DNA from: a virus
Length of the DNA stretch: 64,000 nucleotides
Virus record (IMG/VR): IMGVR_UViG_3300045976_000088
Span: 33,605-97,604 of that record
Strand: one strand, 5' to 3'
Shown: one piece after another, positions 1 through 64,000 of the stretch
How positions within the stretch are numbered: position 1 is the first letter of the stretch
Layout: each line of letters begins with the position of its first letter
Translations under genes and position numbers: made by a program
Notes under the pieces: model-generated
Seen by the model: the letters and a program-made list of their open reading frames with translations, nothing else
The model's database searches: none
What the model was told of the DNA's origin: nothing

Positions 1-180
1 GCGTGCATGTGTGTGCGTGCGTGTGTGCGAGCGCACGCGCGTGCATGCGCACACGATGATGATGAATGATTGTTGGTTACTTGGTTACTACTACTACTAG
101 AGCGAGCTAAGTCCGCGTCAGCAAACAAAAAAATCGGTAACCTTGATTTGGTTACCCGTGGTTCCCGTGGGTTACCGGGT
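1..180. repeat. Low-complexity region with GGTTAC/GTAACC repeats; possible replication-origin-like region
   Basis: Alternating purine-pyrimidine tract at 1-55, (GAT)n and (CTA)n runs, an A-tract, and about five GGTTAC/GTAACC-like hexamers at 74-178. Confidence 0.4.
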
Positions 181-304
181 AGGAGTTCACGGAAAGTCAG
201 TGGTCACTATCGCAGTTCACGCAAATACTTCCGAAGCCTTTACACGGATCATCAAATATGAGGCAAAATGCCCCCTACCTCGTCGGGTTGGGGGACCAGT
301 CGCA

Positions 305-820
305 ATGGTCGAGTACATGCAACTCGTGCCGGGAAAGCTGCATTTCCGGTGCGATCGTCAGCGCGCAACGCTGAGCACGGAGGCCTGCGCCGAAATGTGG
401 CGCCAGGCCAATCACGAGAACATCGAAAGCCGCCTGGGCTGTCGGTGCTGCCCGCTGGGTGCTGAGCACGCCGGCGAGCGCCTGGCGAGCATGAGCGCGC
501 TGAAGGGCACGCCAACCTGCGCGCGCTGCCACCGCGGCGCCGAGCGGCTGATCCACGGCATGCACTGCGTCAGCTGCTACAACCGGCAGCGCGAGGTGAT
601 CCGCGGCAAGAACGCCAAGGGCACGGCGCCGACGCGCATCGCACCGCTGCAGCCCCGGCGCATCTGGTTCCTGGCCGGCCGGGTGCTGACCACCCTGGCA
701 AGCCCGCTGACGATGGACACCACCGAGCTCGTGGTGGCCGCTCTGCGCGACAGCCAGGACCGGGTGCGCTTCGCGTTCAAGGCGCAGGCGCCGCGGGCGG
801 CCCAGCTGAGCCTCTGGTGA
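305..820 (+). CDS. Cys-rich Zn-binding hypothetical protein
   Basis: CRCCP, CARCH and CVSC motifs; start taken at ATG 305 within ORF 143..820. Confidence 0.6.
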   Translation: MVEYMQLVPGKLHFRCDRQRATLSTEACAEMWRQANHENIESRLGCRCCPLGAEHAGERLASMSALKGTPTCARCHRGAERLIHGMHCVSCYNRQREVIRGKNAKGTAPTRIAPLQPRRIWFLAGRVLTTLASPLTMDTTELVVAALRDSQDRVRFAFKAQAPRAAQLSLW

Positions 821-824
821 CCGG

Positions 825-1163
825 ATGGCTACCAGCGCCTCACCCCTGGCCGAAAAACGGCCCAGCGAGCCCGCCAGCGCCCACGGCGAGGCATCCGGCA
901 GCTGGCGGCTCGTGCCGCACTGCTGCCGCAACTGCTTCGGCCGGATCCTGTCGCGGCCGCACGCCGGCGAGACCCTGTACCGCTGCAGCAACTGCGGCAT
1001 GGAGAAGCTGAGCACGCGGCCGGAGTCGATCTGTGCGTGCGGCACGGCGCTGCGCACCGGCAAGAACGCCGGGCTGCGCTGCGTGCCAAACCCGGAGCCG
1101 CGGCCCGAGTGCCCGAGCGAGTACGTGGTCGAGGAGGCCTCGGGCGGGGCAAAAATGCCGTGA
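825..1163 (+). CDS. Cys-rich Zn-finger hypothetical protein
   Basis: HCCRNC, CSNCG and CACG motifs; follows the previous gene closely. Confidence 0.6.
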   Translation: MATSASPLAEKRPSEPASAHGEASGSWRLVPHCCRNCFGRILSRPHAGETLYRCSNCGMEKLSTRPESICACGTALRTGKNAGLRCVPNPEPRPECPSEYVVEEASGGAKMP

Positions 1164-1292
1164 GCTGATTCTTAGTCTGTTGTCTTGAGCAAGCAGACTC
1201 CGCGCAAACGCAGTAACGGCGCGGTTTTCCGGCCTTCCGGCCATCTTCAAAAACCGCGTTCGGGCTCAAGTCGGGCGCAACTGGAGCACTTT

Positions 1293-1964
1293 GTGAGGCA
1301 ATTACCCGAGTTCATCACCTTCACCGGCGTCGACGATCACACCTCGATCGGCGGCATGCTGGCGCTGTCGCGCCTGTACCCGATCGAGTGGGGTGTGCTG
1401 CTGTCGCGGTCACGCCAGGGCGTGGATACGCGCTACCCGTCTTGGCAGTTCATCAGCGGCCTGATCTCGCACCATCGCGAGCTGGCGCTGTCGGCGCACG
1501 TGTGCGGGGCCTACGCGCGCGAGGTCATGGAAGACGGCCAAATCCAGGGCGTCGACGCGGTGCTCGGGCGCTGGTTCCGGCGCGCGCAGGTCAACCACAC
1601 CGAACCGAACCATGCCTCGGTGGCGCTGTGGGCGCAGCGCGTGCGCATCCAGGCGATCGTGCAGCACCGGCATGCCGACGGCTTCACGCGCTCGCATCCT
1701 GACGTCGCGCTGCTGTTCGATGCGAGCGGCGGCCGCGGCATCCAGCCGGAGGCCTGGCCGATCGACACCAGCGGCGTCATCAAGGGCTACGCCGGCGGCC
1801 TGAACCCCGACAACGTGGCGCACGCGGTCAACGAGATCGGCCGGACGGCCCCGTGCTACTGGCTCGACATGGAGACCGGCGTGCGCGATGAGAACGACCG
1901 CTTCGACCTGGAGCGCTGCCGCGCGGTCTGCGAAGCGGTCTACGGGAAAAGCCTGTTCGCCTGA
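1293..1964 (+). CDS. TrpF/PRAI-like TIM-barrel protein
   Basis: LLFDASGGRG, GYAGGLNPDNV and WLDMETGVR motifs; GGAG SD before GTG 1293. Confidence 0.65.
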   Translation: MRQLPEFITFTGVDDHTSIGGMLALSRLYPIEWGVLLSRSRQGVDTRYPSWQFISGLISHHRELALSAHVCGAYAREVMEDGQIQGVDAVLGRWFRRAQVNHTEPNHASVALWAQRVRIQAIVQHRHADGFTRSHPDVALLFDASGGRGIQPEAWPIDTSGVIKGYAGGLNPDNVAHAVNEIGRTAPCYWLDMETGVRDENDRFDLERCRAVCEAVYGKSLFA

Positions 1965-1980
1965 TCACCTGCGCGGGCAC

Positions 1981-2001
1981 TCGTGACGCCACGATCACTG
2001 C
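1981..2001 (+). promoter_or_regulatory. TCGTGA-box promoter, leaderless type
   Basis: TCGTGA-cgc-CACGAT-cactgc-ATG(2002). Confidence 0.7.
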
Positions 2002-2355
2002 ATGGCTACATGCTGGCAGATCGTCACGAGGGCCCTGCACGAGCTTGGCGGCAGCGCCACGGCCGCGCAGGTGGAGCTGCACATCGGCGGCGCGTTCTAC
2101 GCGGCGCGCGGGCTGGAAAGCGCGGCGAAGCACGGCCTCGTGAAGTGCTCCGGCAAGGGTGCTGCAGTGCCGTGGGTGCTCACGCAAAAGGGCATCGACT
2201 GGAGCGAGGGCCGGCTGACGACGGCAGAGCAGCGCCGCTATCCAGGTCGCGAGAGCCCGCAGTTCATCGGCATGCGCTTCGTTCCGACCTGGCTGTCGGC
2301 GCTGCCGCGCGGGATTCGTATCACCCAACCCGAACCGGAGGCCGCGCCGTGCTGA
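2002..2355 (+). CDS. Hypothetical protein, winged-helix-like
   Basis: ORF beginning exactly at the motif-defined ATG; wHTH-like pattern. Confidence 0.6.
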   Translation: MATCWQIVTRALHELGGSATAAQVELHIGGAFYAARGLESAAKHGLVKCSGKGAAVPWVLTQKGIDWSEGRLTTAEQRRYPGRESPQFIGMRFVPTWLSALPRGIRITQPEPEAAPC

Positions 2356-2449
2356 ACGCCGCTTTCCTCACCTGGTGCGCATGGTGGCACGCCTACACCG
2401 GCAACTTCGAGGCCGCCGCGCGCTGCGTGGCCGCAGCATGGGAGGCGCC

Positions 2450-2794
2450 GTGCGCTCCTGGTTCCGCAACCTGATCCGTTCCTGGGTGGCCGGCCCCGAG
2501 CTGTCGGAGCTCGCACGCTGGCGCATCGCGCACGCCCACGTGCACGGAGGCCTGAGCGAGTTCCCGCAGAGCGCCGCCGCGCTGCAGTTCCTCGACGACC
2601 TGGTGGCCGGCCGCTCGCGCTACGGCGACCTGAACGCGCTGCGCGCCCAGCTGCGCGAGCTGCAGCCGGTGACGCCGATCGCGCCCGCCGGCTACCGGCC
2701 GCCCGAGCCGCCGAGGCGCCGGCGCGAGGACTACCTGGACGGCGACAGCATCCCCTACCAGTACCTCGTCGGAGCGTGCGGCGATGAGCGCTGA
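2450..2794 (+). CDS. Hypothetical protein
   Basis: GGAGG SD before GTG 2450; overlaps the next start. Confidence 0.5.
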   Translation: MRSWFRNLIRSWVAGPELSELARWRIAHAHVHGGLSEFPQSAAALQFLDDLVAGRSRYGDLNALRAQLRELQPVTPIAPAGYRPPEPPRRRREDYLDGDSIPYQYLVGACGDER

Positions 2795-3329
2795 TCGCGA
2801 GGATCTTGAGGCCGAACTGCTAGACGCCTACGAGGCGCCGCCGGACGGCCCGCTGCACCCCGCCACCGTCGCGCACCGCGTGATGCAGCTGGACGAGCAC
2901 AAGCACCTGGTCGAGAACGAGATCCGGTTTCTGTTCCTGCTGCGCTACACGCCCGACAAGCAGGGCGGCCGCGAGGTGATCGGCCGCGTGAGCGAGCCGC
3001 AGGTGCAGGGCCGCATGCGCGAGCTGTTCGAGCACCTGATCGTCAAGGCCTACGGCTTCCTGCCCGACTACATCGTCACGATCAGCGCGGACTTCTGGCG
3101 CGAGGCGACCGACCTGCAGCGCGAGGCGCTGATGCACCACGAGCTTAGCCACGTGCAGCAGGCGCTCGACCGCGATGGCGAGCCGCGTTTCAACACGCAG
3201 ACCGGCGAGCCGATCTATTGCCTGGTGGCGCACGACATCGAGGAGTTCAACAAGACGGTCGAGCGCTACGGACTGTGGAAGGATGACGTGCGGCAGTTCG
3301 CCGAGACCTGCGCGAGGGTCGAGCGGTGA
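2784..3329 (+). CDS. Putative phage metallopeptidase
   Basis: HELSH (HExxH) motif followed by HDIEEF...YGLW. Confidence 0.75.
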   Translation: MSADREDLEAELLDAYEAPPDGPLHPATVAHRVMQLDEHKHLVENEIRFLFLLRYTPDKQGGREVIGRVSEPQVQGRMRELFEHLIVKAYGFLPDYIVTISADFWREATDLQREALMHHELSHVQQALDRDGEPRFNTQTGEPIYCLVAHDIEEFNKTVERYGLWKDDVRQFAETCARVER

Positions 3330-3679
3330 GCACGCAGCCCGGAACCGGCCTGGCCCGCTTCGCCGAGGTGGTGGCGCTGCTGGTGAAGCAGCCTCGCACC
3401 ATCACCGAGCTGTCGGAGGCGATGGGCCAGGACAAGCCGAACGATCAGCCGGCCCGCTACATCAACGCGCTGCGCGCCGAGGGCCTGCTGTACGTGAAGG
3501 AGTGGCGGCAGCAGCTCAATGGTCGCGGCAAGCCGTGGCCCGTCTACGCCTGGCAGCCCAGCGTGCTGGAGCTGCCCGACGCGCCGCGGCCGGAGTGCAC
3601 GCCGCGCCCGCCGAAGGTCGGCAAGCGCGAGCTCGCGCGCCAGCGGCGCGAGGCCGCGTCATGCACGACGCCCGCCTGA
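3326..3679 (+). CDS. Winged-helix DNA-binding protein
   Basis: PRTITELSEAMG...YINALRAEGLLYV; GTGA coupling with the upstream gene. Confidence 0.6.
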   Translation: MSTQPGTGLARFAEVVALLVKQPRTITELSEAMGQDKPNDQPARYINALRAEGLLYVKEWRQQLNGRGKPWPVYAWQPSVLELPDAPRPECTPRPPKVGKRELARQRREAASCTTPA

Positions 3680-3786
3680 AGTGCTGCCGCTGCGGCGGCA
3701 CCGGCCACCTGTCGAAGGACTGCCGCATCCCGCTGCTGCCCGTGAAGAATTTGCCGACGCCCGCGCACAAGCCGGCGAAATCATGA
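3661..3786 (+). CDS. Small CCHC zinc-knuckle protein (41 aa)
   Basis: C-CR-C-GGTG-H-LSKD-C matches CX2CX4HX4C; ATG at 3661. Confidence 0.5.
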   Translation: MHDARLKCCRCGGTGHLSKDCRIPLLPVKNLPTPAHKPAKS

Positions 3787-3837
3787 TCAAATTCGAGTAA
3801 CGCGCGCCGGGCGCATCCCGGCATCATTGGAGAAATC

Positions 3838-3978
3838 ATGAGCACTGGAACCGGCATCGCCATAGCTGGCGCTGCAGCATCGGCCGCGTGCGTTGCGATC
3901 TTCGCGCCGCCAGCAGTGGCGCAAATGATCTTTGCCATCCTCGTTTTCGGATTCGTTTGGTGGGTGGTGTTTTCATGA
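3838..3978 (+). CDS. Small membrane protein (46 aa; not in the ORF track)
   Basis: GGAG SD; hydrophobic MSTGTGIAIAG...FGFVWWVVFS; ATGA overlap with the next gene. Confidence 0.55.
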   Translation: MSTGTGIAIAGAAASAACVAIFAPPAVAQMIFAILVFGFVWWVVFS

Positions 3979-4523
3979 CCCGCCGCGTTTTCCTCGACAT
4001 GGACGGTGTGGTGGTGGACTTCGAGGGCTATCTGCGCCACCTCAACGAAACCATCGCCTTCTCTGGATCGGCGCCTTTCACCGGCGACGACGTGAAGCGC
4101 AGCGCGGGCGCCTACGCCAACATGCTGCCGATCCCCGGCGCCCTCGACGGCGTGCGCTCGATCATCGGCATGGGCTTCGACGTGTGGCTCGCCACCAAGC
4201 CGCCAACCGGCATCAGCTGGGCCTACGCCGACAAGGCCGAATGGGTCTTCAAGCACCTGCCAGAGCTCAAGCGCAAGCTGATCATCACGCACGACAAGGG
4301 GATGCTTGGGAGCGAGCGCGACATCCTGGTGGACGATCGTCCGCACCGTGCGAACTGCGAGGCCTTCCGCGGCATGCTTGTGTCGTTCGGCTTCGCGTCG
4401 AGTGAGCTTGTCAAGAAGCGCTGCAGGCTCGCCACCGCTGGAGTCTGCGACTGGCAAGAGCTGCTTGCCATGCTCGGCAAAATCGCCCCGAACCGCGAGC
4501 GCAGTTCGGCGCTGGAGTTCTGA
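3975..4523 (+). CDS. HAD-family 5'(3')-deoxyribonucleotidase (NT5C-like)
   Basis: VFLDMDGVVVDF (DxD), K..W..KHLP and ILVDDR motifs. Confidence 0.85.
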   Translation: MTRRVFLDMDGVVVDFEGYLRHLNETIAFSGSAPFTGDDVKRSAGAYANMLPIPGALDGVRSIIGMGFDVWLATKPPTGISWAYADKAEWVFKHLPELKRKLIITHDKGMLGSERDILVDDRPHRANCEAFRGMLVSFGFASSELVKKRCRLATAGVCDWQELLAMLGKIAPNRERSSALEF

Positions 4524-4525
4524 CC

Positions 4526-4726
4526 ATGGCACCGCTCACCGAGCGCTGGGTCGCTATCGAAGGCAGCATCTACACCGAGGCCGAGCACGAGCAGAAGACC
4601 GCGGGCGGACTCACAATCCGCGTGCGCCACGCGATCGCCTACAACGTCGGCGACGCGGCCGCCCAGCACATCGTGACGCTGCACAACTCGGCGTTGGTTC
4701 GATCATCCTTACAGGCTGCTGTGTAG
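4526..4726 (+). CDS. Hypothetical protein
   Basis: Short ORF in operon context. Confidence 0.5.
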   Translation: MAPLTERWVAIEGSIYTEAEHEQKTAGGLTIRVRHAIAYNVGDAAAQHIVTLHNSALVRSSLQAAV

Positions 4727-4787
4727 TGGCATAATCAAATTTGATCAACCGCGCGGCCCGGTCGCGCCGCATATTTGGAGAAGCACC

Positions 4788-5837
4788 TTGGAGATCAAAC
4801 CCACCATTGGCCGCAAGGTCTGGTACTGGCCCACCAACGACACGTCGATGGCCGTGAGCAGTGCCGACCAGGCGCTCGACGCGACCGTGATCTACGTGCA
4901 CGAAGATGGCTTCGTGAACCTGTTCATCGTCGACCACATGGGCGCGATGTACTCGCGCTACCGCGTGCCGCTGTATCAGGGCGATGTCGACAGCAGGCCG
5001 CGTGATCACTCCTGCGCCACGTGGATGCCGTACCAGCGCGAGCAGGCATCGAAGGCGTCCATCGTCACCGCCGAGGAGAAATCCGAGCTGCTGGGGGTGT
5101 TCGAGAAGCCGCGGCACACCGTCGACATTCCCGACTCCAGCGGCCGTATCGCGCGCTACATCCTCGACGACGCCGCGAGCACCGAGAGCGCGCTGAGCGC
5201 GAAGCTGGTCGAGATGGGGTGGACGCCGCCGGGCGGCATGGTGCGCAGCGATCCGGTGGATCTGAGCACTGTCGCAAACGTGGCGCTGATCCAGGAACTG
5301 GCGCGCCGCAACATCTCGCTTACCGCCGCCGAAAAGACCTTCGCCGACCCCTGCCTCGCCAAGCGCCGCCCCGGCGAGCCGATGTTCACGCTGCTCGGCC
5401 GCGACCCGGTGGCGGCCAGCCTAGTGCGGCTGTGGGCAGCCGCGCGCGACGCCTACCTGCTCAAGCAGACCGACCCGGATCGCCTGGCGAACGCGCTGGA
5501 CATCGCCGACAAGATGGAGCGCTGGAGCCGCGGGCCGTCCGACACCCGCCCACTAGGCAACGGCGTGCCGGCCGACGTGCTCGACCTGCTGCCGCTCGAC
5601 ATGCTGGAGCGCGCGCTGTCGAAGCGCGGGTACACCGTGCTGCCCAACGCGGCGAGGATGGCGGGCGAGATGAAAGACGGCAGCGCTCCGACCGGAGTTC
5701 CGCGGATCTCAGGCCCGTTCTACGAGCAGCTGAAGAAGCAGCTGCGCGAGGAGTTGTTTCAAATGCCTGACCTGCGGCCGGCTGGCGCAGGCGATGGCAG
5801 CACCATCCCGTGCGTCGACATCACGCTGGAACGCTGA
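4788..5837 (+). CDS. Multi-module hypothetical protein
   Basis: GGAG SD; modules KPTIGRKVWYW...VNLFI and GEPMFTLLGRDPVA resemble common phage small-protein families. Confidence 0.65.
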   Translation: MEIKPTIGRKVWYWPTNDTSMAVSSADQALDATVIYVHEDGFVNLFIVDHMGAMYSRYRVPLYQGDVDSRPRDHSCATWMPYQREQASKASIVTAEEKSELLGVFEKPRHTVDIPDSSGRIARYILDDAASTESALSAKLVEMGWTPPGGMVRSDPVDLSTVANVALIQELARRNISLTAAEKTFADPCLAKRRPGEPMFTLLGRDPVAASLVRLWAAARDAYLLKQTDPDRLANALDIADKMERWSRGPSDTRPLGNGVPADVLDLLPLDMLERALSKRGYTVLPNAARMAGEMKDGSAPTGVPRISGPFYEQLKKQLREELFQMPDLRPAGAGDGSTIPCVDITLER

Positions 5838-5839
5838 CC

Positions 5840-6190
5840 ATGGACGGCAATGAACTGGTCAAGTTTCTCGCCACCACGGTCGAGAAGCACACCCTGCAGG
5901 CCTGCAGCATCGAGCAGCTGAAGGCCGAGCTCGCGCGCCGCGGCGAGGCGCTGCCCCAGCAGATCGACCTGCGTGAGCCGCTGGCGCGGCTGTTCCAGGC
6001 CGCCGACCTGCTGAACCAGAACCTCAACAGCGGCGACTACGATGACGCGGTGCGCGAGGCCATGGCCCAGCTGCTGCCGGACATCGAGCGCGCGCTGATC
6101 CTCGACTGCGGCGACGCGGTGCGGCGCCAGGCCAAGCCGCGAGGCTGGATGGGCGACCGCAGCGGCGGCCCGCACGGCCCGCACGACTGA
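5840..6190 (+). CDS. Hypothetical protein
   Basis: ATG 2 nt after the upstream stop. Confidence 0.55.
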   Translation: MDGNELVKFLATTVEKHTLQACSIEQLKAELARRGEALPQQIDLREPLARLFQAADLLNQNLNSGDYDDAVREAMAQLLPDIERALILDCGDAVRRQAKPRGWMGDRSGGPHGPHD

Positions 6191-6297
6191 CACTTAATCT
6201 GTCGCGCACGGCCGGCCGGCCCTTGCGTGGCAAGCAGTTAGCGACGCCGGCCTGATCATCGGGCGCGCTTTGGGCGCGCCAGCACCTGGAGACCGCA

Positions 6298-6564
6298 ATG
6301 AAAAGCACCTTTGACCGCATCAAGAAGCTCGTCGCCGAGCAGCTGGGCCTGAGCTACGACAACCTCGACGACAACGTGAAGCCCGAGAGCAGCCTGGTCG
6401 GAGACCTGGGCGCCGACAGCCTCGATACCATCGAGATGGTCATGGCCCTTGAAGACGAGTTCGGCATCGAGATTCCCAACGAGCACGCCGAGAAGATCAA
6501 GACCGTGCAGGACTGCCTCGACGTCGTGGAGCAGCAACTGAAGCTGCGCGGGGTGACGGCGTGA
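6298..6564 (+). CDS. acpP: Acyl carrier protein
   Basis: [34 protein letters not shown] with the phosphopantetheine-acceptor Ser; GGAG SD. Confidence 0.92.
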
Positions 6565-6821
6565 GCGGCGGCGAGCGCGACGACGGCGGGCCGGCGTTCC
6601 CGGTCCCCACGATAAGCGTGGCCGATCGCGAAATCACCACGCACGAGAGCACCGGCGGCATGACGCTCCGCGACTACTTCGCGGCGAAGGCGATGCAGAA
6701 GCTCATAGGCAACGTCAGCATGGAACATCTCGCCACCGGCCGCCCCTACTTCAAAGCGGACTGGGCGGCGGTCGCAGCCTATGCGATGGCCGACGCTATG
6801 CTGAAGGCGAGGTCATCATGA
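6561..6821 (+). CDS. Conserved phage hypothetical protein
   Basis: GGPAFP...[14 protein letters not shown]...[12 protein letters not shown] signature. Confidence 0.75.
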
Positions 6822-7033
6822 ACGCCCACGCCGCAATCAACGCGCTGCTGATCTTCCTGATGGTGCCGGGAGTCATCACGGCCTGGCACATCCTGTTCAG
6901 CATCGCCATGGCCTGCGAAGACCGCGACGGCGAGCTGATGGAGTGGTACAAGCGCGGCCCGCTACTCGGGCAGTGCCTGGTCTGGCTGCTGTGGCCGGTG
7001 TTCTTGATCTGGAGGCACAGGCGCCGTGGATAA
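6818..7033 (+). CDS. Small membrane protein
   Basis: Two hydrophobic segments; ATGA coupling. Confidence 0.55.
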   Translation: MNAHAAINALLIFLMVPGVITAWHILFSIAMACEDRDGELMEWYKRGPLLGQCLVWLLWPVFLIWRHRRRG

Positions 7034-7373
7034 CAGCCCTTGGACCCTGATCATCGACGGCCACGAGTACCAAGGCTCGATCACCGAGCTGCAGGTGACG
7101 CTTCCGATCGTTTCCACCTACACGCCAATGACTGGCTGCTCGGCGACGCTGGAGATGAAGGCCGCCCGGTGGAACGTCAAGAACTGCCGCAAGCTGTGGC
7201 CGGGTCCGCCTGGCGGTAAGCGGGCTCGTCGCGCCAGGTTTTACGCGAGGCAGCGCAAGTTGCGTTGGCTCGCGCGGCAGGTCAGGCAGGACTTGGAGCG
7301 GTTCTATGGTCGCCCGCTCACGCCGGAGTTGCGCGACGAGGTGATCGAGCAGGTCTACCACTCGCTCCGCTGA
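7026..7373 (+). CDS. Hypothetical protein
   Basis: Overlap-coupled ORF. Confidence 0.5.
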   Translation: MDNSPWTLIIDGHEYQGSITELQVTLPIVSTYTPMTGCSATLEMKAARWNVKNCRKLWPGPPGGKRARRARFYARQRKLRWLARQVRQDLERFYGRPLTPELRDEVIEQVYHSLR

Positions 7374-7810
7374 TGCTCTGCCCCATCTGCGGCCGCCCGA
7401 CGCGCCTGCTGCGCACCGAGCCGCTGGAGGTGGGCGCAGTGCGCCACGTGCGCCTGTGCACGATCCCGACCGCGCTGGCGCACCCTCACGTCGAGTTCGA
7501 GACCGTTGAGGTGCTGGCCGCCACGCTGAGCGGCATGGGCGCGACCGCGTTGGCGCGCGAGCTGCACCGCGCGCGCAAGGGGCTGCGGCGCCGCGTCGAG
7601 ACCGAGACCATCCGGCGAAAGACGCTGAAGCTGCTGGCCGCCGGCAAGCGCACGGCGCACGTGGCGCGCGCGGTCGGCATAACCGAGGCCCGTGTTCGTC
7701 AAATTCGAGCAGAAGCGGCCGCTGTGACGGTATCCTCCGCGCATGGTGAACCCGAACCCCAAAGCGAAACCGGACCTGAAGCACGGCAACAGCCACCCGC
7801 TGCGCGCTGA
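7373..7810 (+). CDS. Zn-ribbon (Ogr/NrdR-like) plus HTH putative transcription regulator
   Basis: MLCPICG...RHVRLC...FETVE N-terminus; C-terminal TAHVARAVGITEARVRQIR HTH; TGATG coupling. Confidence 0.6.
   Translation: MLCPICGRPTRLLRTEPLEVGAVRHVRLCTIPTALAHPHVEFETVEVLAATLSGMGATALARELHRARKGLRRRVETETIRRKTLKLLAAGKRTAHVARAVGITEARVRQIRAEAAAVTVSSAHGEPEPQSETGPEARQQPPAAR
7722..7742 (+). promoter_or_regulatory. TCGTGA-box variant promoter, leaderless type (terS-terL)
   Basis: CTGTGA-cgg-TATCCT-ccgcgc-ATG(7743). Confidence 0.6.
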
Positions 7811-8417
7811 AGCGATCGAGTGGATTTACAACCACCTGTTCGTCAACGGCGAGAGTGACCTGCGGCCGATCTACGAGCGATACGAGAAGGGCCAAGGAGT
7901 CGGCCACCACACGGTTTGGGGGTGGATCCGCCAGGTCAAAGCCGCGGGCCCGCGCAAGACCGACCTGAGCGCGGCCGCGGCGCGCGTCGAGGAGATCATG
8001 GACACCGACATCGGCAAGAACCTGCCGGTGGCGCCATCGCCGCACTACGTCGCGAGCGCCGGCGAGCGCGGCATGCGCAACCTCGATATCCTCGGCTGCC
8101 TCTCGCAGGCGAAGCACGACATCGACATGCTGCGCAAGCACGCGGTCAAGATGGTGACCGATCCCGACACGGGCGAGCAGGCCGAGGGCATCAAGAACCC
8201 GCTGCTGTTCGAGAAGCAGATTCAGCGCCGGCTGAACCTGGCCGACAGCGCGATGAAGGCCATGAGCGAGGTGTGGAACCTGCGCACGATGCAGAACTTC
8301 TACGAGACCGTGGTCGACGAGATCGGCAAGGAATCACCGGAATGCCAGCAGCGCATTATGCGCCGCCTGGCCGCGCTGAACGCGCGCACGGGGATGACGC
8401 TCAACGCCAGGGTCTGA
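7743..8417 (+). CDS. terS: Probable terminase small subunit
   Basis: Immediately upstream of terL; N-terminal HTH-like segment (HTVWGWIRQVK) and helical C-terminus. Confidence 0.6.
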   Translation: MVNPNPKAKPDLKHGNSHPLRAEAIEWIYNHLFVNGESDLRPIYERYEKGQGVGHHTVWGWIRQVKAAGPRKTDLSAAAARVEEIMDTDIGKNLPVAPSPHYVASAGERGMRNLDILGCLSQAKHDIDMLRKHAVKMVTDPDTGEQAEGIKNPLLFEKQIQRRLNLADSAMKAMSEVWNLRTMQNFYETVVDEIGKESPECQQRIMRRLAALNARTGMTLNARV

Positions 8418-8418
8418 C

Positions 8419-10491
8419 ATGGGCGGACCCACGAGCGGCCGCTGGCGCGCCAACAAGGCGAGCGTGAACGACTGGGAGTCGGGCCTGGGCGCTGCGATCG
8501 CCGCCCTGGAGGCAAAGACCGGCTTCGTGGTGACCGAGCGCCGCAAGGTGATCGAGCCAGGCACCACGTTCCGCGAATGGGTCGAGCAGCTGGCCGCCGA
8601 TGGCCTCAAGGTCGACGGCAAGCCGTTCACACTAGAGGACCGACCAGCGATGGCGTGGGTCTACGACCAGATCCCGAGCACCGAGGATGAAGCTTTCCGC
8701 CTGTGCCTGGTGATGATGAAGTGCGCGCAGGTCGGCTTCACGGTGTTCGAGATGCTGGCCGCGATCTACCTTGGTCTGCGCTTCGGGCCGGCCACCGTCG
8801 GCATGTTCCTGCCCGACATGAACCTGGCCGGCGTGAAGTCGACCGAGCGGTTCATGCCGATCGTGCGCAGCGTGCCAGAGGTGCACAGCCTGATGACACA
8901 AGACGCGGCCGACGGCTCTGGCCGCAAGGTAGGCGAGGGCAACGTCAACCGCCGGCGCATCGATCAGGCGCTGTTCATCTTCAGCTGGACCAGCGGCAAG
9001 GCCACCACCGAGTCGATCCCGATGGACGTGCTGTCCTTCGACGAGGTGCAGGAGATGACGCTGGAGCAGATCGAAAAGACGTACGAGCGCTTGAGCGCGT
9101 CGTCGATCCGCTTCATGCAGATGGGCAGCACTGCCAACTGGCCCGACCTGGACATCCACTGGTGGTACAAGAAGGGCAGCCAGCACCGCTTCTACACGCG
9201 CTGCACGACATGCGGCAGCGAGAAGCCGCTGGATGACTACTTCCCGGAGTGCATCAAGTACGACCCCGAGCGCCGCGCGCACCGCTACGTTTGCCCAAGC
9301 GGCCATTGGATCGACGACACGCAGCAAGGTGAGTGGCGCGCCGACAACCCGGAAGCCGACCCGCCGATCGACACCACGATCCCGAAGAAGGACCGGCCGC
9401 GGCGCATCCGCTCGCTGCACTTCCCGCAGTTCCTCTCGCCGACGATCAGCGCCGGCGAAATCCTCGACGCCTACAACACGGCCGAGGACATGAAGAACTT
9501 CTACAACCGGAAGCTCGGCAAGCCCTACCTCGATCCGTCGCAGATTCCGGTGACCATGGAGCACTGCCGCGCCGCCGAAGCCGCCGGCATCGCGCTGGGG
9601 CTGCAGTGGAAGCAGCGAGCGCGCGGCACATTCATGGGCATCGACCAGATGGGCCGCTACAACGTGGTGGTGATCAAGGAACGGCTGCCCGATGGGCGCC
9701 AGGCGACGATCCACGTCGAGGAGGTCTACAGCAAGGAGCCGTTCAAGCGCTGCGACGAGCTCATGGAGCAGTACGGCGTGCAGTGCTGCGTGCTGGAGCA
9801 GAACCCGAACTACAACGACGCGCACAACTTCGCCAACCGCCACCCTGGCAAGGTCTTCCTGTGCAACAGCTTCGGCGAGGTGAAAGAGGGCATGATCGTG
9901 TGGGGCGACGCGCCGAAGCTCGACGCCAGCGACCGCCGCACCAGCGACGAGGCGCGCGACCGCTACACGCTGCGCATGGACCAGTACAAGTGCATGCAGG
10001 TCTCGATGATGCGCATCGTCAAAGGCCTATGCCTGTTCCCCGACAGCAAGGCGCTGGTGCAGGAGGTGATGCACGAGGGCCGCATGCAGCTGATGCCGGT
10101 TCTGCCGCGCGCCTGGTACCACTTCACGAAGACCGCCCTGGTGGCCGAGCTCGACGAGGAGAAGGGCACCAACAAGTACAAGCGCTGCGTGCGCAAGGTC
10201 GGCATAGATCCGCACTTCAGCTACGCCAACATGCTCTGCGACGTGGCCTGGGCACGCGCGCACGGCACCAGCACTTTCATCCTGCCGGGAGACGATGTGA
10301 TCGAGAAAGACGCGATGCTGAAGAACCCGATCATCCCCGAGCAGCTGAAGCAGCTGGTGCGGCAGGAGATCCCCGCGGGCGACGTGTGCGGGCGCTGCAG
10401 CGCGCGCGACCCCGAAACCGGCCGGTGCGATGAACGCGGCTTCCTGGTGAAGCCCGAGCAGCCTGGGTGCGTGCTATTCGTGGCGTCGTGA
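8419..10491 (+). CDS. terL: Terminase large subunit, GpA-like
   Basis: MKCAQVGFT (GpA-type Walker A), FDEVQ (Walker B), a Zn motif, FYNRKLGKPY and a GIDQ nuclease motif. Confidence 0.9.
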   Translation: MGGPTSGRWRANKASVNDWESGLGAAIAALEAKTGFVVTERRKVIEPGTTFREWVEQLAADGLKVDGKPFTLEDRPAMAWVYDQIPSTEDEAFRLCLVMMKCAQVGFTVFEMLAAIYLGLRFGPATVGMFLPDMNLAGVKSTERFMPIVRSVPEVHSLMTQDAADGSGRKVGEGNVNRRRIDQALFIFSWTSGKATTESIPMDVLSFDEVQEMTLEQIEKTYERLSASSIRFMQMGSTANWPDLDIHWWYKKGSQHRFYTRCTTCGSEKPLDDYFPECIKYDPERRAHRYVCPSGHWIDDTQQGEWRADNPEADPPIDTTIPKKDRPRRIRSLHFPQFLSPTISAGEILDAYNTAEDMKNFYNRKLGKPYLDPSQIPVTMEHCRAAEAAGIALGLQWKQRARGTFMGIDQMGRYNVVVIKERLPDGRQATIHVEEVYSKEPFKRCDELMEQYGVQCCVLEQNPNYNDAHNFANRHPGKVFLCNSFGEVKEGMIVWGDAPKLDASDRRTSDEARDRYTLRMDQYKCMQVSMMRIVKGLCLFPDSKALVQEVMHEGRMQLMPVLPRAWYHFTKTALVAELDEEKGTNKYKRCVRKVGIDPHFSYANMLCDVAWARAHGTSTFILPGDDVIEKDAMLKNPIIPEQLKQLVRQEIPAGDVCGRCSARDPETGRCDERGFLVKPEQPGCVLFVAS

Positions 10492-10500
10492 CGTGACGAT
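10486..10500 (+). promoter_or_regulatory. TCGTGA-box promoter overlapping the terL stop
   Basis: TCGTGA-cgt-GACGAT. Confidence 0.55.
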
Positions 10501-10588
10501 GAAGGCTCTTGGACGGAAAGCCTAGACCAACCTCACCAGCCAGGAGATCGACGATGAAACGCTGACGCGCCCAACCCGCGCCCGACGA

Positions 10589-10631
10589 GTAGCCCCGGCA
10601 TCGCAACTGCGCGCCGGGGCTACGCTTTTTT
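10589..10631 (+). terminator. Rho-independent terminator
   Basis: GTAGCCCCGGC/GCCGGGGCTAC stem followed by T6. Confidence 0.85.
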
Positions 10632-10653
10632 GAGCGGCGCGACAGATTAAGGA

Positions 10654-10887
10654 TCAGGCAGGCGCAGGCTCCGGCAGTTCGTAGCGGCCGCTGTCGCGCG
10701 GGAACAGGTGCACCAGCACCCAGTCGCTCGGCTTGCGCGACGGGTCATGCAGGTCGGCGTCATACACGACCCAGCGACCTGGCGGTATTCGGTAGAGCTC
10801 GGCCAGGCGCGACGCGCCGATGTGGTGGTATTGGCCGTCGTGCTGCGATCGCACGCAGCCCGGGTGAAGGACGTACATCGTTTCCAT
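10654..10887 (-). CDS. Hypothetical protein
   Basis: 77-aa ORF filling the intergenic gap. Confidence 0.55.
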   Translation of the reverse strand: METMYVLHPGCVRSQHDGQYHHIGASRLAELYRIPPGRWVVYDADLHDPSRKPSDWVLVHLFPRDSGRYELPEPAPA

Positions 10888-10982
10888 AGCTGCCCCTATG
10901 ACGTGGGTGATTGTCTCACCCGGCCGCTGAACGCTACCCGCCCGGGTTAGGGGGAAGACGTAACAGCGGGCGCAGCGCGAGG

Positions 10983-10997
10983 TCGTGAGCGAAGACT
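10983..10997 (+). promoter_or_regulatory. TCGTGA-box promoter, short-leader type
   Basis: TCGTGA-gcg-AAGACT; GGAG SD and ATG 11022 downstream. Confidence 0.65.
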
Positions 10998-11021
10998 GGC
11001 TGCTCTAACCGGAGCAGTACC

Positions 11022-12212
11022 ATGTCCACCTTGCCCGCCCGCCCGCGCGTCGCCGCGCTCGACTACAGCCGCGACCTGTCACCCGCCCGCCAGGCGTTTC
11101 TCTCGCGCTTCCCGTTCGTCGTGCTGAGCTTCCTGCAGGCGCAGCTGAGCGCCGCGGCGCTGCCTGCCACGCTGGCGTTCCTGCAGGCACTGCGCAACGC
11201 CGGCACGCAGGTGGCGCAGTACACGATCCTCAACGAGTTCAAAGACCCGCAGACCACCAGCGACGAGACCTACTCGTGGTGGCAGCAGTTGAACGCCAAC
11301 GCCTGGTGGGCACTGAACGCCGGCGCCAAGGTGCAGTGGACGACCGCATTCGGAAACTTCGAGGCCAACCCGACGCGCGAGACGCAGCCCGACGCGCAGG
11401 GCCGCCATGTGCCGCAGGCGCGCGCCGAATGGGACTGGTCGAACCGCCTGCAGTACCTGGCGCCGCTGGTGGGCTACGTGTTCTGCGACAACACGATGTT
11501 CCAGCCGCGAGTGACCGCCGACTACAACTGCGACGGCACGAGCGAGACGCCGGCCCAGGCCGCGCAGGCATTCCGCACGGGCTACGCCGAGTTCTTCGCG
11601 GCGCTGCAGGCGCGCGGCTTCAAGGTGATGGGCAACAGCGACTGCGACACCTCGGCTGCCGGCGGCTACGGCTGCAGCCTGTCGAAGCCTGAGCTCAAGG
11701 GTGTCGCGCAAGGTGCGTTCCTGGAAGGCGTCGCCGGCAAGAGCTACAGCCTGGAGGGGTTCGCCGGCGTGGCCGCGGTGCTGAAGTACATCCGCAGCGC
11801 GATCAACGCGACGCAGCCAGGCAGCCCGGTGCTGGTGAACGTCTACGCCGACCTGCCGACCAGCGTGCAGCTGGCGCGCTACGGCCTGTGCATCTCGATG
11901 CTGGAGGATGGGCTGTACTGCCTGAACGCGGCCAGCAACCAGGCGCCGCTCTGGCTCGACGAGTACGACCAGCCGATCGGCGATCCAACCGACGGGCCGC
12001 AGAGCGCGCCGACGCTGAGTGGTTGCTTCGTTCGCCGCTACAGCAACGGCATGGTGCTGGTGAACCCGACCAGTGCCGCGATCACGGTCGACCTGACTGG
12101 GCAGGGCCTGCGGCGTTTCTCAGGTTCGCAGGATCCGGTGGTGAACAACGGCCAGGCCGTCAGCCAGGTGACCTTGCAGCCGAAGGACGGCGTGCTGCTG
12201 CTGAAGCTCTAA
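11022..12212 (+). CDS. Putative glycoside hydrolase (GHL15-like TIM barrel)
   Basis: YVFCDN, WLDEYDQPIG and C-terminal VRRYSNGMVLVNPT...VTLQPKDGVLL. Confidence 0.6.
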   Translation: MSTLPARPRVAALDYSRDLSPARQAFLSRFPFVVLSFLQAQLSAAALPATLAFLQALRNAGTQVAQYTILNEFKDPQTTSDETYSWWQQLNANAWWALNAGAKVQWTTAFGNFEANPTRETQPDAQGRHVPQARAEWDWSNRLQYLAPLVGYVFCDNTMFQPRVTADYNCDGTSETPAQAAQAFRTGYAEFFAALQARGFKVMGNSDCDTSAAGGYGCSLSKPELKGVAQGAFLEGVAGKSYSLEGFAGVAAVLKYIRSAINATQPGSPVLVNVYADLPTSVQLARYGLCISMLEDGLYCLNAASNQAPLWLDEYDQPIGDPTDGPQSAPTLSGCFVRRYSNGMVLVNPTSAAITVDLTGQGLRRFSGSQDPVVNNGQAVSQVTLQPKDGVLLLKL

Positions 12213-12649
12213 GCGGCCGCGTCGGCGCAGTCGTCGTTGGCCGCGCCGCGGCGCTTCTTGCCGCGGTCGCTGCGCACTTTCGGTGCCTTGCGCTGGTTCA
12301 CCACGCGCGCCAGGTCGAACACGCTCGCGACGCGCTTGCGCTTGACGCGGTTCTTCAGCGTGCGGCGCCGGTTGTACTGGCTGCTGGTGAGCGGAGGCGG
12401 CTTCGGCTCGTCGGGCCCGGTGCCGAGGCAGTAGACGGCGCGCGGATAGAACAGCGCCGTCCCGTTGAGGTCGCTGCGCTCGTAGCTGCAGATGCGCACC
12501 TTCTGGTTCTTCTGCGTGCGCAGCCGGTTGAGCGTGCAGGTGATTTGCCGGATATCTGATCCTTCGACGCCGGCCAGGAGCTCGCGCGCTGTGAGCGGGC
12601 CGTCGGCCAGCATGGCGAGGATCTTCGCAGTGACGACGCGCTTGGTCAT
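12209..12649 (-). CDS. Winged-helix-like basic protein
   Basis: ILAMLADGPLTARELL N-terminus; basic C-terminus. Confidence 0.6.
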   Translation of the reverse strand: MTKRVVTAKILAMLADGPLTARELLAGVEGSDIRQITCTLNRLRTQKNQKVRICSYERSDLNGTALFYPRAVYCLGTGPDEPKPPPLTSSQYNRRRTLKNRVKRKRVASVFDLARVVNQRKAPKVRSDRGKKRRGAANDDCADAAA

Positions 12650-13218
12650 GTGGTCGAGTGCGAGGGCGAGATCGCGGCGCGAGCCTTGCGCAACGCTGAT
12701 GCCGCCGCCTGGATTGTTTCTCGCTCGTCGCGCCTCAGCTTCGGGTGATCGCTGATGCCATCAAGTTCGGCCAGCAGCGCGTCGCTGATAACCACCGCTG
12801 GCGCTGCTGCCGACAGCCCTGCCACGCTGGCGGTGGCGGATGTATCGGCTCTGGGGCAAGTCGCAAGCAGATCGCAATTCCAACCCAGCGCCTCTGCCCT
12901 GGCGAATGCGTGCCTAGCGTCGCCCTCGTCGTTGTAGATCGCAACGCCGCGATCACGGTCCCAAAACCAGATGACCCACTTGCGCTGCTGCTCGTTAGCA
13001 GGCCCCGGCGTGCACCATGCGCCAACGCCAGTTTGTGCTGGTTCGAGCGGCGGAAGTTGCGTGGCCCCCTCGCGGACTTCCGCCACCACCTCCAGCGCCT
13101 GCTCGGGCTGGGGGGCGCCTCGCGTTTCACGCTGCCATGAGTCAGGCGAATGCGGGCACGGGCGAAGATCACGACGGGTGCAGTACGGGCAGCGCCAGGG
13201 CGCTTCACGGTTTGTCAT
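12646..13218 (-). CDS. Hypothetical protein
   Basis: ATGA-coupled in the leftward operon; CPYC motif. Confidence 0.55.
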   Translation of the reverse strand: MTNREAPWRCPYCTRRDLRPCPHSPDSWQRETRGAPQPEQALEVVAEVREGATQLPPLEPAQTGVGAWCTPGPANEQQRKWVIWFWDRDRGVAIYNDEGDARHAFARAEALGWNCDLLATCPRADTSATASVAGLSAAAPAVVISDALLAELDGISDHPKLRRDERETIQAAASALRKARAAISPSHSTT

Positions 13219-14597
13219 GCTGATTGCTCCTTGGCGGCAGCAGCGAGGGCGGCCGCGTACCCGGCGCGGATGAAGTCATAGGCCGCGGCTCCCCGCTTCT
13301 CGTGCATGGTCTTGGTCATAATCTCGTCGCACTGCTCATCCGTCAGTCCCTGCGCCACTGGCTGTGATGCGACGACGGGAGCGGCGATGGATCGACGGAT
13401 GGCTTGCAGCGCTAGCCGGTCGTTGCTCAAGCCGAGAATCTTGATGGTCTCCCACAAGCGCTTCGCTTCCAGCTCCACCGTCTCTGCTGCCCCCTGCACG
13501 GGAGCGAGGTTGCATCGGATGAACTCTGCGACTTGTGGAGCGATCAAAACCGGCTCGCGTCCTTCAGCCGCTTCGATGCGATCTGCGCAGTCGAGTAAGT
13601 AGTCTGCTGTTGGCTTCGGGACGGGCACCAGCACGAACCCATCTGCCGCCACCGGCTCGGCCTGCGCGGGGGTAGTGGTGGGCGTCGTCAGGTATGCGGC
13701 CAGGGCCTTCTCGGCATCGTGGATGACACGGTATCCATGCGTCCCGTCGTCCTGCGCGTTGACCAGCTTGCCGAGGTGGCCGGGATCGCGGCTCGGCACG
13801 GCATCACAGATCGCGCTGGCGAGGTGCAGGGCGTTCATCACTTGCCACAGCAGCGCCACCGGCTCGGCCTGCGGGGTGGCGTCATTGACCATCGGGCCGT
13901 CCCATCCCGGCTCACGTCGCGCAGCCGGTGCAGGGGACGCCACGGGAGGGCGGACGGCGAGGGATGCCGCGCTCTTAAGCCACGCATTCACTGCGCGCCG
14001 GGCAATGTTGGTCATGTTCCCCCGGTAAGCGCGAGCCGCCTCGATGCTGGACAGCTCGTTGTAGCTCGGGTCACGCATGGCCGCGTGGACGGCAGCCGCA
14101 GCGTGATTAAGGGCCGCAGGGTAGTCATCGGCCGCCACCGGCTCGGCCTGCGGCTGCCTGTCGGGATCGTCGCGTTCGCCGGCAATCCAGTCGATCGCCT
14201 TTGCGAGCGCCGCGCCGACGGTGGTGTGATGCGTGTCGGCTTCTAGCCTCGCATCCTCCAACTCATCAAGCAAATCGGCACGCGCCGCTTCCTCGCACGG
14301 GTGAGGCTCGGCCTGCGGCTTCCCAAGCGGCGGCTTCCACTGCTCCCCCTCGTGGTACGTGTAGCCCAGGCCCTGCAGCGTCTTGACGGCAGCGTCGCGC
14401 GCGGCTCGGCTTGGATTCTCGGACTGCAGCTGTGCGGAGATCGCTTCACGCGCATACTCCTGCACGCACATCTGCAGCGCCGCCGCGATGTCCTGGCGCC
14501 CCATTACGCTCGGGTGCGCAGCACTCCATTCGTTCACAAGGCTCCAAAATTTCTTCTGAAGGGATGGCAGTGGCGCGATATTGGTGTTCTCAGCCAC
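13215..14597 (-). CDS. Modular hypothetical protein with QAEPVA linker repeats
   Basis: Long ORF (track 13215..14663; GTG 14597 chosen for coupling to the upstream gene); repeated [P/A]QAEPVA. Confidence 0.65.
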   Translation of the reverse strand: MAENTNIAPLPSLQKKFWSLVNEWSAAHPSVMGRQDIAAALQMCVQEYAREAISAQLQSENPSRAARDAAVKTLQGLGYTYHEGEQWKPPLGKPQAEPHPCEEAARADLLDELEDARLEADTHHTTVGAALAKAIDWIAGERDDPDRQPQAEPVAADDYPAALNHAAAAVHAAMRDPSYNELSSIEAARAYRGNMTNIARRAVNAWLKSAASLAVRPPVASPAPAARREPGWDGPMVNDATPQAEPVALLWQVMNALHLASAICDAVPSRDPGHLGKLVNAQDDGTHGYRVIHDAEKALAAYLTTPTTTPAQAEPVAADGFVLVPVPKPTADYLLDCADRIEAAEGREPVLIAPQVAEFIRCNLAPVQGAAETVELEAKRLWETIKILGLSNDRLALQAIRRSIAAPVVASQPVAQGLTDEQCDEIMTKTMHEKRGAAAYDFIRAGYAAALAAAAKEQSA

Positions 14598-14829
14598 GAC
14601 CCACCCCCATCCCGCAGTCGCACCGCCCAGGCCGCCGGCCCTGCTGGCAGCCGCCGCCGGCACAGCCGTTGTTCGTCGGGGCGTACTTCACCAGCAGCCG
14701 CAGCAGGCCGCAGGCGGCGATCGCGAGGGTGAAGTAGCTGCTGATGCCGAGCACCAGGCAGAGCACCAGCGGAATCAGAATGACGCCTGCGGCGACGATG
14801 ATCCGGTCGGGGTGAACGGGTGATTTCAC
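14590..14829 (-). CDS. Small membrane protein
   Basis: Hydrophobic ORF with GGAG SD; first gene of the leftward operon. Confidence 0.55.
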   Translation of the reverse strand: MKSPVHPDRIIVAAGVILIPLVLCLVLGISSYFTLAIAACGLLRLLVKYAPTNNGCAGGGCQQGRRPGRCDCGMGVGRG

Positions 14830-14859
14830 AGACTCTCCAATGGGTTGCGGGGTGGTCGA

Positions 14860-14889
14860 ATTGTACGCCAGCTAATCAAAAAAGATCAA
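14860..14889 (-). promoter_or_regulatory. Sigma70-like promoter for the leftward operon, overlapping an ATCAAA..GAT operator
   Basis: TTGATC-N18-TACAAT on the minus strand. Confidence 0.55.
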
Positions 14890-14914
14890 ATCAGCGCCCG
14901 CGCTGCTCCGGCTG

Positions 14915-14935
14915 TCGTGACGACACCATGGCGAC
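14915..14935 (+). promoter_or_regulatory. TCGTGA-box promoter, leaderless type (portal)
   Basis: TCGTGA-cga-CACCAT-ggcgac-ATG(14936). Confidence 0.7.
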
Positions 14936-16693
14936 ATGGACAATGCCGCCTCCGTTGCCTTCAATCCAGACGCGCCTGCCGACGAGCGCCGCGACGCCAA
15001 AGCGGAGCTGCAGAAGGCGCATGCCCCAACGTCATCCGACATCGCCAAGAACGTCGGTAACCTGGCGCCCCTGATCGACTTCATCCGGCATCAGGCCGAG
15101 GAACAGGAGTTCCAGAAGTCGCTCACCAAGCAAAACGTGATCCCATTCCCGTCGCTGGCGGTCAAAAACCGCAAGCCCGGCATGCAGTCGGTCACGCTCG
15201 ACGACATGCTGGTGACGGTGCAAGGAGACTGGTACGAGCGCCCTGGCTCGATGCCGTTCGACTCTCTGCGCATGATGGTGCGCGAGACACCGGTGCTTGG
15301 CGCCGTGATCATGCAGCGCATCCGCCAGGTGCAACGCTTCTGCCGTCCGCAGGAGAACGGCAAGGGCTACGGCTTCAAGATCGCGCTGAAGGACAAGACG
15401 GCGCACACCGGCCCCGAGGAGGAGCAGTCCATCGCGCTGCTGCAGGACTTCTTCAGCAACTGCGGCTGGGAGAAGAACCCGCGCGCGCGCCGGCGCCTGA
15501 AGCGCGACGACTTCACGTCGTTCATGGGCAAGCTGGTGCGGGAGTCGCTGACCCTGGACTCGATGCCGATCGAGACGGAGTTCAAGCGCGATCGCAGCCA
15601 GGGCATCGACGGCATGTATGCGGTCGACGGCGCGACGGTGCGGCTGTGCACTGAGCTCGGCTATGAGGGCGACGACGAGATTTACGCCCTGCAGGTGGTG
15701 CAGGGCCAGGTGCGAGCGGTCTACACCTATGACGATCTGATCTACGTCCCACGCAACCCGCTGGCGGACGTGAACGCCGGCGGCTACGGCCTGAGCGAGA
15801 CCGAGTTGCTGGTGCGTACGGTGACGGGCTTCCTGAACGCCTTCACCTACAACACCAAGTTCTTCGACTCGAATCAGATCCCGAAGGGCCTGCTGCACCT
15901 GTCTGGCAACTACGACGACAACGACATCACCGCGTTCAAGCGCTTCTGGAACGCGATGGTCAAGGGCATCAACAATGCCTGGTCGCTGCCGGTGATGGTA
16001 TCGAAGGACCAGGAGTCGAAGGCCACGTTCGAGAACTTCGGTGTCGAGGTCAACGAGATCATGTTCGCGAAGTGGATGGTGTTCCTCGTGAGCATCATCT
16101 GCGCGATCTACGGTATCGCACCCGAGGAGATCAACTTCGAGAGCTTCACGGCCGGCACGAGCTCGCTGAGCGGCGACGACACCGAGGAGAAGCTGGTCTC
16201 GTCGAAGGACAAGGGCCTGCGGCCGCTGTTGAGCTACTTCGAGAACCTGTTCACCGACTACGTGGTCTCGGAGTACGGCGACAAGTACGTGTTCCGCTGG
16301 ACCGGCCTCGACGAGGAGGATCCGAAGTCGGCAGCCGAGCGCCAGAAGCTGTCGATGACGTGGAACGAGATGCGTGCACTCGACGACCTGCCGAAGATCC
16401 CTGGCAAGGTCGGCGACGCGCCGCTCAACCCCGCCCTGCTCGGCGCCTGGCAGCAAGAGAACATGCCGCAGGAGACCGACTTCGGCCAGCCCGGGCAGCA
16501 GCAGCCGCCAGGCGACGACGAGGGTGCGTCAGCCGAGGGCCAGGACTTTGGCAACCCGGGCGACGAGAACGACACCGGCGCCGACTTCGGCCAGGCCGGC
16601 GGCGACGACAGCCAGGGCGGCGGCGACGAGCCTGCCGACAGCGCCACGATGGCGAAGGCCTTCGGCCTGCCGGTGTTCAAAATCGAGCCGTGA
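14936..16693 (+). CDS. Portal protein
   Basis: YAVDGATVR, YVPRNP....GYGLSETE, FFDSNQIPKGLL, ICAIYGIAPEEI and KGLRPLL motifs; acidic tail. Confidence 0.88.
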   Translation: MDNAASVAFNPDAPADERRDAKAELQKAHAPTSSDIAKNVGNLAPLIDFIRHQAEEQEFQKSLTKQNVIPFPSLAVKNRKPGMQSVTLDDMLVTVQGDWYERPGSMPFDSLRMMVRETPVLGAVIMQRIRQVQRFCRPQENGKGYGFKIALKDKTAHTGPEEEQSIALLQDFFSNCGWEKNPRARRRLKRDDFTSFMGKLVRESLTLDSMPIETEFKRDRSQGIDGMYAVDGATVRLCTELGYEGDDEIYALQVVQGQVRAVYTYDDLIYVPRNPLADVNAGGYGLSETELLVRTVTGFLNAFTYNTKFFDSNQIPKGLLHLSGNYDDNDITAFKRFWNAMVKGINNAWSLPVMVSKDQESKATFENFGVEVNEIMFAKWMVFLVSIICAIYGIAPEEINFESFTAGTSSLSGDDTEEKLVSSKDKGLRPLLSYFENLFTDYVVSEYGDKYVFRWTGLDEEDPKSAAERQKLSMTWNEMRALDDLPKIPGKVGDAPLNPALLGAWQQENMPQETDFGQPGQQQPPGDDEGASAEGQDFGNPGDENDTGADFGQAGGDDSQGGGDEPADSATMAKAFGLPVFKIEP

Positions 16694-18288
16694 TGAAGCC
16701 ACAGCAGCAGAAGCAGCAGCCCGAGAAGGAGCCCAAGGACGTCGCCGTCGGCGACGAGCTCTACGTGCATCACGGCGGCCAGCCGCACACGTGCCGCGTG
16801 GTCGCGCACGGCCGCCACGGCGTCACGGGCGAGATCGAGGGCAAGCACCACAAGTTCACCTGGGACCGGGTGCTCGGGCACAAGAAGCGCGCGAAGCTGC
16901 GCTACCGCATCACCGACCAGGGCGAGGACGGCATGATCCTGGAGGATCACGCCGGCAACCGCCGCTACCTGGCGACCCCCAACGAGGCAAAAGAGGATCC
17001 CTACGTGGCGAAGGCACTCGACCCGCGGCGCCCGGTGCTGCTGCTCAAGGCTGGCGAACCGAAAGGGCCGACGCGCCCGGGGTTGACCGAAAAGCACCTG
17101 ACCGACAAGCGCGGCGTGCAGACCACGCGCTACGTGCGCACACAGAAGGACCAGCCGAAGCAGCGCCAGCGCGCCGCCAGCGATGCCGAGGCTGGCGCCG
17201 CGCACGGCTACGGCACACACAACCTGAGCGCCGGCGACACCGTGCACTTCGCCGCCGGCGACTTCCAGGGCAGCGGCGTCATCGTCGGCGAGCCCGGCGC
17301 CGACGGCGCGCACGTCAAGGACGCCAGTGGCCGCGTGCACCAGGTGAGGTGGGCCGAGATCACCGGCCACGAGCCGCGCGAGGGCGAGAAGCCGACCGTG
17401 CAGCACGGTGTGCGCGGCGAGCAGAAGCCGATCCCAGCGGACCAGTTCAAGGCGGGCGACTACGCGGCGCAGCACAACGACCCCAACGTGACGCCCGAGG
17501 CGATCCTGTCGCAGTTCCCGCCCGACACAGCCGAGAAGATCCAGGCGGTGCAGGAGCGTCTGAAGTCAGTCGAAGAAACGATCGAGCGGCACAAGCAAGG
17601 CGACGACTACGACGAGAAGCGCAAGGCGCTGCACGTGAAAATCTACGATCACTTCCTCTCGCCGGAGAAGGTGATCGCGGCGACGCCGCCCGAGGGTCAG
17701 AAGCCAACGCTGACGCTGCTGGGTGGCCGCGGCGGCTCGGGCAAGAGCTCGTTCAAGGGCAAGGTCTACGACGAGGCGCATGCGATCGTCATCGACCCGG
17801 ACGAGATCAAGGGCATGCTGCCCGAGTACGAGGGATGGAACGCCCACCAGGTGCACTCAGAGTCGAGCGACATCACCGACGAGATCATCAAGATGGCCCG
17901 CGACTTCGGCTGCAACGTGGTGCTCGATGCCACGATGAAGACCGCCAAGAGCACACTCAAGAAGCTCGACGAGTTCAAAGGCGCCGGCTACCGTGTCGAG
18001 GCCCACTACATGCACCTGCCGCGGCAGGAAGCAGCCAAGCGCGCCGTGCAGCGCTTCCTTGGCAAGACGCAGCGCTACGTGCCGGTCGACGTCGTGCTGG
18101 GCAACACCGAGAACGAGAAGACGTTCGATCAGGTGCGCGAGCACGCCGACCGCTGGTCGTTCCGGGACAACAACGTGCAGCAGGGCCAGGAGCCGATCTT
18201 GATCAGCCAGGGCGGCAAGGATCACGAGGAGCAGCCATTGAAGAAGTCCCTCGGAGCAACTATCCTCTTGGTATGGAAAATGCCATGA
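16693..18288 (+). CDS. Multidomain protein with C-terminal zeta-toxin-like P-loop kinase
   Basis: LLGGRGGSGKSS, IDPDEIKGMLP, VVLDATM and AAKRAVQRF; TGATG coupling to portal. Confidence 0.8.
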   Translation: MKPQQQKQQPEKEPKDVAVGDELYVHHGGQPHTCRVVAHGRHGVTGEIEGKHHKFTWDRVLGHKKRAKLRYRITDQGEDGMILEDHAGNRRYLATPNEAKEDPYVAKALDPRRPVLLLKAGEPKGPTRPGLTEKHLTDKRGVQTTRYVRTQKDQPKQRQRAASDAEAGAAHGYGTHNLSAGDTVHFAAGDFQGSGVIVGEPGADGAHVKDASGRVHQVRWAEITGHEPREGEKPTVQHGVRGEQKPIPADQFKAGDYAAQHNDPNVTPEAILSQFPPDTAEKIQAVQERLKSVEETIERHKQGDDYDEKRKALHVKIYDHFLSPEKVIAATPPEGQKPTLTLLGGRGGSGKSSFKGKVYDEAHAIVIDPDEIKGMLPEYEGWNAHQVHSESSDITDEIIKMARDFGCNVVLDATMKTAKSTLKKLDEFKGAGYRVEAHYMHLPRQEAAKRAVQRFLGKTQRYVPVDVVLGNTENEKTFDQVREHADRWSFRDNNVQQGQEPILISQGGKDHEEQPLKKSLGATILLVWKMP

Positions 18289-18458
18289 TCCCAACCCCCG
18301 AGCAGCGCCCGGACCTGTACGACGGCTACGACTGCCAGGACGTCAAACCGCTGTCGCCGGAGTACCGGAAGACGGCACTCTCGCCGACCCTGCAGAAGAT
18401 GTTGGCAGAGCGCCAGAAGGCAAAGCAGCCCGCGAAGCCGGAAGACAAATCCGAGTAA
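18285..18458 (+). CDS. Small protein coupled to the zeta-like gene
   Basis: ATGA overlap; 57 aa, MIPTPEQRPDLYDGYD... Confidence 0.55.
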   Translation: MIPTPEQRPDLYDGYDCQDVKPLSPEYRKTALSPTLQKMLAERQKAKQPAKPEDKSE

Positions 18459-18474
18459 TTCGCATGGGGATTGC

Positions 18475-18504
18475 TTGATCAAATCTGATCATCAGCCCCA
18501 CAAT
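18475..18504 (+). promoter_or_regulatory. Sigma70-like promoter for the tRNA/ncRNA cluster, with overlapping operator
   Basis: TTGATC-N18-CACAAT; ATCAAATCTGAT at 18478-18489. Confidence 0.55.
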
Positions 18505-18517
18505 CGACCCCATCGAC

Positions 18518-18594
18518 AGCGGTGTAGCTCAGCCAGGTAGAGCAGCGGGTTCATACCCCGCGGGTCGCAGGATCGAAGCCTGCCACCGCAACCA
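18518..18594 (+). tRNA. tRNA-Met(CAT), initiator-like
   Basis: Cloverleaf: GCGGTG/CACCGC acceptor with 1:72 mismatch, GCTC/GAGC D-stem, GCGGG-TTCATAC-CCCGC anticodon arm, GCAGG/CCTGC T-stem, encoded CCA. Confidence 0.9.
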
Positions 18595-18619
18595 GATTCC
18601 TTCACCACACGGAGATCAC

Positions 18620-18802
18620 GTGAGCACCTTCACCCCCAAGCTCAACAAGCAGGTCAAGTACCGCACGCAGCGCGGCAACACGGGCACCGGCAAGATCAAG
18701 GAAATCCCGCCGGCGGGCGTGAACGGCCAGTTCATCCACGTGGTGGACTCCACCTCCAAGAAGCTGCTGAAGCTGCGTCCGGCGCAGCTGAGCGCGGCCT
18801 GA
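18620..18802 (+). CDS. Small basic hypothetical protein
   Basis: GGAG SD; 60 aa. Confidence 0.6.
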   Translation: MSTFTPKLNKQVKYRTQRGNTGTGKIKEIPPAGVNGQFIHVVDSTSKKLLKLRPAQLSAA

Positions 18803-18809
18803 GCAAGAA

Positions 18810-19462
18810 CGCAAGCGCCCGAGAAGGGCAGACGCTGAAGCGGCCGCGCGAAGTGAGCGGCGCCGGTTCGCAACCGGCATGAGAGCGCGAGGGGCTGGGC
18901 CTGACAATCCAGCCTAACCTCAGTGTGGCAAGACACGGCCGCGAGCGACGGCGCCACTCTGTAAACCCCGTCAGGGGGAAAGTGTCTAGGCCAACGCAGG
19001 CCGCGGGCGTCACCCACCGGCTGCGGAAACCGTGAACCTGGTGCACGAGCGGTGAGACCCCGCGCCGGAGACGTAACCGGCACCCTCACGCATGCGGATT
19101 GGCGTGGCCGTAAGTCGGGAATTGGAAGACCGACCTTGAAAGCATAGGTGCGCCTTGCGGGTTCGAGCCCCGTCGCCAGTCCGCAGTCGTGAGGGTGGAA
19201 GTTAAGCGGAAGCGCTGCCGCATGGTGATCTGTGTTCGCCGCGTCCTGGCTCGCGACCAGGCACCCTCAGCCTTCACGCATGCGCCTGGATAGGGGCCGT
19301 ACCCCCGAAGTCTGTACGGGGCCTCCCTTGCCGGGAGCTGGGCGCAGTCGTGAGGGTGGAGCGCACCACGGGTTGGCGCCGTGGTAGTCCTGTTTCATGG
19401 GCTTACATCTCAACTCCTCCTTTCTTGTTGACGCTGCCGCATGCGAGGCGCGCCACCCTCAA
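18810..19462 (+). ncRNA. Putative modular structured RNA cluster
   Basis: No credible ORF; repeated TCACGCATGCG...CGCAGTCGTGAGGGTGGA stems, CACCCTC/GAGGGTG complements, many hairpins and a tRNA-like insert. Confidence 0.6.
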
Positions 19463-19475
19463 CCATGATCAAAAA

Positions 19476-19490
19476 TCGTGACGCTACTCT
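19476..19490 (+). promoter_or_regulatory. TCGTGA-box promoter, short-leader type
   Basis: TCGTGA-cgc-TACTCT; GGAG SD and ATG 19516 downstream. Confidence 0.7.
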
Positions 19491-19515
19491 GTGCGTCTCA
19501 ACCCTTGGAGATCCC

Positions 19516-19752
19516 ATGTCCATCACCTCCGTTGTCGACGCCATCAAGGCAAAGGCCGAAGCCGATCTGTCCGTGTTCAAGGCCGAGCTCGTCGGCTTCG
19601 AGCACCACGTCGAATCGATCTTCAGCCTGGGCGTGAAGTACGCCGCCGAACACCTCGGCTTCAGCGCCGCCGAAGCGCAGGCCCAGCCCGAGCAGACCGC
19701 CGCCGCGCCGCAGGCCACCGAAGGCGCCGCCACCGAAGCCTCGGCGAGCTGA
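19516..19752 (+). CDS. Ala-rich hypothetical protein
   Basis: SD plus ATG; typical codon bias. Confidence 0.65.
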   Translation: MSITSVVDAIKAKAEADLSVFKAELVGFEHHVESIFSLGVKYAAEHLGFSAAEAQAQPEQTAAAPQATEGAATEASAS

Positions 19753-19771
19753 TCGCCAACAGGGAGGAGAT

Positions 19772-20158
19772 GTGTTCTCCGACCACCACGCGCTCGAACG
19801 CATCGAGCACATCGTCACCACCATCGAAAGGATGGAACGCTTCATCATGACCGCTCTCGAAGACCTGCAAGCATCGACCGCCGCCCTCGTGCAGAAAGTC
19901 GGCGCACTCGAAACCCTCACGAACTCGCTGAAGTCGCAGCTGGACACCCTGGCGAACGCCGGCGGTGCCACGCCCGACCAGCTGAACGCGCTGAAGGCGC
20001 AGATCGACGCGGCCGCGCAGGGCGTGGACGCCACGATCGCCGCCGACTCGCCGGCCGCGCCCGCGCCGGCCCCGGCCCCCGCTCCCGCGCCGGCCCCGGC
20101 GCCGGCCGACCAAGCTCCCGCCGCCGGCGCCGGCCAGGCCGCCACACCCGCGGCCTGA
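19772..20158 (+). CDS. Coiled-coil protein with (PA)n tail
   Basis: GGAGGA SD; heptad pattern; PAPAPA repeat. Confidence 0.65.
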   Translation: MFSDHHALERIEHIVTTIERMERFIMTALEDLQASTAALVQKVGALETLTNSLKSQLDTLANAGGATPDQLNALKAQIDAAAQGVDATIAADSPAAPAPAPAPAPAPAPAPADQAPAAGAGQAATPAA

Positions 20159-20171
20159 TTGCGTGTTCGCA

Positions 20172-20200
20172 GAGTCCGGGCCTTCGGGCCCGGGCTTTCT
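20172..20200 (+). terminator. Terminator-like hairpin
   Basis: GTCCGGGCC-TTCG-GGCCCGGGC followed by TTTCT. Confidence 0.6.
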
Positions 20201-20336
20201 GATCAGCGCCAGCACGCTGACATTGATCAGAGAGCTCACCGCAACCGCGGCTTGGCCCCGCGGGTGATTTGCGTGCATGCACGCACACGGCACACAACGC
20301 TGCCTCATGCGAGTGCGGTGGGTTCTCGACTGGTAG

Positions 20337-20599
20337 CACCTTCACAGAAGCGGCGTCAGGGTCTGGATGGGTACGGCGCTGCACCTGCATGCCAGGCCCG
20401 CTTCTGTGAGGGTGAATGCGCAGGCTGATGCGCGAATCGTGAGAGCAAGATCCCTTCCGGTATAGCCTCGTAGGAGGTGTCGTTAGCGGTGCGGTAGGGC
20501 TCACTGGCCCGCTCGTAAGAGCCTACCAGTGGGGATGTAAAACGAGGCGTCACTACACGCCTATTGCCTCAAAGCCGGAGATCAGCACCGGCCGCCCTC
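20337..20599 (+). ncRNA. Putative structured RNA with a kissing-loop
   Basis: 17-bp stem 20337-20353/20398-20414; GAGGGTG/CGCCCTC closure; complementary loops GGCTGA and AGATCAGCA. Confidence 0.6.
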
Positions 20600-20613
20600 A
20601 ACTCAAAAATGAG

Positions 20614-20634
20614 TCGTGATGCCCCAATCGGGGC
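20614..20634 (+). promoter_or_regulatory. TCGTGA-box promoter, leaderless type
   Basis: TCGTGA-tgc-CCCAAT-cggggc-ATG(20635); lacks the -11 A. Confidence 0.6.
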
Positions 20635-21330
20635 ATGGAACTCCTCAAGCACTTCGACCGCAACACCGCGGGCCGCGACCTGATCGTCGGCGACGTCCAT
20701 GGTTGCTTCACCAAGCTGCAGGCCGCGCTCGACGCGCTGAAATTCGACCCCGCGCGCGATCGCCTGTTCTCCGTCGGTGACCTGGTGGACCGCGGCCAGG
20801 AATCCGACGACGCCACCGAGTGGCTGGCGAAGCCATGGTTCCACGCGGTGCGCGGCAATCACGAGCAGATGGCGATCGACTTCGCGGCCGGCTTCGGCGA
20901 CCCGCGCCTCTACATGATGAACGGCGGCGCCTGGTTCATCGGCCACCCGAAGTCGCACCAGCAGTGGATGGCCGACCAGTTCGCCGCGCTGCCGATCGCG
21001 ATCGAGGTCGAAACCGAGCACGGCCTGGTCGGCATCGTGCACGCCGAGTGCCCGACGATCCGCTGGCAAGACCTGCGCGATGCGCTGACGGGCCCGGCAT
21101 CCGACGGCTTCCAGCAGCTGTGCATGTGGTCGCGCGACCGTATCACGGGCGAGCTCGTCGATCACACCGAGGGCGTCAGCGCGGTGATCGTCGGCCACAC
21201 GCCGGTAGAGCGCTGGATCACGCTGGGGAACACGATCTACATCGACAGCGGCGCGTGGCTGCCTCCGCACCGCGGGGATCGTCCGTTCACCATCCTCGAC
21301 GCCGCCACGCTGCGCCCTGCGCAGTCGTGA
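20635..21330 (+). CDS. Ser/Thr protein phosphatase (lambda NinI/PphA-like metallophosphoesterase)
   Basis: GDVHG, GDLVDRG, RGNHE, GHTP and IDSG motifs. Confidence 0.92.
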   Translation: MELLKHFDRNTAGRDLIVGDVHGCFTKLQAALDALKFDPARDRLFSVGDLVDRGQESDDATEWLAKPWFHAVRGNHEQMAIDFAAGFGDPRLYMMNGGAWFIGHPKSHQQWMADQFAALPIAIEVETEHGLVGIVHAECPTIRWQDLRDALTGPASDGFQQLCMWSRDRITGELVDHTEGVSAVIVGHTPVERWITLGNTIYIDSGAWLPPHRGDRPFTILDAATLRPAQS

Positions 21331-21518
21331 TTGCACACTCACACTGCCTGCAAAGGCGTCCGCAAGGGCGACGATGGCCGGGTGCTTCCCCCCTAGCTGT
21401 GCGTGGGGGCGTGGGTTTCTCAACGGCAGCAGCAGATCACGGCGACCCACTCCGTGGGGCCCCTCCACGCTGGGGATCTGCCGGCATTGCGCGGCCCGGG
21501 GCGACTCGGGCCGCCGTG

Positions 21519-21540
21519 TCGTGACTGCATTCTTGCGGGC
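21519..21540 (+). promoter_or_regulatory. TCGTGA-box promoter, (near-)leaderless type
   Basis: TCGTGA-ctg-CATTCT-tgcgggc-ATG(21541). Confidence 0.65.
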
Positions 21541-22692
21541 ATGTCCTTGTTCGTCGACCTGATCGAGCTCAGCGAGCCGCGCACCAACGCGGCGCTGGAG
21601 TTCATGTGCAAGGCGTCGCACGACGATGACGACGCGGTGTGGCTGCCGATGGATTCCCCGTTCATCCGGCGCCTCGTCGAGCTGTTCACCCAGCGCGGCC
21701 TGATGCGCCTCGATGCGTTCCGCGTCGACCTGCAGGCCTGGGCCGAAGGTCAGCGCCACCGCGAGCACCCCGAGCGGCCCGCGCGCCCCGATGGCGCCAT
21801 GGAGCGCTGGACGTCGGCCGAACTCGCGCTGGTGAAGCTGTACCTGGAGGCCGTGCCGCCGGCGCAGTACACGCTCGACGACTGGATGATGCTCACCGAG
21901 TACCTGTTCCAGCGCTACCTGCCGGCCGACGACATGCGCACCGAGGCCGAATGGTTAGCCACCAAGGCGACGCTGATGGGTCGCGTGCAGGCCAACATGG
22001 AGAAGATCGGCACGCGCCAGGCCGACGCGGTGATCGCCGCGCTGCCAGCCACCGTGCACGCGGCCGAAACCGCCTTCGACCTGACGCCGCGGCAGCGCGC
22101 TACGCTCGACTTCGCGCGCGTGCGCGCCGCTGAGAACGTGCGCGCGCTGACCGAGGACGTGCGCCACAAGATGCGCACGCTGATCGCGCAGCACGCCGAG
22201 CGACAGATGCTCAAGGTGCCTGGCACGCCGGGCACCGCGCTGCAGACCGAGCTCGTCGATGCGTTCGCCGCGCTCAACCGCGACTGGCGCCGCGTCGCGG
22301 TGACGGAGGCGGCCGAGGCCTCGAACCAGGGCTTCATCGGCACGCTCAAGCCTGGAGCGCGCGTCAAGCGCGTCGAGCAGTACAAGGGCGTGTGCGCGTG
22401 GTGCGCAAAGATCAACGGCCGCATCCTGGAGGTCGTCGACCCGTCGGCGCCGGACAAGGACGGCGAGACCCAGGTATGGGTCGGCAAGACGAACATCGGC
22501 CGCTCCGCGGCGCCGCGCAAGCGCGTTGGCGACCTGCTGGTCGAGCGCGAGCCGCACGAGCGCTACTGGATAGCCGCCGGCACGCAGCACCCTCACTGCC
22601 GCGGGCGATGGATCCCCGTGGCCGATGCCCAGCCGGGGGACGATCCGGCGTTCGCGGAGTGGCTGAGCCAGCTCCTGGAGAAGAAACCTTGA
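21541..22692 (+). CDS. MuF/SPP1-gp7-like minor head protein
   Basis: RRVAVTE...CAWCAKING...HPHCRGRW motifs; start reassigned to ATG 21541. Confidence 0.75.
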
Positions 22693-23300
22693 ACCAACTG
22701 AGCTGGCCCGAGCGCCCGACCTGCCACGACAAGGACTGGCAAGCCCAGCGCTTCGGCCAACAGACCTGGCGCGCTGCCGGCGAGCGACTGCACCCCGAGA
22801 ACGATCACGTTCCCGCGTTCCGCACCTGCAGCTACTGCGGCTCGATGCACCCCGAGGATCTGCTGAACGCGCTGCGCGCCGGCGCCAAGGCGGGCGGCTC
22901 CGACTGGAAGTACGGCTGGCCGCACAAGTTCTACATCGACGGCATCCCCAACAGCCAGGCCGGCAACCTGGTGACGCGCATGTCCATGTCGAGCTGCGGA
23001 GAAGTGCCGACGGACGAGGAGAACGCTTCACTGCAGGACTGGGCGAAGCGGTACAACGGCGTGGCCGAGTGGTCGCCGCCGAAGGATGGTCGCTGCCGCG
23101 GCGTGGTGCGCGTGCCCGACGGCCAGACCACGCACGGCAAGTGGTACAACCAGCACCTGTTCGACCTGGACGAGGCCTCGTTCAACGAGCTCGCGTCCCT
23201 GCTGGAGCAGCACACCGGCATCAAGTTCACCCGAGAGGTGGATGCCGACGGCAAGGTGAACATCGCCTACCAGGCGCCGCGTCACGGCTATCAGCGCTGA
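22689..23300 (+). CDS. Hypothetical protein
   Basis: [11 protein letters not shown] and [10 protein letters not shown] motifs; TTGA coupling. Confidence 0.6.
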
Positions 23301-23302
23301 TC

Positions 23303-23992
23303 ATGCCGCTCCTCGAAGGCTCCAGCGACGACGTGATTTCGGCGAACATCGCCGAGCTGATCCGCGCCGGCCACCCGCGCGACCAGGCTGTGGCGATCGC
23401 CTACAAGAAGGCCGGCCGCGCGCGCGAGGAGCAGCCCCTGGCAAAGGCCGTGCTGTTGGTCAAGGCTTCGGTGCTGTCGGCCGCGGCCCGGCGCGCCTGG
23501 TCGGAGCCTACCGAGGCGCAGGCGAAGGCCGGCAACTACGCCAAGCCGCGCGTGCAGTGGCATGGCCTGGAGATCGCCATCGAGAACCCGGCCGGCAGCA
23601 CGCGCCGAGGCAAGAAGCCGGACGGCACCGAGTGGGCGACGAAGATGCGCAACGACTACGGCTACGTGTGCCGCAGCGAAGGCGTCGACGGAGACGAGGT
23701 GGACGTGTTTCTCGGGCCCGAGCTCGACAGCGCGCCGACGGTCTACGTCGTGCACCAGCGCAAGGTCGGCGACTGGAAGGCCTACGACGAGGACAAGTGC
23801 ATGCTCGGCTTTCCCAGCGAGGAGGCCGCGCGCGATGCGTTCCTGGCGAACTACGATGATCCGCGCTTCCTCGGCCCAATCACAGCCATGCCGGTCGATG
23901 AGTTCATCGCCAAGGTGCGGGCCACGCGCGAGCGGCCGGCGATGATCAAGGCGCTGTTCGTCCTGTTCAGAACACCCATTCGCGCAGGGTGA
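23303..23992 (+). CDS. Inorganic-pyrophosphatase-like (InPase) domain protein of the polyvalent-protein type
   Basis: GNYAK...[13 protein letters not shown]...DYGYV...[12 protein letters not shown]...DEDKCMLGF motifs. Confidence 0.8.
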
Positions 23993-24351
23993 AGACAGAG
24001 CGCCAAAACCAGCGCGACGTGCATCGATCGTAATAATCGCCGGCGCCTTTCAGCCGGGGTAATTCCGTGGTGGCGTTTGCATACGGTTGTGTAGTGGCTT
24101 TGATTTGCAAAGCCACATTCGTATGCTATTTCTGAAAGTGATTTATCACGATCGACTAGCAAATCGTCTGCAGCCTGTAGCCGATACTCTGTTAAAAATT
24201 GCATTGGCGTTGAGCCGATTGCAACCTTGAATCTACGAGAAAAATGATGGTCACTCATTCCTGCTGCCCTTGCCATTTCAGATAATGTGATTTTTCGCCC
24301 GTAGTTTTTGGCGATGAACCCGAATACCCTTTCAATCTGCGATGCGCGCAT
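23851..24351 (-). CDS. AraC-family HTH regulator (DNA-binding domain only), low-GC insert
   Basis: [20 protein letters not shown] and [17 protein letters not shown]...GITP motifs. Confidence 0.85.
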
Positions 24352-24413
24352 GGCTGCACTGCATATCTGTTGGGACGTTATTTAACGGGTAAAGTCGACG
24401 AGGGTTCCGTGCA

Positions 24414-24428
24414 TCGTGACGTCATGAT
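24414..24428 (+). promoter_or_regulatory. TCGTGA-box promoter, short-leader type
   Basis: TCGTGA-cgt-CATGAT; ATG 24458 downstream. Confidence 0.65.
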
Positions 24429-24457
24429 CGGGTTGACATCTTCAGGGCCTGGTCAGG

Positions 24458-27400
24458 ATGATCATCTTCCTCAAAAAATCGCAGTTCGCGCTGTTCGACG
24501 CTCCTGTGCACGTGGCGCCCCACGTGCGCAAGGATGGCGTGGTCGTCGCCGCCCACACGCGGATCCAGAAGGTGCGGCCGAAGGCGCCGGCGCCCCAGCA
24601 GCGCACCCTGTTTGGCGACGAGCAGGAGAAGCAGAAGCGCTCGAAGCTGGACGCCTGGATCGCCAAGCATGGTGGCTTGCGCGCGATCGCCAGCATCCTG
24701 GCAACCGTCACCGAGGGCCAGCAGCAGCACCTGTTCGATCTGATGGCGAAGCTGGGCGGCAAGACGCCGGCCGAGATCGCTTCGATGTTCGATGGCCTGG
24801 CCGAGAAGGCGCCGGAGAAGGGCGAGACACCGGACCTGTTCGCGCAGCCGGCGGCCACGGAGAAGCCGGCCGAGGCGCCTGCGCCGGAGCCGAAGAAGAA
24901 GCGCGCGCCGCGCAAGGCGAAAGAGACCGAAGCCGACACCCGACAGTCAGAGGTGGCGTCCGCGATTCGGGCAGCAGTCGGCTCCTCCTCGCCGCTCGGT
25001 CGGCCGTTCCCGATCACCGTGTCATTTGGCGGTCGCGAGCAGCGGTTCATGGCGCGCATCGACGCGCTAGCGCGCGGGAAAAACAAGGGCGCCATCCACC
25101 TCATGCAGGTCGTGCAGGGACGCATCGTCAAGGGTGATGAGGTTGGGCCGATTGCGCGCTACTTCGTGCTGACGGGAAAGGACGAGCTCAAAGACGACAA
25201 GCAACTGCCGCACCGCGTCAGCGACGAGGAAAAGGCGAAGTTTGACCAGGCATTCCAGGCTGCACAGCCCGAGCCAGCCCCGGTTCCAGCACCAGCCCCG
25301 CACGACCGCGACGCTCCGTTCGGCGTAGCCGCCGGCATCACCAAGGCCGCGCGCCGCGAGATCAACGCCGAGGTCGCGCGCCTGGTGGCCGAGGGCCAGG
25401 TCGACAAAGACCTGTTCCGCCAGTACAGCGGCAACGGTGGCTGCGGCGACAGCCTGAACGAGTATTACACCGACCCCGACGTGGCGCGCGCGATGTGGGA
25501 CGTTCTGGCGCGCCTGGGCGCCGAGCACGGTACAGCGCTTGAGCCGAGCTGCGGCACTGGCGTGTTCCTGCACACCGCGCCGGCCGGCTTCCGCGTCACC
25601 GGCGTCGAGCTCGACCCGACCAGCGCGGCGGTCGCGCTGGCGCTGCACGGCGACCGGCACGAGATCAACACCGCGAGCCTGGAGCGCTTCGCGACGACCG
25701 ACGATCGCCAGTTCGACGTGGTGATCGGCAACCCGCCCTACGGCCCGCGCGGCTTCCTCGCGAAGGATGACAAGGTGGGCATGACGACCGCCGAGGCCTA
25801 CTTCTGCGACACCGCGCTCGACAAGTGCAAGCCGGGCGGCCTCGTCGCGCTGGTGGTACCCACCGGCATCATGGACAGCAGCCGCAACCGCAGCCTGCGC
25901 GAGCAGCTGCTGGTGAAGGGCCAGTTCCTCGGGGCGCTGCGCATGCCGAACACCGCGTTCGAGCACTCGCACACCGAGGTGACAACCGATGTCGTCTTCC
26001 TGCGCAAGCGCCCCGACGACGTGGTAGGCGCGCTGCAGACCGTACCGCAGGAGAAGTTGCAGCAGCTGGGCGTGTGGGACGATGATTTCCTGGCTGGTAC
26101 CTACTTCACCGAGGGCCGCGGCGCCGGCAACGTGCTGGGCACGCTGGAGGCCGGCTGGCGCGCGAAGGCCGGCATCGGCAACGACATCACAGTGACCGGA
26201 TCGATGGCCGGCGTCCCCGAAGCCATCCGCGAGTTCGCGCCGCATCCCGAGAGCGTTGGCGTGGCCGACCTGACGGTGCCGCAGATCCTGGAGGCGTTGC
26301 CAGAGGGCGCGATGCGCGACGCGGCGCTGTCTGCATCGTTCCGGCGCCCCTACACCAACACCGCCAAGATCGGCGACACCAAGACGGTCGATGGCGTCAC
26401 CTACGTGCTGCAGGGCAACCCGCCGCGCTGGCACCGGGTGGACGAGTTCATGGCGACGACAGCGGTGGCCGACGCCGCGCCGCTGGCGGCTCGCATCGAG
26501 GCGGCCATGGACGGCGGCGACCGTGAGGGCCTGGCCGAGGCCGTGCGCGCCTACGTCGAGCAGCACGGCATCCCGGCCGACAACCCCGAGCTGATGACCG
26601 CGGCCAGCGTCGACAAGACGCTGTTCCGCCTGGTGGGGGCCGTGAACCGCAAGGGCGAGCTGTCCGATGCCGTGCTCGGCCGCGCGCCGCGCAAGATCGA
26701 AGGCAGCTTCGAGACGCAGGCCGAGGCGCTGGCTCTCGACGAGAAGCGCAGCTTCACAGCCGACGAGCTCGCCGAGCGTGTTGGACGCGACGTGGACTCG
26801 GTGGTCGACCAGCTGACCGCTGACGCACGCTACGCCTACCTGGGCGATGGCCGCTGGACCACCATGTCGGCCTACCTGACCGGCGAGCTCTGGCCCAAGC
26901 TGGACGCCGCGCGCGCCGCGTTGGCGGCCGGCGCCGGCGAACTGCAGGGAAAGCTGGAGCAGCAGGCCAAGCGCCTGGAGGAGACGATTGCGCCGCGCGC
27001 GCTCGATGAGGTCGATTTTCAGATCAACAGCGCGTTTCTGCCGCTGCACGTGCTGGAGGCGTTCTTCAACTGGCGCCAGTTCGACGGCCCCGAGGCGAAC
27101 GAGTGGACGCGCAAGCAGCCGCCGATCTCGATCAAGTTCGGAGATGGCGTCTACACGATCGAGGGCGGCCTGTCCTGGAGCACCAGCAAGCTGCTGGACA
27201 AGTACCTCAACCGATCCGGCGTCAAGAAGGACGAGAAGCCGGAAATCGACAGCCTGAACGAGGAGTTCAAGAGCTGGCTGTGCGGCAGCCAGTACCGCGA
27301 TGCGGTCGAGGAGCTTTACAACCGGAAGTTCCGCGGCTACGTCGGCGAGGACTACAGCGACGCTCCGATCGACGTGCCGGGCCTGACCACCGACCGCGAC

Positions 27401-30400
27401 GTGCGCAAATGGCGCTGGTCGAGCCTGCGGCGCTCCCTTGCGACCGGCAAGGGCATCGTGGCCGACGACGTGGGCCTTGGCAAGACGCTGGGCGGCCTGC
27501 TGCTCGCTCGCATGGCGAAGATCGACGGGCGCGCCAAGAAGCCGATCATCGTCGTGCCAAAGTCGGTACTCGCCAACTGGTACAGCGAGACGCAGACCTG
27601 GTTCCCGAGCTCGCGCGTGCTCACCATCGGCGCCAACTTCAGCGAAGGCAAAGACGGCGAGCTCGTCGGGCGCGACGACGATCCGATCGAGCGCAAGCGC
27701 AAGTACCACGACCTGACGCAGAACGATTACGACTTCGTGATCATCAGCGAGCCGGCGTTCGAGGAGGTCGACCTTAACCCCGAGCTCAAAGAGGGGTACT
27801 ACAGCGACGATTTTTGGGTGCAGCGCGGCGACAAGCTGGGCAACGCCGGCGACAAGCGACGCAAGCGCATCAAGGAGCAGTACGAGCAGTCCATCGCCTC
27901 GCGCGAGTTCCAGGACCGCACCGACGCGATCTACTTCGACCAGCTGGGCGTCGACATGCTGCTGGCCGACGAGATGCACCACCAGAAGAACCTCTACGCC
28001 GCCAAGGCGCGCTTCGGCGAGCAACCGAAGTTCCTCGGCGGCCAGGGCCTGTCGAACCGCGCGCTCGACTTCAACCTCAAGACGCGCTGGGTGCGCGAGC
28101 AGAACGATGGCAAGGGCGTCTACGGCCTGACGGCCACGCCGACCAAGAACAGCCCGCTCGAAATCTACTCGATGCTGTCGCACGTAGCGCCCGAAGCATT
28201 CGAGAAGATCGGCGTGCGCAACAGCGAGGAGTTCCTGGACCGCTTCTGCGAGTTCACGAACGACAAGGTTCTGTCGACCAGCGGCGACATCGAGGATGCG
28301 CTGGTGGTGTCGGGCTTCAAGAACCTGACCGAGCTGCGCGAGATCATGGCGCGCTTCATCGACCGCCGCACCGCGGAAATGGTCGGGCTTGAGCTGCCTA
28401 AGCGCGACGACAAGCTGCACCTGGTGGGCATGACACCCAAGCAGGAGGAGGTCTACGCCAGCCTGCGCGAGCTCGCGGCCGAGGCCAAGGAGAAGGACTC
28501 CACGGGCGACGCGCACATCTTCTCCGTGATGGACAAGATGAACAAGGCGGCGCTCGACCTGGCGCTGCTCGGCGCCGAGCATGCCGGCGCGCGCAGCCCG
28601 AAGTACGACGCGATCGCCACGCAGGTGAAGGCGGGCCTGAAGGATGGCGCGCAGATCGTCTTCAGCGAGTACATCGACTCGCACGACCGGTTGGTGGCCG
28701 CGCTGGTCGACGCCGGCGTGCCGCGGAACCGCATCGGTGTGATCAACGCGAAGGTGGCGAGCAGCGCCGTGAAGCGCCAGAACATCGCCGAGGCGCTGAA
28801 CAACGGCAAGCTCGACGTGGTGATCGGCAATGCGACGATGGCCGAAGGCCTCAACATGCAGAAGCGCACCACCGACATCCACCACGCCGACGTGCCGTGG
28901 GAACCGGCGACGCTGCAGCAGCGCAACGGACGGGGCCTGCGTCAGGGCAACTACAACGAGGCCGTTCGCATCCACACCTACCTGTCCAAGGGCAGCTTCG
29001 ACGGCTACCGGTACCAGGCCGTGCGCGCTAAGAAGGACTGGCAAGACCTGCTATGGAACGGCGGAGATCGCGTCGAGAACCTGGCGCGCGAGGGCCAGTT
29101 CAGCCGCGAAGACCTGAACATCATGCTGGCGGCCGACCCCGAGGCAGCGCGCGCCGCCTACGAGAAGGACAAGTCCGCGGCGCAGCAGCGCTATGACGCC
29201 GGCCAGCGCCAGGCCGCGAACGAGCAGTTCGTGCGCTTCCAGGATATGACGCGCAGCTACGGCGCGCTGAAGAACAAGAACACCGCGAGCGCGACGCGGC
29301 TGCGCCAGAAGCTGGAGAGCGCGAAGACGGCGCTGTTCAACAACAAGTATTTCACCCACAAGCCGGCGCTCGACAGCGCGACCGACGTGCTGATCGAGCC
29401 GAGCAGTGGCACCGCGCTGCACGCTGGCGTCGGCCTCGACTACGGCAAGGAAGGCCGGTTCGTCGTGTCGGGCGTCAACGCGCGCGCAGGCACCGTGACG
29501 ATGCGGCGCTACGCCGAGGTGAGTGGTGGCAGCGCGGTGACGGTGCCGCTGAGCGAACTGGCTTCTGGCATCAAGCCGTTCGCGGTCGACAAGGACGCCG
29601 AGGCGGCCGAGGTGCGCGTCAAGCTGGAGAGTGCAGCAGCCGAGAAGCTGAACAGCTTGAAGTCCTGGGACGATGTGAAAACCATGCCATCTTCGGTGCT
29701 GGAGGCGAACCACGACCTGATTCAGCGACAGATCAAGGAAGGCGCCAAGAGCTACAAATTCAGCATGCCTTACGGCTCGGTTCCCATGGTCGACAAGCAG
29801 ACCGGTGAGCTCAAGATGGTTGAGAGCTACGAGCACACCAAGCTGCACGACACGCACGACTACTTGCTGCCGACCGAGGCGGCTAAGGAGAAGGCAATCC
29901 AAGCGTGGATGCAGGCCCGGCGAGAGGCCGAGGTCGGCAGCGAGTACGTGCACACTGGCAAGGGACGCAGCCAGAAGTCGACCCGCATGACGGCGCGCAC
30001 CTACAAGGGTGCCAGGTACGACGCGCGCACGCGCAATCCATTCACCGGTCTGCTGGGCGAGCTTGGCGGCAAGTCGTCCACCTACGGCGTCGACGGGCCG
30101 CTGGTGAAGGAGGCAAAGCGCCGCCTTGAAGTTGAGCAGCTGCATCGAATCAAGCACGCCGGCAGCCTGGAGGGCATCGTCGACGCTCTCGTGCCGCTTG
30201 CGAAGCTGGAAGGCAGCGAGAGCAGCATGGTCGCGCGCTACCCGGAAAAGGCGCTGGCATCGGCCTGGGCGCGCGCGCGCCATCTCGGGCTGCTCGACAA
30301 GCCGATGCCGCGCGGCAAGCACGGACACTACGCCGTCGGCCAGGCGACCGCATACGGCGCGCCGGAGCGCAGTGCTCACAACGCGCTGGTGCAGCTCGCC

Positions 30401-30748
30401 GCGGCCGCCGGCAGGCACGACCTGGCCGAGGCGATGGTTGCCAGCGCGGAGCGGCACGCGCAGCATGTCAACACGCCGGAGACCGCATCGGTGCTGACCA
30501 AGCACTACACGCCGAACACGCGCCGCCTGCGGCAGATCCGCGCGATCGCCGAGCGGCATGGGATGGCCGACAAGACGCTGGGGCAGTTGCGAGAGCACCG
30601 GCTGGGCGGCAACTTCTCGGTGCCGAGCGGCTACGGATATGACCCGGTTGGCATGCGCAACCAGGGCACAACGTTCATGGATAAGTGGAACGAACTCCAC
30701 GACCTGGCGAAACGCCGCGAGGCCGAGCCGCAGAAGGAGGCCGCATGA
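24458..30748 (+). CDS. DarB-like N6-adenine methyltransferase plus SNF2 helicase fusion (2096 aa)
   Basis: LEPSCGTG and GNPPY (MTase); DDVGLGKT, DEMH, TATP and QRNGRGLRQGN (SF2/SNF2). Confidence 0.88.
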   Translation: MIIFLKKSQFALFDAPVHVAPHVRKDGVVVAAHTRIQKVRPKAPAPQQRTLFGDEQEKQKRSKLDAWIAKHGGLRAIASILATVTEGQQQHLFDLMAKLGGKTPAEIASMFDGLAEKAPEKGETPDLFAQPAATEKPAEAPAPEPKKKRAPRKAKETEADTRQSEVASAIRAAVGSSSPLGRPFPITVSFGGREQRFMARIDALARGKNKGAIHLMQVVQGRIVKGDEVGPIARYFVLTGKDELKDDKQLPHRVSDEEKAKFDQAFQAAQPEPAPVPAPAPHDRDAPFGVAAGITKAARREINAEVARLVAEGQVDKDLFRQYSGNGGCGDSLNEYYTDPDVARAMWDVLARLGAEHGTALEPSCGTGVFLHTAPAGFRVTGVELDPTSAAVALALHGDRHEINTASLERFATTDDRQFDVVIGNPPYGPRGFLAKDDKVGMTTAEAYFCDTALDKCKPGGLVALVVPTGIMDSSRNRSLREQLLVKGQFLGALRMPNTAFEHSHTEVTTDVVFLRKRPDDVVGALQTVPQEKLQQLGVWDDDFLAGTYFTEGRGAGNVLGTLEAGWRAKAGIGNDITVTGSMAGVPEAIREFAPHPESVGVADLTVPQILEALPEGAMRDAALSASFRRPYTNTAKIGDTKTVDGVTYVLQGNPPRWHRVDEFMATTAVADAAPLAARIEAAMDGGDREGLAEAVRAYVEQHGIPADNPELMTAASVDKTLFRLVGAVNRKGELSDAVLGRAPRKIEGSFETQAEALALDEKRSFTADELAERVGRDVDSVVDQLTADARYAYLGDGRWTTMSAYLTGELWPKLDAARAALAAGAGELQGKLEQQAKRLEETIAPRALDEVDFQINSAFLPLHVLEAFFNWRQFDGPEANEWTRKQPPISIKFGDGVYTIEGGLSWSTSKLLDKYLNRSGVKKDEKPEIDSLNEEFKSWLCGSQYRDAVEELYNRKFRGYVGEDYSDAPIDVPGLTTDRDVRKWRWSSLRRSLATGKGIVADDVGLGKTLGGLLLARMAKIDGRAKKPIIVVPKSVLANWYSETQTWFPSSRVLTIGANFSEGKDGELVGRDDDPIERKRKYHDLTQNDYDFVIISEPAFEEVDLNPELKEGYYSDDFWVQRGDKLGNAGDKRRKRIKEQYEQSIASREFQDRTDAIYFDQLGVDMLLADEMHHQKNLYAAKARFGEQPKFLGGQGLSNRALDFNLKTRWVREQNDGKGVYGLTATPTKNSPLEIYSMLSHVAPEAFEKIGVRNSEEFLDRFCEFTNDKVLSTSGDIEDALVVSGFKNLTELREIMARFIDRRTAEMVGLELPKRDDKLHLVGMTPKQEEVYASLRELAAEAKEKDSTGDAHIFSVMDKMNKAALDLALLGAEHAGARSPKYDAIATQVKAGLKDGAQIVFSEYIDSHDRLVAALVDAGVPRNRIGVINAKVASSAVKRQNIAEALNNGKLDVVIGNATMAEGLNMQKRTTDIHHADVPWEPATLQQRNGRGLRQGNYNEAVRIHTYLSKGSFDGYRYQAVRAKKDWQDLLWNGGDRVENLAREGQFSREDLNIMLAADPEAARAAYEKDKSAAQQRYDAGQRQAANEQFVRFQDMTRSYGALKNKNTASATRLRQKLESAKTALFNNKYFTHKPALDSATDVLIEPSSGTALHAGVGLDYGKEGRFVVSGVNARAGTVTMRRYAEVSGGSAVTVPLSELASGIKPFAVDKDAEAAEVRVKLESAAAEKLNSLKSWDDVKTMPSSVLEANHDLIQRQIKEGAKSYKFSMPYGSVPMVDKQTGELKMVESYEHTKLHDTHDYLLPTEAAKEKAIQAWMQARREAEVGSEYVHTGKGRSQKSTRMTARTYKGARYDARTRNPFTGLLGELGGKSSTYGVDGPLVKEAKRRLEVEQLHRIKHAGSLEGIVDALVPLAKLEGSESSMVARYPEKALASAWARARHLGLLDKPMPRGKHGHYAVGQATAYGAPERSAHNALVQLAAAAGRHDLAEAMVASAERHAQHVNTPETASVLTKHYTPNTRRLRQIRAIAERHGMADKTLGQLREHRLGGNFSVPSGYGYDPVGMRNQGTTFMDKWNELHDLAKRREAEPQKEAA

Positions 30749-31071
30749 TCGACCCCAAGACCTTCGCAGCCAGCACGCTGCAGCTGCTGCAGCAGGATCC
30801 GCGGCGCTACCGCAACTTCGGCTGTTACTGGTGGCTGGTGAAGGCGCTGCTGAAGCAGTTCTACACGCGCGACAACCTGCATCTGCTGGGCGACTACAGC
30901 GACCCGGAGGCTATGGAGCGCATGCCGGCGCACACAGACCTGCAGGAGGCTCTGGCGGCCGCGATCAATGAGTACCAGGCCAACGCCAGCTATGGCGCCG
31001 GCGCCGTCGAAGTGCCAGACCAGGCCGGCGGCGGCACGTTCTTGCTGGTGGACCCGGATGCCACGTCCTAG
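30745..31071 (+). CDS. Hypothetical protein
   Basis: AAGGAGG SD; ATGA coupling. Confidence 0.7.
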   Translation: MIDPKTFAASTLQLLQQDPRRYRNFGCYWWLVKALLKQFYTRDNLHLLGDYSDPEAMERMPAHTDLQEALAAAINEYQANASYGAGAVEVPDQAGGGTFLLVDPDATS

Positions 31072-31174
31072 AATCTCCCCACGGCCAGCGCTTCCGCTGC
31101 GTCGTCGATCCTGACCCGGACCAGAAGGCGGGCAATCCCCGGGCAAAGGTTCACCACCCGCAATCGAGCGCACA

Positions 31175-31203
31175 GGGGCCGCCTTCGGGCGGCTCCGTTC
31201 TTT
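31175..31203 (+). terminator. Rho-independent terminator
   Basis: GGGGCCGCC-TTCG-GGCGGCTCC followed by a T-rich tail. Confidence 0.7.
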
Positions 31204-31208
31204 CCGGG

Positions 31209-31229
31209 TCGTGAGGCGATCATGCTGGC
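31209..31229 (+). promoter_or_regulatory. TCGTGA-box promoter, leaderless type
   Basis: TCGTGA-ggc-GATCAT-gctggc-ATG(31230). Confidence 0.7.
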
Positions 31230-34200
31230 ATGAAGCCGGTTCTCCTCCTGAAATCGAAGATCCCCGAGGGGGCCCGCTGGATCACGGTGCACCCCAACGG
31301 CCCCGGCACCGAGGGCCAGCCGGTGCTGATCCAGCCGAACCCTGACGGCACCGCGCACGTGATCGGCGGCGCCGGTGGCAAGCTCAACTACCTGAAGCTC
31401 CGCGGCGTTCGCAAGGAAAGCGAGTACAAGCGCGAGGCCGAGGAGCGCAAGAAGGCAAGGACCGAGGCGGCGAAGGAGCAGCGCCAACGGGACAAAGAGG
31501 CCGGCATCCTGGAGTCGAAGAACAAGGCCCGGGAGAACCTGCGCCTGCAACAGCGCCAGCACGAGCGCGAGTTCGTCGAGACGGTGGGCCGCGCGCTCGG
31601 CTGGGATCCGAAGGAGATGCAGTTCCCGGAGGAGGACTACGCGCACCTGTCGGATGCCGCGCAGGCCAAGCTGCGGCAGAAGTTTCACCGGCAGCTGATG
31701 CAGCGAGCCAACGAGGCCATTGAGCTGCAGCGCCAGCGTCTGGTGACCGACAGCGCGGCGCGCATGCAGGCTGGCATCGGCGAGGTGCCGCTGACCGCGC
31801 GCGACGACTCCACCCTGTCGGTGCAGGATCTTGCGCCCATCCAGGAGAACCCCGGCGGCTTGGGTTTCGCGCAGGACTTCAAGAAGCGCGCGGAGGCGGC
31901 AGGCGCCGGCGAGGAGGAGATCAAGGCCGAGGCCGACAAGCTGAAGCAGGCTAAGCAGCAGCAGCTGAGCGAGGGTCAGCGCCGTGCGGCGGTCGATCGT
32001 GGCGAGACGGCGAAGCTGGTCAAGCAGGAGCTGCAGGGCATCCGCGAGCCGGCGGCGCCGAAGGCTACCGCCGACCTGGCCGACGCCAAGCGGGCCGTCG
32101 AGCTCATGAAGGCGCGCAAGAAGCTGCAGCAAATCCAGCAGAAGGCGCGCGCGGCCGCCGCCGAGATCGACAAGTCGGCCACCGAACCGAAGGCCTACGT
32201 GCTGCAGTACGAGGCCGAGCCGGACGAAAAGCTCGACGCGAAGATCGCCGAGGAGGTCAACAACGACCTGCGCACAGTGCAGACCCTGGCGTTCCTGTCG
32301 GAGGTTCAGCGCTTGGCCGGCGGCGACCCCACCGAGACCCTTGGCAAACACATTGGCATCGGCGCCTACAACTCGGTCAACTCGCTGGCGCTGGCCGTCG
32401 GCGGCGATGCGCTGGTCGACCGGTCGGTGGTCGACGTGCTGGGCATCGCCGGCGCCGCGCAGGTGCTCGCGCGCCGCATCCACGGCGACCTGCCGGACCA
32501 GGTGGAGCGCATCACCGAGGGGGTTCAGGATTTCCACCTGCACCACTACATGGACACCAGCACCGAAGCGCTTGCGCAGGCGCAGGAGCTGATGGACGCG
32601 GCGAAGGAAATCGAGCTGGGCGAGGCCGCCAATGGGGCCGACCTGCAGGTGGCGCAGGAGCTCAATTCGCGCCGGCGCCGCGCCATCGGCGACGCGCAGA
32701 AGATCCTCGGCCAGGCACTTGGCGAGATGGAGGCAAACGCCGCGCTGGTGGTTGCGCTGAAGCAGGGCCGTAAAGACTCTTTCCAGGTCAGCCTCGGCAA
32801 GGCCAGCCCGGAGGCTGCGATCACGCAGGCGCGCGCGATCGGCCTGCAGCGCGGCGACTACACCATCGAGCACGTCGCCGGCGACACGTTCCTGACCGTC
32901 AACGGCGCCGGCCTCGACCGCCTGGCGAAGCCCGTCAACCGCGCAGACCTGGAGCAGGTGCAGCGTAACCTGGCAATCATCCGCGGCGACCACGACGAGG
33001 AGGATTGGCTGCCGGAAGGCGTCGCGCGGCGACCTGACCTGGTGATGGACGTCAAGCCCGGCGTCGCGCCGCGGCTCGCGCAGCCGTTCGCGCCAAGCGG
33101 CGACCTGGAGCAGTCCCTGCGCGACTACATCGGCGGCCGCGCAGCCGACGGCGATGCGCCAGGCGACATCGTGGCCGACATCCAGTCGGCCGACTTCTTC
33201 CAGCGCGTGGGATTCGATCGCGCCGAGGCCTACCGCCAGGCGCTCGATGCCGTGGCGCCGCTCAAGGACGCCGACGGCAACCAGCAGCGCGCCGAGGCAC
33301 TGGCCGAGCACTTCGACCGGTTGGCCGACGATTTCGTGCAGCGCCATCACGGTGGCGAGCGCTCGACGCTGAACAAGCAGGCCTTCGACGTCGACGACAA
33401 GGCCACCGACGCGCTGCACCGCGCCCTGGCCGAGCACCCTGAGGGCGTGGCAGCCTACAAGCAGATCGGCGAGCTCACACACCAGGACCAGCGCGCGCTG
33501 CGCGAGTTCTTCCACGCGAACATCGCCAAGGAATCGCCCGAAGCAACCGCGCTGCGCCGCGATCTGGAGCAACACCAGGCCAACGAGCCGGAGCGCGAGA
33601 CCACGGATATGTTCGGCGAGACCGTGCCGAATCCCGAGCACGGCGAGTGGCGCGCGCGCCACGACGAGCTGTCGACCAAGGTCAACGCTTCGTCGCTGAA
33701 CTGGGCGAAGTACGCGGAAGCCATGGGCGGCCACGAGCGCGCCTACGAGGTGGTGCAGGACTTGATCAAGTCGCGCGTTGGCCGCGCGTTCGCCGACCAC
33801 TACAACCGGCTGAACCCCGGCAAGCCGCTGAAGGTCGGCAAGTCCGTCATCCGCAACAACCTGCACCACCTCGACGCCACCGACCCCGAGGCGCGCGAGC
33901 GGCGCGAGCAGCAGCACCGCGCGCTGGTCGACAGCCTGCGCGAGCGGTCGCAGGGCCGCTACGCCGCCGGCAGCGTCAGCGAGAAGCTGGATGCGGCGCG
34001 CGAGCAGCGCGAGGCCTTCGAGCAAGCGCAGATGGGGTTCTTCTCGGCCGAGGAGGCGCCGCAGGCTGCGGCCGCCGACAAGCCAATCGAGCTATCCGGC
34101 GATGAGCGGCACACCATCGGCCACGTGGCCGAGCGCCAAATCGCCGGCATGATGGGCAAGGTGGGCGCCAACTTCAAACCCGGCAAGCCGCTGCGCCTGT

Positions 34201-35771
34201 GGCAGCCGAGCATGAGCGGCGGAAAGAACGCGGCTCGCCAGCGCCTGGTGAAGATGGTTGCCGCCAACAAGCGCGTGGTGGCCGCGTTCGGCACCGGCTC
34301 CGGCAAGACGCTGCTGGAGATGGCAGCCTTCACCCACGCGCACGCGAGCAACCCCAGCAGCCGCGGCCTGATCCTGGTGCCGAGCGTGGTGCAGGGCCAG
34401 TTCGGCGGCGAGGCGCTGCGCTACCTGGAGCCAGGCAAGTACAAGTGGCACTGCGAGCCTGGCGCGGCGCGCGAGCAGCGCATCGCAGCCTACAAGGATC
34501 CATCGCACCACTTCTGCGTCATGACGCACCAGTCGTTCCGCGACGACATGATGCACCTGGGAGCCAAAGCGGCCGGGATCAGCGAGCAGGAGATGGCCGA
34601 TCGTGTGGGCGCGATGACGCCGGCCGAACGCAAAGGCTGGATGCGTGAGCTCATGCAGCGCGAGGGCATCCACTTCAACTACCTTGCCAACGACGAGAGC
34701 CAGAACGCGCTGAATCGGGCCGGCAAGGACAACTCCGGCCTTGCCAACGTGGTCGACGCGCTGGGCGACAACGCCGAGTACCTGCTGCACGCCAGCGGCG
34801 ACCCGGTGAAGAACGACGCCAGCGAGGCCTTCGACCTACTGTCTAAGATGGACCGCGAGCGCTACAACGACCGTGCCGCGTTCATGCGGCGCTACGGCGC
34901 CGACACGCTGGCGGCCAAAGACGCGCTGAAGCGCGAGATGGCCCGCTACGTCTACCCGAGCCGGATCGACCCGGACGTGCAAGCCCACAAACAGGAGTCG
35001 AAACTTGCCCTTTCCGACGGTCAGCGAAAGTCCCTCACTGAGCTCGACAAGGCCTTTGCGTCGGCGCGCCTGGCCCGCATGCAGGGGAAGGTCGACGTGG
35101 AGGCGATGCGAACGATTTCGCCTACTTCGTTTGCTGGCGTGGATGCCGCCGAACACGAGAATGTTGCGCGCGAGCTGCAGAGGAATCTTGGCATCCTGAA
35201 GTCGGCGGCCGTGCGCCGGGTGATCAACACTCACCCGGAAAACCCGGTGCTCGACGACATTGCCAAGAAGGCTTCAGAGCGCCAGGGAAAGCCTGGCGTC
35301 GTGTTCGCCCACTCGCTGCAGCAGGTCAAGATGATTGCCGAGCGCCTGCAGAAGGAGGGGCACCGCGTGGTCATGATCACTGGCGCCGACAGCGCACAGG
35401 AGAAGGAGCGCAAGCGGCTGATGTTCCGACCGGAGAAGGGTGAAGCTGAAGCCGACATCCTGGTGGCCTCCGACGCCGGCGCCACCGGCATGAACCTGCA
35501 GCGCGGTCAGTGGCTGTACCAAGCTGACACCCCGGACACCGCGATGACGCACGCGCAGCGCCGCGGCCGCATTTACCGAACCGGTCAGCAGAACGACGTC
35601 GAGCTGATCGACGCGGTGCCGGACCACCCGGAGGTCCACCGGGCCCGTGATCGGCTGATGAAGAAGTACGGCCTGCGCGAGCTTATGACGTCGCCGATGG
35701 AGGGGTTGGATGACACTGGCGTGGCCTACTACCTGAAGCAGGCGCAAGTTGCGAAAGATAATCCTTTTTGA
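31230..35771 (+). CDS. Large SNF2/SF2 helicase-like protein (1513 aa)
   Basis: FGTGSGKT, DESQ, SGDP, GATGMNLQ and QRRGRIYRTGQ motifs; long helical N-terminus. Confidence 0.8.
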   Translation: MKPVLLLKSKIPEGARWITVHPNGPGTEGQPVLIQPNPDGTAHVIGGAGGKLNYLKLRGVRKESEYKREAEERKKARTEAAKEQRQRDKEAGILESKNKARENLRLQQRQHEREFVETVGRALGWDPKEMQFPEEDYAHLSDAAQAKLRQKFHRQLMQRANEAIELQRQRLVTDSAARMQAGIGEVPLTARDDSTLSVQDLAPIQENPGGLGFAQDFKKRAEAAGAGEEEIKAEADKLKQAKQQQLSEGQRRAAVDRGETAKLVKQELQGIREPAAPKATADLADAKRAVELMKARKKLQQIQQKARAAAAEIDKSATEPKAYVLQYEAEPDEKLDAKIAEEVNNDLRTVQTLAFLSEVQRLAGGDPTETLGKHIGIGAYNSVNSLALAVGGDALVDRSVVDVLGIAGAAQVLARRIHGDLPDQVERITEGVQDFHLHHYMDTSTEALAQAQELMDAAKEIELGEAANGADLQVAQELNSRRRRAIGDAQKILGQALGEMEANAALVVALKQGRKDSFQVSLGKASPEAAITQARAIGLQRGDYTIEHVAGDTFLTVNGAGLDRLAKPVNRADLEQVQRNLAIIRGDHDEEDWLPEGVARRPDLVMDVKPGVAPRLAQPFAPSGDLEQSLRDYIGGRAADGDAPGDIVADIQSADFFQRVGFDRAEAYRQALDAVAPLKDADGNQQRAEALAEHFDRLADDFVQRHHGGERSTLNKQAFDVDDKATDALHRALAEHPEGVAAYKQIGELTHQDQRALREFFHANIAKESPEATALRRDLEQHQANEPERETTDMFGETVPNPEHGEWRARHDELSTKVNASSLNWAKYAEAMGGHERAYEVVQDLIKSRVGRAFADHYNRLNPGKPLKVGKSVIRNNLHHLDATDPEARERREQQHRALVDSLRERSQGRYAAGSVSEKLDAAREQREAFEQAQMGFFSAEEAPQAAAADKPIELSGDERHTIGHVAERQIAGMMGKVGANFKPGKPLRLWQPSMSGGKNAARQRLVKMVAANKRVVAAFGTGSGKTLLEMAAFTHAHASNPSSRGLILVPSVVQGQFGGEALRYLEPGKYKWHCEPGAAREQRIAAYKDPSHHFCVMTHQSFRDDMMHLGAKAAGISEQEMADRVGAMTPAERKGWMRELMQREGIHFNYLANDESQNALNRAGKDNSGLANVVDALGDNAEYLLHASGDPVKNDASEAFDLLSKMDRERYNDRAAFMRRYGADTLAAKDALKREMARYVYPSRIDPDVQAHKQESKLALSDGQRKSLTELDKAFASARLARMQGKVDVEAMRTISPTSFAGVDAAEHENVARELQRNLGILKSAAVRRVINTHPENPVLDDIAKKASERQGKPGVVFAHSLQQVKMIAERLQKEGHRVVMITGADSAQEKERKRLMFRPEKGEAEADILVASDAGATGMNLQRGQWLYQADTPDTAMTHAQRRGRIYRTGQQNDVELIDAVPDHPEVHRARDRLMKKYGLRELMTSPMEGLDDTGVAYYLKQAQVAKDNPF

Positions 35772-35783
35772 GACACTGCGCCC

Positions 35784-36044
35784 ATGAACAACCCGCCGAT
35801 CGACGACACCCGACGCCGCCTTGGTGAGCTTGGCGCCATGGCTGCGCAGGTCGACGAGGCTGAGCGCGGCATCCTCGCGCGTGCTGAGAAGCGGCTGGCT
35901 GAGGTCGAGAAGATCATCGAGCACAATCGCACGGCATCGCTTTCTGGTGATCCTGAAGGGGTGCGCGACTACCTCGATGCAATCGAGGAGCGCGGCCATC
36001 TCCAGCAGGTCATCGCCCAGGCGCGCGTGAACCTCCCGAACTGA
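35784..36044 (+). CDS. Hypothetical protein
   Basis: 86-aa helical ORF before a terminator. Confidence 0.6.
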   Translation: MNNPPIDDTRRRLGELGAMAAQVDEAERGILARAEKRLAEVEKIIEHNRTASLSGDPEGVRDYLDAIEERGHLQQVIAQARVNLPN

Positions 36045-36066
36045 CCACGCTACCGGTGGACCCGTT

Positions 36067-36090
36067 GGCCGCTTTCGAGCGGCCTTTTTT
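36067..36090 (+). terminator. Rho-independent terminator
   Basis: GGCCGCT-TTCG-AGCGGCC followed by T6. Confidence 0.88.
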
Positions 36091-36116
36091 GTTCGTGCGC
36101 ACACACGTCTAAAGAG

Positions 36117-36137
36117 TCGTGACGCCAGACTCGGCTC
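36117..36137 (+). promoter_or_regulatory. TCGTGA-box promoter, leaderless type (head operon)
   Basis: TCGTGA-cgc-CAGACT-cggctc-ATG(36138). Confidence 0.72.
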
Positions 36138-37019
36138 ATGCGTAATGACGCCGAACTGCTTGCAGCCGTACCCGATTTCATCTCGGTAGGCGGCCTGCTC
36201 AAAGCAACCCCGTCCGAGGACGGGGGGCGGCGCATTCTCTACTTCGAGGCCAGCAACGAGGACCGCGACATCCAGAACGAGGTGGTGCTGCAGAAGGCAC
36301 TCGAAGCCTCGTCGGACTACTACCTGCGCCACGGCAACCTCGATCTGGAGCACTTCACCGTCATCGGTGCCAAGGTCGGCATTCCGAACTACCACGAGTA
36401 CGAGATCGGCAAGCCCTGCGAGGTGCAGGTCAACGGCAAGAAGACGTTCGTCAAGGCCGAGCTCTACCGCGGCGACAGCGCGATGGCGCGCAACGCCGAT
36501 ATGGTGTGGGACAGCATCACCAAGCAGGATCCGCCGGCGCGCTGGTACCCAAGCGTCGGCGGATCGGTGCTCGACAAGAGCGTGAAACTGGACCCGAAGA
36601 CGGGTGAAAAGATCGCTGTCGTCGAGCGCGTGCGCTGGAACAACACCGCGCTTTCGCGCACACCTGTGAACAAGTCCGTCGGAACGGTCAGCACCGCACC
36701 GGTCGGCATCTTCGCGAAGTCGCTCGGCGGCTTCGTGATCAAGGCACTCGAAGCGAGCTACGCAACCGACGCGGCCGGCAAGACCGGCGGCGCGGCGCTC
36801 GGCATGCAATCACTCGATCGCGGCGTCGCCAGCTACTGGGACTTCCGCGAGCGCCTGGCCGGCGACATGCGGTCGGGCGCGATCCAGAACCCGCGAGCGC
36901 GCGATCTCGTCGCGCACGCTGTGGAGCGGTTCGGTCTGTCTCACGACGAGGCTGCCGAGTACGTGGAGCGCTTTCTGCGCGATTTGAAAAACGGTCTCAA
37001 CAAACGGAGCAATCCATGA
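36138..37019 (+). CDS. Prohead protease
   Basis: ASNEDRDIQNEVV, LDLEH, SVGG and ALSRTPVN (HK97/herpes-fold protease pattern); located before the capsid gene. Confidence 0.8.
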   Translation: MRNDAELLAAVPDFISVGGLLKATPSEDGGRRILYFEASNEDRDIQNEVVLQKALEASSDYYLRHGNLDLEHFTVIGAKVGIPNYHEYEIGKPCEVQVNGKKTFVKAELYRGDSAMARNADMVWDSITKQDPPARWYPSVGGSVLDKSVKLDPKTGEKIAVVERVRWNNTALSRTPVNKSVGTVSTAPVGIFAKSLGGFVIKALEASYATDAAGKTGGAALGMQSLDRGVASYWDFRERLAGDMRSGAIQNPRARDLVAHAVERFGLSHDEAAEYVERFLRDLKNGLNKRSNP

Positions 37020-37690
37020 GTGGTCAATTCGACAATCTGCTGAAGGACATCGAAGGTCTGACGGCAGGCAGCGAGGCCCTGGCAAAAGCGCTCCAGACGG
37101 ACGGCGAGGATGACGAAAAGATCCAAGCTGCTGCCGCTGGCGCCAATGCCGAGGGCGGTGAAGCCGGCGCGGCCGGCAGCAACGATGGCGGCGCAACGCC
37201 GGCCGGCGAAGGCAACGGCGGCGACAAGCCGCTGGTGAAGTCTCTGACCGTGAAGCTGCCCGACGGCACCGAGGTGGAGGCCGCCGACGGCGCCGAACTG
37301 CTGAAGGCCATCAACGATCTCAGCGAGCGCGTGGGCAAGAGCGAGGGCGACCTGGCGAAGGCGCTCGGCGGCGCCGTGGCGCTGATGAAAAGCCAGTCCG
37401 CTGTGATCAAGCAGCAGGGCGATCTGCTCAAGTCGTTGAGCGAGCAGGTCAAGAAGCTGGGCGGCGAAGGCCGTGGCCGCAAGACCACCGTGGTGGTCGG
37501 CGCACCGGGCACCGAACAACCGCTCGCCAAGAGCGAGACCGCCAGCATGACTCCGCAGGAGTTCATGCTGAAGGCCACCTCCGCGTTCGACAACGGCAAG
37601 TTGTCGGGCAAAGAGCTCACCGTGATCGACGTGTCGCTCCGCTCGGGGCAGCCCATCGACCCGGCGCTGATCCAGAAGGTCGTCGGCTGA
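37016..37690 (+). CDS. Probable scaffold protein
   Basis: Lies between protease and capsid; acidic/helical with many LxK[AS] sites. Confidence 0.65.
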   Translation: MSGQFDNLLKDIEGLTAGSEALAKALQTDGEDDEKIQAAAAGANAEGGEAGAAGSNDGGATPAGEGNGGDKPLVKSLTVKLPDGTEVEAADGAELLKAINDLSERVGKSEGDLAKALGGAVALMKSQSAVIKQQGDLLKSLSEQVKKLGGEGRGRKTTVVVGAPGTEQPLAKSETASMTPQEFMLKATSAFDNGKLSGKELTVIDVSLRSGQPIDPALIQKVVG

Positions 37691-37727
37691 CGATCGAACC
37701 AACCGGCAACACCTCACAGAGGAAAAC

Positions 37728-39233
37728 ATGAATCCGATCCTGTCTCAATTCGCGGGTGTCGCACCGGGTGGTGCGATCCCCACGCTGGGCGGCTCGACCA
37801 GTGGTGCTCTCGCGCAGTTCGAGGATCTGCAGAAAGCGCTCCAGGCGAGCAACTATCAGACCGACGTCGCAAACCTGACCGGTGGCGGCGCGCTGGGTGT
37901 GCAGTCGCTGGACACGGCGATGAAGACCACCATCCAGGAGAACGAGCACTTCGTGCTGTTCAATCGCCTGGCGAAGACCAACGCGACGAACATCGTCGAC
38001 GAGTACACCCGCCAGAACGGCGTGGGTGGCTTCCTGGGCGGCACCACCAACACCCAGCTGGGTGTGGTGCGCGCGGCTCAGGGCGACTACGCCCGTGAAG
38101 TCGGCCTGGTGAAGTTCCTCATGTCGCTGCGTCAGGTCGGCTACGTCCTGAACATCGGCAAGAACATCACCGAGGCCACCGCGGTCGAGGAACGCAACGG
38201 TGCCCTGCAGCTGCTGACCGACGCCGAGTACCTGCTGTTCCACGGAAATGCCTCGGCCTGCCCGACGCAGTTCGATGGCATCTTCGCGCAGCTCGACAAG
38301 GAAATCGCCGCCGGAAACATGGGCAGCGACCACGTGATCGACATGAACGGCGGCGCCGTCAACAGCGTCGACCCGTTCTCGCAGGTCAACGTGGCGGTGA
38401 TGCGCTACGGCTCGTGGGGTCGCCTGACCGACGCGCTGCTGCCGATCAGCGTGCAGAACGACCTGAACCAGGGTCTCGATCCGGCCTTCCGCTGGATGCC
38501 CGGTCAGAACAACACGCCGATGATCGGCGCGCACGTCGAGGGCATCCGCCTGCAGGGTGGTGTCGTGAAGACCGCGCAGGACACGTTCCTGCACGACGAG
38601 AACCATCCGATGGTCTCGCCGTTCCAGGTCAGCTACTCGGCCACCGCCACGGCGAACGCCGCCATCAACCCGGCAAGCCTCACCGGCTCGGCCGCCAACG
38701 ACAGCGCGTCGATGTTCACGTCGACCCGCGCCGGCAACTACTACTACGCCGTCGAGGCGATCGACTCGACCGGCGCAGGCATGTCGCAGCTGGCGATCAG
38801 CGCCCAGGTGGCCGTGGCCTCCGGCCAGTCGGTGACGCTGACGATCACCAAGTCGTCGGCCGGCACCGAGTCCGGCTACCGCATCTTCCGCTCGAAGCAG
38901 AACGGCGACAACACGCCGGCCAACTTCCGGCTGATGACGGTGGTGGCGAAGGCCGCAGGCAACACCACGACCTACGTCGACCAGAACCGCGAGATCCCGG
39001 GCACGGTGAAGATCCCGCTGCTGGACATGGCTCCGGGCGCCGACGCCATCGGCTGGCGTCAGTTCCAGCCGATGACCAAGATCCCGCTGCCGTTCGGCGT
39101 CGGCGGTGTGCCGGTGATCAGCTGGTTCCAGTTCCTGTTCGGCTACCTGCGGATCACCAAGCCGAAGCGCCACGGCTACATCAAGAACGTGCTGCCGACC
39201 AAGGCGGTGTGGCGCCCCTTCACTGCGGAGTGA
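37728..39233 (+). CDS. Major capsid protein
   Basis: LQKAL...GGALGVQSLD, EYLLFHG...QFDG motifs; strong codon bias; GAGG SD. Confidence 0.88.
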   Translation: MNPILSQFAGVAPGGAIPTLGGSTSGALAQFEDLQKALQASNYQTDVANLTGGGALGVQSLDTAMKTTIQENEHFVLFNRLAKTNATNIVDEYTRQNGVGGFLGGTTNTQLGVVRAAQGDYAREVGLVKFLMSLRQVGYVLNIGKNITEATAVEERNGALQLLTDAEYLLFHGNASACPTQFDGIFAQLDKEIAAGNMGSDHVIDMNGGAVNSVDPFSQVNVAVMRYGSWGRLTDALLPISVQNDLNQGLDPAFRWMPGQNNTPMIGAHVEGIRLQGGVVKTAQDTFLHDENHPMVSPFQVSYSATATANAAINPASLTGSAANDSASMFTSTRAGNYYYAVEAIDSTGAGMSQLAISAQVAVASGQSVTLTITKSSAGTESGYRIFRSKQNGDNTPANFRLMTVVAKAAGNTTTYVDQNREIPGTVKIPLLDMAPGADAIGWRQFQPMTKIPLPFGVGGVPVISWFQFLFGYLRITKPKRHGYIKNVLPTKAVWRPFTAE

Positions 39234-39307
39234 CGCAGACGGGCCGCAAGGCCCATTGATCAGGCCCGGCTCCCTCGTGGGGCCGGGCTTACCACCAGGA
39301 GATTCAC

Positions 39308-39673
39308 GTGCCCAAAGTCATCTGCAAGCTGCCCAACGCCTCCGAGAAAATCAGCGGCGTCAACTTCACGCAGCACCCCGACGGCGCCGAGTTCGGCATG
39401 GTCTCCGAGGAGATCAGCCAGGACCAGGCCGACGTCTTCGCCTCGATCCCGGGCTACGAGCTCGTCGGCGCACCGGACAAGGAACTCGTCGACCTGCGCG
39501 CCCAGGCCGAAGCCCTTGGCATCAAGGTCGACCAGCGCTGGAAGCCCGCGCGGCTGCGCCAGGAGATCAAGGCGGTGCAGGACGATCCGAGCGCCAAGGC
39601 CGCCACCCCGGCACCCGCCCCAGCCTCGGCGCCCGGTGCTGGTGAGCAGGCGTCGCAGCCCCCGACCACCTGA
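39308..39673 (+). CDS. Hypothetical head-associated protein
   Basis: AGGAG SD; LRAQAEALGIKVDQRW HeH-like motif. Confidence 0.65.
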   Translation: MPKVICKLPNASEKISGVNFTQHPDGAEFGMVSEEISQDQADVFASIPGYELVGAPDKELVDLRAQAEALGIKVDQRWKPARLRQEIKAVQDDPSAKAATPAPAPASAPGAGEQASQPPTT

Positions 39674-39702
39674 TCTACTCTCGCACCTGAAAGGCCAACG
39701 CC

Positions 39703-39933
39703 ATGTCCGCACCGATTCGCCAGAAGCAGCTGAACAAGCTCAACCCCGCCGCCGCCCATGCCAAGCTGGGCGATGTGCTCAACGACCTGATCGTGCAGGT
39801 GAACGCGCTGTGGGTCGCTGTCAACGCCATCTGCGTGAAGCTCGACGCTGACGCCGGCGTGACCGACACGAACTACACCTCGACGATCGCGCCGAGCGCG
39901 GTGACCGTGAAGGATCTGGAGAGCCGCGGCTGA
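39703..39933 (+). CDS. Hypothetical virion protein
   Basis: 76-aa ORF in the head operon. Confidence 0.6.
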   Translation: MSAPIRQKQLNKLNPAAAHAKLGDVLNDLIVQVNALWVAVNAICVKLDADAGVTDTNYTSTIAPSAVTVKDLESRG

Positions 39934-39956
39934 CGCCAGTCAATCCACCGAACTGA

Positions 39957-39993
39957 AAGCGCCGCCAGGGGTACCTGCGCGGCGCTTTTTCTT
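39957..39993 (+). terminator. Rho-independent terminator
   Basis: AAGCGCCGC...GCGGCGCTT followed by a T tail. Confidence 0.75.
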
Positions 39994-39994
39994 G

Positions 39995-40009
39995 TCGTGA
40001 CTTCATAGT
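39995..40009 (+). promoter_or_regulatory. TCGTGA-box promoter, leadered type
   Basis: TCGTGA-ctt-CATAGT directly after the terminator; AAGGA SD and ATG 40072. Confidence 0.68.
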
Positions 40010-40071
40010 TCACGCGCGGGCTGACAGGCCCCGGAACCACCAATTCGCAGGCCTCTGCAAAGGACATTTCC

Positions 40072-40491
40072 ATGTCGGCTTACAACAAGTTCAACGTCTT
40101 CGCGACGGACCTCACCAACGGGAAGCACAACTTCTCGTCGGACAGCATCAAGGTGATGCTCACCAACACCGCACCGGTCGCGACCAATGCGGTCAAGGCC
40201 GACATCACCGAAATCGCTGCAGGCAACGGCTACACCGCTGGCGGCAGCGCGACGACGATCACGAAGTCGAACAGCTCTGGCACCGAAAAGATCGTCGGCT
40301 CCAACGTGGTGTTCACCGCGACCGGCGCTGTCGGCCCGTTCCGCTACGCGGTGCTCTACAACGACACGCAGGCCAGCCCCGCCAAGCCGCTGATCGGCTG
40401 GTGGGACTATGGTTCGAGCATCAGCCTGGCGAACGGCGAGACGTTCACTGTCTCCTTCGACGCGACGAACGGCATCTTCCAGGTCGGTTGA
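40072..40491 (+). CDS. Virion structural protein
   Basis: IKVMLTN...EIAAGNGYTAGG...FRYAVLYN...LIGWWDYG, a common phage fibre/decoration family pattern. Confidence 0.7.
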   Translation: MSAYNKFNVFATDLTNGKHNFSSDSIKVMLTNTAPVATNAVKADITEIAAGNGYTAGGSATTITKSNSSGTEKIVGSNVVFTATGAVGPFRYAVLYNDTQASPAKPLIGWWDYGSSISLANGETFTVSFDATNGIFQVG

Positions 40492-42452
40492 TGCCGATGC
40501 CGCGCGGCCTGCGTATCGGGTTCCCGGGGCCGAAAGTGCTGCTTGCCAGCACCGCCATCGCGGTGCAGGTGCTGGCTCAGCAGTGTTCGCTCGGCCGCCA
40601 CTCTCTGCTGGGTGCAGCAGAGGGGCAGTATGCTTTTGGCGGCCAGGCGGTGCTGTTCAGCAAGGCGACCAGCACCGTACCCTACATCACGTGGGTGGAT
40701 TTCCCGGCGGCGCCCGTCTCCGGCGGCGAGAACAACAAGGGCTATTACCTCACGCTCGGGATCAAGAACGCCGGCGCGTTCAGCGACTGGGGCGTCACCT
40801 CACACGTGACGATCGGCGGCGTCGAGGTGGACAACTACCGCTGTTTGGTCAGCCCGCCGGCAGGGTCGTTCGATGCACTGGTTGGCGTGAAGTACCTGCG
40901 CGTGCAGGTGGGCGCGCTCACGGGCCTGTCGATCGGCACAACCTACCCGGTGTCGGTCACGGTCAACGGCACGGCGCCGGCCAACACGCTCAGCGGCGGC
41001 TACTACCTCGACCCGTTCGGCGAGCAGATCAGTTTCATGCCGGTCGCCGGCACGATTCTGGTGGTCGATCCCGTCAGCGGCAACAACGCCAACTCTGGCG
41101 CCTGGGGCTCGCCGCTCAAGGATCTCCAGACGTCGACTGGTAGCGCGGGCGCGTACCGCATCAACACCTCGGCCAATGGGACCGATGGCATCCACCCCGG
41201 CACGTTCATCGTTTGCCGCAGCGGAACGTCGACGACCACGGGCCTGAACAACCGCGGCGCCGACCTGTTTCGTATCACGGGCACGGCGCCGACGGGTGCC
41301 GTCGACCGCGGCCCCATCTGCTGCACTTCCTACCCCGGCGCGGCCGGCGCGAACAGCGAGGAGTGGTTCACGTGGGCCGGCCCGAGCGGCACCGGCGGCA
41401 TGTTCAATGGGAACGACAGCACGCGCGCGGTAGAGACCAGCACCAGCTTCGGCGGCTTTACTGGCTGGTGCCAATATATGTGGTTCAGCCGCGTGAAGGG
41501 GGCCGTCAATGCCGGCAGCGGCGCCGACGCGGGCCCGTTCAATGTGCAGAACCTCGGCCAGAACTGGCGCGTGATCGCGTGCGAGATGACCTGGCCCAGC
41601 ACCAACAGCAGCAGCCAGGCGCGCAGCGGCGGCGTGGAAGGCAGCCCGGTCAACAGCCGCTTCTACAGCAACTACATCCACGACATTTACGGCACCGGCG
41701 CAGAGGCCGACACCAACCACGGCTTCTACTTCGACGGTTTCAGCAGTGGCGTGGGTGACGTGGCCTACGGCAACATCGTCGCCTACAACTACATCTACAA
41801 CATCACCTTCGGCAACGGTGTCCAGTTCTACAACGGCGTCAACTCAAGCGACACGCTGCGCAGCAACACCGTTGCCTTCAACGTGATCGACACCGTGCAC
41901 AAGCACGGGGTCAACATCAGCAACCAGACGAGCTCGGTGCAGGTCTACAACAACCTGATCCTGCGCTCTGGTGAGTGTGGCGTCGAGATCCAGACCAGCG
42001 CCGCGTCAGGCACGAACTCGATCGTGGTCAGCAACAACACGATCTACGGCTGGGGCATGTCCGCGGCAAACGCCTTCGCGATCGCGCACACATCGACGAG
42101 CTCGGGCGGAACCATGCGCGCGGAGAACAACATCTGCATGCAGACGCCGAGCCATGCCGCCAACGGCTACACCTTCTTCACGCGAAACAGCACCGAGATC
42201 ACGCCAGCCAAGAACCGCTGGTACGATCCGAACGGCCTACTGACCGCCAAGCCGACCGAGGACACGACGGGAAGCTACGGAGATCCTGGCTTCTCGAACG
42301 CGGCCGGCGGTGACTTTAGCCTGGCGAACGGCAGCGCCTGCATCGATGCGGGCAACGCGCCGGCGGGTATCACTCGCGCGTGGGGCTTTGCGCTCAACGC
42401 GGCGCCACAGGGTAGCGCCAACGATCAAGGCGCCTTCGAGAGGGCTGCGTAA
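40491..42452 (+). CDS. Right-handed beta-helix (pectate-lyase-like) fibre/depolymerase
   Basis: Asn/Gly ladders (NYIHDI, YNYIYN, NNLI, NNTIY, NNI) and C-terminal DPGF...DFSL..GSACIDAG. Confidence 0.7.
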   Translation: MPMPRGLRIGFPGPKVLLASTAIAVQVLAQQCSLGRHSLLGAAEGQYAFGGQAVLFSKATSTVPYITWVDFPAAPVSGGENNKGYYLTLGIKNAGAFSDWGVTSHVTIGGVEVDNYRCLVSPPAGSFDALVGVKYLRVQVGALTGLSIGTTYPVSVTVNGTAPANTLSGGYYLDPFGEQISFMPVAGTILVVDPVSGNNANSGAWGSPLKDLQTSTGSAGAYRINTSANGTDGIHPGTFIVCRSGTSTTTGLNNRGADLFRITGTAPTGAVDRGPICCTSYPGAAGANSEEWFTWAGPSGTGGMFNGNDSTRAVETSTSFGGFTGWCQYMWFSRVKGAVNAGSGADAGPFNVQNLGQNWRVIACEMTWPSTNSSSQARSGGVEGSPVNSRFYSNYIHDIYGTGAEADTNHGFYFDGFSSGVGDVAYGNIVAYNYIYNITFGNGVQFYNGVNSSDTLRSNTVAFNVIDTVHKHGVNISNQTSSVQVYNNLILRSGECGVEIQTSAASGTNSIVVSNNTIYGWGMSAANAFAIAHTSTSSGGTMRAENNICMQTPSHAANGYTFFTRNSTEITPAKNRWYDPNGLLTAKPTEDTTGSYGDPGFSNAAGGDFSLANGSACIDAGNAPAGITRAWGFALNAAPQGSANDQGAFERAA

Positions 42453-44317
42453 TGGCCTGGCGCTCCGGCTCAGCTGGCAACCACGTCGGCAACGAAGTTT
42501 TCACCGTTGCCGCGCCCGCCGGGCTGGCCTCGAACGACATCCTGCTCGGCGGCCTGACCGACGACACCAACACCGCTACGCCTACGCCACCGTCGGGCTT
42601 CACGGCGTTGGCGTCGGCCGACCTGACCGGCCCCGACTCTCAGATCGTTCGTAGCTACTGGAAGCGCGCCGGTAGCTCTGAGCCGACGTCTTATAGCTGG
42701 CAGAGCAGCCAGGGCTACGTCGAAGTGGTGATGGGCGCCTGGTCAGGGCGCAGCACATCATCTTCGCCTGTGGCCGGCACCCCGCTGCAAAGCACGGTCT
42801 CTAACGCTTCAGGCGCTACGCTCTCTGTTCCGGGCGTCACCGCTTCGAGCGGTGACGATCTTGCGATCGTCGTCGGTCTCGATCAAACGGTGCAGACCGA
42901 CGTCTGGACCGTTGCTGGTCCTGATGGAACTTGGACGCTGCGCGAGATTTCCAGCCCAGGGCAGTGGGGAACGATTGCGCTGCTGACGAAGGATAACGTC
43001 AGCGCTGGAGCGACCGGCAACCTCAACGTCACCGTCACGCGATCCTCTGGCAGTGGCGGTGTCGGTGTCGGTGCGTTTGTGGTCCGCATCCCTTCGGCTG
43101 CCGGCAATGCCTACACGCTCACCGCGGCGGAAGGCTCGTTCTCGGTCACTCCGCAGACCACGAAGCTCCTGGCCGGCCACAAGTTGACCGCAGCCCAAGG
43201 CGCGATTTCCGTCACGCCGAAGACGACGCTGCTGGAGCACGGCTACCAGGTCGCCGCAGCTCAGGGATCGCTGGCAATTACGCCGAAGACCACCTCGTTG
43301 CTTGCGGGGCACACCGTCATTGCCGCCCAAGGAAACTACCAGGTCATGGGCTCGGCCGCTGTGGGCGATTACGCCGTCACCGCGAGCTCCGGCAGCTACT
43401 CGATCACGCCCGGCACCACGGTCTTCCAGCACGCCGCTGACCTGACGGCCGCAGAAGGCACGCTGTCGATTGCCGGCCACGCGGCGACACTCGGGGTCGG
43501 TCGTAAGCTGGCCGCGGCTCAGGGCGCCTTCGCCATCAGCGCGCAGACCACAAACCTGCTGGCGGCGCGGAATGTCGCTGCCGGACAAGGATCGCTCGCA
43601 GTCTCGGGTCAGGCAGCGACGCTGCTGCACGCCTACGACCTGACGGCAGCGCAAGGGACGTTCTCGATTTCCGGGCACGCCGCGACGCTGCTGCACGGCG
43701 ATGCCGTGGTGGCGGCGCTGGGTTCCTACAGCATCTTGGGGCAGGCATCCAGCCTGGTTCGAGCGCTCCGAGTGACCGCGGCGTCGGGTACGTTCGCTGT
43801 CGATGGTTTCAGCGCCACGCTGGCGCCTTCGAGCTCGCCAACCCTTGGCGCTGATACCGGCGCACTATCCGTGGCCGGCCAGGCCGCAATGCTTCTGCGC
43901 TCGGCTGACTTGGTGGCCGCGGCCGGGCCCTATGCGGTCTCCGGTCAGGCCGCTGGGTTTCAGCGCGGCTACCTCATGCCAGCTGGCGCTGACGCGATCG
44001 TCGTCACGGGTCTTCCGGCGCTACTGCGCCGTGGTGCCGCTGTCATGGCGAACCAGGGCGCCTATGCTGTTTCCGGCCGGGCGGCCAGCTTGTCGCAAGC
44101 TATCGGGCTTGCGGCCGGCTTCGGCTCCTACTCGATCAGCGGCTATGCGGCCGCGCTCGATGTGCCGCAGCACCTGCTGATGGCAAACGGCGGCCTCTAC
44201 AGGGTGACGGGCACCGTTGCGGGCCTGGCGATCGGCGGCGTGTCCTTGCCGGTGGCCCCCCCAGGGCGCTTCTTCACGCTCAAGAAGCATGATCGAAAAT
44301 TCACGCTGCGCCGCTAG
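42452..44317 (+). CDS. Repetitive fibre-like virion protein
   Basis: Many ~23-aa repeats of L-x-A-x-x-G-x-[FY]-x-[VI]-x-G-x-x-A-x-L. Confidence 0.7.
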   Translation: MAWRSGSAGNHVGNEVFTVAAPAGLASNDILLGGLTDDTNTATPTPPSGFTALASADLTGPDSQIVRSYWKRAGSSEPTSYSWQSSQGYVEVVMGAWSGRSTSSSPVAGTPLQSTVSNASGATLSVPGVTASSGDDLAIVVGLDQTVQTDVWTVAGPDGTWTLREISSPGQWGTIALLTKDNVSAGATGNLNVTVTRSSGSGGVGVGAFVVRIPSAAGNAYTLTAAEGSFSVTPQTTKLLAGHKLTAAQGAISVTPKTTLLEHGYQVAAAQGSLAITPKTTSLLAGHTVIAAQGNYQVMGSAAVGDYAVTASSGSYSITPGTTVFQHAADLTAAEGTLSIAGHAATLGVGRKLAAAQGAFAISAQTTNLLAARNVAAGQGSLAVSGQAATLLHAYDLTAAQGTFSISGHAATLLHGDAVVAALGSYSILGQASSLVRALRVTAASGTFAVDGFSATLAPSSSPTLGADTGALSVAGQAAMLLRSADLVAAAGPYAVSGQAAGFQRGYLMPAGADAIVVTGLPALLRRGAAVMANQGAYAVSGRAASLSQAIGLAAGFGSYSISGYAAALDVPQHLLMANGGLYRVTGTVAGLAIGGVSLPVAPPGRFFTLKKHDRKFTLRR

Positions 44318-44329
44318 GCGCCATGGAGA

Positions 44330-45445
44330 TTGACGGTGAGCATTGACGTTTCACTCGACGACGAAGTTCCTTGGAGCCAGAAGGACAAGGACGCCACTCC
44401 GAACTACTCGTTCGACCTGACGCCGCTGCTCGGCGGCGCCACGCTGTCCGGGTGCACGTGGGCTGTGACGCCGGCCGGCGGTGCGTCGGTCGTGCTGTCG
44501 TCGATCTCTGGCAATGTGGCAACGGTGCAGGTCACCGGTGGCGTGGTCAACAACTGGTACAGCCTGACCGCCACCTACACGACGTCTGACGGCCAGACCG
44601 ATCAGTTCACTTTCCGGCTGTTCATCGAGCCGGATGCGGAGACCGTGCCCCAGCTCGGCACGCTGCTGTTCCCGAACCGCTACACGGCTGTGGCGAACCT
44701 GCGCCGCGACCGTCTGATGTTGGCCGCAGCCACGGTGCTGCCGAACCTCGATCTCTCCGACGATTACATCTTCGGCATGCTGTCGGCGGCCGAGGCTGAG
44801 ATCGCGCGCCGGCTGCGCGTGCCGCTCGTGCCGACGAAGTTTTTCCCGCTGCAGCCCACCGACGACCAGATCAACGCCCTCAATGGCATGCCCTGGCAGA
44901 TCGATCCGGGCTACGACTACAGCGCGAACCAGTTCGCAGGCGACTCGTGGGGCTACATCAAGCTGCGCCACAAGCCGATCATCTCGATCGACCAGATCCA
45001 GTTCGCCTACCCGGCACCGCAGGCTGGCCTGTTCACGATCCCCAGCGACTGGATTCGCATCGACGCGAAGTACGGCACTCTGCAGCTGGTGCCGTCGGCC
45101 GTTACCCTGTCGGTACCACTGAGCTCGCTGATCATGCAGGCGATCGCCGGCGGCCGCACGATCCCCTTCATGATGCAGGTCACCTATACGGCTGGCCTGG
45201 CGAATGCGGCGGGCGACTTCCCTGAGCTCCTGGACGTGGTGCAGAAGCAGACCGTGCTGAAGATCATGGAGGATTGCTTCTTCCCGCAGTCCGGCTCGAT
45301 CAGCGCTGACGGCTTGTCGCAGAGCCTGAGCGTCAACATGGACAACTACCGCGACACGATCGACCGGATCATCGACGGCCCGAAGGGGGCGAACGGTGGC
45401 CTCATGTCGGCGATCCACGGCGTGCGTTCGATGACGCTGGGATGA
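44330..45445 (+). CDS. Head-tail adaptor/neck protein
   Basis: IKLRHKPIISI, QVTYTAG and SISADGLSQS motifs; position. Confidence 0.65.
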   Translation: MTVSIDVSLDDEVPWSQKDKDATPNYSFDLTPLLGGATLSGCTWAVTPAGGASVVLSSISGNVATVQVTGGVVNNWYSLTATYTTSDGQTDQFTFRLFIEPDAETVPQLGTLLFPNRYTAVANLRRDRLMLAAATVLPNLDLSDDYIFGMLSAAEAEIARRLRVPLVPTKFFPLQPTDDQINALNGMPWQIDPGYDYSANQFAGDSWGYIKLRHKPIISIDQIQFAYPAPQAGLFTIPSDWIRIDAKYGTLQLVPSAVTLSVPLSSLIMQAIAGGRTIPFMMQVTYTAGLANAAGDFPELLDVVQKQTVLKIMEDCFFPQSGSISADGLSQSLSVNMDNYRDTIDRIIDGPKGANGGLMSAIHGVRSMTLG

Positions 45446-45448
45446 GCC

Positions 45449-46099
45449 ATGCAACTGAACCCGAACGCCTTCAACGCGCATCTCGCCAACATCGGCCAGC
45501 AGGTTTCTTGGCGGCAGAGCCACAACTGCCCCTGCATCAACCCGCACAGCGGTGCCGCCAAGCCGGGCTGCCCGGTGTGCGGCGGCCGCGGCCGGTTTTG
45601 GGATCCGTCCGTGGCTGGCGTGATCGGCATTGCGAACCAGCAGGTGCAAAAGCGCTGGGCGCAGATGGGTCGCTACGAGGCCGGCGATGCCGTGGTGACG
45701 GTGCCGGAGAACTCCGCGGTCTATGACGCCGGCCAGTTCGACCGCGTACTGATGCTCAACAGCACCGACCGCTTTTCGGTGTCTCTGATGCACGGCGCCT
45801 CGAACGAACGCCTGTACTACTCACTGCAGAGCGTCGATCGCGTGTTCTGGCTCACCAATGGCGGCCTGCCGCTGGTGGAGGGTGGCATCCCCACCGTTGC
45901 GGACAACGGCGTGCTCACGTGGAGCTCCGGCGAGCCGCCGGCTGGCATGACGTACACGATCGAAGGCTCGAAGTTCAGCGAGTATTTCGTCTTCGACTCG
46001 ATGCCGAGCGATCGCAACGAGCACAGCGGCGCGAGGCTGCCGCGCAAGATCGTGCTGCGTAACTTCGACCTGTATGGTCGAGCCGGCGACAACTCCTAG
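45449..46099 (+). CDS. Neck/head-closure protein
   Basis: CPC...CPVCGGRG motif; position. Confidence 0.6.
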   Translation: MQLNPNAFNAHLANIGQQVSWRQSHNCPCINPHSGAAKPGCPVCGGRGRFWDPSVAGVIGIANQQVQKRWAQMGRYEAGDAVVTVPENSAVYDAGQFDRVLMLNSTDRFSVSLMHGASNERLYYSLQSVDRVFWLTNGGLPLVEGGIPTVADNGVLTWSSGEPPAGMTYTIEGSKFSEYFVFDSMPSDRNEHSGARLPRKIVLRNFDLYGRAGDNS

Positions 46100-46956
46100 C
46101 CGCCGCGCTTGATCGCTTCGGTGAAGGCCTGCTCGGCGAGCGGCCGCATCTCGTTGGAGATGTTCTCGGCGATGTGTAGGCCGGGCTGCGCAGGAACGAT
46201 CCAGCCCGAAGATCCTTCCATCATCGTGCGGAAGGTCATGTAGGTCGAATATCGCTTGCCGCCAGGCGTGCGGCTGTCGAAGCGCACCATGCCGGCGTAG
46301 CGATCGGTCTTGCCATGCGGGTTGGGTCCGAGCATGGCAGCCGGCAGCCGGCCGCCCCACTGGTACTGCTGCCGCGGCACCATGTAGTGCTGCCGCGTGT
46401 GGATGCTCGACGCGAACGGCCGCTGCTGCGCGGCCGCGCGCATGCCGAACTTGGGGCTGAGCTCGGTCACCTCGCCGCTCGGCCGGAAGCTGCCCGCTGG
46501 CGTCGTCACCTTGCTGGCAGAGAGCTGTGAAGCGGCGTCGTAAATCTGCTGCGGCATCGCCGGACCGAGCGCATCGTTGCCTGGGGTGTTGTGGCGAAAC
46601 GGGATCACCAGGAACCGGCGCCCGTCCTTGGTGGTGCGCACCTTCAGCGAGGTGTCGAGCATCTTCTTCAGGTCGCGCGCCGGGCGGCCGCTCTCGATCT
46701 CGCTGGCGTACTTGTAGTCGCTGAAGACGAGCCAGGCGAACGGCCCCGTCTGCTGCAGCTGAATCGATTCCATGTAGGCGGTCTTCTCGCCGCTCCAGAG
46801 CTTGGCCCGGTAGACGGCCTCCATCCAACGGACCTGTGTTTGCTGCGCGACGGCGCGCACCGCCTGCGCCAGCCTGGGCAGCACTTGCTCGTTGACTGCC
46901 GACGTGGCGCTATCCAGCACCACGTTCAGGTCGATTGAGATCCGAAACTCAGCCAT
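46096..46956 (-). CDS. Probable neck/tail-completion protein, inverted relative to neighbours
   Basis: YASEIESG..DLKKML...FLVIPFRH; has its own leaderless promoter. Confidence 0.6.
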   Translation of the reverse strand: MAEFRISIDLNVVLDSATSAVNEQVLPRLAQAVRAVAQQTQVRWMEAVYRAKLWSGEKTAYMESIQLQQTGPFAWLVFSDYKYASEIESGRPARDLKKMLDTSLKVRTTKDGRRFLVIPFRHNTPGNDALGPAMPQQIYDAASQLSASKVTTPAGSFRPSGEVTELSPKFGMRAAAQQRPFASSIHTRQHYMVPRQQYQWGGRLPAAMLGPNPHGKTDRYAGMVRFDSRTPGGKRYSTYMTFRTMMEGSSGWIVPAQPGLHIAENISNEMRPLAEQAFTEAIKRGG

Positions 46957-47005
46957 GCCAGCAGGTTAGCGTCACGCGCCGGTGTCGTGACGCAACACTC
47001 GGAGC
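46957..47005. promoter_or_regulatory. Back-to-back divergent TCGTGA-box promoters, both leaderless
   Basis: Minus strand: GCGTGA-cgc-TAACCT-gctggc-ATG(46956). Plus strand: TCGTGA-cgc-AACACT-cggagc-ATG(47006). Confidence 0.75.
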
Positions 47006-47866
47006 ATGACGATTACCGCCCTTCGCCCGCTTGCTGCCGGGAACGCGCTGCGCGTTTTCCTGCAGCCGCCCGCTGGCGCGCTGGCTTGGCGGATCGTTCG
47101 GAAGGCCACCAACGACATCAGCGGCTTGAACGATCCGGGCGCTGCGCTGGTGTATGACGGCGACGACATCGCGCCGCTCGACTATTCGGTGCCGACGAAC
47201 GGCGTCACGTTCTACTACCAGGCCTTCTACTGGGATGGCGCCACCTGGACGCCCAGCAACGCGCTCAGCGGTCAGGCGGCGGCCACCTACTCCGACGGCA
47301 CCATCGACGTGCTGGAGCTCGTGCGCGAGCGCTTGGACTTCGGCATGCAGGCCGAGATCGCGGCGCAGCGCCTGGTGCCGCAGTCCGGGATCATCGAGGT
47401 GCTGACGGCGCCCCCGGTGTGGGAGAACACGAAGTGGCCCGTCGTCACGGTCCACATGCAGTCCGATTCGTCGCAGGGTCGCGCTCTCGGCGAGGTGATC
47501 GAGCCGGACGAGCAGGTCGACGGCGGTACCGGCTGGGATGAGATCGAGGGCTGGCTTTCCAGGGTGCAGCTGGCGATCGTCGGCTGGAGCCAGAACCCGG
47601 ACGAGCGCATCGAACTACGCAAGGCGGTGCGCCGCATCGTCGTGGCAAACCTCGCTGTCTTCGACGCGGCTGGCATGGTGCAGATCGACACCACGCAGCA
47701 GGACATTGACATGGTGAACGGGGAGTACCCGGCGCCTGTCTATCAGACCCTGTGCACCCTCACTTGCCAGGCCACGGTGCGCGTTGTCACCGGCCACGAC
47801 GATCCGGTCACCGACGTCACCGTCACCGCAACCGCAACCAACCTTTCACCAGGGGAATCCCCATGA
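47006..47866 (+). CDS. Probable tail terminator/completion protein
   Basis: Position before the sheath gene; WPVVTV and NPDERIELR motifs. Confidence 0.55.
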   Translation: MTITALRPLAAGNALRVFLQPPAGALAWRIVRKATNDISGLNDPGAALVYDGDDIAPLDYSVPTNGVTFYYQAFYWDGATWTPSNALSGQAAATYSDGTIDVLELVRERLDFGMQAEIAAQRLVPQSGIIEVLTAPPVWENTKWPVVTVHMQSDSSQGRALGEVIEPDEQVDGGTGWDEIEGWLSRVQLAIVGWSQNPDERIELRKAVRRIVVANLAVFDAAGMVQIDTTQQDIDMVNGEYPAPVYQTLCTLTCQATVRVVTGHDDPVTDVTVTATATNLSPGESP

Positions 47867-48066
47867 GCGACACCCAAGACCTGCCCACGGAATCCGAGCA
47901 GGAACTGACCGTTGAGGAGTTCTGCCGCCGCCTGTCGGTCACCGATCGGCGCGTCGAACTGCTCGGCGCCTTCCACTTCGACGAAAAGCGCAACGGCCGC
48001 GTCAAGGACACCGAGACGAACTTCCGCGCGCGCTTCGACGAGTTCGCCAACAAGCCCGTCAAGTAA
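47863..48066 (+). CDS. Small hypothetical protein
   Basis: ATGA coupling; 67 aa before the sheath gene. Confidence 0.6.
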   Translation: MSDTQDLPTESEQELTVEEFCRRLSVTDRRVELLGAFHFDEKRNGRVKDTETNFRARFDEFANKPVK

Positions 48067-48076
48067 GGGGTAAGCC

Positions 48077-49792
48077 ATGAGTGTTTTCTTCGACGGCCAG
48101 CTGCTGGTGACGCCGACCACGCGATCGGTGGTCGACGACAGCGCGCTCTACGACAAGAACCTGACGGTCGGCAACGTCGCCGCCTTCATCGGCCAGTCGG
48201 TCGGCGGCCAGCCGAACACCGTGCTGACCTTCGGCACGCCTTCCGAGGCTCAGGCCGCGCTGATCTCGGGTGAGCTCCTGGACGCAGTGCTCAAGGCCTT
48301 CGACCCGTCTTCGGACACGGGTAGCCCGCAGTCGGTGGTTGCGATCCGCGTGAACCCGGCGACGCAGGCCGCGCTCGCGCTGCAGGATGGCAGCTCGAAC
48401 ACCGTGATCAACCTGGTGTCGACCGACTACGGCCTCTACACCAACCAGATCAAGGTCAAGGTCGAGGCCGCCAGCACGTCCGGCAAGAAGCTGACCACGC
48501 AGTACGGCAACAACTACTTCAGCCAGGACAACGTGGCGCGGAACGCCTTCAGCGTGCAGTACGGTGGCGCGCAGGCTTCCGCGACGATGACGATCAACGG
48601 CACCTCGATCGTCCTGCAGGCCCCGAGCGGCAGCACCGTGGCGACGGTCGACCTGAACACCTACAAGACGGTGCAGCAGGTGGTCGACTACATCAACACC
48701 ATCAGCGGATTCACCGCGGCGGTGCTCGATGGCAACGGCCAGGCTCCGACCCTGCAGGGTCTGGACTTCGTGACCGCGCAGGATGTGAAGACCGCGCTCT
48801 ACACGGCGACCGCGCACCTGCAGGCCTGCGTCGACTGGTTCAACGGCGTCGGCGAGGGCTACGTCACCGCGACGCGGCCGGCCAACGTCGGCACGCTCCC
48901 GGCCAACGTCGGCTTCACCTATCTCGCTGGCGGCTCGGATGGGGTGGTCACCAACACCCAGTGGTCGAATGCCTTCACCACGCTGCAGACCGCGGACGTG
49001 CAGTGGATCACGCCGGTGACGTCGGACCCGTCGATCCACGCGATGGCTGACACGCACTGCCACTTCATGTCGACGCAGGGCCGCATGGAGCGGCGCGCGA
49101 TCTGCGGCATGCCGGCCGGAAGCACCGACTCGGCGGCGATCGCGGCAGCCAAGAACATCAACAGCGACCGCACGTCGCTGGTGCACATCGGCTACTACGA
49201 TTTCGACGCCAACGGCAACCTGGTGCTCAAGCCGCCCTACATGACGGCGGCTGCGATCGCCGGCGCGTTCTCGGGTGTGAATCCGGGCACCCCGCTGACG
49301 AACAAGACGCTGAAGTTCCGCGGCCTGGAGCGCCTGCTGCGCAACCCGACCGACACCGACCCGCTGATCAACGGCGGCGTGCTCTGCGTGGAAAGCACCC
49401 CGCAGGGCTACAAGGTGGTCAAGTCGATCAGCACGTGGCTGACGAACGACAACTACGACAAGGTGGAGCAGTCGGTCGGCAACGCGCTGGACTTCGTTGC
49501 GCGCAACGTGCGCCAGGCGCTCGACGTGCTGCGCGGCCAGAAGGCCTCGCCGCTGCTGCTCAACCGCGCTGTCAGCATCACCGAGTCGACGCTGACCCTG
49601 CTCGCGCAGCCCGATCCGGCCGGCCCGGGCGTGCTGGTGGGTGACGCGAACAGCCCGGCGTTCAAGGGCATCACCGCATCGCTCGACGGCGACGTGGTGA
49701 ACGTGCAGTTCCAGTGCTCGCCGGTGCTGCCCGCGAACTACATCCTGGTCACCATCTTCGCGGTGCCGTACAGCGGCACGGCGACGGCTTGA
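48077..49792 (+). CDS. Tail sheath protein
   Basis: 571 aa; LAGGSDG, PLTNKTL and LINGGVLCVE motifs; followed by the tube gene. Confidence 0.88.
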   Translation: MSVFFDGQLLVTPTTRSVVDDSALYDKNLTVGNVAAFIGQSVGGQPNTVLTFGTPSEAQAALISGELLDAVLKAFDPSSDTGSPQSVVAIRVNPATQAALALQDGSSNTVINLVSTDYGLYTNQIKVKVEAASTSGKKLTTQYGNNYFSQDNVARNAFSVQYGGAQASATMTINGTSIVLQAPSGSTVATVDLNTYKTVQQVVDYINTISGFTAAVLDGNGQAPTLQGLDFVTAQDVKTALYTATAHLQACVDWFNGVGEGYVTATRPANVGTLPANVGFTYLAGGSDGVVTNTQWSNAFTTLQTADVQWITPVTSDPSIHAMADTHCHFMSTQGRMERRAICGMPAGSTDSAAIAAAKNINSDRTSLVHIGYYDFDANGNLVLKPPYMTAAAIAGAFSGVNPGTPLTNKTLKFRGLERLLRNPTDTDPLINGGVLCVESTPQGYKVVKSISTWLTNDNYDKVEQSVGNALDFVARNVRQALDVLRGQKASPLLLNRAVSITESTLTLLAQPDPAGPGVLVGDANSPAFKGITASLDGDVVNVQFQCSPVLPANYILVTIFAVPYSGTATA

Positions 49793-49804
49793 GGAGCCTG
49801 ATCC

Positions 49805-50227
49805 ATGCAAACGAATCTCAAGACCCGCAGCGGCAACCGGATCGTGGTGCTGCTCGACGGCAACGAGGTCGGCCTGCTGCAGAACGTCCGCGCGAGCGAC
49901 GACTACGGCCCCGAGCCGGCTTCGGGCATCGGCGACATCCATGTGCAGGAGTACGTGCCGTCGATGGCGCGCCACGTGCTCAGCATCAGCCAGATGGTCC
50001 TCAACAAGGACAAGCTGCGCCAGCTGGGCATCATCCCGGAGAACGGCGATGCCGCTCTGCAGGGTCTGGTGTTCGACATCGAGCAGTTCGACAAGGACAG
50101 CGGCCAGTCGTTGCGCAAGTACCGCGGCTGCTCCTACGCCAGCGGCGACCTGGACGTGACCAAGCATGCGATCGTCATGCGCTCGGGCACGTTCAACGCG
50201 CTCGACGTCACCGGCACCGGCCTGTGA
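49805..50227 (+). CDS. Tail tube protein
   Basis: 140-aa beta-rich protein after the sheath; SGIGDIHVQEYVP. Confidence 0.75.
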   Translation: MQTNLKTRSGNRIVVLLDGNEVGLLQNVRASDDYGPEPASGIGDIHVQEYVPSMARHVLSISQMVLNKDKLRQLGIIPENGDAALQGLVFDIEQFDKDSGQSLRKYRGCSYASGDLDVTKHAIVMRSGTFNALDVTGTGL

Positions 50228-50250
50228 CGGCGGCCGGGCGCTGACACCCC

Positions 50251-50278
50251 AAGGGGCCGCTTCGGCGGCCCTTTCTTT
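50251..50278 (+). terminator. Terminator-like hairpin
   Basis: GGGCCGC-TTCG-GCGGCCC followed by TTTCTTT. Confidence 0.7.
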
Positions 50279-50298
50279 ACCCCCATGGAGACCTGATC

Positions 50299-50649
50299 AT
50301 GCGATCTGCAGCACCTGGTGACTTCCAAGTCACCGTCGATGACATCGGCACCTTCACCTTCGGCCGGCGCGCGCCGCGCGACGTGTTCAAGATCCGCGGC
50401 CTGTATGCGCAGCTGACCGGCGGCAACTACTCCGAGGAGGGTGGCTACAACGACTACCCTGCCTTCGCGTTCGCGACCCTCAAGCAGATGATGGTCGGCG
50501 GTCCTGACGGCTACGATCTCGACAAGATCGACCCGGTGGTCGACGAGCAGTGGGAAAGCAAGCTGATCCGCGTTTTCTCGGCACTGGTCGAAAAGGAGCT
50601 CTCCTTTCGACCGGGAAATGGAGCGGCAAGCCAAGAAGCGGGCGCGTGA
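50299..50649 (+). CDS. Tail assembly chaperone
   Basis: Lies between tube and tape measure; GGAG SD. Confidence 0.7.
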   Translation: MRSAAPGDFQVTVDDIGTFTFGRRAPRDVFKIRGLYAQLTGGNYSEEGGYNDYPAFAFATLKQMMVGGPDGYDLDKIDPVVDEQWESKLIRVFSALVEKELSFRPGNGAASQEAGA

Positions 50650-50875
50650 TCACCACGAGAGCTACGAGTTCGCTTTCCGTCGCCGCTACAACCTGCCCCC
50701 GACCGATCCGCGTTACTTGAACGCCACTCGTGACCAGATCATCGAGGACTACTGGCTGCACTACTACGCCAGCAACGGCATCAAGGACGAGATCGAGGAC
50801 GAGAGCTTTGACCTGGAAGAAACCCTGGCTCGCATGGAGCAGGGAGACGACTGGGAGGACATAGTTCGTGGCTGA
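50606..50875 (+). CDS. Tail assembly chaperone C-terminal extension (probable +1 frameshift product)
   Basis: Overlapping +1 frame encoding FRRRYNLPPTDPRYL; TCC-TTT-CGA at 50602-50610. Confidence 0.6.
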   Translation, partial: FDREMERQAKKRARDHHESYEFAFRRRYNLPPTDPRYLNATRDQIIEDYWLHYYASNGIKDEIEDESFDLEETLARMEQGDDWEDIVRG

Positions 50876-53297
50876 CGACGTAAAGATCCCAGTATCCGCC
50901 AACCTCAAGGGCGTCACCGACGAGCTCGATCGTCTGCCGAAGAAGATCGAGGACACGGTTCGACGTGTCGAGAAGTTCAAGTGGCACCCGTTCGACCTGA
51001 AGCAGATCGAAGCCGATCTGAAGAAGCTCGAACAGATGATGCTGGAGACGCACCGGCGCGTGCAGCAGTCGGGCGGCGGCGGCTTCGTGCTGCCGGCCTC
51101 GCCTGGCATGCCGGTCCCTGCGTTCCCGGCGGCCCCTGTGCCGGCGCCTCCTGGCCGTTATCCAGTGCCGGCGCCGCGCCAGCCGCACCGCGGGGGCGGC
51201 CGCGGCGCCTACACGCACGCTCCGACCTGGGGAACCATCCCGCAGCAGTTCATTGGCGGTGTGGGCGGCGGCTTCGGCACGATCGGCAGCTATGCGGCGC
51301 GTGGCGCGATCGCCGGCTCCTACGGTGGTGGTGGCCTGGCTGGAGGCCTGCGCGGATTGGCCGGCGGCCTGGGCATCGGCGCGCTGGCATTCGGCGCCTA
51401 TAAGGTCGGCCAGAGCGTCACCGAGGGCTATGACCTGGCGAAGGAGCGATCCGGCACGCTCGACACGCTCAAACGCCAGCTGGGAGACGTCGGCATCTCC
51501 TTCGAGCACCTGAAGGCGATCAGCGACCAGACCGCGCAGGGCCTGCAGATCAACTCGAAGGAGGCGGCAGAGCTCGCAGCGCAGTTCAACCGTCTGAGCC
51601 GGGGCGCCTACGGCGTTGATGGACTATCTGGCGCCACGCGCAACGCCGTCGGCTTCTCGCGCGCCTACGGCCTCGACCCGAGCGCCGGCGTTGGCTTTTT
51701 CGGCGCCATGGCGAACATGGACCGCCGGCAGAACAACCGCGAGCTCGCGCTGCTGCTGGCCGAGGCGATCAACCGCTCAGGCATGTCCGCGCGCGCCGAC
51801 GAGGTGATGCAGGCCATGCTGGGCTATGCGTCGTCGGTCTCGCGCATGGTGATGGGCACTGGTGGCCTGCAGGGCTACGCAGGCGCCTATTCGTCGCTGA
51901 TGGGCATGCACGGCATGACCAGCGACAACGCGGCCGGCATCCTCGGTTCCGCCAACGCCAGCGTGATGCGCATGGGCGGCGCCGGCGAAGCCGGCATGAA
52001 CTTCACCATGATGGCGCTGAGCCGCTATGGCTCTCTCAACCCGGTGCAGGCCGCCGCGCTGGCCGAGGGCGGCCTGTTCGGAACGCGCGGTGACGTGTTC
52101 GGACCCAACTCGTCGATCTCTAAGTTCATGGGTGGCGCCGGCATGCCTGGCGGCGACATGAACGTGTCGAATTTCACGGCGATCCGCGGCGCGCTGCGCG
52201 GCCTCGGCGGCAACAAGTGGCTGCAGTTGGACGCGGCCAAGCGCTATTTCGGCGTCGGCAGCCTGTCTCAGGCCGCTGCGCTGATGAACCTCGACGAAGG
52301 TGGGGCTGGCAACTTGATGCGCGCCGTGCAGAGCGCCGGCATCGACATCAACAAGCTGAACTCCAGCGGCATCCAGGCGCTGGCTGCGGCGGGCCCGAAC
52401 GCCACGCCGGAGCAACTGCGCAACCTGGCCTCATCGAATCGGCAAGAGACCGAGTTCACCAAGATGCAGGACCAGCTGAAGGCGCTGGATGACATCAAGA
52501 TCAACACCGGTGACAAGCTGATCGGCCCGATCAACGACATCCGAGGGTATGTCGCGGCGATCGCCGGGAAGATCGCGCCCGGTAATGCCGTCGACGCAGA
52601 GCGGGCGAAGGCGGCGGCCGACATGGCGGCACCATTCTCAAGCCGCAAGGCGCAACTGGAAAACGCACTGGCCGGCGAGCTCAGCGTCACCAGCTCGCAC
52701 TTCAACATGATGACTCCGGCGCAGCAGGACAGCGTGCGCCAACGTCGCGCGAGCGCGCAGGCGCAGCTGGGACAGATCAACACGCTGGCGAATGCGGAAG
52801 CGAAGTACGGTCTCCCGAAGGGATTGCTGTATGGCGTTTGGGGTGCTGAAACGTCCTTTGGCCGCGACGCCGGCAAGGTGTCGTCGGCCGGCGCACTCGG
52901 CGACTTCCAAATGATCCCCAGCACGGCGGCGCGCTTCGGTGTGAAGATTGGAGACTTCGCCTCCGAGGCCGATGGTGCCGCCCGCTACCTGCAGGAGCTC
53001 ATCAACAAGCACGGTGGCGACGTCAAGGCTGCGCTGTTCGAGTACAACGGGGTCGTGCACAACATCGCCGCCGGCGATGCCTACGTCAGCAAGGTAGCGA
53101 AGGGCGCGGCCAGCATGCCGGAATCCACTCCGCTGCCAGCTGGTCACAGCTCCACCGGCAGCACCGGCGACTTCGCTCGGATGGACCGTGAGCTCAGCAT
53201 CAACGGCACGTTCACGCTGAACGATGCCAAGGGCAACCCGATCGCTGCACCCCTGAAGACCCGAGTGAGCGTCCCGCGCGGCGCCGGAGCAGGCTGA
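50868..53297 (+). CDS. Tape measure protein with C-terminal lytic transglycosylase
   Basis: Gly/Ala-rich helical body; AETSFG...SSAGALGDFQMIPSTA...ALFEYNG SLT motifs. Confidence 0.82.
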   Translation: MADDVKIPVSANLKGVTDELDRLPKKIEDTVRRVEKFKWHPFDLKQIEADLKKLEQMMLETHRRVQQSGGGGFVLPASPGMPVPAFPAAPVPAPPGRYPVPAPRQPHRGGGRGAYTHAPTWGTIPQQFIGGVGGGFGTIGSYAARGAIAGSYGGGGLAGGLRGLAGGLGIGALAFGAYKVGQSVTEGYDLAKERSGTLDTLKRQLGDVGISFEHLKAISDQTAQGLQINSKEAAELAAQFNRLSRGAYGVDGLSGATRNAVGFSRAYGLDPSAGVGFFGAMANMDRRQNNRELALLLAEAINRSGMSARADEVMQAMLGYASSVSRMVMGTGGLQGYAGAYSSLMGMHGMTSDNAAGILGSANASVMRMGGAGEAGMNFTMMALSRYGSLNPVQAAALAEGGLFGTRGDVFGPNSSISKFMGGAGMPGGDMNVSNFTAIRGALRGLGGNKWLQLDAAKRYFGVGSLSQAAALMNLDEGGAGNLMRAVQSAGIDINKLNSSGIQALAAAGPNATPEQLRNLASSNRQETEFTKMQDQLKALDDIKINTGDKLIGPINDIRGYVAAIAGKIAPGNAVDAERAKAAADMAAPFSSRKAQLENALAGELSVTSSHFNMMTPAQQDSVRQRRASAQAQLGQINTLANAEAKYGLPKGLLYGVWGAETSFGRDAGKVSSAGALGDFQMIPSTAARFGVKIGDFASEADGAARYLQELINKHGGDVKAALFEYNGVVHNIAAGDAYVSKVAKGAASMPESTPLPAGHSSTGSTGDFARMDRELSINGTFTLNDAKGNPIAAPLKTRVSVPRGAGAG

Positions 53298-54811
53298 TGA
53301 AGAACCCGGTCACCATCCGCCATCCCGGCCTGCAGGTGCTGCTGCGCAAGAACATCGGTCGCACCGCGGGCGGCTCGGCGCTGCCTGTCTCCGAGCGATT
53401 CGCTGGTCAAAAGCGCGTCGTCGACCTAACGCCCTACTTCGGAGATGCCGGAGCGGTTCAGGTTACCAAGAGCACGCGCGAGCCCGCTGGCGCATTCGCC
53501 TTGACCTTCGGCGACAAGATCAACCTCGACGCATCCGACACGGTGTACGGCCTCGTCGAGCCGATGGATGTCATCGAGATCCGCATGGCTGGCGATGCCT
53601 ACAAGGGATCTTCGACCAGCAACTCAGCGAGCGGCGCCAGCGGCCAGGTGCCGCTCAGCTTGCCGATCGTCATGCGCGGCCTGGTCACCGAGGTGCGTCG
53701 CACCGAAGCGATGGGCGCCGGCGGACAGCCCCAGCGCGCCGTGGTGGTCAGCGGTCAGGACTACGGCAAGATTTGGCAGATCCTGCAGATCGTGAACAGC
53801 CCGTTCGTCGACCCGAGCGCAAACCTGATCACCAGCCTGCCGCTGTTCGCCCGCTTCGGCCTGGCGGCCGGCACCATGTACGCAGAGCAGTTCGTGCAAT
53901 GGGTCTTCGACAAGGTGGTCAATCCCTACATCTCGAAGATGCAGAGCAAGACCGGTGGATCTTCGTCCCCTCTGCTGCAGATCGCCACCGATGGCATCGT
54001 GGTACAGGACGGCGTGGTCTCGCCCTTCGGTGTCGGCGGGTGGCAGGGCGGCTCGATCTACGACCTGCTGACGATGCACTGCGACATCGGTCCCTGGAAC
54101 GAGCTCTACATCGAGGACCGCGAAAGCGGCCCTCGCGTGGTGTACCGACCGAATCCGTTCTTCGATTCGCAGCTCAACTACATCATTCCAGCAACGGCCG
54201 AGCCCGACTTCGTGGAGATCACGCGCGCCGACGTGGTGAGCATGACGGTGCAGCGCACAGATGCCAACGTCGCCAACTACTTCTGGGTCGACGCTCCGCG
54301 CTTCGCGCTGAACTATGACGACACGCTGCGTCTGATGGCCTACCAGGCGAGCCCGTCGGAGGTTTACCAGCAGGGCTACGGCAACAACGACCCGGACCTG
54401 TACGGCTTCCGCCGGCTGTGGTCCGCAACACAGCAGGGCGGCCGCGGAGAAACGAACAACGGCAACGGCACTCCCGACGGGTCTCCGCGGGACCAGAATC
54501 AGACCGATGCGGTGGACTGGATGAACAAGCGCCGGCAGCAGCTGCGCGCAATGAACCAGGACAACGTGGTGCTTGAAAACGGCTCGATGACCATCAAGGG
54601 CAACGAGAACGTGCGCGCCGGCGTCTACGTTCACCTGCAGCACGGCAACATGGATTCGTTCTACTACGCCGTATCGGTCACTCACAACTACGTCCCATTC
54701 GGCGGCTACACCACCACGGTTCAGTTCGAGCGCGGCACCGGCTTCATTGATCGCGTGCAGAAGGGCAGCGGCCCGGCCTCTCCGTACTGGGCCGAGCTTG
54801 GAGACTCCTGA
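53297..54811 (+). CDS. Baseplate hub protein
   Basis: Position; VVVSGQDYGK, NELYIED and GSMTIKGN motifs. Confidence 0.65.
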   Translation: MKNPVTIRHPGLQVLLRKNIGRTAGGSALPVSERFAGQKRVVDLTPYFGDAGAVQVTKSTREPAGAFALTFGDKINLDASDTVYGLVEPMDVIEIRMAGDAYKGSSTSNSASGASGQVPLSLPIVMRGLVTEVRRTEAMGAGGQPQRAVVVSGQDYGKIWQILQIVNSPFVDPSANLITSLPLFARFGLAAGTMYAEQFVQWVFDKVVNPYISKMQSKTGGSSSPLLQIATDGIVVQDGVVSPFGVGGWQGGSIYDLLTMHCDIGPWNELYIEDRESGPRVVYRPNPFFDSQLNYIIPATAEPDFVEITRADVVSMTVQRTDANVANYFWVDAPRFALNYDDTLRLMAYQASPSEVYQQGYGNNDPDLYGFRRLWSATQQGGRGETNNGNGTPDGSPRDQNQTDAVDWMNKRRQQLRAMNQDNVVLENGSMTIKGNENVRAGVYVHLQHGNMDSFYYAVSVTHNYVPFGGYTTTVQFERGTGFIDRVQKGSGPASPYWAELGDS

Positions 54812-55725
54812 TGTTCTCGATTGGCACTGTCGTCGCCTCCTACCCCGAGGGAAACTCGGTGGATGTGCTGCTCGACAACGGCGACCGCCTGTCGAATGTG
54901 CAGGTGATGGTGCCTACGGGCAGCAACGTGTCGGGCGTGATCGACCTTCCTGACGTTGGCGGCCCGTCGTCGAGCGACGAGGCGCGCTGGGATCCGACGT
55001 CGCAGCGCGACCGCTACGTCAAGGCCGTGGTCGGCTTCTGCCACAGCGTGCCGGTCGTGTTCGGTTTCCTGCTGCCCCAGGTCAACGAGATCACGTTCCA
55101 GGAGAAGAATCGGCGCATCGTGCGGCATGCCAGCGACGTCTACTCCAGCGTCGACGACAGCGGCAACGTCGAGGTCTACCACCCGAGCGGCACCTACATG
55201 CGCATCGGCACGTCGCCGGCGCACGAAGACTTGACAGCGAAGGACTACGACAAGAAGTGGGCGATCGCACGCAACACCGACAAGCAGGTGCACGTGCAGC
55301 TGACGGTGATGAACGGCGGCGCGCAGAAAGCCTCGCTTAACATCGACCCGAGCGGCAACATCACGCTCACGCATGTCGGCAACCTGGTGACGCACACCCA
55401 AGGCACCGCGAGCGTGACGGTCGACGGCAACACCACGGTGCACGTGGGTGGCAATGCCAGTGTCAACGTCAGCGGCACCACCGACGTGACGTCGGGCGGC
55501 AATGCCTCGCTGACGGCGCCCCAGGTGACGATTGATTCCGCGCAGACCACGTGCACCGGCCACGTGACGATCGAGGGGGGGCTCAATGTGTCGGGCGGCA
55601 GTGGGGCGGCCGTGGCTGGCAATGTGACGGTCACCGGAGGTGACGTTACCGCCGACGGTCACACGCTGAAGAACCACACCCACCCCGACCCGCAAGGCGG
55701 CAACACAGGCCTGCCGACTGGCTGA
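54811..55725 (+). CDS. Baseplate central spike (gpV/gp45-like)
   Basis: OB-like N-terminus, V-x-G beta repeats and a C-terminal HTH metal-tip motif (LKNHTH). Confidence 0.8.
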   Translation: MFSIGTVVASYPEGNSVDVLLDNGDRLSNVQVMVPTGSNVSGVIDLPDVGGPSSSDEARWDPTSQRDRYVKAVVGFCHSVPVVFGFLLPQVNEITFQEKNRRIVRHASDVYSSVDDSGNVEVYHPSGTYMRIGTSPAHEDLTAKDYDKKWAIARNTDKQVHVQLTVMNGGAQKASLNIDPSGNITLTHVGNLVTHTQGTASVTVDGNTTVHVGGNASVNVSGTTDVTSGGNASLTAPQVTIDSAQTTCTGHVTIEGGLNVSGGSGAAVAGNVTVTGGDVTADGHTLKNHTHPDPQGGNTGLPTG

Positions 55726-55728
55726 CCG

Positions 55729-55749
55729 TCGTGACGGCACCATGCCGTC
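55729..55749 (+). promoter_or_regulatory. TCGTGA-box promoter, leaderless type
   Basis: TCGTGA-cgg-CACCAT-gccgtc-ATG(55750). Confidence 0.7.
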
Positions 55750-56925
55750 ATGTACGGTCGGTCCCCGAGCTCACAGAAGGCCGACGCCCGCCCGATTTCC
55801 TTCGTGCTCGACGATCAATCGAGCGCTGGTGCGTCGCCCGTCAGCGTCAACCTGGCAATCCGCCCGGAAGACCTGTCGCGCACCGACACTTCGCGCATCT
55901 CGGTGCAGCAGACCCTTGGTGGCGCCTGGGCCGACAACTTCGGCGCCGGCATCCCGACGATCAGCATCAGCGGTCACACAGGCTGGAAGCCGGCCGCCAC
56001 GGGGAACGACACCAAGGATGGCGCAGAGCGTTTCCAGTGGCTGTTCGAGAACGTGTTCGAGAAGTGGCACTCGCTGCGCGGCGATGCGGTGAAGGCGGGC
56101 AAGAACCCGGACCTGGTGAAGCTGGTCTATGCGGATTCGCTCGACAGCATCGTCTCGGTGGTCGCGCCGATGAGTTTCGCGCTGCGCCGCTCGAAGTCGC
56201 GTCCGCTGCTGTTCCAGTTCCAGATCGCTCTGACCGTCCTGTCCGATGACATCGACGCGCTCGACTACCTGACCTTCAACAGCCCCGACCCCACCTCAGA
56301 CAAGCAGGCGCTGCAGTCGGCCGGCCTCGACAGCATGGTGGCCTCGATCAGCCAGCTGACGTCTTACCAGCAGGACATCCAGAACTACATCGCCAGCACG
56401 CTGGTGGCGCCGGCGCGCTACTACCTGCAGCAGTCGGTGGCGCTCTACAACGCGGTGAACACCGCGGTGGAGAACAACGACCAGATCGCGAGCCAGCTGA
56501 TCGCTGCTGCGCGCATGACGGCACAGGCTGGCCTGAACGTGTTCCGCACGCTGGCGGCTGCTGAGAGCGCGAGCAGTCAGGTCAAGGCGCGCCTGATGGA
56601 GGTGGCTGGAGCCTTCAGCAACATCTTCTGCGTGCTCGGGAACGCCCTGCTGCAGCAGCAGTATTACCCCGACTACGATCCGCTGTTCGGCTCCTCGAAT
56701 TGCTCCAGCACCAGCGGCGGCCGCCCGCTCAGTCCGCTGTCGGGCGTGAACCCGTTCTACCTCTACTCGCCGACCAGCCAGGCGCTGCCGGTGACGCTTT
56801 CCGACAGCGCGCGCAACACCATGCAGACGCTAGCGTCGAATGACGTGGTGCAGGCTCCCCTGTCGCAATCGTCGATCCAGGCTTCGCTCTCGGTCATTCA
56901 ATCCGGCTTCACGGTGAGCGCATGA
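55750..56925 (+). CDS. Baseplate/tube-initiator-like protein
   Basis: IRPEDLS...QTLGGAWADNFG...ISISGHTG; position. Confidence 0.55.
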   Translation: MYGRSPSSQKADARPISFVLDDQSSAGASPVSVNLAIRPEDLSRTDTSRISVQQTLGGAWADNFGAGIPTISISGHTGWKPAATGNDTKDGAERFQWLFENVFEKWHSLRGDAVKAGKNPDLVKLVYADSLDSIVSVVAPMSFALRRSKSRPLLFQFQIALTVLSDDIDALDYLTFNSPDPTSDKQALQSAGLDSMVASISQLTSYQQDIQNYIASTLVAPARYYLQQSVALYNAVNTAVENNDQIASQLIAAARMTAQAGLNVFRTLAAAESASSQVKARLMEVAGAFSNIFCVLGNALLQQQYYPDYDPLFGSSNCSSTSGGRPLSPLSGVNPFYLYSPTSQALPVTLSDSARNTMQTLASNDVVQAPLSQSSIQASLSVIQSGFTVSA

Positions 56926-57551
56926 GCACGCAACAGGCCTACCAGAAGCCTCTCTACGGCTTTCGCTTCGTCGAGATCCAGCAGGGCGACTCGCTGCAGG
57001 TGATCGCTGCGCGCGAGCTTGGCGATGCTGCGCTCTGGTACCAGCTGATCGCCCTCAACGGCCTGGTGCCGCCGTACATCACAGACGATCCGACGCAGGC
57101 CTCGGCCGGAGTGCTGCTGTCGGGCGGCTCGCTCAAGGTTCCGGCGCCGCAACCTGTCGCCACCACGACGACAGACCCCACCGAGGTCTTCCTGAGCGAC
57201 ATTCAGCTCGACCCGTATGGCGGGCTATCGGTCGACGACAACGGAGACTTCGCGGTGGCGTCCGGTGTGGACAACCTGAACCAGGCGCTGTCGAACCGCG
57301 TCAGCACCGACCGTGGAGAACTGATCTATCACACCGACTACGGGTCGCGTGTGCGGCGCCTGCAGGGCACCGTCAATGGGCCCACGGCGGGCCTGCTGGC
57401 GGCCCAGTACGCGAAGTCTGCCGTGCAGGCGGATCCCCGCGTCAAGCAGGTGAACCAGGCCGTGGCCGACATCTCCGGCGACGCCATCAACGTCAGCGTC
57501 GAGGTGCAACCGATCAGCGGGCGCGTGATCAGCGTCACCGCAACCCTCTAG
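56922..57551 (+). CDS. LysM-like plus gp25-like baseplate wedge protein
   Basis: QGDSLQVIAARELGDA..W..LIALN and NLNQAL..R..T..GEL..H..YGS motifs. Confidence 0.75.
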   Translation: MSTQQAYQKPLYGFRFVEIQQGDSLQVIAARELGDAALWYQLIALNGLVPPYITDDPTQASAGVLLSGGSLKVPAPQPVATTTTDPTEVFLSDIQLDPYGGLSVDDNGDFAVASGVDNLNQALSNRVSTDRGELIYHTDYGSRVRRLQGTVNGPTAGLLAAQYAKSAVQADPRVKQVNQAVADISGDAINVSVEVQPISGRVISVTATL

Positions 57552-57558
57552 GACCGCC

Positions 57559-58683
57559 ATGGCATTTCAGATCAAGGATTTCGCATCGATCGTCGCTGGT
57601 TGCATCAACTGGGTGAAGTCCGCGACCAGCAAGATCACCGATTTCAACGTCGGCAGCGTGGCGCGCACGATGATCGAAGCGCCGGCCGCCGAGATGGACC
57701 AGCTGTACCAGAACCTGGTGATCGGCCTGCAAGAGGCCATTCCCGTCTCGGTGTTCACCACGTTCGGTTTCAACCAGATCCCGGCCGAGGCCGCATCGGG
57801 CATCGTTCGTTTCTCGACCGGCGGCCCGCTGGCAACCTCGACCATCACGGTGCCGGCGGGTTCGGTGGTGAAAGTGCCGGGGACGTCGCAGAGCTACGCG
57901 ACACAGGCCACTGCGACGATCAACGTCGGCGCATCCTATGTGGACGTGCTGGTGGCCGCGCAAACACCGGGTGTCGCTGGCAACACCGACTCCAGCACGA
58001 TCACCGAGATGAGCACGCCGGTCTCTGGTGTCGCGTCGGTGACCAACCCCAACCCATTCATCAACGGCCGCGACCAGGAAACCGACGACGAGCGCAAGAC
58101 CCGCTTCCAGAGCTACGTCAGCACGCTCTCGCGCGGCACAAACTCGGCGATCGAGTACGGCGCGAAGTCGGCGAACCTGACCGACGCGAACGGCACGATC
58201 ACCGAGTACGTTGCCTATGCCAAGGTCTATGAGCCCTACGTGAGCGACAACACGCAGCCGGTGGCGTTGGTCGACGTCTACATCCACAACGGCGCCAGCG
58301 CCACCTCGGGCCAGTTGGTGGCAGCTGCTCAGAACGTCGTTAACGGCTACTACGATGCCGCGGCCAACGCCATCCCTGGCTGGAAGGCCGCTGGCGTCAA
58401 TGTCGTGGTGTCGGCCGCGAACGACAAGGTGATCAATGTCACCGGCACGCTGACGCTGGACACCGGTGTCGACCACGACAGCACCGTGGCATCTGCAGCA
58501 GCCGCTGTGAAGGCCTACATCCAGGGCCTCGACGTCGGCGCTACCGTGGTGCTGGCCGAGCTCATCGCCATCATCATGCGCGACATCCCTGGCGTCTACA
58601 ACGTGGTGCTCGCAACGCCAAATGCCGACGTCACCTGCGCAGTGAACGAAAAAGCCATTGCAGGCACGGTGACCCTCTCATGA
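57559..58683 (+). CDS. Baseplate J-like protein
   Basis: TDFNVGSVART, G..GN and GRDQETDDERKTRF motifs. Confidence 0.85.
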   Translation: MAFQIKDFASIVAGCINWVKSATSKITDFNVGSVARTMIEAPAAEMDQLYQNLVIGLQEAIPVSVFTTFGFNQIPAEAASGIVRFSTGGPLATSTITVPAGSVVKVPGTSQSYATQATATINVGASYVDVLVAAQTPGVAGNTDSSTITEMSTPVSGVASVTNPNPFINGRDQETDDERKTRFQSYVSTLSRGTNSAIEYGAKSANLTDANGTITEYVAYAKVYEPYVSDNTQPVALVDVYIHNGASATSGQLVAAAQNVVNGYYDAAANAIPGWKAAGVNVVVSAANDKVINVTGTLTLDTGVDHDSTVASAAAAVKAYIQGLDVGATVVLAELIAIIMRDIPGVYNVVLATPNADVTCAVNEKAIAGTVTLS

Positions 58684-59618
58684 AGCTGACCACCACGCTC
58701 ATCGGGTACCTGAATCGGGTCTTCAAGAAAGACCCTGAGCAGGTGCTGGCGCTGCGCCTCAACTACGACGGCGCGATGACTTGGACGGTGGCCGATGGCG
58801 TGCTCACCACCAGCGTGACGGGCGGCAGCGGCACGCCGTTGCAGGTGAATCTGAGCAACTACACGATCTCCTCGCTGTGCGCTTACCTGGCGCAGCAGCA
58901 GGGCTACACGGTCCCTTACCAGGACACATCTTCTCTCGCATCGCGCTCGGCCATGGTGTTGCTCGACGGAAGCGGCGACCAGGGCGCGTCGAACGGAGAT
59001 CACATCTACGGGTACACCTCGGTTCTGTGGACCTACATGGATGCGATCGCCAACGAGCTCACGCTGATCGGCTTGGCGATCCAGGAGGGCCTGCTGCAGA
59101 TGGCGGCGTCGACCGCGGAAGGCGAGTGGGTGGATTTCCATGGCGACTACTACAACGTGCAGCGCAACCAGGGCGAGCTCGATGCGGCCTACGCGGCGCG
59201 CATCGTTGCGGAGGTGGTGCGCGCGCGCGGCAACAACGTCTCGATCGCTGAAGCGATCCGTGTTGCTGTGCAGGCCGACTCGACTCGTGTCGACGACGTG
59301 ACCACCTACACGACGGCCGCCAACGGCACGAAAAGTTATGGCCTGTTCGATGTCACGGTGGAATCGACCGTGGACGTGCCGATGGGTTCAACAGAGGATT
59401 CTGTCGTCCGCAACCTCATCGAGGTGATGCGCGATTCTGGCACCCATCTTCGGCAGCTCAAGTACGTCCGCAAGAACTCGCTCTACACCTACCCTGCGGC
59501 CGTGCTGAAGACCGGCATGAACGTCAACATCCCGAACAGCAACGCGCTGCTCTACGACGGCTCCTGGGTCTTCAACGGGTCGCAGTATTTCAACGGCGTG
59601 ATCAACTACCCGCCGTGA
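58680..59618 (+). CDS. Baseplate wedge protein (gpI-like)
   Basis: TAEGEWVDFHG.YY.V.R..GE.D..Y..RI motif. Confidence 0.7.
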   Translation: MKLTTTLIGYLNRVFKKDPEQVLALRLNYDGAMTWTVADGVLTTSVTGGSGTPLQVNLSNYTISSLCAYLAQQQGYTVPYQDTSSLASRSAMVLLDGSGDQGASNGDHIYGYTSVLWTYMDAIANELTLIGLAIQEGLLQMAASTAEGEWVDFHGDYYNVQRNQGELDAAYAARIVAEVVRARGNNVSIAEAIRVAVQADSTRVDDVTTYTTAANGTKSYGLFDVTVESTVDVPMGSTEDSVVRNLIEVMRDSGTHLRQLKYVRKNSLYTYPAAVLKTGMNVNIPNSNALLYDGSWVFNGSQYFNGVINYPP

Positions 59619-59627
59619 TGCAACCAT
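59613..59627 (+). promoter_or_regulatory. TCGTGA-box variant promoter (tail fibre)
   Basis: CCGTGA-tgc-AACCAT overlapping the upstream stop; ATG 59651. Confidence 0.55.
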
Positions 59628-59650
59628 TCAACGGATAACAGCAAGGCGCC

Positions 59651-61195
59651 ATGTCTACCCTCTATCGCGTCATCTACACCGACTACGGCCTGGCTGCGAT
59701 CGCGGCCGCCATTTCATCCGGCACGCCGATCAACCTGACGCAGGTCGCGGTCGGAGATGGCAATGGCGTCGACGTCACGCCGAGCCAGAGCATGACGTCG
59801 CTGGTGCACGAGGTCTATCGAGCGGCCGTCAACACCGTCGAGCAAGACCCGGCCGAGCCGACCGACTACTACGTCGAGATGATCATCCCGTCGACGGTGG
59901 GGGGGTGGACGATCCGAGAGTTCGGCATCTACGATGATCACGGCAATCTGTTCGCCGTCGGCAACTACCCGGACACCTATAAGACGCTGCCGACCGATGG
60001 GGCCACCAGCGACCTGGCGATTCGCGCCGAGATCCTGGTGCAGAACGCCGGCGTCATCACGGTGATGGTCGACCCCAACGTCGCGGTCGCATCGCGCGCC
60101 TGGGTGACGAACAACATCACGGTGCCTTTCTTGCTACCCGGTGGCACCACGCACCAGGTGCTGCGGAAAAAGAGCAACGCCGACGGCGACACCGAATGGG
60201 CGGACGTCACTGACGTGAACGTCATCGTGCAGGTGGTGCAGGAAATCCAGACCATCGCGGCCGGCCAGCTGACCTTCAACCTGGCGACGTGCACCACTGA
60301 TGGTCTGTCGGTACACGTCGGCGGCGCGCTGATCCCGAAGCGCGCCGGCGCCGGCGGTTGGCAGACCGGCACGCCGAGCGGCACGCAGGTCGTGCTGGGA
60401 ACCCAGTACCCTGTCGGCACCGAAGTGGTGTTCCTGCAGAACGAGCCCGCCAGCACGTTGACCGTGCCGCTGGACCAGTCCAAGAACCTGTCGGACGTGC
60501 TCGACAAGGCTGCTGCGCGCACGAACCTCGACATCTACAGCAAAGCGGAAACCGACCAGAAGGCGCCCGCCGGCATGGTTGCTCACTTCGCAATGCTCGC
60601 GCCGCCTACCGGCTGGCTGAAGGCCAACGGTGCGCTGGTGTCGCGCACGGCCTATGCGACCCTGTTCGCAGCGATCGGCACCACGTTCGGCGCCGGCGAT
60701 GGCAGCACGACGTTCGCACTGCCGGACCTGCGTGGCGAGTTCCTGCGCGGCCTCGATGATGGCCGCGGCGTCGACCCCGGGCGCTTGCTTGGCACCTTCG
60801 AGTCGAGTCAGAACCTGTCGCACTCGCACACGGGCACGAGCGCAACCGCTGGCAGCCACTCGCACACCGGCTCGACGTCAGCCGCCGGCGACCACGCGCA
60901 CTCTGGCTCGACGAGCGCGATCGGCGACCACACGCACAGCTTCTCGGCGATCCAGGCTGGCGGTATCCAGTCCGGCAACTCGGACGGACGTTACAGCGCC
61001 ACGCCAACAGCCAGCACCACCGGCGCGGCAGGCGGTCACTCGCACTCGATTACCACGAACACGGCCGGCAGCCACAGCCACTCGATCACCACGTCGACGA
61101 CGGGCGACCACAACCACACGCTGTCGATCGACGCCAACGGCGGCACCGAGGCCCGCCCGCGCAACATCGCCCTCCTGGTCTGCATCAAGTATTGA
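59651..61195 (+). CDS. Tail fibre protein
   Basis: P2-H-like N-terminus (AVGDGNG, GGWTIREFG), collar domain (GWLKANG...LPDLRGEFLRG), GxHxH repeats and EARPRNIAL. Confidence 0.88.
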   Translation: MSTLYRVIYTDYGLAAIAAAISSGTPINLTQVAVGDGNGVDVTPSQSMTSLVHEVYRAAVNTVEQDPAEPTDYYVEMIIPSTVGGWTIREFGIYDDHGNLFAVGNYPDTYKTLPTDGATSDLAIRAEILVQNAGVITVMVDPNVAVASRAWVTNNITVPFLLPGGTTHQVLRKKSNADGDTEWADVTDVNVIVQVVQEIQTIAAGQLTFNLATCTTDGLSVHVGGALIPKRAGAGGWQTGTPSGTQVVLGTQYPVGTEVVFLQNEPASTLTVPLDQSKNLSDVLDKAAARTNLDIYSKAETDQKAPAGMVAHFAMLAPPTGWLKANGALVSRTAYATLFAAIGTTFGAGDGSTTFALPDLRGEFLRGLDDGRGVDPGRLLGTFESSQNLSHSHTGTSATAGSHSHTGSTSAAGDHAHSGSTSAIGDHTHSFSAIQAGGIQSGNSDGRYSATPTASTTGAAGGHSHSITTNTAGSHSHSITTSTTGDHNHTLSIDANGGTEARPRNIALLVCIKY

Positions 61196-61197
61196 TC

Positions 61198-61497
61198 ATG
61201 ATCGTCTATCAAACCGACCGCGACGGCTGGTATGTCGGCACCATCACTGCCGACGAAAGCCCGCTTGAACCTGGCGTGTACCTGATCCCAGCGGGCGCCT
61301 ACGCAGACCCGCCACCGGATCAACCGTGGCCGCCTGGCACGACACCACGTCGCACCGGCGACCGCTGGTCCATGCAGTACAACGGGCGCCCGACCGGCGC
61401 CACGCCGGTGCAGAAGCTGGCCGAGTTCCTGGCGGCCAACCCTGACGTTGCCGCGCTCATCAACAACAAGCAGGGCGCAAGCCCGGGAGGTGTATGA
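61198..61497 (+). CDS. Tail fibre assembly-like protein
   Basis: VYQTD..G.YVG...ADESPLEPGVYLIPAGA motif. Confidence 0.7.
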   Translation: MIVYQTDRDGWYVGTITADESPLEPGVYLIPAGAYADPPPDQPWPPGTTPRRTGDRWSMQYNGRPTGATPVQKLAEFLAANPDVAALINNKQGASPGGV

Positions 61498-62198
61498 ATC
61501 TGCTCGACTTCATGGTTGGGATGACCGGTGTTGTGCTGCCATTCGCCGGCAGCAGCCCACCATCTGGATGGCTTCTCTGCAACGGCCAGCAGGTCAGCCG
61601 CACGACTTACCCCGAACTCTTTGCGGCGATCGGCACCACGTTCGGTGTCGGTGATGGCAGCACGACGTTCAACGTGCCCGATCTGCGCGGCCGCGTCGCC
61701 GCAGGCAAAGACGACATGGGCGGCACGGCCGCCAACGTGCTCCAGGTCTCGACGACGATTACCACGACGGCTGGCAGCGCTACAGCGACCGTCGGCAGCG
61801 CCTCCGGCTTGGCGATCGGAATGTCGGTCAAGGCGTCGACTGTGCCCGCCGGCGTGACGATCTCCGACATCAACGGAACGACTGTCACGCTATCGACCGG
61901 CACCGGTGTGACCGCGGGCACGTCGACAGCGGCCCGCTTTTCCAGCGTGGGGGATGCGCAGTCGCTCGGGTCTTCCGGCGGAACGCAGGCGCACACGATG
62001 GTGACGAAGCAGATGCCGGCTCACAACCACACGTTCGCCAGCGGATCGCAAACGATGGTGCTCGCAAACGGCCCTGGTGCTGGCGTCGCCGCGGGGGCTG
62101 CGAGCGGTCAATACCAAACCATGGACAACACGGGCGGCGGACAGCCGCACCCGAACGTGCAGCCGACCATGGTGCTGAACCACATCATCAAGACTTAG
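61494..62198 (+). CDS. Tail-collar-domain protein
   Basis: GWLLCNGQ.VSRTTY..LFAAIGT...PDLRGR and HPNVQPT..LNHIIK motifs. Confidence 0.82.
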   Translation: MNLLDFMVGMTGVVLPFAGSSPPSGWLLCNGQQVSRTTYPELFAAIGTTFGVGDGSTTFNVPDLRGRVAAGKDDMGGTAANVLQVSTTITTTAGSATATVGSASGLAIGMSVKASTVPAGVTISDINGTTVTLSTGTGVTAGTSTAARFSSVGDAQSLGSSGGTQAHTMVTKQMPAHNHTFASGSQTMVLANGPGAGVAAGAASGQYQTMDNTGGGQPHPNVQPTMVLNHIIKT

Positions 62199-62219
62199 GG
62201 GTTGACCCACCCCGCTGAG

Positions 62220-62245
62220 CAGCCCCGGATTTCCGGGGCTTTTTT
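62220..62245 (+). terminator. Rho-independent terminator
   Basis: AGCCCCGG-ATTT-CCGGGGCT followed by a T run. Confidence 0.88.
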
Positions 62246-62248
62246 GTG

Positions 62249-62263
62249 TCGTGACGTGACACT
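62249..62263 (+). promoter_or_regulatory. TCGTGA-box promoter (lysis operon)
   Basis: TCGTGA-cgt-GACACT directly after the terminator; ATG 62290. Confidence 0.7.
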
Positions 62264-62289
62264 GCGGTGGTCGAAATAAGAGAGCCAAC

Positions 62290-62664
62290 ATGGACAAGCT
62301 GATTGCCGCAATCGAAGCCATTGCCGAATTCCTTTCCAAGGCAAGCCCGCTTCTCGACAAGGCCGGACGGTTGGTTGCGCTGTTCGACAAGTCGGCGCTG
62401 ATCATGCTGGTGCCGTCGCTGGTGGGCCTCTACTACTACGACCCCGATCTCACCAAGACGCTGATGCAGTGGACCACGCCGGCGGTTTCGATTGCCGGCC
62501 TCTCGATCATCGTCAGCCGCCTGATCTTCCCTCAGATCAAGATCGACGATCTGATCGACCAGGTGAAGAACGACAAGAGCATGGCGGCCGCGATCGTCGT
62601 CGCATCGCTGGTGTTGTTTGTCGGTGTCGTGTTCCTCGGCATCGTCACGTGGGCCAAAGCCTGA
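62290..62664 (+). CDS. Holin-like membrane protein
   Basis: Three hydrophobic segments; directly before the endolysin. Confidence 0.6.
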   Translation: MDKLIAAIEAIAEFLSKASPLLDKAGRLVALFDKSALIMLVPSLVGLYYYDPDLTKTLMQWTTPAVSIAGLSIIVSRLIFPQIKIDDLIDQVKNDKSMAAAIVVASLVLFVGVVFLGIVTWAKA

Positions 62665-62666
62665 CC

Positions 62667-63392
62667 ATGCGCTGGCTGCGCCCGCTCCTCCTGGCGATCG
62701 TCACGCTGGCGCACGGCTGCATGCCGACACCAGCCCCCGCCGCCGAGGCGGTGCCAGCGAACGCACCGAGGTACCTGCCGGTGCTGCGCAGCGCGCAGCT
62801 GCAGACGTGGCCTGACGCGCCGCGTCCAGCCTTCCTCGCGGGCCAGGTCGAGCAGGAGTCGTGCGTCTCGCTGACCAGCTCGCGCTGCTGGAACCCCAGC
62901 GTGCAGCTGCGAACCGCGCGCGAGTGGGGTCGCGGACTCGGCCAAATCACCACGGCCTACAACGCCGACGGCAGCGTGCGCTTCGACAAGCAGGCCGAAC
63001 TGCGCGCCCAGTACGCAAGTCTGCGCGGGTGGACCGCCGAGCGGTGGGCCGATCCCCACTATCAACTGCTCGCCCTGGTCGAGATGGACCACGGCATCTA
63101 CCGCCGCGTCTACGATGCGGCCACGGATCTCGACCGCTTGGCATTCACGCTGAGCGGATACAACGGCGGTGAGTCAGGCGTCCGTCAGGACCGTCTGCTC
63201 TGCCGCAACACGCGCGGCTGCGACCCATCGAAATGGGTCGGCAACGTAGATCGCACCAGCGTCAAATCGCGCGCTCCCTACAAGGGCTATGGCGGAAGTC
63301 CTTACGAGATAAACCGGACCTACGTGCGGAACATCCTTTGGGTGCGAAGCGCGAAATATCAACCCTTCTTTCCTGGCAGCGCCAAGCCATGA
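62667..63392 (+). CDS. Endolysin, lytic transglycosylase with N-terminal signal-like segment
   Basis: QVEQES, GRGLGQIT, LSGYNGG and NRTYVRNI motifs. Confidence 0.8.
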   Translation: MRWLRPLLLAIVTLAHGCMPTPAPAAEAVPANAPRYLPVLRSAQLQTWPDAPRPAFLAGQVEQESCVSLTSSRCWNPSVQLRTAREWGRGLGQITTAYNADGSVRFDKQAELRAQYASLRGWTAERWADPHYQLLALVEMDHGIYRRVYDAATDLDRLAFTLSGYNGGESGVRQDRLLCRNTRGCDPSKWVGNVDRTSVKSRAPYKGYGGSPYEINRTYVRNILWVRSAKYQPFFPGSAKP

Positions 63393-63712
63393 TTCCCGAG
63401 ATGCAATATGTCCTTCTCGCCTTCAACGCCGTCTTCGGCATCGCCGGCTTCTTCGGTGGCATCATCATGAAGGGCATGCTCTCCGACGTGAAGAACCTCC
63501 AGGCCGCCAATTTGGAGATGGTCAGGCAACTGGGCACATTCGCCACGCGCGCCGACGTCAAGGCTGACGTGAGCGAGGTGCGAAATGAAACACGCGAGGC
63601 GCTGAGCGAGATCGCGCGCGCTCAAGCCGAGGGGTTCAACAAAGTCTTCGACAAGATCGATGAGCTCAAGTCGACCGTCGCGCAGAAGGCCGACCGATCC
63701 GAGGTGCGGTGA
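63389..63712 (+). CDS. Membrane-anchored coiled-coil protein (lysis cassette)
   Basis: One N-terminal TM segment; ATGA coupling. Confidence 0.6.
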   Translation: MIPEMQYVLLAFNAVFGIAGFFGGIIMKGMLSDVKNLQAANLEMVRQLGTFATRADVKADVSEVRNETREALSEIARAQAEGFNKVFDKIDELKSTVAQKADRSEVR

Positions 63713-64000
63713 TGCTCGCAACGCTTCAGGAGAAACTGCTGGCGGCCGTGCTGCTGCTGGCGATCGGCGTCCTCATTGGTGCCGGAGGATCGCACCTGTT
63801 CTACGCGCCGCGTCTGGAGCTCGCGCGCAACCAGGTCGCGCAGCTGGGCCAGGACATCAAGGATCAGAACACGGCCATCGACAAGATGAAGTCTGATGCC
63901 GAGGAGCGCGAGCGCCAGGCGCAGGCCGCGATCGACGCCGCGCAGGCCGAGGCGCGCCGGCACCAGACCCACGCGCAGCAGCTGCTATCGCGCCAGAAGC
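63712..64000 (+). CDS. Probable i-spanin (Rz-like), truncated by the window end
   Basis: N-terminal TM segment followed by an Ala/Gln coiled coil; TGATG coupling. Confidence 0.65.
   Translation, partial: MLATLQEKLLAAVLLLAIGVLIGAGGSHLFYAPRLELARNQVAQLGQDIKDQNTAIDKMKSDAEERERQAQAAIDAAQAEARRHQTHAQQLLSRQK

Follow-up and report, generated by a model that had tools for sequence, protein, structure and literature searches.

A dispersed TCGTGA-containing element without a -35 box as a probable late promoter class of a family of ~90-kb temperate phages

Sites, anatomy and conservation of the element

Sixteen exact copies of the composite pattern TCGTGA-N3-nAnnnT (a TCGTGA box followed by a -10 hexamer) were found in the window, the 64-kb stretch of phage DNA analysed here, together with several variants. 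The initial annotation had listed fourteen of these copies, and all fourteen coordinates proved to be exact matches; the list was incomplete, two further copies being present at 20437 (intergenic) and 50728 (within a small ORF). Its four variants were also as described (CTGTGA at 7722, CCGTGA at 59613, the copy without the A at 20614 and GCGTGA read from 46977 on the minus strand), and the intragenic TCGTGA copies at 4671, 4912 and 38563 did lack the A/T pair. The sites and other features considered in this work, in window coordinates, were:

305..820, + strand: protein A, 171 aa, basic and cysteine-rich, with no recognised fold or family; found in 8 of 8 family phages and in 58 bacterial loci; candidate reader
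825..1163, + strand: protein B, a 112-aa zinc-ribbon protein; candidate partner of A
1981..1995, + strand: box and -10 hexamer; ATG at 2002, 6 nt past the hexamer T, of a leaderless-type 117-aa gene
7722..7736, + strand: variant CTGTGA with TATCCT; leaderless-type ATG at 7743 of a 224-aa gene before the large terminase
10486..10500, + strand: box overlapping the end of the large terminase gene, its TGA serving as the stop codon; ~480 nt without a convincing ORF downstream
10983..10997, + strand: predicted box promoter; short leader to ATG 11022, with a Shine-Dalgarno (SD) sequence predicted to be occluded in read-through RNA
14915..14929, + strand: predicted portal-gene promoter; leaderless-type ATG at 14936; box at the orthologous site in 7 phages
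18518..18594, + strand: initiator-like tRNA-Met (unpaired 1:72, three G:C pairs in the anticodon stem)
19476..19490, + strand: predicted box promoter; leader to ATG 19516
20437..20451, + strand: exact copy absent from the initial annotation; intergenic, with ~180 nt of non-coding structured sequence downstream
20614..20628, + strand: box followed by CCCAAT, which lacks A-11; leaderless-type ATG at 20635 (phosphoesterase)
21325..21339, + strand: box with a TGA that doubles as the phosphoesterase stop codon
21519..21533, + strand: predicted promoter of a conserved post-portal 383-aa gene; ATG at 21541, 7 nt past the T
24414..24428, + strand: predicted promoter for a DarB-like methyltransferase of 2096 aa; leadered, with ATG at 24458
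31209..31223, + strand: predicted promoter of a 1513-aa helicase gene; leaderless-type ATG at 31230; terminator at 31175-31196 upstream
36117..36131, + strand: predicted promoter of the protease-scaffold-capsid operon; leaderless-type ATG at 36138; terminator at 36067-36084 upstream; TCGTGA kept in 8 of 8 phages
39995..40009, + strand: predicted box promoter, preceded by a terminator hairpin of -27.4 kcal/mol; leadered, with ATG at 40072
46963..46977, minus strand: divergent variant GCGTGA with TAACCT; leaderless-type ATG of a minus-strand 286-aa gene (46096-46956); GCGTGA, TAGTGA or TCGTGA in relatives
46985..46999, + strand: predicted promoter of a tail-side 286-aa gene; leaderless-type ATG at 47006; kept in 8 of 8 phages
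50728..50742, + strand: exact copy within a small conserved ORF, 140 nt upstream of the tape-measure gene
55729..55743, + strand: predicted baseplate-gene promoter; leaderless-type ATG at 55750
59613..59627, + strand: variant CCGTGA with AACCAT, before a 514-aa fibre gene (ATG 59651)
62249..62263, + strand: predicted promoter of the lysis cassette, preceded by a terminator; leadered, with ATG at 62290

The initial annotation had suggested looking for intergenic enrichment over shuffled controls and for the motif here and in related phages. The enrichment was strong: 16 matches in the window vs. 1.06 expected, with 4 the largest number in any shuffle, all 16 on the + strand. Bare TCGTGA was not enriched (41 copies in the window vs. 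39 expected), so the signal resides in the composite with the A/T pair, which accompanied 16 of the 26 TCGTGA copies on the + strand and none of the 15 on the minus strand. The whole 97.6-kb genome contained 18 copies of the composite, every one on the + strand, and 17 of them were intergenic or overlapped a stop codon, non-coding DNA making up 10% (binomial P ~1e-16). An unbiased search for 6-mers enriched upstream of genes placed TCGTGA at or near the top in 7 of 8 phages, and the top 20 matches of a weight matrix built from the relatives alone were all on the + strand of this genome and recovered the same sites.

Numbering the hexamer T as -7, the element was a 16-base signal spanning -22 to -7, G-TCGTGA-YG and then a minimal -10 box: G-22, TCGTGA from -21 to -16, Y-15, G-14 and nAnAMT from -12 to -7. 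In a 57-site matrix, conservation extended to positions outside the search pattern, namely G-22 (45/57), Y-15 (51/57; C in 39, T in 12), G-14 (34/57), A-9 (33/57) and A or C at -8 (54/57). Nothing was conserved upstream of -22, in agreement with the original description of an element without a -35 box, and neither half of the sigma-54 signature (GG at -24, GC at -12) was present in the same matrix. No sigma-70 consensus promoters were found between 30 and 48 kb. The terminators reported ahead of four sites were all recovered: each folded into a stable hairpin with a U-run behind it and ended 5-15 nt short of the box. Three boxes (10486, 20437 and 21325) had no obvious gene downstream, which counts against a promoter reading, as does the intragenic copy at 50728, possibly the single match expected by chance.

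Seven relatives with genomes of ~90 kb, infecting Bordetella, Pseudomonas, Aeromonas, Yersinia and E. coli, showed the same enrichment and strand bias; taken together, the eight phages had 96 composite matches vs. ~16.5 expected. Of the 94 copies in the seven phages rich in boxes, 88 were on the late strand and 82 were intergenic; Mecenats66 had lost most boxes, though it retained proteins A, B and C. Only box, hexamer and ATG were kept in orthologous intergenic regions whose flanks had diverged; like the other computational checks proposed in the initial annotation, this result favours its promoter reading. More widely, the box was present in 47 of the 58 proteobacterial loci encoding protein A, the 58 loci containing 100 boxes vs. 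7 for the reversed pattern and ~21 in shuffles, and seven to nine specific bases did not vary between phages that infect alpha-, beta- and gamma-proteobacteria.

The element is very probably a promoter class specific to one phage family. It would control the genes that are expressed late, or middle to late: those for packaging, for head, tail, baseplate and fibre, for lysis, and for anti-restriction proteins carried as virion cargo. The earlier label “late” was roughly right, fitting the virion, lysis, packaging and virion-cargo genes but not a few non-structural genes that also carry the element. The class appears to be undescribed: full-text literature searches on the motif as a phage promoter, and on the related phages by name, returned no account of it, and the Mecenats66 paper does not mention promoters.

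Dispersed sites of ~9 bp, partly palindromic (CGT-G-ACG), might instead be repressor operators that overlap weak promoters consisting of a -10 alone, comparable to the C1 operators scattered through P1, and CGTGACCACG repeats were indeed clustered in regulatory regions of distant prophages. This is highly improbable, since it would leave the promoters without any positive upstream element, and since orientation and hexamer spacing, which a repressor does not need, were fixed at ~100 sites. Two other repeat families, GGTTACC and TGATC-W6-GATCA, were also present and are better operator candidates.

Start-codon geometry and predicted leaderless messages

A point absent from the initial annotation emerged when its predicted transcription start, 7 nt past the hexamer T, was compared with the start codons: at ~10 genes this position was the A of the ATG. 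In ~30-40% of copies the ATG lay 6-7 nt past the hexamer T, and the distance from the T to the start codon was bimodal, being 5-7 nt at 29 sites family-wide and ~23-34 nt at most others. The composite with the ATG at leaderless distance matched 8 times in the window vs. 0.19 expected, and the orthologues of the 21519 site in PHB04 and Dolphis were likewise of the leaderless type. Since the ATG stands directly at the predicted start, leaderless mRNAs are predicted; the promoter would often start the message exactly at the ATG, without leader or SD sequence, and elsewhere would produce a leader of ~17-28 nt with an SD. Leaderless-type genes had no SD sequence, and the remaining sites had short predicted leaders of this length that did contain one. 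The TGA of the box is in frame with the ATG, so a longer ORF is impossible.

At the leadered sites, the SD sequence was less accessible in read-through RNA than in RNA starting at its own promoter (difference of 0.19 vs. 0.10 in 666 controls, p = 0.002), and in about one third of the cases it was predicted to be paired in the read-through RNA and free in the box-started RNA. The initiator-like tRNA-Met at 18518..18594, the only feature found by an Rfam scan of the window at gathering thresholds, may support leaderless translation; two family members encoded their own initiator tRNA. Leaderless genes are generally regarded as rare in Proteobacteria.

The lack of an SD sequence in leaderless-type genes would also fit a motif acting in the RNA, as a processing site or SD substitute, and GTGAY can pair with part of the 3' tail of 16S rRNA. 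Such a role is barely conceivable, given that the box-to-hexamer distance was fixed while the start-codon distance was bimodal, that leadered sites had an SD of their own, that the box ended at least 15 nt before the ATG (too far for an SD role) and that several sites lay directly behind terminators.

Candidate factors for reading the box

For the promoter class proposed here, region 2 of the host primary sigma factor would read A-11 and T-7, G-14 would provide a partial extended -10 contact, and the box at -22 to -14 would substitute for the -35 contact, being read by a phage-encoded specificity factor itself expressed from an ordinary early promoter. Proteins A, B and C were present in 8 of 8 phages, and protein A was absent from four box-free outgroups (Cumys, Lalka27a, phiMa and P1). 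Both A and B were basic (pI 8.4-9.9) and zinc/beta-rich, not all-helical. B adjoined A in 34 of the 58 loci, and the two were fused as one protein in ~10, some of them in Pseudomonas and Methylobacterium prophages. The zinc-protein pair A and B is therefore tentatively put forward as the factor reading the box; the link is circumstantial, and the co-occurrence of A/B with the box lies within one evolutionary lineage and so is not independent evidence.

Upstream of gene A, a sigma-70-like TATACT and not a box was found in three relatives. Box autoregulation of the A operon was unsupported in the eight-phage family, where a GCGTGA variant 474 nt upstream of A occurred in the present phage only; in distant prophages boxes were found just upstream of A. 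Covariation was looked for in Mecenats66, where A is divergent and boxes are few; the boxes that remain were still TCGTGA, and no replacement motif was enriched.

Structure searches did not assign a function to the pair. The model of A was confident (pLDDT 90.5) and had no match in the PDB (Foldseek E >= 0.4; VIA Z <= 2.6), none in BFVD except a family member, and no recognised DNA-binding or RNA polymerase-binding fold (best Z 2.6); a profile search of A against PDB sequences gave only chance matches to cytochrome c. The A-B fusion was modelled with pLDDT 73 and showed weak zinc-ribbon resemblances (best Z 4.0), its C-terminal ribbon resembling TFIIS/Elf1-type ribbons too weakly (Z 2.5-3.0) to be used. 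In the ESM Atlas, A matched unnamed viral clusters only, and B matched generic double zinc ribbons with scores below 0.9.

The absence of a recognised DNA-binding fold in A and B would suit an explanation that needs no box-binding protein: unaided, host RNA polymerase would recognise the entire element as an elongated version of an extended -10 promoter, using sigma region 3 and the beta-prime zipper for its contacts from -22 to -14, and the phage would supply only a factor that disables -35 recognition, like gp39 of Thermus phage P23-45. G-14 was common, TG at -15/-14 occurred in many copies of the lower-GC relatives, and the middle and late promoters of P23-45 are extended -10 promoters that escape gp39. 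We nevertheless consider this explanation unlikely: TCGTGA lies upstream of the known extended -10 contact, C was commoner than T at -15, and the invariance of seven to nine bases across alpha-, beta- and gamma-proteobacterial hosts is a level of conservation seen more typically where a sequence has its own dedicated reader.

The fixed spacing and strict orientation of box and hexamer are sigma-like, and many early proteins had no family assignment, so that a highly divergent phage sigma comparable to T4 gp55 might replace the host sigma and read both elements. Six-frame profile searches detected no sigma-70 region 2 and only a sub-threshold match to region 4. The A-11/T-7 pair has been retained, which agrees with reading by the host primary sigma, and A and B, both conserved early proteins, are not all-helical; a phage sigma is very unlikely. 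A search with PF00940 (T7-like RNA polymerase) gave no match, but its control also matched nowhere; the large proteins scanned had other domains or none, or were homologs of PHB04 proteins annotated as methyltransferase, helicase and primase, and none resembled a phage RNA polymerase.

Known late activators were likewise not found. Lpa gave no match by tblastn and phmmer in four phages or by a six-frame whole-genome search with PF25716, which scored P1 Lpa at 193 bits, and Ogr/Delta, Mor/C and Q (PF04606, PF08765 and PF06530) had no six-frame genome match, their controls being matched. An AraC/MarA-like protein (23851-24351, minus strand) was rejected as reader, being absent from ECML-606-1, fHe-Yen8-01 and Mecenats66. 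Protein C, a small helix-turn-helix protein, is an alternative reader by its presence in all eight phages, but was linked to A in just 2 of the 58 wider loci.

The fullest form of the preferred reading, which is possible but less likely than not, is that A and B form a new kind of late-transcription specificity factor, acting on host RNA polymerase and reading the box at -22 to -14 instead of a -35 element. Its users would be a very large set of temperate phages infecting alpha-, beta- and gamma-proteobacteria, and it would be coupled to leaderless translation, some members adding their own initiator tRNA. If the promoter class itself is confirmed, it would define how ~90-kb temperate phages and prophages of a widespread but almost unstudied group switch to late transcription, with hosts including Bordetella, Pseudomonas, Aeromonas, Yersinia, E. 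coli, Paraburkholderia, Cupriavidus and Methylobacterium, and would reveal systematic use of leaderless mRNAs by phages of Proteobacteria. Many start-codon annotations would be corrected, leaderless ATGs being fixed by the in-frame TGA of the box; the two unannotated zinc proteins would offer a testable new route for redirecting host RNA polymerase, and the compact 16-bp promoter could serve as a tool for high-GC Proteobacteria. Cultured family members exist on E. coli and P. putida.

Comparison with known systems

The initial annotation had compared the element with the late promoters of P1. The P1 class comprises LPmat, LPpro, LPlyz, LPdar, LPs, LPsit and LPpac; its annotated sites were extracted, and the comparison stood for the architecture: both classes have a -10 hexamer and no -35 element, a partly palindromic 9-bp box within the spacer region with a common GTGAC core, and many copies, in a phage of ~95 kb, in front of the dar genes and those for morphogenesis and lysis; DarB-like and Ulx-like genes also occur in the present family. 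Membership of the P1 system did not stand. The P1 box is AAGTGACTT, 9 bp long, 4 bp from the hexamer and centred near -22, whereas the box here is TCGTGAYG, with different outer bases and its GTGAC core 4 bp closer to the hexamer. P1 encodes Lpa, whose late promoters also require host SspA as co-activator (PMC1891329), and no Lpa homolog was found here; P1 late genes have leaders, whereas ~30-40% of the copies here are of the leaderless type. The element thus resembles P1 late promoters in architecture but is not a member of the P1 system.

Thermus phages share the redirection of host RNA polymerase to -35-less promoters and the presence of many dedicated late promoters, including divergent pairs. 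Their transcripts start 6 nt past the -10 element and are mostly leaderless, and in the Lalka phages leaderless transcripts and a dedicated late promoter class have been mapped; the Lalka portal is a distant homolog of that of the present phage. The consensus is different (TAGGGT with C at -25 in Lalka27a), there is no TCGTGA box, Lalka27a, phiMa and Cumys lack protein A, and the hosts are Deinococcota instead of Proteobacteria.

The late promoters of T4 are another -35-less class, read with the phage proteins gp55, gp33 and gp45. There, TATAAATA at -10 is the sole element and the phage sigma is tethered to the sliding clamp, whereas the present class combines an upstream box with a weak -10 (nAnAMT) and no sigma was detected. 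The leaderless promoters of Actinobacteria, Deinococcus-Thermus and archaea are similar in their TANNNT-type -10 element, located 6-7 nt before the start codon, and in the lack of an SD sequence; the geometry described here differs in belonging to phages of Proteobacteria and in being tied to one specific promoter class.

Occurrence and placement of the composite element

The closest cultured relatives of this phage (97,604-bp record, 66% G+C, rated complete by CheckV) were myoviruses of ~86-96 kb: Bordetella phage PHB04, Pseudomonas phages Dolphis, Jeremy and Touem01, Aeromonas phage ST4, Yersinia phage fHe-Yen8-01, Escherichia phage ECML-606-1, Enterobacter phage phiT5282EW and Morganella phage Mecenats66. 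The window, bases 33605-97604 of this record, contained genes for packaging, for the head, tail, baseplate and fibre, and for lysis, and also encoded a 2096-aa DarB-like methyltransferase, an Ulx-like protein and a 1513-aa helicase.

The composite element TCGTGA-N3-nAnnnT, whose hexamer is the putative -10 box (its T counted as -7), was found 16 times in the window (1.06 expected), always on the plus strand. The bare TCGTGA box was not enriched (41 vs. 39 expected), so the signal resides in the composite. The initial annotation had listed 14 composite sites and four variants, all present as described; the four arrangements in which a terminator precedes the box were also real, and two exact copies (20437 and 50728) were added to the list. 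In the whole genome there were 18 copies, all on the plus strand, and 17 of them were intergenic or lay across a stop codon (non-coding share of the genome, 10%).

Several other features were observed around these sites. The TGA of the box was also the stop codon of the large terminase (10489-10491) and phosphoesterase (21328-21330) genes. Three box promoters had no convincing open reading frame for the next 160-480 nt (10501-10982, 20452-20613 and 21340-21540); these stretches showed stable folds, and the late promoter may drive non-coding RNAs from them. Other features were:

16690-18288: 532-aa protein behind the portal gene, with a zeta-toxin-like kinase domain (Pfam E = 5e-25)
23851-24351, minus strand: 166-aa AraC/MarA-type double-HTH protein, encoded divergently from the DarB-like gene and immediately upstream of it, found in 5 of 8 phages
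24458-31071 and 31230-35771: DarB-like, Ulx-like and helicase genes, similar to the Dar (virion-cargo anti-restriction) genes of P1, with a predicted box promoter of its own for each large gene
Stretch L011, 7267-7352: complete tRNA-Leu(CAA) adjoining the integrase gene, for which reason the phage is probably temperate, integrating at a tRNA-Leu gene

Conservation and extent of the consensus

The proposal of a dispersed promoter motif ahead of genes was supported by independent tests. A weight matrix built from the relatives only, with no training on this genome, gave 20 top genome matches that were all on the plus strand, 18 of them within the window; and in an unbiased 6-mer enrichment of the 60 nt preceding called genes, TCGTGA was at or near the top in seven of eight phages (this phage and seven ~90-kb relatives), beside Shine-Dalgarno (SD) words. 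Exact composite matches in the eight phages numbered 18, 17, 14, 9, 12, 8, 16 and 2 (1.5-3 expected in each). Of the 94 copies in the seven box-rich phages, 88 were on one strand and 82 were intergenic; reversed-pattern controls gave no matches. Box and hexamer, and often the ATG as well, were kept amid otherwise diverged intergenic DNA at the orthologous promoters of the portal, the protease, a tail-side gene, its divergent neighbour and the baseplate. Between 30 and 48 kb, in the late region, no sigma-70 consensus promoter was detected. That the composite is a promoter is strongly supported by sequence comparison; the transcription start sites, timing and factor discussed here are those that we infer. 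A full-text literature search found no published description of the TCGTGA consensus.

Conservation at unforced positions was read from a matrix built on 57 sites in four phages; there was none upstream of -22 in this matrix.

Conserved unforced positions in the 57-site matrix (position, base, sites)
-22, G, 45/57
-15, C or T, 51/57
-14, G, 34/57
-9, A, 33/57
-8, A or C, 54/57
-1, C, 33/57
+1 to +3, A, T, G, 29, 29 and 28 of 57

At a single conserved divergent promoter the box varied (GCGTGA, TAGTGA or TCGTGA), which suggests that its core is GTGA(Y).

About 30 bp ahead of the box at the portal promoter there was an A/T-rich TGATC-W6-GATCA-type palindrome (14870-14895), with similar sequences at the orthologous portal sites of PHB04 and Dolphis.

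Predicted leaderless and leadered transcripts

Called start codons lay at a bimodal distance from the hexamer T, with 29 sites at 5-7 nt and most others at ~23-34 nt. In the window, GTGA-N4-A-N3-T-N6-ATG was observed 8 times (0.19 expected), and a codon-usage gene caller independently picked the ATGs at 2002, 7743, 14936, 20635, 21541, 31230, 36138, 47006 and 55750. At these nine starts the TGA of the box preceded the ATG by 15 nt and was in frame with it, which makes a longer reading frame impossible, and there was no space for an SD. Transcription starting 7 nt past the -10 T would yield an mRNA beginning with the A of the ATG, the accepted hallmark of leaderless genes. In the Thermus Lalka phages, which have a portal distantly homologous to the one in this phage, sRNA-seq has confirmed leaderless starts.

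The tRNA-Met of this phage (18518-18594) had an unpaired A1xA72 and an anticodon stem closed by three G:C pairs, both of them initiator hallmarks, and that of PHB04 (stretch L001, 45118-45193) had C1xA72 and a CUCAUAA loop; none was found in Dolphis or ECML-606-1. By sequence, the tRNA-Met of this phage is initiator-like and that of PHB04 a textbook initiator, which would fit leaderless translation.

For leadered genes, SD accessibility was compared at 39 box promoters from seven phages, with 666 starts as controls. The SD was unpaired at 0.35 in read-through RNA vs. 0.54 in RNA from the predicted start, and strong SD occlusion was seen at 36% of box sites vs. 12% of control starts (p = 0.002). 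In the window, 10983 and 24414 conformed to this behaviour.

Candidate reader proteins and comparison with known promoter systems

When the whole genome was searched in six frames with profiles, no Lpa (the activator of P1 late promoters), sigma-70 region 2, Ogr/Delta, Mor or Q was detected, and the match to sigma-70 region 4 was sub-threshold. The profile search for T7-type RNA polymerase was one in which the control was silent as well; no likeness to this enzyme was found among the large proteins of this phage. Three small non-structural proteins were kept in all eight phages:

305-820, plus strand: A, 171-aa cysteine-rich protein
825-1163, plus strand: B, 112-aa zinc-ribbon protein
Outside the window: C, small HTH protein

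A and B are genes 1 and 2 of a rightward operon continuing into the late region; upstream of gene A, three relatives had a sigma-70-like TATACT and no box. A had more than 130 unannotated homologs, and its confident structure model matched no known fold. It was absent from four box-less outgroups (Cumys, Lalka27a, phiMa and P1). In 58 A-encoding bacterial loci (alpha-, beta- and gamma-proteobacteria; A identity 29-59%), 100 boxes, leaderless copies among them, were counted (reversed pattern, 7; shuffles, ~21); A adjoined B in 34 loci and was fused to a B-like zinc ribbon in about ten. This adjacency, fusion and co-occurrence is circumstantial evidence that A and B may work as one unit travelling with the box. 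Mecenats66 retained A/B and had lost most boxes. Plasmid prophages may account for several A-family contigs of ~90-95 kb found in bacterial assemblies.

The ~800-bp non-coding region upstream of gene A (window 1-200 and the preceding 230 nt; stretch L012, 13380-13800) contained about a dozen GGTTACC/GGTAACC repeats, an alternating purine-pyrimidine (GT/GC) run and ATGATG/TACTAC repeats, and looks like an operator or iteron array governing the A-B operon. In A-B-fusion prophages of Pseudomonas and Methylobacterium (stretches L051, L054, L055, L061 and L068, ~9430-9600), 3-4 CGTGACCACG-type repeats were grouped about a box upstream of the small gene preceding A, a clustering that suggests autoregulation by a CGTGA-binding protein.

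The P1 late promoters, AAGTGACTT-N4-TAnnnT in the annotated P1 record, had been cited as a parallel, and the likeness extended to architecture but not to membership of that system. Both lack a -35 and have a 9-bp partly palindromic box within the spacer, with a GTGAC core; however, the core is 4 bp nearer the hexamer here, the outer bases of the box are not alike and this phage has no Lpa. The element would therefore be P1-late-promoter-like in its working and is outside the P1 system. The Thermus phages P23-45 and Lalka27a use the same strategy with other sequences.

Follow-up and report, generated by a model that had tools for sequence, protein, structure and literature searches.

The window analysed here, a stretch of 64,000 nucleotides from the 97.6-kb genome of a soil phage (IMG/VR record IMGVR_UViG_3300045976_000088, positions 33,605 to 97,604), contains ten genes preceded by what is probably a late promoter giving leaderless mRNAs. 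It would consist of the box GTCGTGAC (-22 to -15) and the hexamer nAnnnT (-12 to -7), without a -35 element. We put the likelihood of this reading at slightly above 70%. The promoter is probably read by the host RNA polymerase with a sigma70-family factor, and a phage protein recognising the box may help or redirect the polymerase. The ten genes stand first in their operons, with the hexamer 6 nt (once 7 nt) ahead of the ATG, so that transcription would begin on the A, in the context C(-1)/A(+1). The resulting mRNA, starting 5'-AUG with neither leader nor Shine-Dalgarno (SD) sequence, would enter translation by the leaderless route; ordinary SD sites would serve the downstream cistrons and those genes that lie farther from their boxes. 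Such starts would be unusual among phages of Proteobacteria and should concern about half of the late genes.

The ten starts in the window

Seven of the starts (2002, 14936, 20635, 31230, 36138, 47006 and 55750) follow TCGTGA by 15 nt. That at 21541 follows it by 16 nt, the sole case of this spacing, and the variant boxes CTGTGA and GCGTGA lie 15 nt ahead of 7743 and of the minus-strand start 46956, respectively. The ATG is preceded by C at all ten. These are the positions, spacings and -1 bases given in the original prediction, which had proposed leaderless translation of the ten genes, and every one of them was found to be correct. In nine cases no other possible start codon precedes the ATG in its ORF, the exception being 21541, where the ORF opens at a GTG (21403). 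Throughout the 97.6-kb genome TCGTGA-N15-ATG occurs seven times, always at a gene start, versus 0-4 times at any one of the other spacings between 0 and 40; this rules out chance. The hexamer contained in the 15 nt is of the sigma70 -10 type, with T at -7 in all ten cases and A at -11 in nine (20635 has C), and the place where it ends makes the A of the ATG the expected transcription start.

The leftmost site (1981..2004; TCGTGA, cgc, CACGAT, 6 nt, ATG) opens a 117-aa ORF (2002-2355) with a weak PHROG match to a transcriptional regulator (E 8e-4). At 7722..7745 the variant box CTGTGA is followed by cgg, TATCCT, 6 nt and the ATG of a 224-aa ORF, a putative terS by virtue of its position directly upstream of terL; it matched no Pfam or PHROG family. 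Its orthologue in the related phage L017 has the canonical TCGTGA, with the ATG at +6. The portal gene (14936-16693) is preceded by box, cga, CACCAT and 6 nt (14915..14938), and the gene for a NinI-like Ser/Thr phosphatase (20635-21330) by box, tgc, CCCAAT and 6 nt (20614..20637), a hexamer also found in L017. The 383-aa conserved gene 21541-22692 has box, ctg, CATTCT and 7 nt (21519..21543). All of these lie on the plus strand, as do the sites of the 1513-aa SNF2-type helicase gene (31230-35771; box, ggc, GATCAT, 6 nt at 31209..31232), the head maturation protease gene (36138-37019; box, cgc, CAGACT, 6 nt at 36117..36140) and a virion structural protein gene (55750-56925; box, cgg, CACCAT, 6 nt at 55729..55752).

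A terminator-like hairpin with a T-rich tail (31175..31206, plus strand) stands directly ahead of the helicase box, the hairpin itself ending 13 nt before it, and a terminator hairpin with T6 (36067..36094, plus strand) ends 33 nt upstream of the protease box. A consensus scan of the 9.4-kb region with these two boxes detected no sigma70 consensus promoter. The remaining two sites face away from each other: on the minus strand at 46954..46977 (variant box GCGTGA, cgc, TAACCT, 6 nt, ATG of the 286-aa gene 46096-46956), and on the plus strand at 46985..47008 (box, cgc, AACACT, 6 nt, ATG of the 286-aa gene 47006-47866). Their promoter cores, back to back, make up the entire 49-bp intergenic spacer. 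The terminators and this spacer leave no space for another promoter.

At nine of the ten starts the calculated duplex energy with the anti-SD sequence lies between +0.6 and -3.1 kcal/mol, as compared with -5.8 to -11 for SD-led genes of the same genome. The exception, -5.7 at 31230, arises from a GAGG that runs from the box into the two bases that follow it, approximately 13 nt upstream of the ATG. The GGAG at 47006 is only 1 nt from the ATG, too near to act as an SD. These values bear out the expectation that none of the ten carries a convincing SD. The longer-spaced, SD-bearing genes which had been named as contrasts are likewise as described: 11022 (10983..11024; box, gcg, AAGACT, a leader of ~18 nt with GGAG), 19516 (19476..19518; box, cgc, TACTCT, ~19 nt with GGAG) and 40072 (39995..40074; box, ctt, CATAGT, ~56 nt with AAGGA), all on the plus strand. 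The original prediction had suggested that systematic leaderless expression might fix low-copy stoichiometry or sustain translation under host shut-off. The leaderless-type genes are indeed first cistrons specifying mostly low-copy products such as the portal and protease, and those for the major capsid, sheath and tube proteins are SD-led, a pattern explained equally well by operon order.

Conservation in related phages

The comparison set comprised some 45 genomes or genome fragments of related phages, including those of Bordetella phage PHB04, Pseudomonas phage Dolphis, E. coli phage ECML-606-1 and L013, L017, L031, L033 and L038. In this set TCGTGA-N15-ATG occurs 73 times, as against 2-21 times at other spacings. 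A-11 together with T-7 was present in 68 of the 73 distinct sites, a count made without imposing the hexamer on the site search, and the other hexamer positions vary. Among 149 distinct sites with both box and hexamer the ATG follows the hexamer by 6 nt in 65, by 7 nt in 12 and by 5 nt in 5, the remaining spacings accounting for 0-7 sites each; boxes without A-11/T-7 yield just 2-3 sites at spacings of 5-7 nt. About half of the box-plus-hexamer sites are located 15-60 nt from an SD-led start.

The arrangement is retained at the portal, 21541, helicase, protease and 55750 genes and at the 46956/47006 pair between orthologues with 42-81% amino-acid identity, the bases between box, hexamer and ATG being different, and the N-terminal alignments start at residues 1-3. 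Thus the 15-nt spacing, whose conservation in homologous phages had been proposed as a check, is maintained while the intervening bases change. For the portal, box-hexamer-N6/7-ATG is kept in 27 of 34 distinct relatives, and the protease ATG lies 6-7 nt past the hexamer in 11/11 orthologues. The leaderless type is found in 6/6 helicase orthologues, in 5/5 of those of 47006 (the E. coli phage lineage included) and in 16 of 23 of those of 21541, L031 and L033 having SD leaders at the last. PHB04 and Dolphis share it at 55750, where ECML is SD-led, and PHB04, Dolphis and L013 at 46956, where L031/ECML and L033 have the same promoter and an SD-led gene. As these cases illustrate, loss of the spacing in L031, L033 and ECML-606-1 leaves the same promoter followed by an SD-bearing leader. 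At the protease locus of L033 and L038/ECML the conserved ATG opens a relic mini-ORF only.

Start codons at +5 to +7 from the hexamer which open a GC3-rich ORF comprise 56 ATG, no GTG and no TTG; approximately 40% of strictly defined SD-led starts, in control sets called heuristically, are GTG or TTG. On mRNAs that lack a leader, GUG and UUG serve poorly as start codons. The first 35 nt are weakly structured in the leaderless class, with a minimum free energy of -3.45 versus -6.09 kcal/mol for SD-led genes (p = 1.5e-6). C occupies -1 at 63 of 88 sites (72%) and at 50 of 136 SD-led ATGs (37%; p = 3.5e-7), an enrichment expected where transcription starts on a purine (+1) preceded by a pyrimidine (-1). 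According to Bharmal et al. 2021 (PMC8459731), three features determine leaderless translation: a leader length of zero, an AUG start and weak 5' structure. The ten genes of the window all start with AUG, lack an SD at functional spacing and belong to a class with weakly structured 5' ends.

In a logo of the 68 sites nothing is conserved between -41 and -23, and a conserved TG stands at -18/-17; neither a -35 hexamer some 17 bp upstream nor an extended -10 TG at -15/-14 is present. The sites carry the A-11/T-7 signature of a sigma70-family -10 hexamer and lack the -35 or extended -10 element. Taken with the spacing, the orthologues, exclusive use of ATG, the weak structure, the C-1/A+1 context and the terminators, this hexamer supports the leaderless reading of the original prediction as far as the DNA can speak to it.

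Other explanations of the motif

Box and hexamer could constitute a promoter whose transcripts begin a few bases off the A, or at several positions, with leaders of 1-5 nt. At sigma70 promoters the distance from the -10 element to the start site varies over ~6-10 bp, and that from hexamer to ATG is indeed not absolutely fixed (N5 five times, N6 65 times, N7 12 times). We nevertheless consider this variant unlikely: a sharp N6 peak, C(-1)/A(+1) enrichment and restriction to ATG are the expected product of selection for a 5'-terminal AUG, and a short leader devoid of an SD would demand the same unusual initiation. Were the promoter read by an enzyme other than a sigma-dependent one, the rule relating the -10 element to the start might fail.

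The fixed distance to the start codon would also suit an RNA-level motif, bound by a translational activator or repressor within longer polycistronic mRNAs, and some boxes do follow upstream genes on the same strand and would be contained in read-through RNA. Yet a variable hexamer with constant A-11/T-7 is a DNA -10 signature, and the many box-plus-hexamer sites that stand 15-60 nt from an SD-led start indicate that a fixed distance is not needed. Upstream RNA of the same strand is not expected at sites behind terminators or in the 49-bp divergent spacer, and the late promoters of P1 resemble the motif in their DNA architecture. We regard an RNA-level function as very improbable. Termination-reinitiation, in which the TGA inside TCGTGA would end an upstream ORF and translation would restart without an SD at the ATG 15 nt on, is less probable still. 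At N15 the TGA does share the reading frame of the ATG, and the stop codon of terL is the TGA of a box (10486-10491), but none of the ten boxes coincides with the end of an upstream gene. The preceding gene either stops 38 to >400 nt short of the box, is divergent or has a terminator behind it, and the frame-breaking N14 and N16 variants are also used.

Among sequencing runs registered as RNA, none was found to contain this phage. In P. aeruginosa PAO1 55 of 2,187 start sites (2.5%) are leaderless, and in phage phiKZ none (PMC8244752). Such mRNAs being rare in PAO1, the sole proteobacterial host checked, the efficiency with which they would be translated in the host of this phage is uncertain.

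The presumed reader of the box and comparison with known promoters

A profile search of the phage genome with Sigma70_r2 gave no match, although a divergent sigma-like protein, T4 gp55 for example, would escape it, and Sigma70_r4_2 gave only a chance-level match of 10.5 bits. The PF00940 search matched 0/14 control genomes, which were bacteria and archaea where a phage-type RNA polymerase is unexpected, and this control does not validate the search. No homologue of P1 Lpa was found in six-frame searches with PF25716 or phrog_1704 at E<=10; tblastn with Lpa likewise gave nothing in the phage genome, its only match being at chance level in PHB04 (E 9.5). By position, a Cys-rich 171-aa protein (305..820, plus strand), encoded at the head of the rightward operon which runs into the first box, is a tentative candidate for the late activator recognising the box. 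It is a core gene product of this phage, PHB04, Dolphis and ECML, with eight invariant Cys and two invariant His residues. Its 131 homologues are all unnamed, and it belongs to no Pfam or PHROG family. An AlphaFold2 model (pLDDT 90.6) had no fold match in the PDB.

The nearest known counterparts of the motif are the late promoters of P1 and the leaderless transcripts of Thermus phages. The late promoters of T4 (gp55/gp33) also possess only a -10-type element (TATAAATA) and no -35, and are read by the host core polymerase with phage specificity factors; they have no upstream box and their transcripts are leadered. Closer in architecture are the late promoters of P1 (LPmat, LPpro, LPlyz, LPdar, LPs and LPsit), activated by Lpa with host SspA. 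P1 is itself a temperate myovirus of ~94 kb; its promoters similarly lack a -35, carry a conserved box just 5' of a TAnnnT-type -10 and occur in many copies before virion, lysis and Dar-type genes, and the family studied here has DarB-like and Ulx-like genes. The P1 box, AAGTGACTT according to the annotation and sequence of the P1 record, has the core GTGAC in common with ours. GTGAC and hexamer are, however, 2 nt apart here and 6 nt apart in P1, and the 9-bp P1 "-22 box" lying 4 bp upstream of the -10 is absent; the searches described above found no Lpa homologue. Leaders are present at each of the six P1 late promoters examined, where 19 to 42 nt separate the hexamer from the gene start.

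Leaderless transcripts are produced from the middle and late promoters of the Thermus phages phiYS40 and Lalka27a (preprint 10.64898/2026.04.20.719267, which cites Sevostyanova 2007, PMC1885378). In Lalka27a the mapped start sites lie 6 bp after the -10 and most transcripts are leaderless (same preprint). As in our prediction, phage-specific late promoters are built there on a -10 without a -35, with the start codon at the 5' end, and the portal protein is 37% identical to that of Lalka27a (37-39% across phiYS40/Lalka27a). The Thermus phages differ in their late motif, TAGGGT with C at -25, and in a host phylum which makes routine use of leaderless mRNAs (PMC12340547). Our phages have proteobacterial hosts, about half of the family's promoters are of the leaderless type, and the system is known from sequence. 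The cI mRNA transcribed from PRM of lambda in E. coli starts at its AUG (Shean and Gottesman 1992, as cited in PMC12340547) and is, like those predicted here, a leaderless transcript of a proteobacterial temperate phage; only one gene is concerned there, a lysogeny gene behind an ordinary activator-dependent sigma70 promoter, and not a dispersed regulon of late genes.

A wider interpretation is possible, though we hold it to be doubtful. A clade of ~90-98-kb temperate myoviruses, Phabquatrovirus and its relatives, infecting Bordetella, Pseudomonas, Aeromonas, Yersinia, E. coli and soil Burkholderiales, might share a new late promoter without a -35, read via a new phage factor (perhaps the 171-aa protein), and use leaderless initiation to gate translation by transcription. 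The first cistron of a late operon would be translatable only from RNA begun at its own promoter; read-through or prophage transcripts, holding the AUG internally without an SD, would be silent. Such a gate would couple transcription to translation for the virion and packaging genes.

Confirmation of the predicted starts by 5'-end mapping would make this the first dispersed late regulon with leaderless mRNAs to be described in phages of Proteobacteria, hosts in which such mRNAs are rarely used. It points to a specificity factor substituting for -35 recognition, and the compact 16-bp promoter might serve as a phage-inducible part. As the type of start, leaderless or SD-led, differs between relatives for the same genes, the family would offer a natural, evolutionarily replicated data set in which the determinants of leaderless translation in Gram-negative bacteria could be studied. 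Gene callers which expect a ribosome binding site misplace such starts, as has happened with gp15 and gp25 of Dolphis and gp014 of PHB04.

Box, hexamer and predicted transcription start

The usual form of the TCGTGA box is GTCGTGAC. Ten ATGs had been reported to lie at a fixed distance from this box or a one-base variant of it (window 2002, 7743, 14936 [portal], 20635, 21541, 31230 [helicase], 36138 [protease], 46956 on the minus strand, 47006 and 55750), and all ten positions are correct. Seven follow TCGTGA by 15 nt, that at 21541 follows it by 16 nt, and two have boxes one base off TCGTGA, namely CTGTGA (ATG 7743) and GCGTGA (ATG 46956, minus strand). The C said to precede each ATG is present at 10/10 sites, and the lack of a convincing SD was likewise borne out: none of the ten starts has one at a functional spacing, and by duplex energy they pair with the anti-SD much less strongly than ordinary genes of this genome do. 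The box-linked ATG is the first start codon of its own ORF in nine of the ten genes. At 7743 the gene start stands, and its designation as terS derives from map position only. The window spans 33605–97604 of a complete phage genome of 97,604 bp (66% GC). Across this whole genome N15 is the sole enriched box-ATG spacing, with 7 occurrences vs. 0–4 for each other spacing; a relaxed scan for more box-linked ATG sites gave no additional ones.

The 15 nt comprise three variable bases, a hexamer (nAnnnT) and six further bases. With the A of ATG as +1 the hexamer spans -12 to -7, with T-7 at 10/10 and A-11 at 9/10 sites. Conservation was assessed in 42 IMG/VR loci around portal homologues, the complete genomes of Bordetella phage PHB04, Pseudomonas phage Dolphis and Escherichia coli phage ECML-606-1, and the genome under study. 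The original prediction had asked whether the 15-nt spacing is kept in homologous phages, and it is: TCGTGA-N15-ATG occurs in 73 distinct contexts, followed by N16 (21) and N14 (11), most other spacings having 2–11. When the hexamer was tested on this set without imposing A-11 or T-7, both were found in 68 of the 73 contexts, the remaining hexamer positions being variable. Among 149 distinct sites with box and hexamer the ATG lies 6 nt past the hexamer in 65, 7 nt in 12 and 5 nt in 5; boxes lacking A-11/T-7 show no ATG peak at 5–7 nt. The sequence logo also conserves G-22 (84%), C-15 (76%) and G-14 (62%), with no conservation at -35. An A-11 and T-7 with the other positions free characterize a -10 element recognized by region 2 of sigma70-family factors. 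Such promoters start about 7 bp past the hexamer, with a preference for a purine after a pyrimidine, and the predicted +1 therefore falls exactly on the A of these ATGs.

Two arrangements of the box deserve mention. terL (8419–10491) terminates on the TGA contained in a box at window 10486–10500 (TCGTGA, cgt, GACGAT), so that the 3' end of this gene and a late-type promoter overlap; and tandem sites with box and hexamer, 194 nt apart, occur at window 21325 and 21519, both ahead of gene 21541.

Evidence for the proposed leaderless starts

The proposal that these genes are translated from leaderless mRNAs is supported by their orthologues, the SD-bearing exceptions, the exclusive use of ATG, 5' structure, C-1 and genomic context. 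On this comparative and compositional evidence we consider it well supported, with a probability of about 0.7.

The arrangement box-hexamer-N5-7-ATG is kept ahead of the portal gene in 27/34 distinct relatives, ahead of the 383-aa conserved gene at 21541 in 16/23, and ahead of the helicase and protease genes in 6/6 and 11/11; orthologues of the 46956/47006 pair and of 55750 likewise keep it. The proteins concerned are 42–81% identical and the intervening bases differ. Since the orthologue protein alignments begin at residues 1–3, the box-linked ATGs are taken to be real starts. In relatives which have lost the spacing the same promoter precedes an SD-bearing leader. ECML-606-1 supplies three examples: a 29-nt gap containing AAGG precedes the portal gene, and 17 nt that include GGAGG precede the orthologue of 46956; the protease promoter of this E. 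coli phage (upstream of 34447, minus strand) retains a two-codon relic, ATG-TTT-TGA, at the predicted +1, the actual start lying further on, after an SD. SD-bearing leaders where the spacing is lost show a promoter-like box, predicted to act at variable distance from its genes, and an SD which would be dispensable at N6/7 spacing only. A further ECML-606-1 site, upstream of 7513 (minus strand), consists of box and hexamer followed directly by a hairpin with a T-run and then the ATG.

Three determinants of leaderless translation have been described: the start codon, 5' structure and zero leader length (Bharmal et al. 2021, PMC8459731). The leaderless-type class comprises 56 ATG, 0 GTG and 0 TTG starts, and about 40% of strictly defined SD-led starts, which like all our SD-led controls were called heuristically in this analysis, are non-ATG. 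The minimum free energy of the first 35 nt is -3.45 kcal/mol in the leaderless-type class vs. -6.09 kcal/mol in the heuristically called SD-led genes (p = 1.5e-6), and the base at -1 is C at 72% of leaderless-type sites vs. 37% of SD-led ATGs (p = 3.5e-7).

As to context, terminator hairpins end 13 nt before the box at 31209 and 33 nt before that at 36117, and the 9.4-kb stretch holding both contains no consensus sigma70 promoter. The divergent starts 46956 (minus strand) and 47006 (plus strand) are 49 bp apart, and their spacer consists of two back-to-back promoter cores with 7 bp between them. Termination-reinitiation at the in-frame TGA of the box, which would dispense with an SD in another manner, was rejected, as no upstream ORF stops at the ten sites. 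The sequencing runs containing window 30800–40700 are soil and rhizosphere metagenome DNA only, with no RNA run listed.

As deposited, Dolphis gp15 and gp25 and PHB04 gp014 start 162, 60 and 9 nt downstream of box-linked ATGs (sites 14299–14322 and 23667–23690 in Dolphis, and 13998–13974, minus strand, in PHB04), gp25 and gp014 in frame with them. Gene callers which expect a ribosome-binding site probably misplace leaderless starts.

Related promoters and a candidate factor reading the box

Among cultured phages, Bordetella phage vB_BbrM_PHB04 (genus Phabquatrovirus) stands nearest, its portal being 68% identical. Also related are Pseudomonas phages Dolphis, Jeremy and Touem01, Aeromonas phage ST4, Yersinia phage fHe-Yen8-01, Enterobacter phage phiT5282EW, E. 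coli phage ECML-606-1 and Morganella phage Mecenats66. Members of the family are temperate myoviruses, about 90–98 kb in size, which possess DarB and Ulx genes like those of P1. The papers found naming PHB04, Dolphis, Mecenats66 or Touem01 contain no promoter analysis, and neither "promoter" nor "leaderless" occurs in that on Mecenats66.

The nearest architecture is that of the P1 late promoters, taken from the annotation of the P1 record: AAGTGACTT-N4-TAnnnT, lacking a -35 and dependent on Lpa. A GTGAC core is common to both, but in P1 there are 4 bp more between it and the hexamer; the P1 late promoters examined are all leadered (6/6), and no Lpa homologue was found in the phage under study. 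Judged by sequence, the box promoter resembles those of P1 in architecture, yet is outside the Lpa system. For leaderless late transcripts the nearest precedent, as described in a preprint (10.64898/2026.04.20.719267), is found in Thermus phages phiYS40 and Lalka27a. Leaderless mRNAs are routine in their host phylum (PMC12340547), and Thermus phages carry more distant portal homologues. Leaderless transcripts account for only 55 of the 2,187 start sites in Pseudomonas aeruginosa and for none in phage phiKZ (PMC8244752).

Searches of the genome for sigma region 2 or 4 (Sigma70_r2 and Sigma70_r4_2 profiles) yielded nothing usable, and no P1 Lpa homologue was found with PF25716, phrog_1704 or tblastn using P1 Lpa. 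A search for a T7-type RNA polymerase domain gave no usable match and is uninformative, its control genomes being ones in which no such domain is expected. The four complete genomes compared share few core genes besides the virion and replication modules, among them the two leading genes of the operon that runs rightward into the first box. One of these two (window 305–820) specifies a Cys-rich protein of 171 aa with 8 invariant Cys, 2 invariant His and 131 unnamed homologues; position and phyletic pattern alone single it out as a candidate activator of the box promoters, a role we regard as doubtful. Searches with it against Pfam, PHROG and PDB sequences gave no match, and a protein atlas search returned unnamed clusters only. 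Its AlphaFold2 model is confident (pLDDT 90.6) and matched no PDB fold (Foldseek best E 0.59; VIA-align best Z 2.6); the modelled structure may represent a new metal-binding fold. The neighbouring gene (window 825–1163; 112 aa) has five homologues only and no family match. Just 5' of the Cys-rich gene, at genome 33400–33800 (about window 1–200 and the 200 nt before it), at least 10 GGTTACC/GGTAACC heptamers in both orientations flank an alternating purine-pyrimidine TG/CG tract of roughly 70 nt; this region may be an origin, a pac site or a regulatory region.

Possible roles and cargo genes

The leaderless-type genes mostly specify low-copy proteins (portal, protease, putative terS and cargo enzymes), and those for the major capsid, sheath and tube proteins are SD-led. 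This bias agrees with the idea that leaderless expression sets stoichiometry, but leaderless genes are necessarily first cistrons, and operon order explains the pattern equally. Gating is in our opinion the stronger idea: an AUG without an SD would be silent on read-through RNA. Occlusion of the ribosome-binding site in read-through RNA at leadered box promoters was rejected as a counterpart, SD accessibility being lower only at 11022 and 24458, a weak effect here. The leaderless share of promoters is 36% below 57% GC and 56% at ≥62% GC, a difference which is not significant (Fisher p = 0.25); the low-GC group includes ECML-606-1. Values of 2/9 for ECML-606-1 vs. 10/17 for PHB04 are only suggestive of host or GC dependence.

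Box promoters precede both giant genes, 24458–30748 and 31230–35771. The former specifies a 2096-aa methyltransferase-type protein. Its PHB04 match carries the annotation DNA methyltransferase and adjoins a Ulx-like gene; the pair recalls the DarB/Ulx anti-restriction cargo genes of P1.

Follow-up and report, generated by a model that had tools for sequence, protein, structure and literature searches.

A candidate array of small structured phage RNAs in which variable inserts are held by two interlocking conserved frames

The locus and its repeated motifs

The window, which is the whole stretch of 64,000 nucleotides that was analysed, belongs to a 97.6-kb virus record of IMG/VR from soil or rhizosphere metagenomes, has a G+C content of about 66% and encodes, among others, a large terminase, a portal protein and a NinI-type phosphatase. 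A tRNA-Met is the sole canonical tRNA found in the window by ARAGORN and Rfam, and it is situated 5' of the array described here, on the same strand (Table 1). It is followed by an ORF of 60 codons and then by two ORF-free stretches, 18803-19515 and 20159-20634, which are separated from each other by two small ORFs, and the tRNA, the ORFs and the stretches are all on the plus strand. A scan of 18300-20750 for sigma-70 promoters found none, and neither a sigma-70-like promoter nor a convincing terminator was found between the tRNA and the array, which lends indirect support to the proposal that the array may be co-transcribed with the tRNA. Among public runs the stretch was found only in DNA contigs of soil and rhizosphere metagenomes, with no RNA run listed. 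Comparison of 18803-19516 with cultured phages by blastn returned short pieces only, and relatives sought by means of the 694-aa protein encoded upstream amounted to one distant relative, which lacks the modules.

Several other features of the surroundings were recorded. The small ORF at 19772-20158 has a Pro/Ala-rich, low-complexity tail, where, especially at 20050-20110, hundreds of unrelated metagenome contigs pile up with joints of the 'goes back' type, so that depth at this place is uninformative. Two very long plus-strand ORFs lie downstream of the array (24458-30748, 2096 aa; 31230-35771, 1513 aa). The octamer ARTCGTGA, which may be a phage-specific expression signal, is present in seven copies, all on the plus strand (19185, 19346, 19474, 20435, 20612, 21323 and 36115), five of which fall within the RNA arrays, while two are placed exactly 23 nt ahead of the start codons at 20635 and 36138. 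The box CGCUGCC(G/U)(C/U)AUG occurs three times in the array (19213-19224, 19432-19443 and 20298-20309) and has been retained in L176, the syntenic relative, immediately 5' of its last module.

Table 1. Coordinates in the window of the tRNA, the modules and the flanking hairpins
Feature	Positions	Strand	Basis
tRNA-Met (CAU)	18518-18594	+	ARAGORN; Rfam RF00005, 55.7 bits
M1, conserved structured non-coding stretch 5' of the first frame	18803-19063	+	Syntenic homologue in L176
T-arm-like hairpin GCCGG[AGACGUAA]CCGGC ('CGUAA-loop')	19064-19081	+	Sequence; directly before the first CACCCUC
H element A	19081-19197	+	Inverted repeat; fold z = -5.6; member of the H family
Module F2, 78 nt, cloverleaf-shaped	19191-19268	+	MFE fold with four arms
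H element B	19270-19357	+	Repeats; fold z = -2.4; row 1 of the RNAalifold alignment
Module F3, 109 nt	19352-19460	+	Fold z = -3.9
Leader hairpin H_C	20337-20414	+	Inverted repeat; z = -5.5
Module F4, canonical tRNA-shaped frame with cargo	20407-20600	+	Frame shared by more than 120 IMG/VR loci

The motifs on which a sequence-only reading of the window had based its proposal of a modular RNA array are present as described, with the flank TCACGCATGCG at 19086 and 19274, the flank CGCAGTCGTGAGGGTGGA, an exact 18-nt repeat, at 19182 and 19343, CACCCTC at 19081, 19262 and 19454, and GAGGGTG at 19191 and 19352. The two flanks do pair with each other and leave an identical 2x2 internal loop (C.U and A.G) in both units, which is formed by C19091 and A19092 opposite G19186 and U19187 in unit A and by C19279 and A19280 opposite G19347 and U19348 in unit B. 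Hairpins of 5 bp are positioned directly 5' of two CACCCTC copies, one at 19064-19081 with a loop of 8 nt and the other at 19245-19261 with a loop of 7 nt, and the same layout recurs, as an inverted repeat, at 20337-20600. Six of the 13 GAGGGTG/CACCCTC sites of the 64 kb fall in 19081-20414, and comparison of fold stability with shuffled sequences gave z = -5.6 for the hairpin at 19081-19198 and z = -5.5 for that at 20334-20416. This arrangement of motifs is more than chance.

The H element

The constant flanks define a conserved element, here named H, which consists of a 9-bp base, a fixed 2x2 loop with CA opposite GY, an inner stem of about 9 bp and a hypervariable insert, and both units of the array fit every position of this definition. 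In element A the base is formed by 19081-19090 and 19188-19197 and the inner stem by 19093-19104 and 19174-19185, with the loop CA/GU between them, and its cargo (19105-19173) includes a T-arm-like hairpin at 19157-19173. Element B has its base at 19270-19278/19349-19357, again with a CA/GU loop, and a cargo of three hairpins. The inserts had been called unrelated, which is not entirely so, as the hairpin in the first of them is a tRNA-like T-arm. The leader hairpin H_C, a 17-bp stem (CACCUUCACAGAAGCGG/CCGCUUCUGUGAGGGUG) without internal loop, represents a variant leader that competes for the same GAGGGUG, and leaders resembling it are present in L218, L011 and L076.

Pattern scans of IMG/VR with both flanks identified 70 contigs, which together with other loci provided 79 distinct copies of H. 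The variable stem positions of these copies form canonical pairs in 96% of cases, compared to a mean of 70% and a maximum of 76% in 500 shuffles of the partners, and an RNAalifold alignment of 32 copies revealed the same structure with 17 pairs, of which nine carry changes on both sides. The view of H as a constant stem therefore extends, with covariation, to other phages, and the notion of exchangeable payloads agrees with inserts of 28-111 nt that fall into 75 clusters for 79 copies, seven inserts, including the first of this array, having a T-arm-like hairpin. Units A and B do share identical flanks of 11 and 18 nt, as would be left by local tandem duplication of a single hairpin of no selected function, but this explanation, to which we assign virtually no weight, is refuted by at least 70 further phage contigs in which these flanks enclose other inserts and show compensatory changes. 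A search of Rfam 15, at gathering thresholds and at E up to 10, placed only the tRNA above threshold, besides noise such as MIR7486, the array having no match, and 14 related loci compared with Rfam gave tRNA and tmRNA only. No description of H was found in the literature by motif or by keyword, and the element appears to be undescribed.

The pairs of H comprise 1231 Watson-Crick, 120 G-U and 17 A-C combinations. Furthermore, tRNA genes within 1.5 kb of H are on the H strand in 31 of 31 cases, and loci with several copies of H always keep a single orientation. The excess of G-U over A-C and the agreement in strand with the tRNAs argue for an RNA pairing read from the plus strand and against a DNA palindrome.

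The same two counts bear on the suggestion that the units are DNA elements, either small mobile palindromes of the MITE or REP kind or recombination sites resembling integron attC. Such elements would account for terminal inverted repeats around variable interiors, for the replacement, from strain to strain, of inserts at the borders of the repeats (see below) and for the marking, by the annotators of CUS-3, of a stretch adjoining a homologous frame as a mosaic 'boundary sequence'. However, this is a highly improbable explanation, because pairing is kept on one strand only (120 G-U against 17 A-C), the orientation of H matches that of neighbouring tRNAs by 31 to 0, metagenome contigs have no strand-changing joints, and there is no DNA rationale for the internal loop or for the tie to acceptor stems. 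DNA inversion of the shufflon type was rejected as well, as the contigs contain no strand-changing joints.

The core of H, UCACG-CA-UGCG / CGCA-GY-CGUGA, is strongly conserved across unrelated phages, in part by ascertainment as regards positions o1-o4 and i1-i2 and the loop, since the patterns used to collect H fixed the core; relaxed matches vary yet pair, with CAUG-AC-UGCG in L176, UGAC/GUCA in L254 and CACA/UGUG in phage CSP3. This conservation goes far beyond the needs of RNase III and hints at a specific partner. It has to be considered in this context that H could be a protein-binding handle, as the Y RNA stem is for Ro60, in which case the array would form a set of RNPs displaying variable inserts and H would not be a processing signal. 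The strong sequence conservation of the helix core across unrelated phages and the T-arm-like hairpin in 7 of the 79 inserts, a feature also of YrlA (PMC4201824), agree with a handle of this kind, but a TROVE (Ro60) or RtcB gene is absent from the 97.6-kb record, the 5' strand of H does not contain the GNCGAA motif of YrlA, Rfam yields no Y-RNA match even at E up to 10, and the recurrent neighbours of H are generic nin-region and terminase genes only, with no specific protein gene travelling along. We consider a protein handle unlikely. A search for DUF2828 gave no match, its control likewise matching nowhere.

The tRNA-shaped frames and the strand they share with H

The M1 stretch that precedes the first frame differs from its homologue in L176 by compensatory hairpin changes (GGCUGG/CCAGCC versus CCGCCGG/CCGGCGG), and none of its ORFs has a family match. 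The CGUAA-loop hairpin that follows has a near-identical form, GCCGGAKRACGTAACCGGC, with 100 matches in IMG/VR. A related hairpin, GCCGG[AURACGUAA]CCGGC, had 100 IMG/VR matches and is often located right 3' of capsid genes or ends larger structured RNAs, and a 24-nt motif with a 7-bp stem and CGUAA loop, ACGACUGGCCGCCGUAAGCGGCCA, is identical in six unrelated metagenome contigs (L383-L388), mostly just 3' of a stop codon (for example L384:546-569). In the CGUAA-loop hairpin an upstream ACG could pair with the CGU of the loop.

Module F2 possesses the acceptor GAGGGUG/CACCCUC and a T-arm-like hairpin at 19245-19261, and L099 carries an 81-nt counterpart at the same position. F2 is called as a tRNA by neither ARAGORN nor Rfam, it has no GG in the D loop and no UUC in the T loop, and its cloverleaf does not exceed shuffles significantly in stability (z = -1.3). 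Module F3, which is closed by GAGGGUGG.GCGC/GCGC.CCACCCUC, receives no tRNA call from ARAGORN or Rfam either, and L169 has a module at the F3 position, just 5' of the homologous ribosome-binding site and start codon. The hairpin UCAAC[UCCUCCUUUCUU]GUUGA of F3 (19410-19434) has a CU-rich loop that resembles an anti-Shine-Dalgarno sequence, and on the opposite strand this segment has the sequence of a strong ribosome-binding site with ATG-TAA after it.

Module F4 combines the acceptor UGAGGGU/GCCCUCA with a D-type hairpin (20418-20433), a cargo (20435-20571) and a T-type hairpin (20574-20592), the loops of the two hairpins being complementary (GCUGAU/AUCAGC). The canonical frame is composed of a 5' D-type hairpin GCGCA[GGCUGA]UGCGC, an insert and a 3' T-type hairpin GCCGG[AGAUCAGCA]CCGGC with complementary loops, and a compensatory loop pair, GGUGAU/AUCACC, is present in L187. 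The 7-bp closing stem of the frame differs between phages and always pairs, variants being UGUGGU/ACCACA, GAGGGU/ACCCUC, GCAGAU/AUCUGC and CAUGGAGCCG/CGGCUCCAUG, among others. Judged by its signature hairpins, F4 is a full member of this family of tRNA-shaped frames with cargo; F2 and F3 have no canonical D/T signature hairpins and are therefore only frame-like.

It is with these modules that H is interlocked, an arrangement which is new, in that the 3' strand of H (GAGGGUG) doubles as the first acceptor strand of the tRNA-shaped module that follows. The GAGGGUG copies at 19191 and 19352 pair with CACCCUC at 19262 and 19454, respectively, and, as the 3' acceptor strand is repeated in the 5' strand of H, either partner is open to each GAGGGUG. 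The downstream pairing suggested by the sequence-only reading is the acceptor stem of modules with a tRNA shape, whose T-arm equivalents are the 5-bp hairpins that the reading had pointed out. Other phages preserve this choice of partners, their base changes being matched. Within 160 nt, the 3' strand of H leads on to an acceptor stem downstream in 43 of 79 family members, and in 17 of the 79 copies a canonical frame comes directly after H. At L359 and L334 H is followed by a module with a canonical tRNA D-arm, and in a Polaromonas genome the sequence after H has features of a canonical tRNA D-arm and anticodon arm as judged by eye. The purine strand occurs as GAUGG (44), GAGGG (22), GUUGG (4) or GAAGG (4), with a corresponding change in its H partner, so that across acceptor types H and its partner pair in 94% of cases versus 80% in shuffles; that the downstream acceptor strand pairs at 100% in this comparison is by construction. 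Among 111 random canonical frames, some upstream arm that pairs with leader and acceptor strand together was found in 26%, compared to 7% in the reversed control, and the H core itself in 5%. A triple-helix reading of the shared strand was dropped on account of the wrong strand polarity, and a circular-RNA reading was dropped for want of a ligase gene and of evidence for a circle.

Constrained folding of 19060-19470 gave -183.5 kcal/mol with all H pairings and -172.4 kcal/mol with all acceptor pairings, and at the second locus -116.5 kcal/mol for the H state and -111.2 kcal/mol for the acceptor state. The two states are thus 5-11 kcal/mol apart in these models, with H favoured in isolation, and their modelled energies are close enough for a switch. 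Since the pairing of H is more stable in isolation, formation of the tRNA-shaped state may depend on a protein, on tertiary contacts or on cleavage.

Helices that exclude each other and are similar in energy, placed in leaders of late or nin-region genes and, in the case of the CU-rich loop of F3, near the ribosome-binding site of the next ORF, could also be expected of a regulatory switch, by which the alternative pairing of H and acceptor would control downstream read-through or translation (of the ORF at 19516, of the NinI phosphatase or, in other phages, of terminase) instead of giving rise to separate RNAs. On the other hand, no terminator-like U-tract follows the alternative helices, the same H elements also precede modules that have no following gene, and a leader switch needs neither hypervariable inserts nor tandem repetition, which makes this explanation quite unlikely.

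Insert exchange, distribution and proposed role

The stretch was compared with metagenome contigs of its own and of related samples. In two contigs, of 50.7 kb and 7.6 kb, the flanks are near-identical and 18806-19181 is replaced by another sequence, the right breakpoint of both being 19182, the exact start of the constant 3' flank. In addition, the 50.7-kb contig has 37 different bases instead of the cargo 20435-20571, with the D-type and T-type hairpins as exact borders, and the replacement cargo, used as a query against viral and metagenome contigs, had 0 matches. Strain variants therefore swap inserts exactly at frame borders, in line with the exchangeable payloads proposed earlier, and the cassette idea of the sequence-only reading is largely right. 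The syntenic relative L176, in which a tRNA end, a small ORF, the array and the phosphatase gene follow one another, carries the same frames with different modules and lacks the two ORFs.

In other phages the arrays are located between nin-region genes (NinB, NinG/Rap) and terminase genes, an interval which is the usual site of phage tRNA genes. A scan of genome contigs for H returned 20 matches, about eight of which have intact stems and are mostly from Burkholderiales, plus one Synechococcus MAG; the other matches are attributed to chance in GC-rich genomes, and a very broad host range is thus unsupported. Burkholderia phage CSP3, a cultured Lessievirus, carries the full composite (OQ053201.1, about 53,275-53,525; L409:800-1050), consisting of a CGUAA-loop hairpin, H with a compensatory A-U beside the loop, and a canonical frame, in an unannotated gap 5' of the SSB gene. 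In phage mEp460 (JQ182728.1; L326:696-889) the frame and the terminator directly after it amount to 194 nt. By Northern blot and RACE, an RNA of 193 nt, sRNA-17, has been detected from an mEp460-like prophage of E. coli K1 RS218 (PMC7719688), and to judge by this agreement in length it is probably a published, expressed member of the tRNA-shaped frame family. In the mEp460 record the frame overlaps a 'hypothetical protein' on the opposite strand, probably a mis-call. Aeromonas phage 62AhydR11PP (L002:3320-3385) has an unannotated tRNA-like 3' half, with a T-arm and an acceptor ending in CCA, which is situated 3' of the frame and 5' of the small terminase gene.

What the comparison shows is that both structures are conserved, covary and are specific to one strand, that they have a strand in common and that inserts are replaced at the borders, and we build on this the reading that the array encodes polycistronic small structured phage RNAs, on the plus strand, in which two interlocking constant frames hold variable inserts, a reading to which we assign a probability of about 0.55. 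According to this reading, the first frame, H, would be a 20-bp helix with a 9-bp base, a CA/GY loop, a 9-bp inner stem and a hypervariable insert as its cap, while the second would be tRNA-shaped, with a 7-bp acceptor and a T-arm-like hairpin, to which the canonical type would add a D-type hairpin that is loop-paired to the T-type one. H may serve as a leader or placeholder that occupies the acceptor strand up to completion or cleavage of the module, and, by analogy with T7 RNase III sites, which it resembles in size and central loop, it may be a processing stem. Cleavage or strand exchange would then free the tRNA-shaped modules for trimming of the RNase P type, and the inserts would be exchanged by recombination within the constant frames. 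A bolder version, in which we place only tentative belief, is that of a natural RNA scaffold-and-cargo system, in which the shared strand would be a folding or processing switch and the inserts would be directed, as decoys or aptamers, at factors or defences of the host. If so, it would be an RNA counterpart of gene cassettes, with frames that express, fold and release a fast-changing repertoire of inserts.

If expressed, these RNAs would constitute a widespread class of phage non-coding RNA that annotation has missed, recording it as 'empty' intergenic sequence, as 'boundary sequence' or as 'hypothetical protein'. The system is tractable for studying the folding and processing of long inserts in tRNA operons, the targets of the inserts and their turnover between near-identical strains, questions which a cultured phage with the composite, CSP3, makes testable.

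Among known systems, the polycistronic early RNA of phage T7 contains RNase III processing hairpins of the R1.1 type. H is similar to these in having a helix of about 20 bp split by a central internal loop (9 + 2 + 9 in 79 copies) and in being placed between the units of a putative polycistronic phage transcript, with neighbouring flanks forming the stem. It differs from them in that a large hypervariable insert takes the place of a small loop, the core is highly conserved and the helix shares sequence with the acceptor stem of the tRNA-shaped module that follows it. With regard to the frame family to which sRNA-17 probably belongs, F4 is a full member, whereas F2 and F3 have the closing stem in common with it, F2 a T-arm-like hairpin too, but are without the signature hairpins; H and its interlock are additional here. 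YrlA RNA (RF02553; Chen et al. 2014, PMC4201824) likewise has a long stem of its 5' and 3' ends that encloses a tRNA-like domain, as in H element A, and tandem copies near tRNA genes, whereas the array has no Ro60/TROVE gene, no GNCGAA(N)G motif and no Rfam match, and most of its inserts are not tRNA-like. Finally, in the engineered 'tRNA scaffold' (Ponchon and Dardel; PMC3753655) a constant frame also protects and presents an arbitrary structured insert, which replaces the anticodon arm; the array differs in being natural and arrayed, in replacing the D/T elbow by Watson-Crick contacts between loops and in its leader hairpin H. Its design, which combines an invariant frame with a structured, hypervariable insert and with a leader in competition for the acceptor strand, would be the natural counterpart of such engineered tRNA scaffolds.
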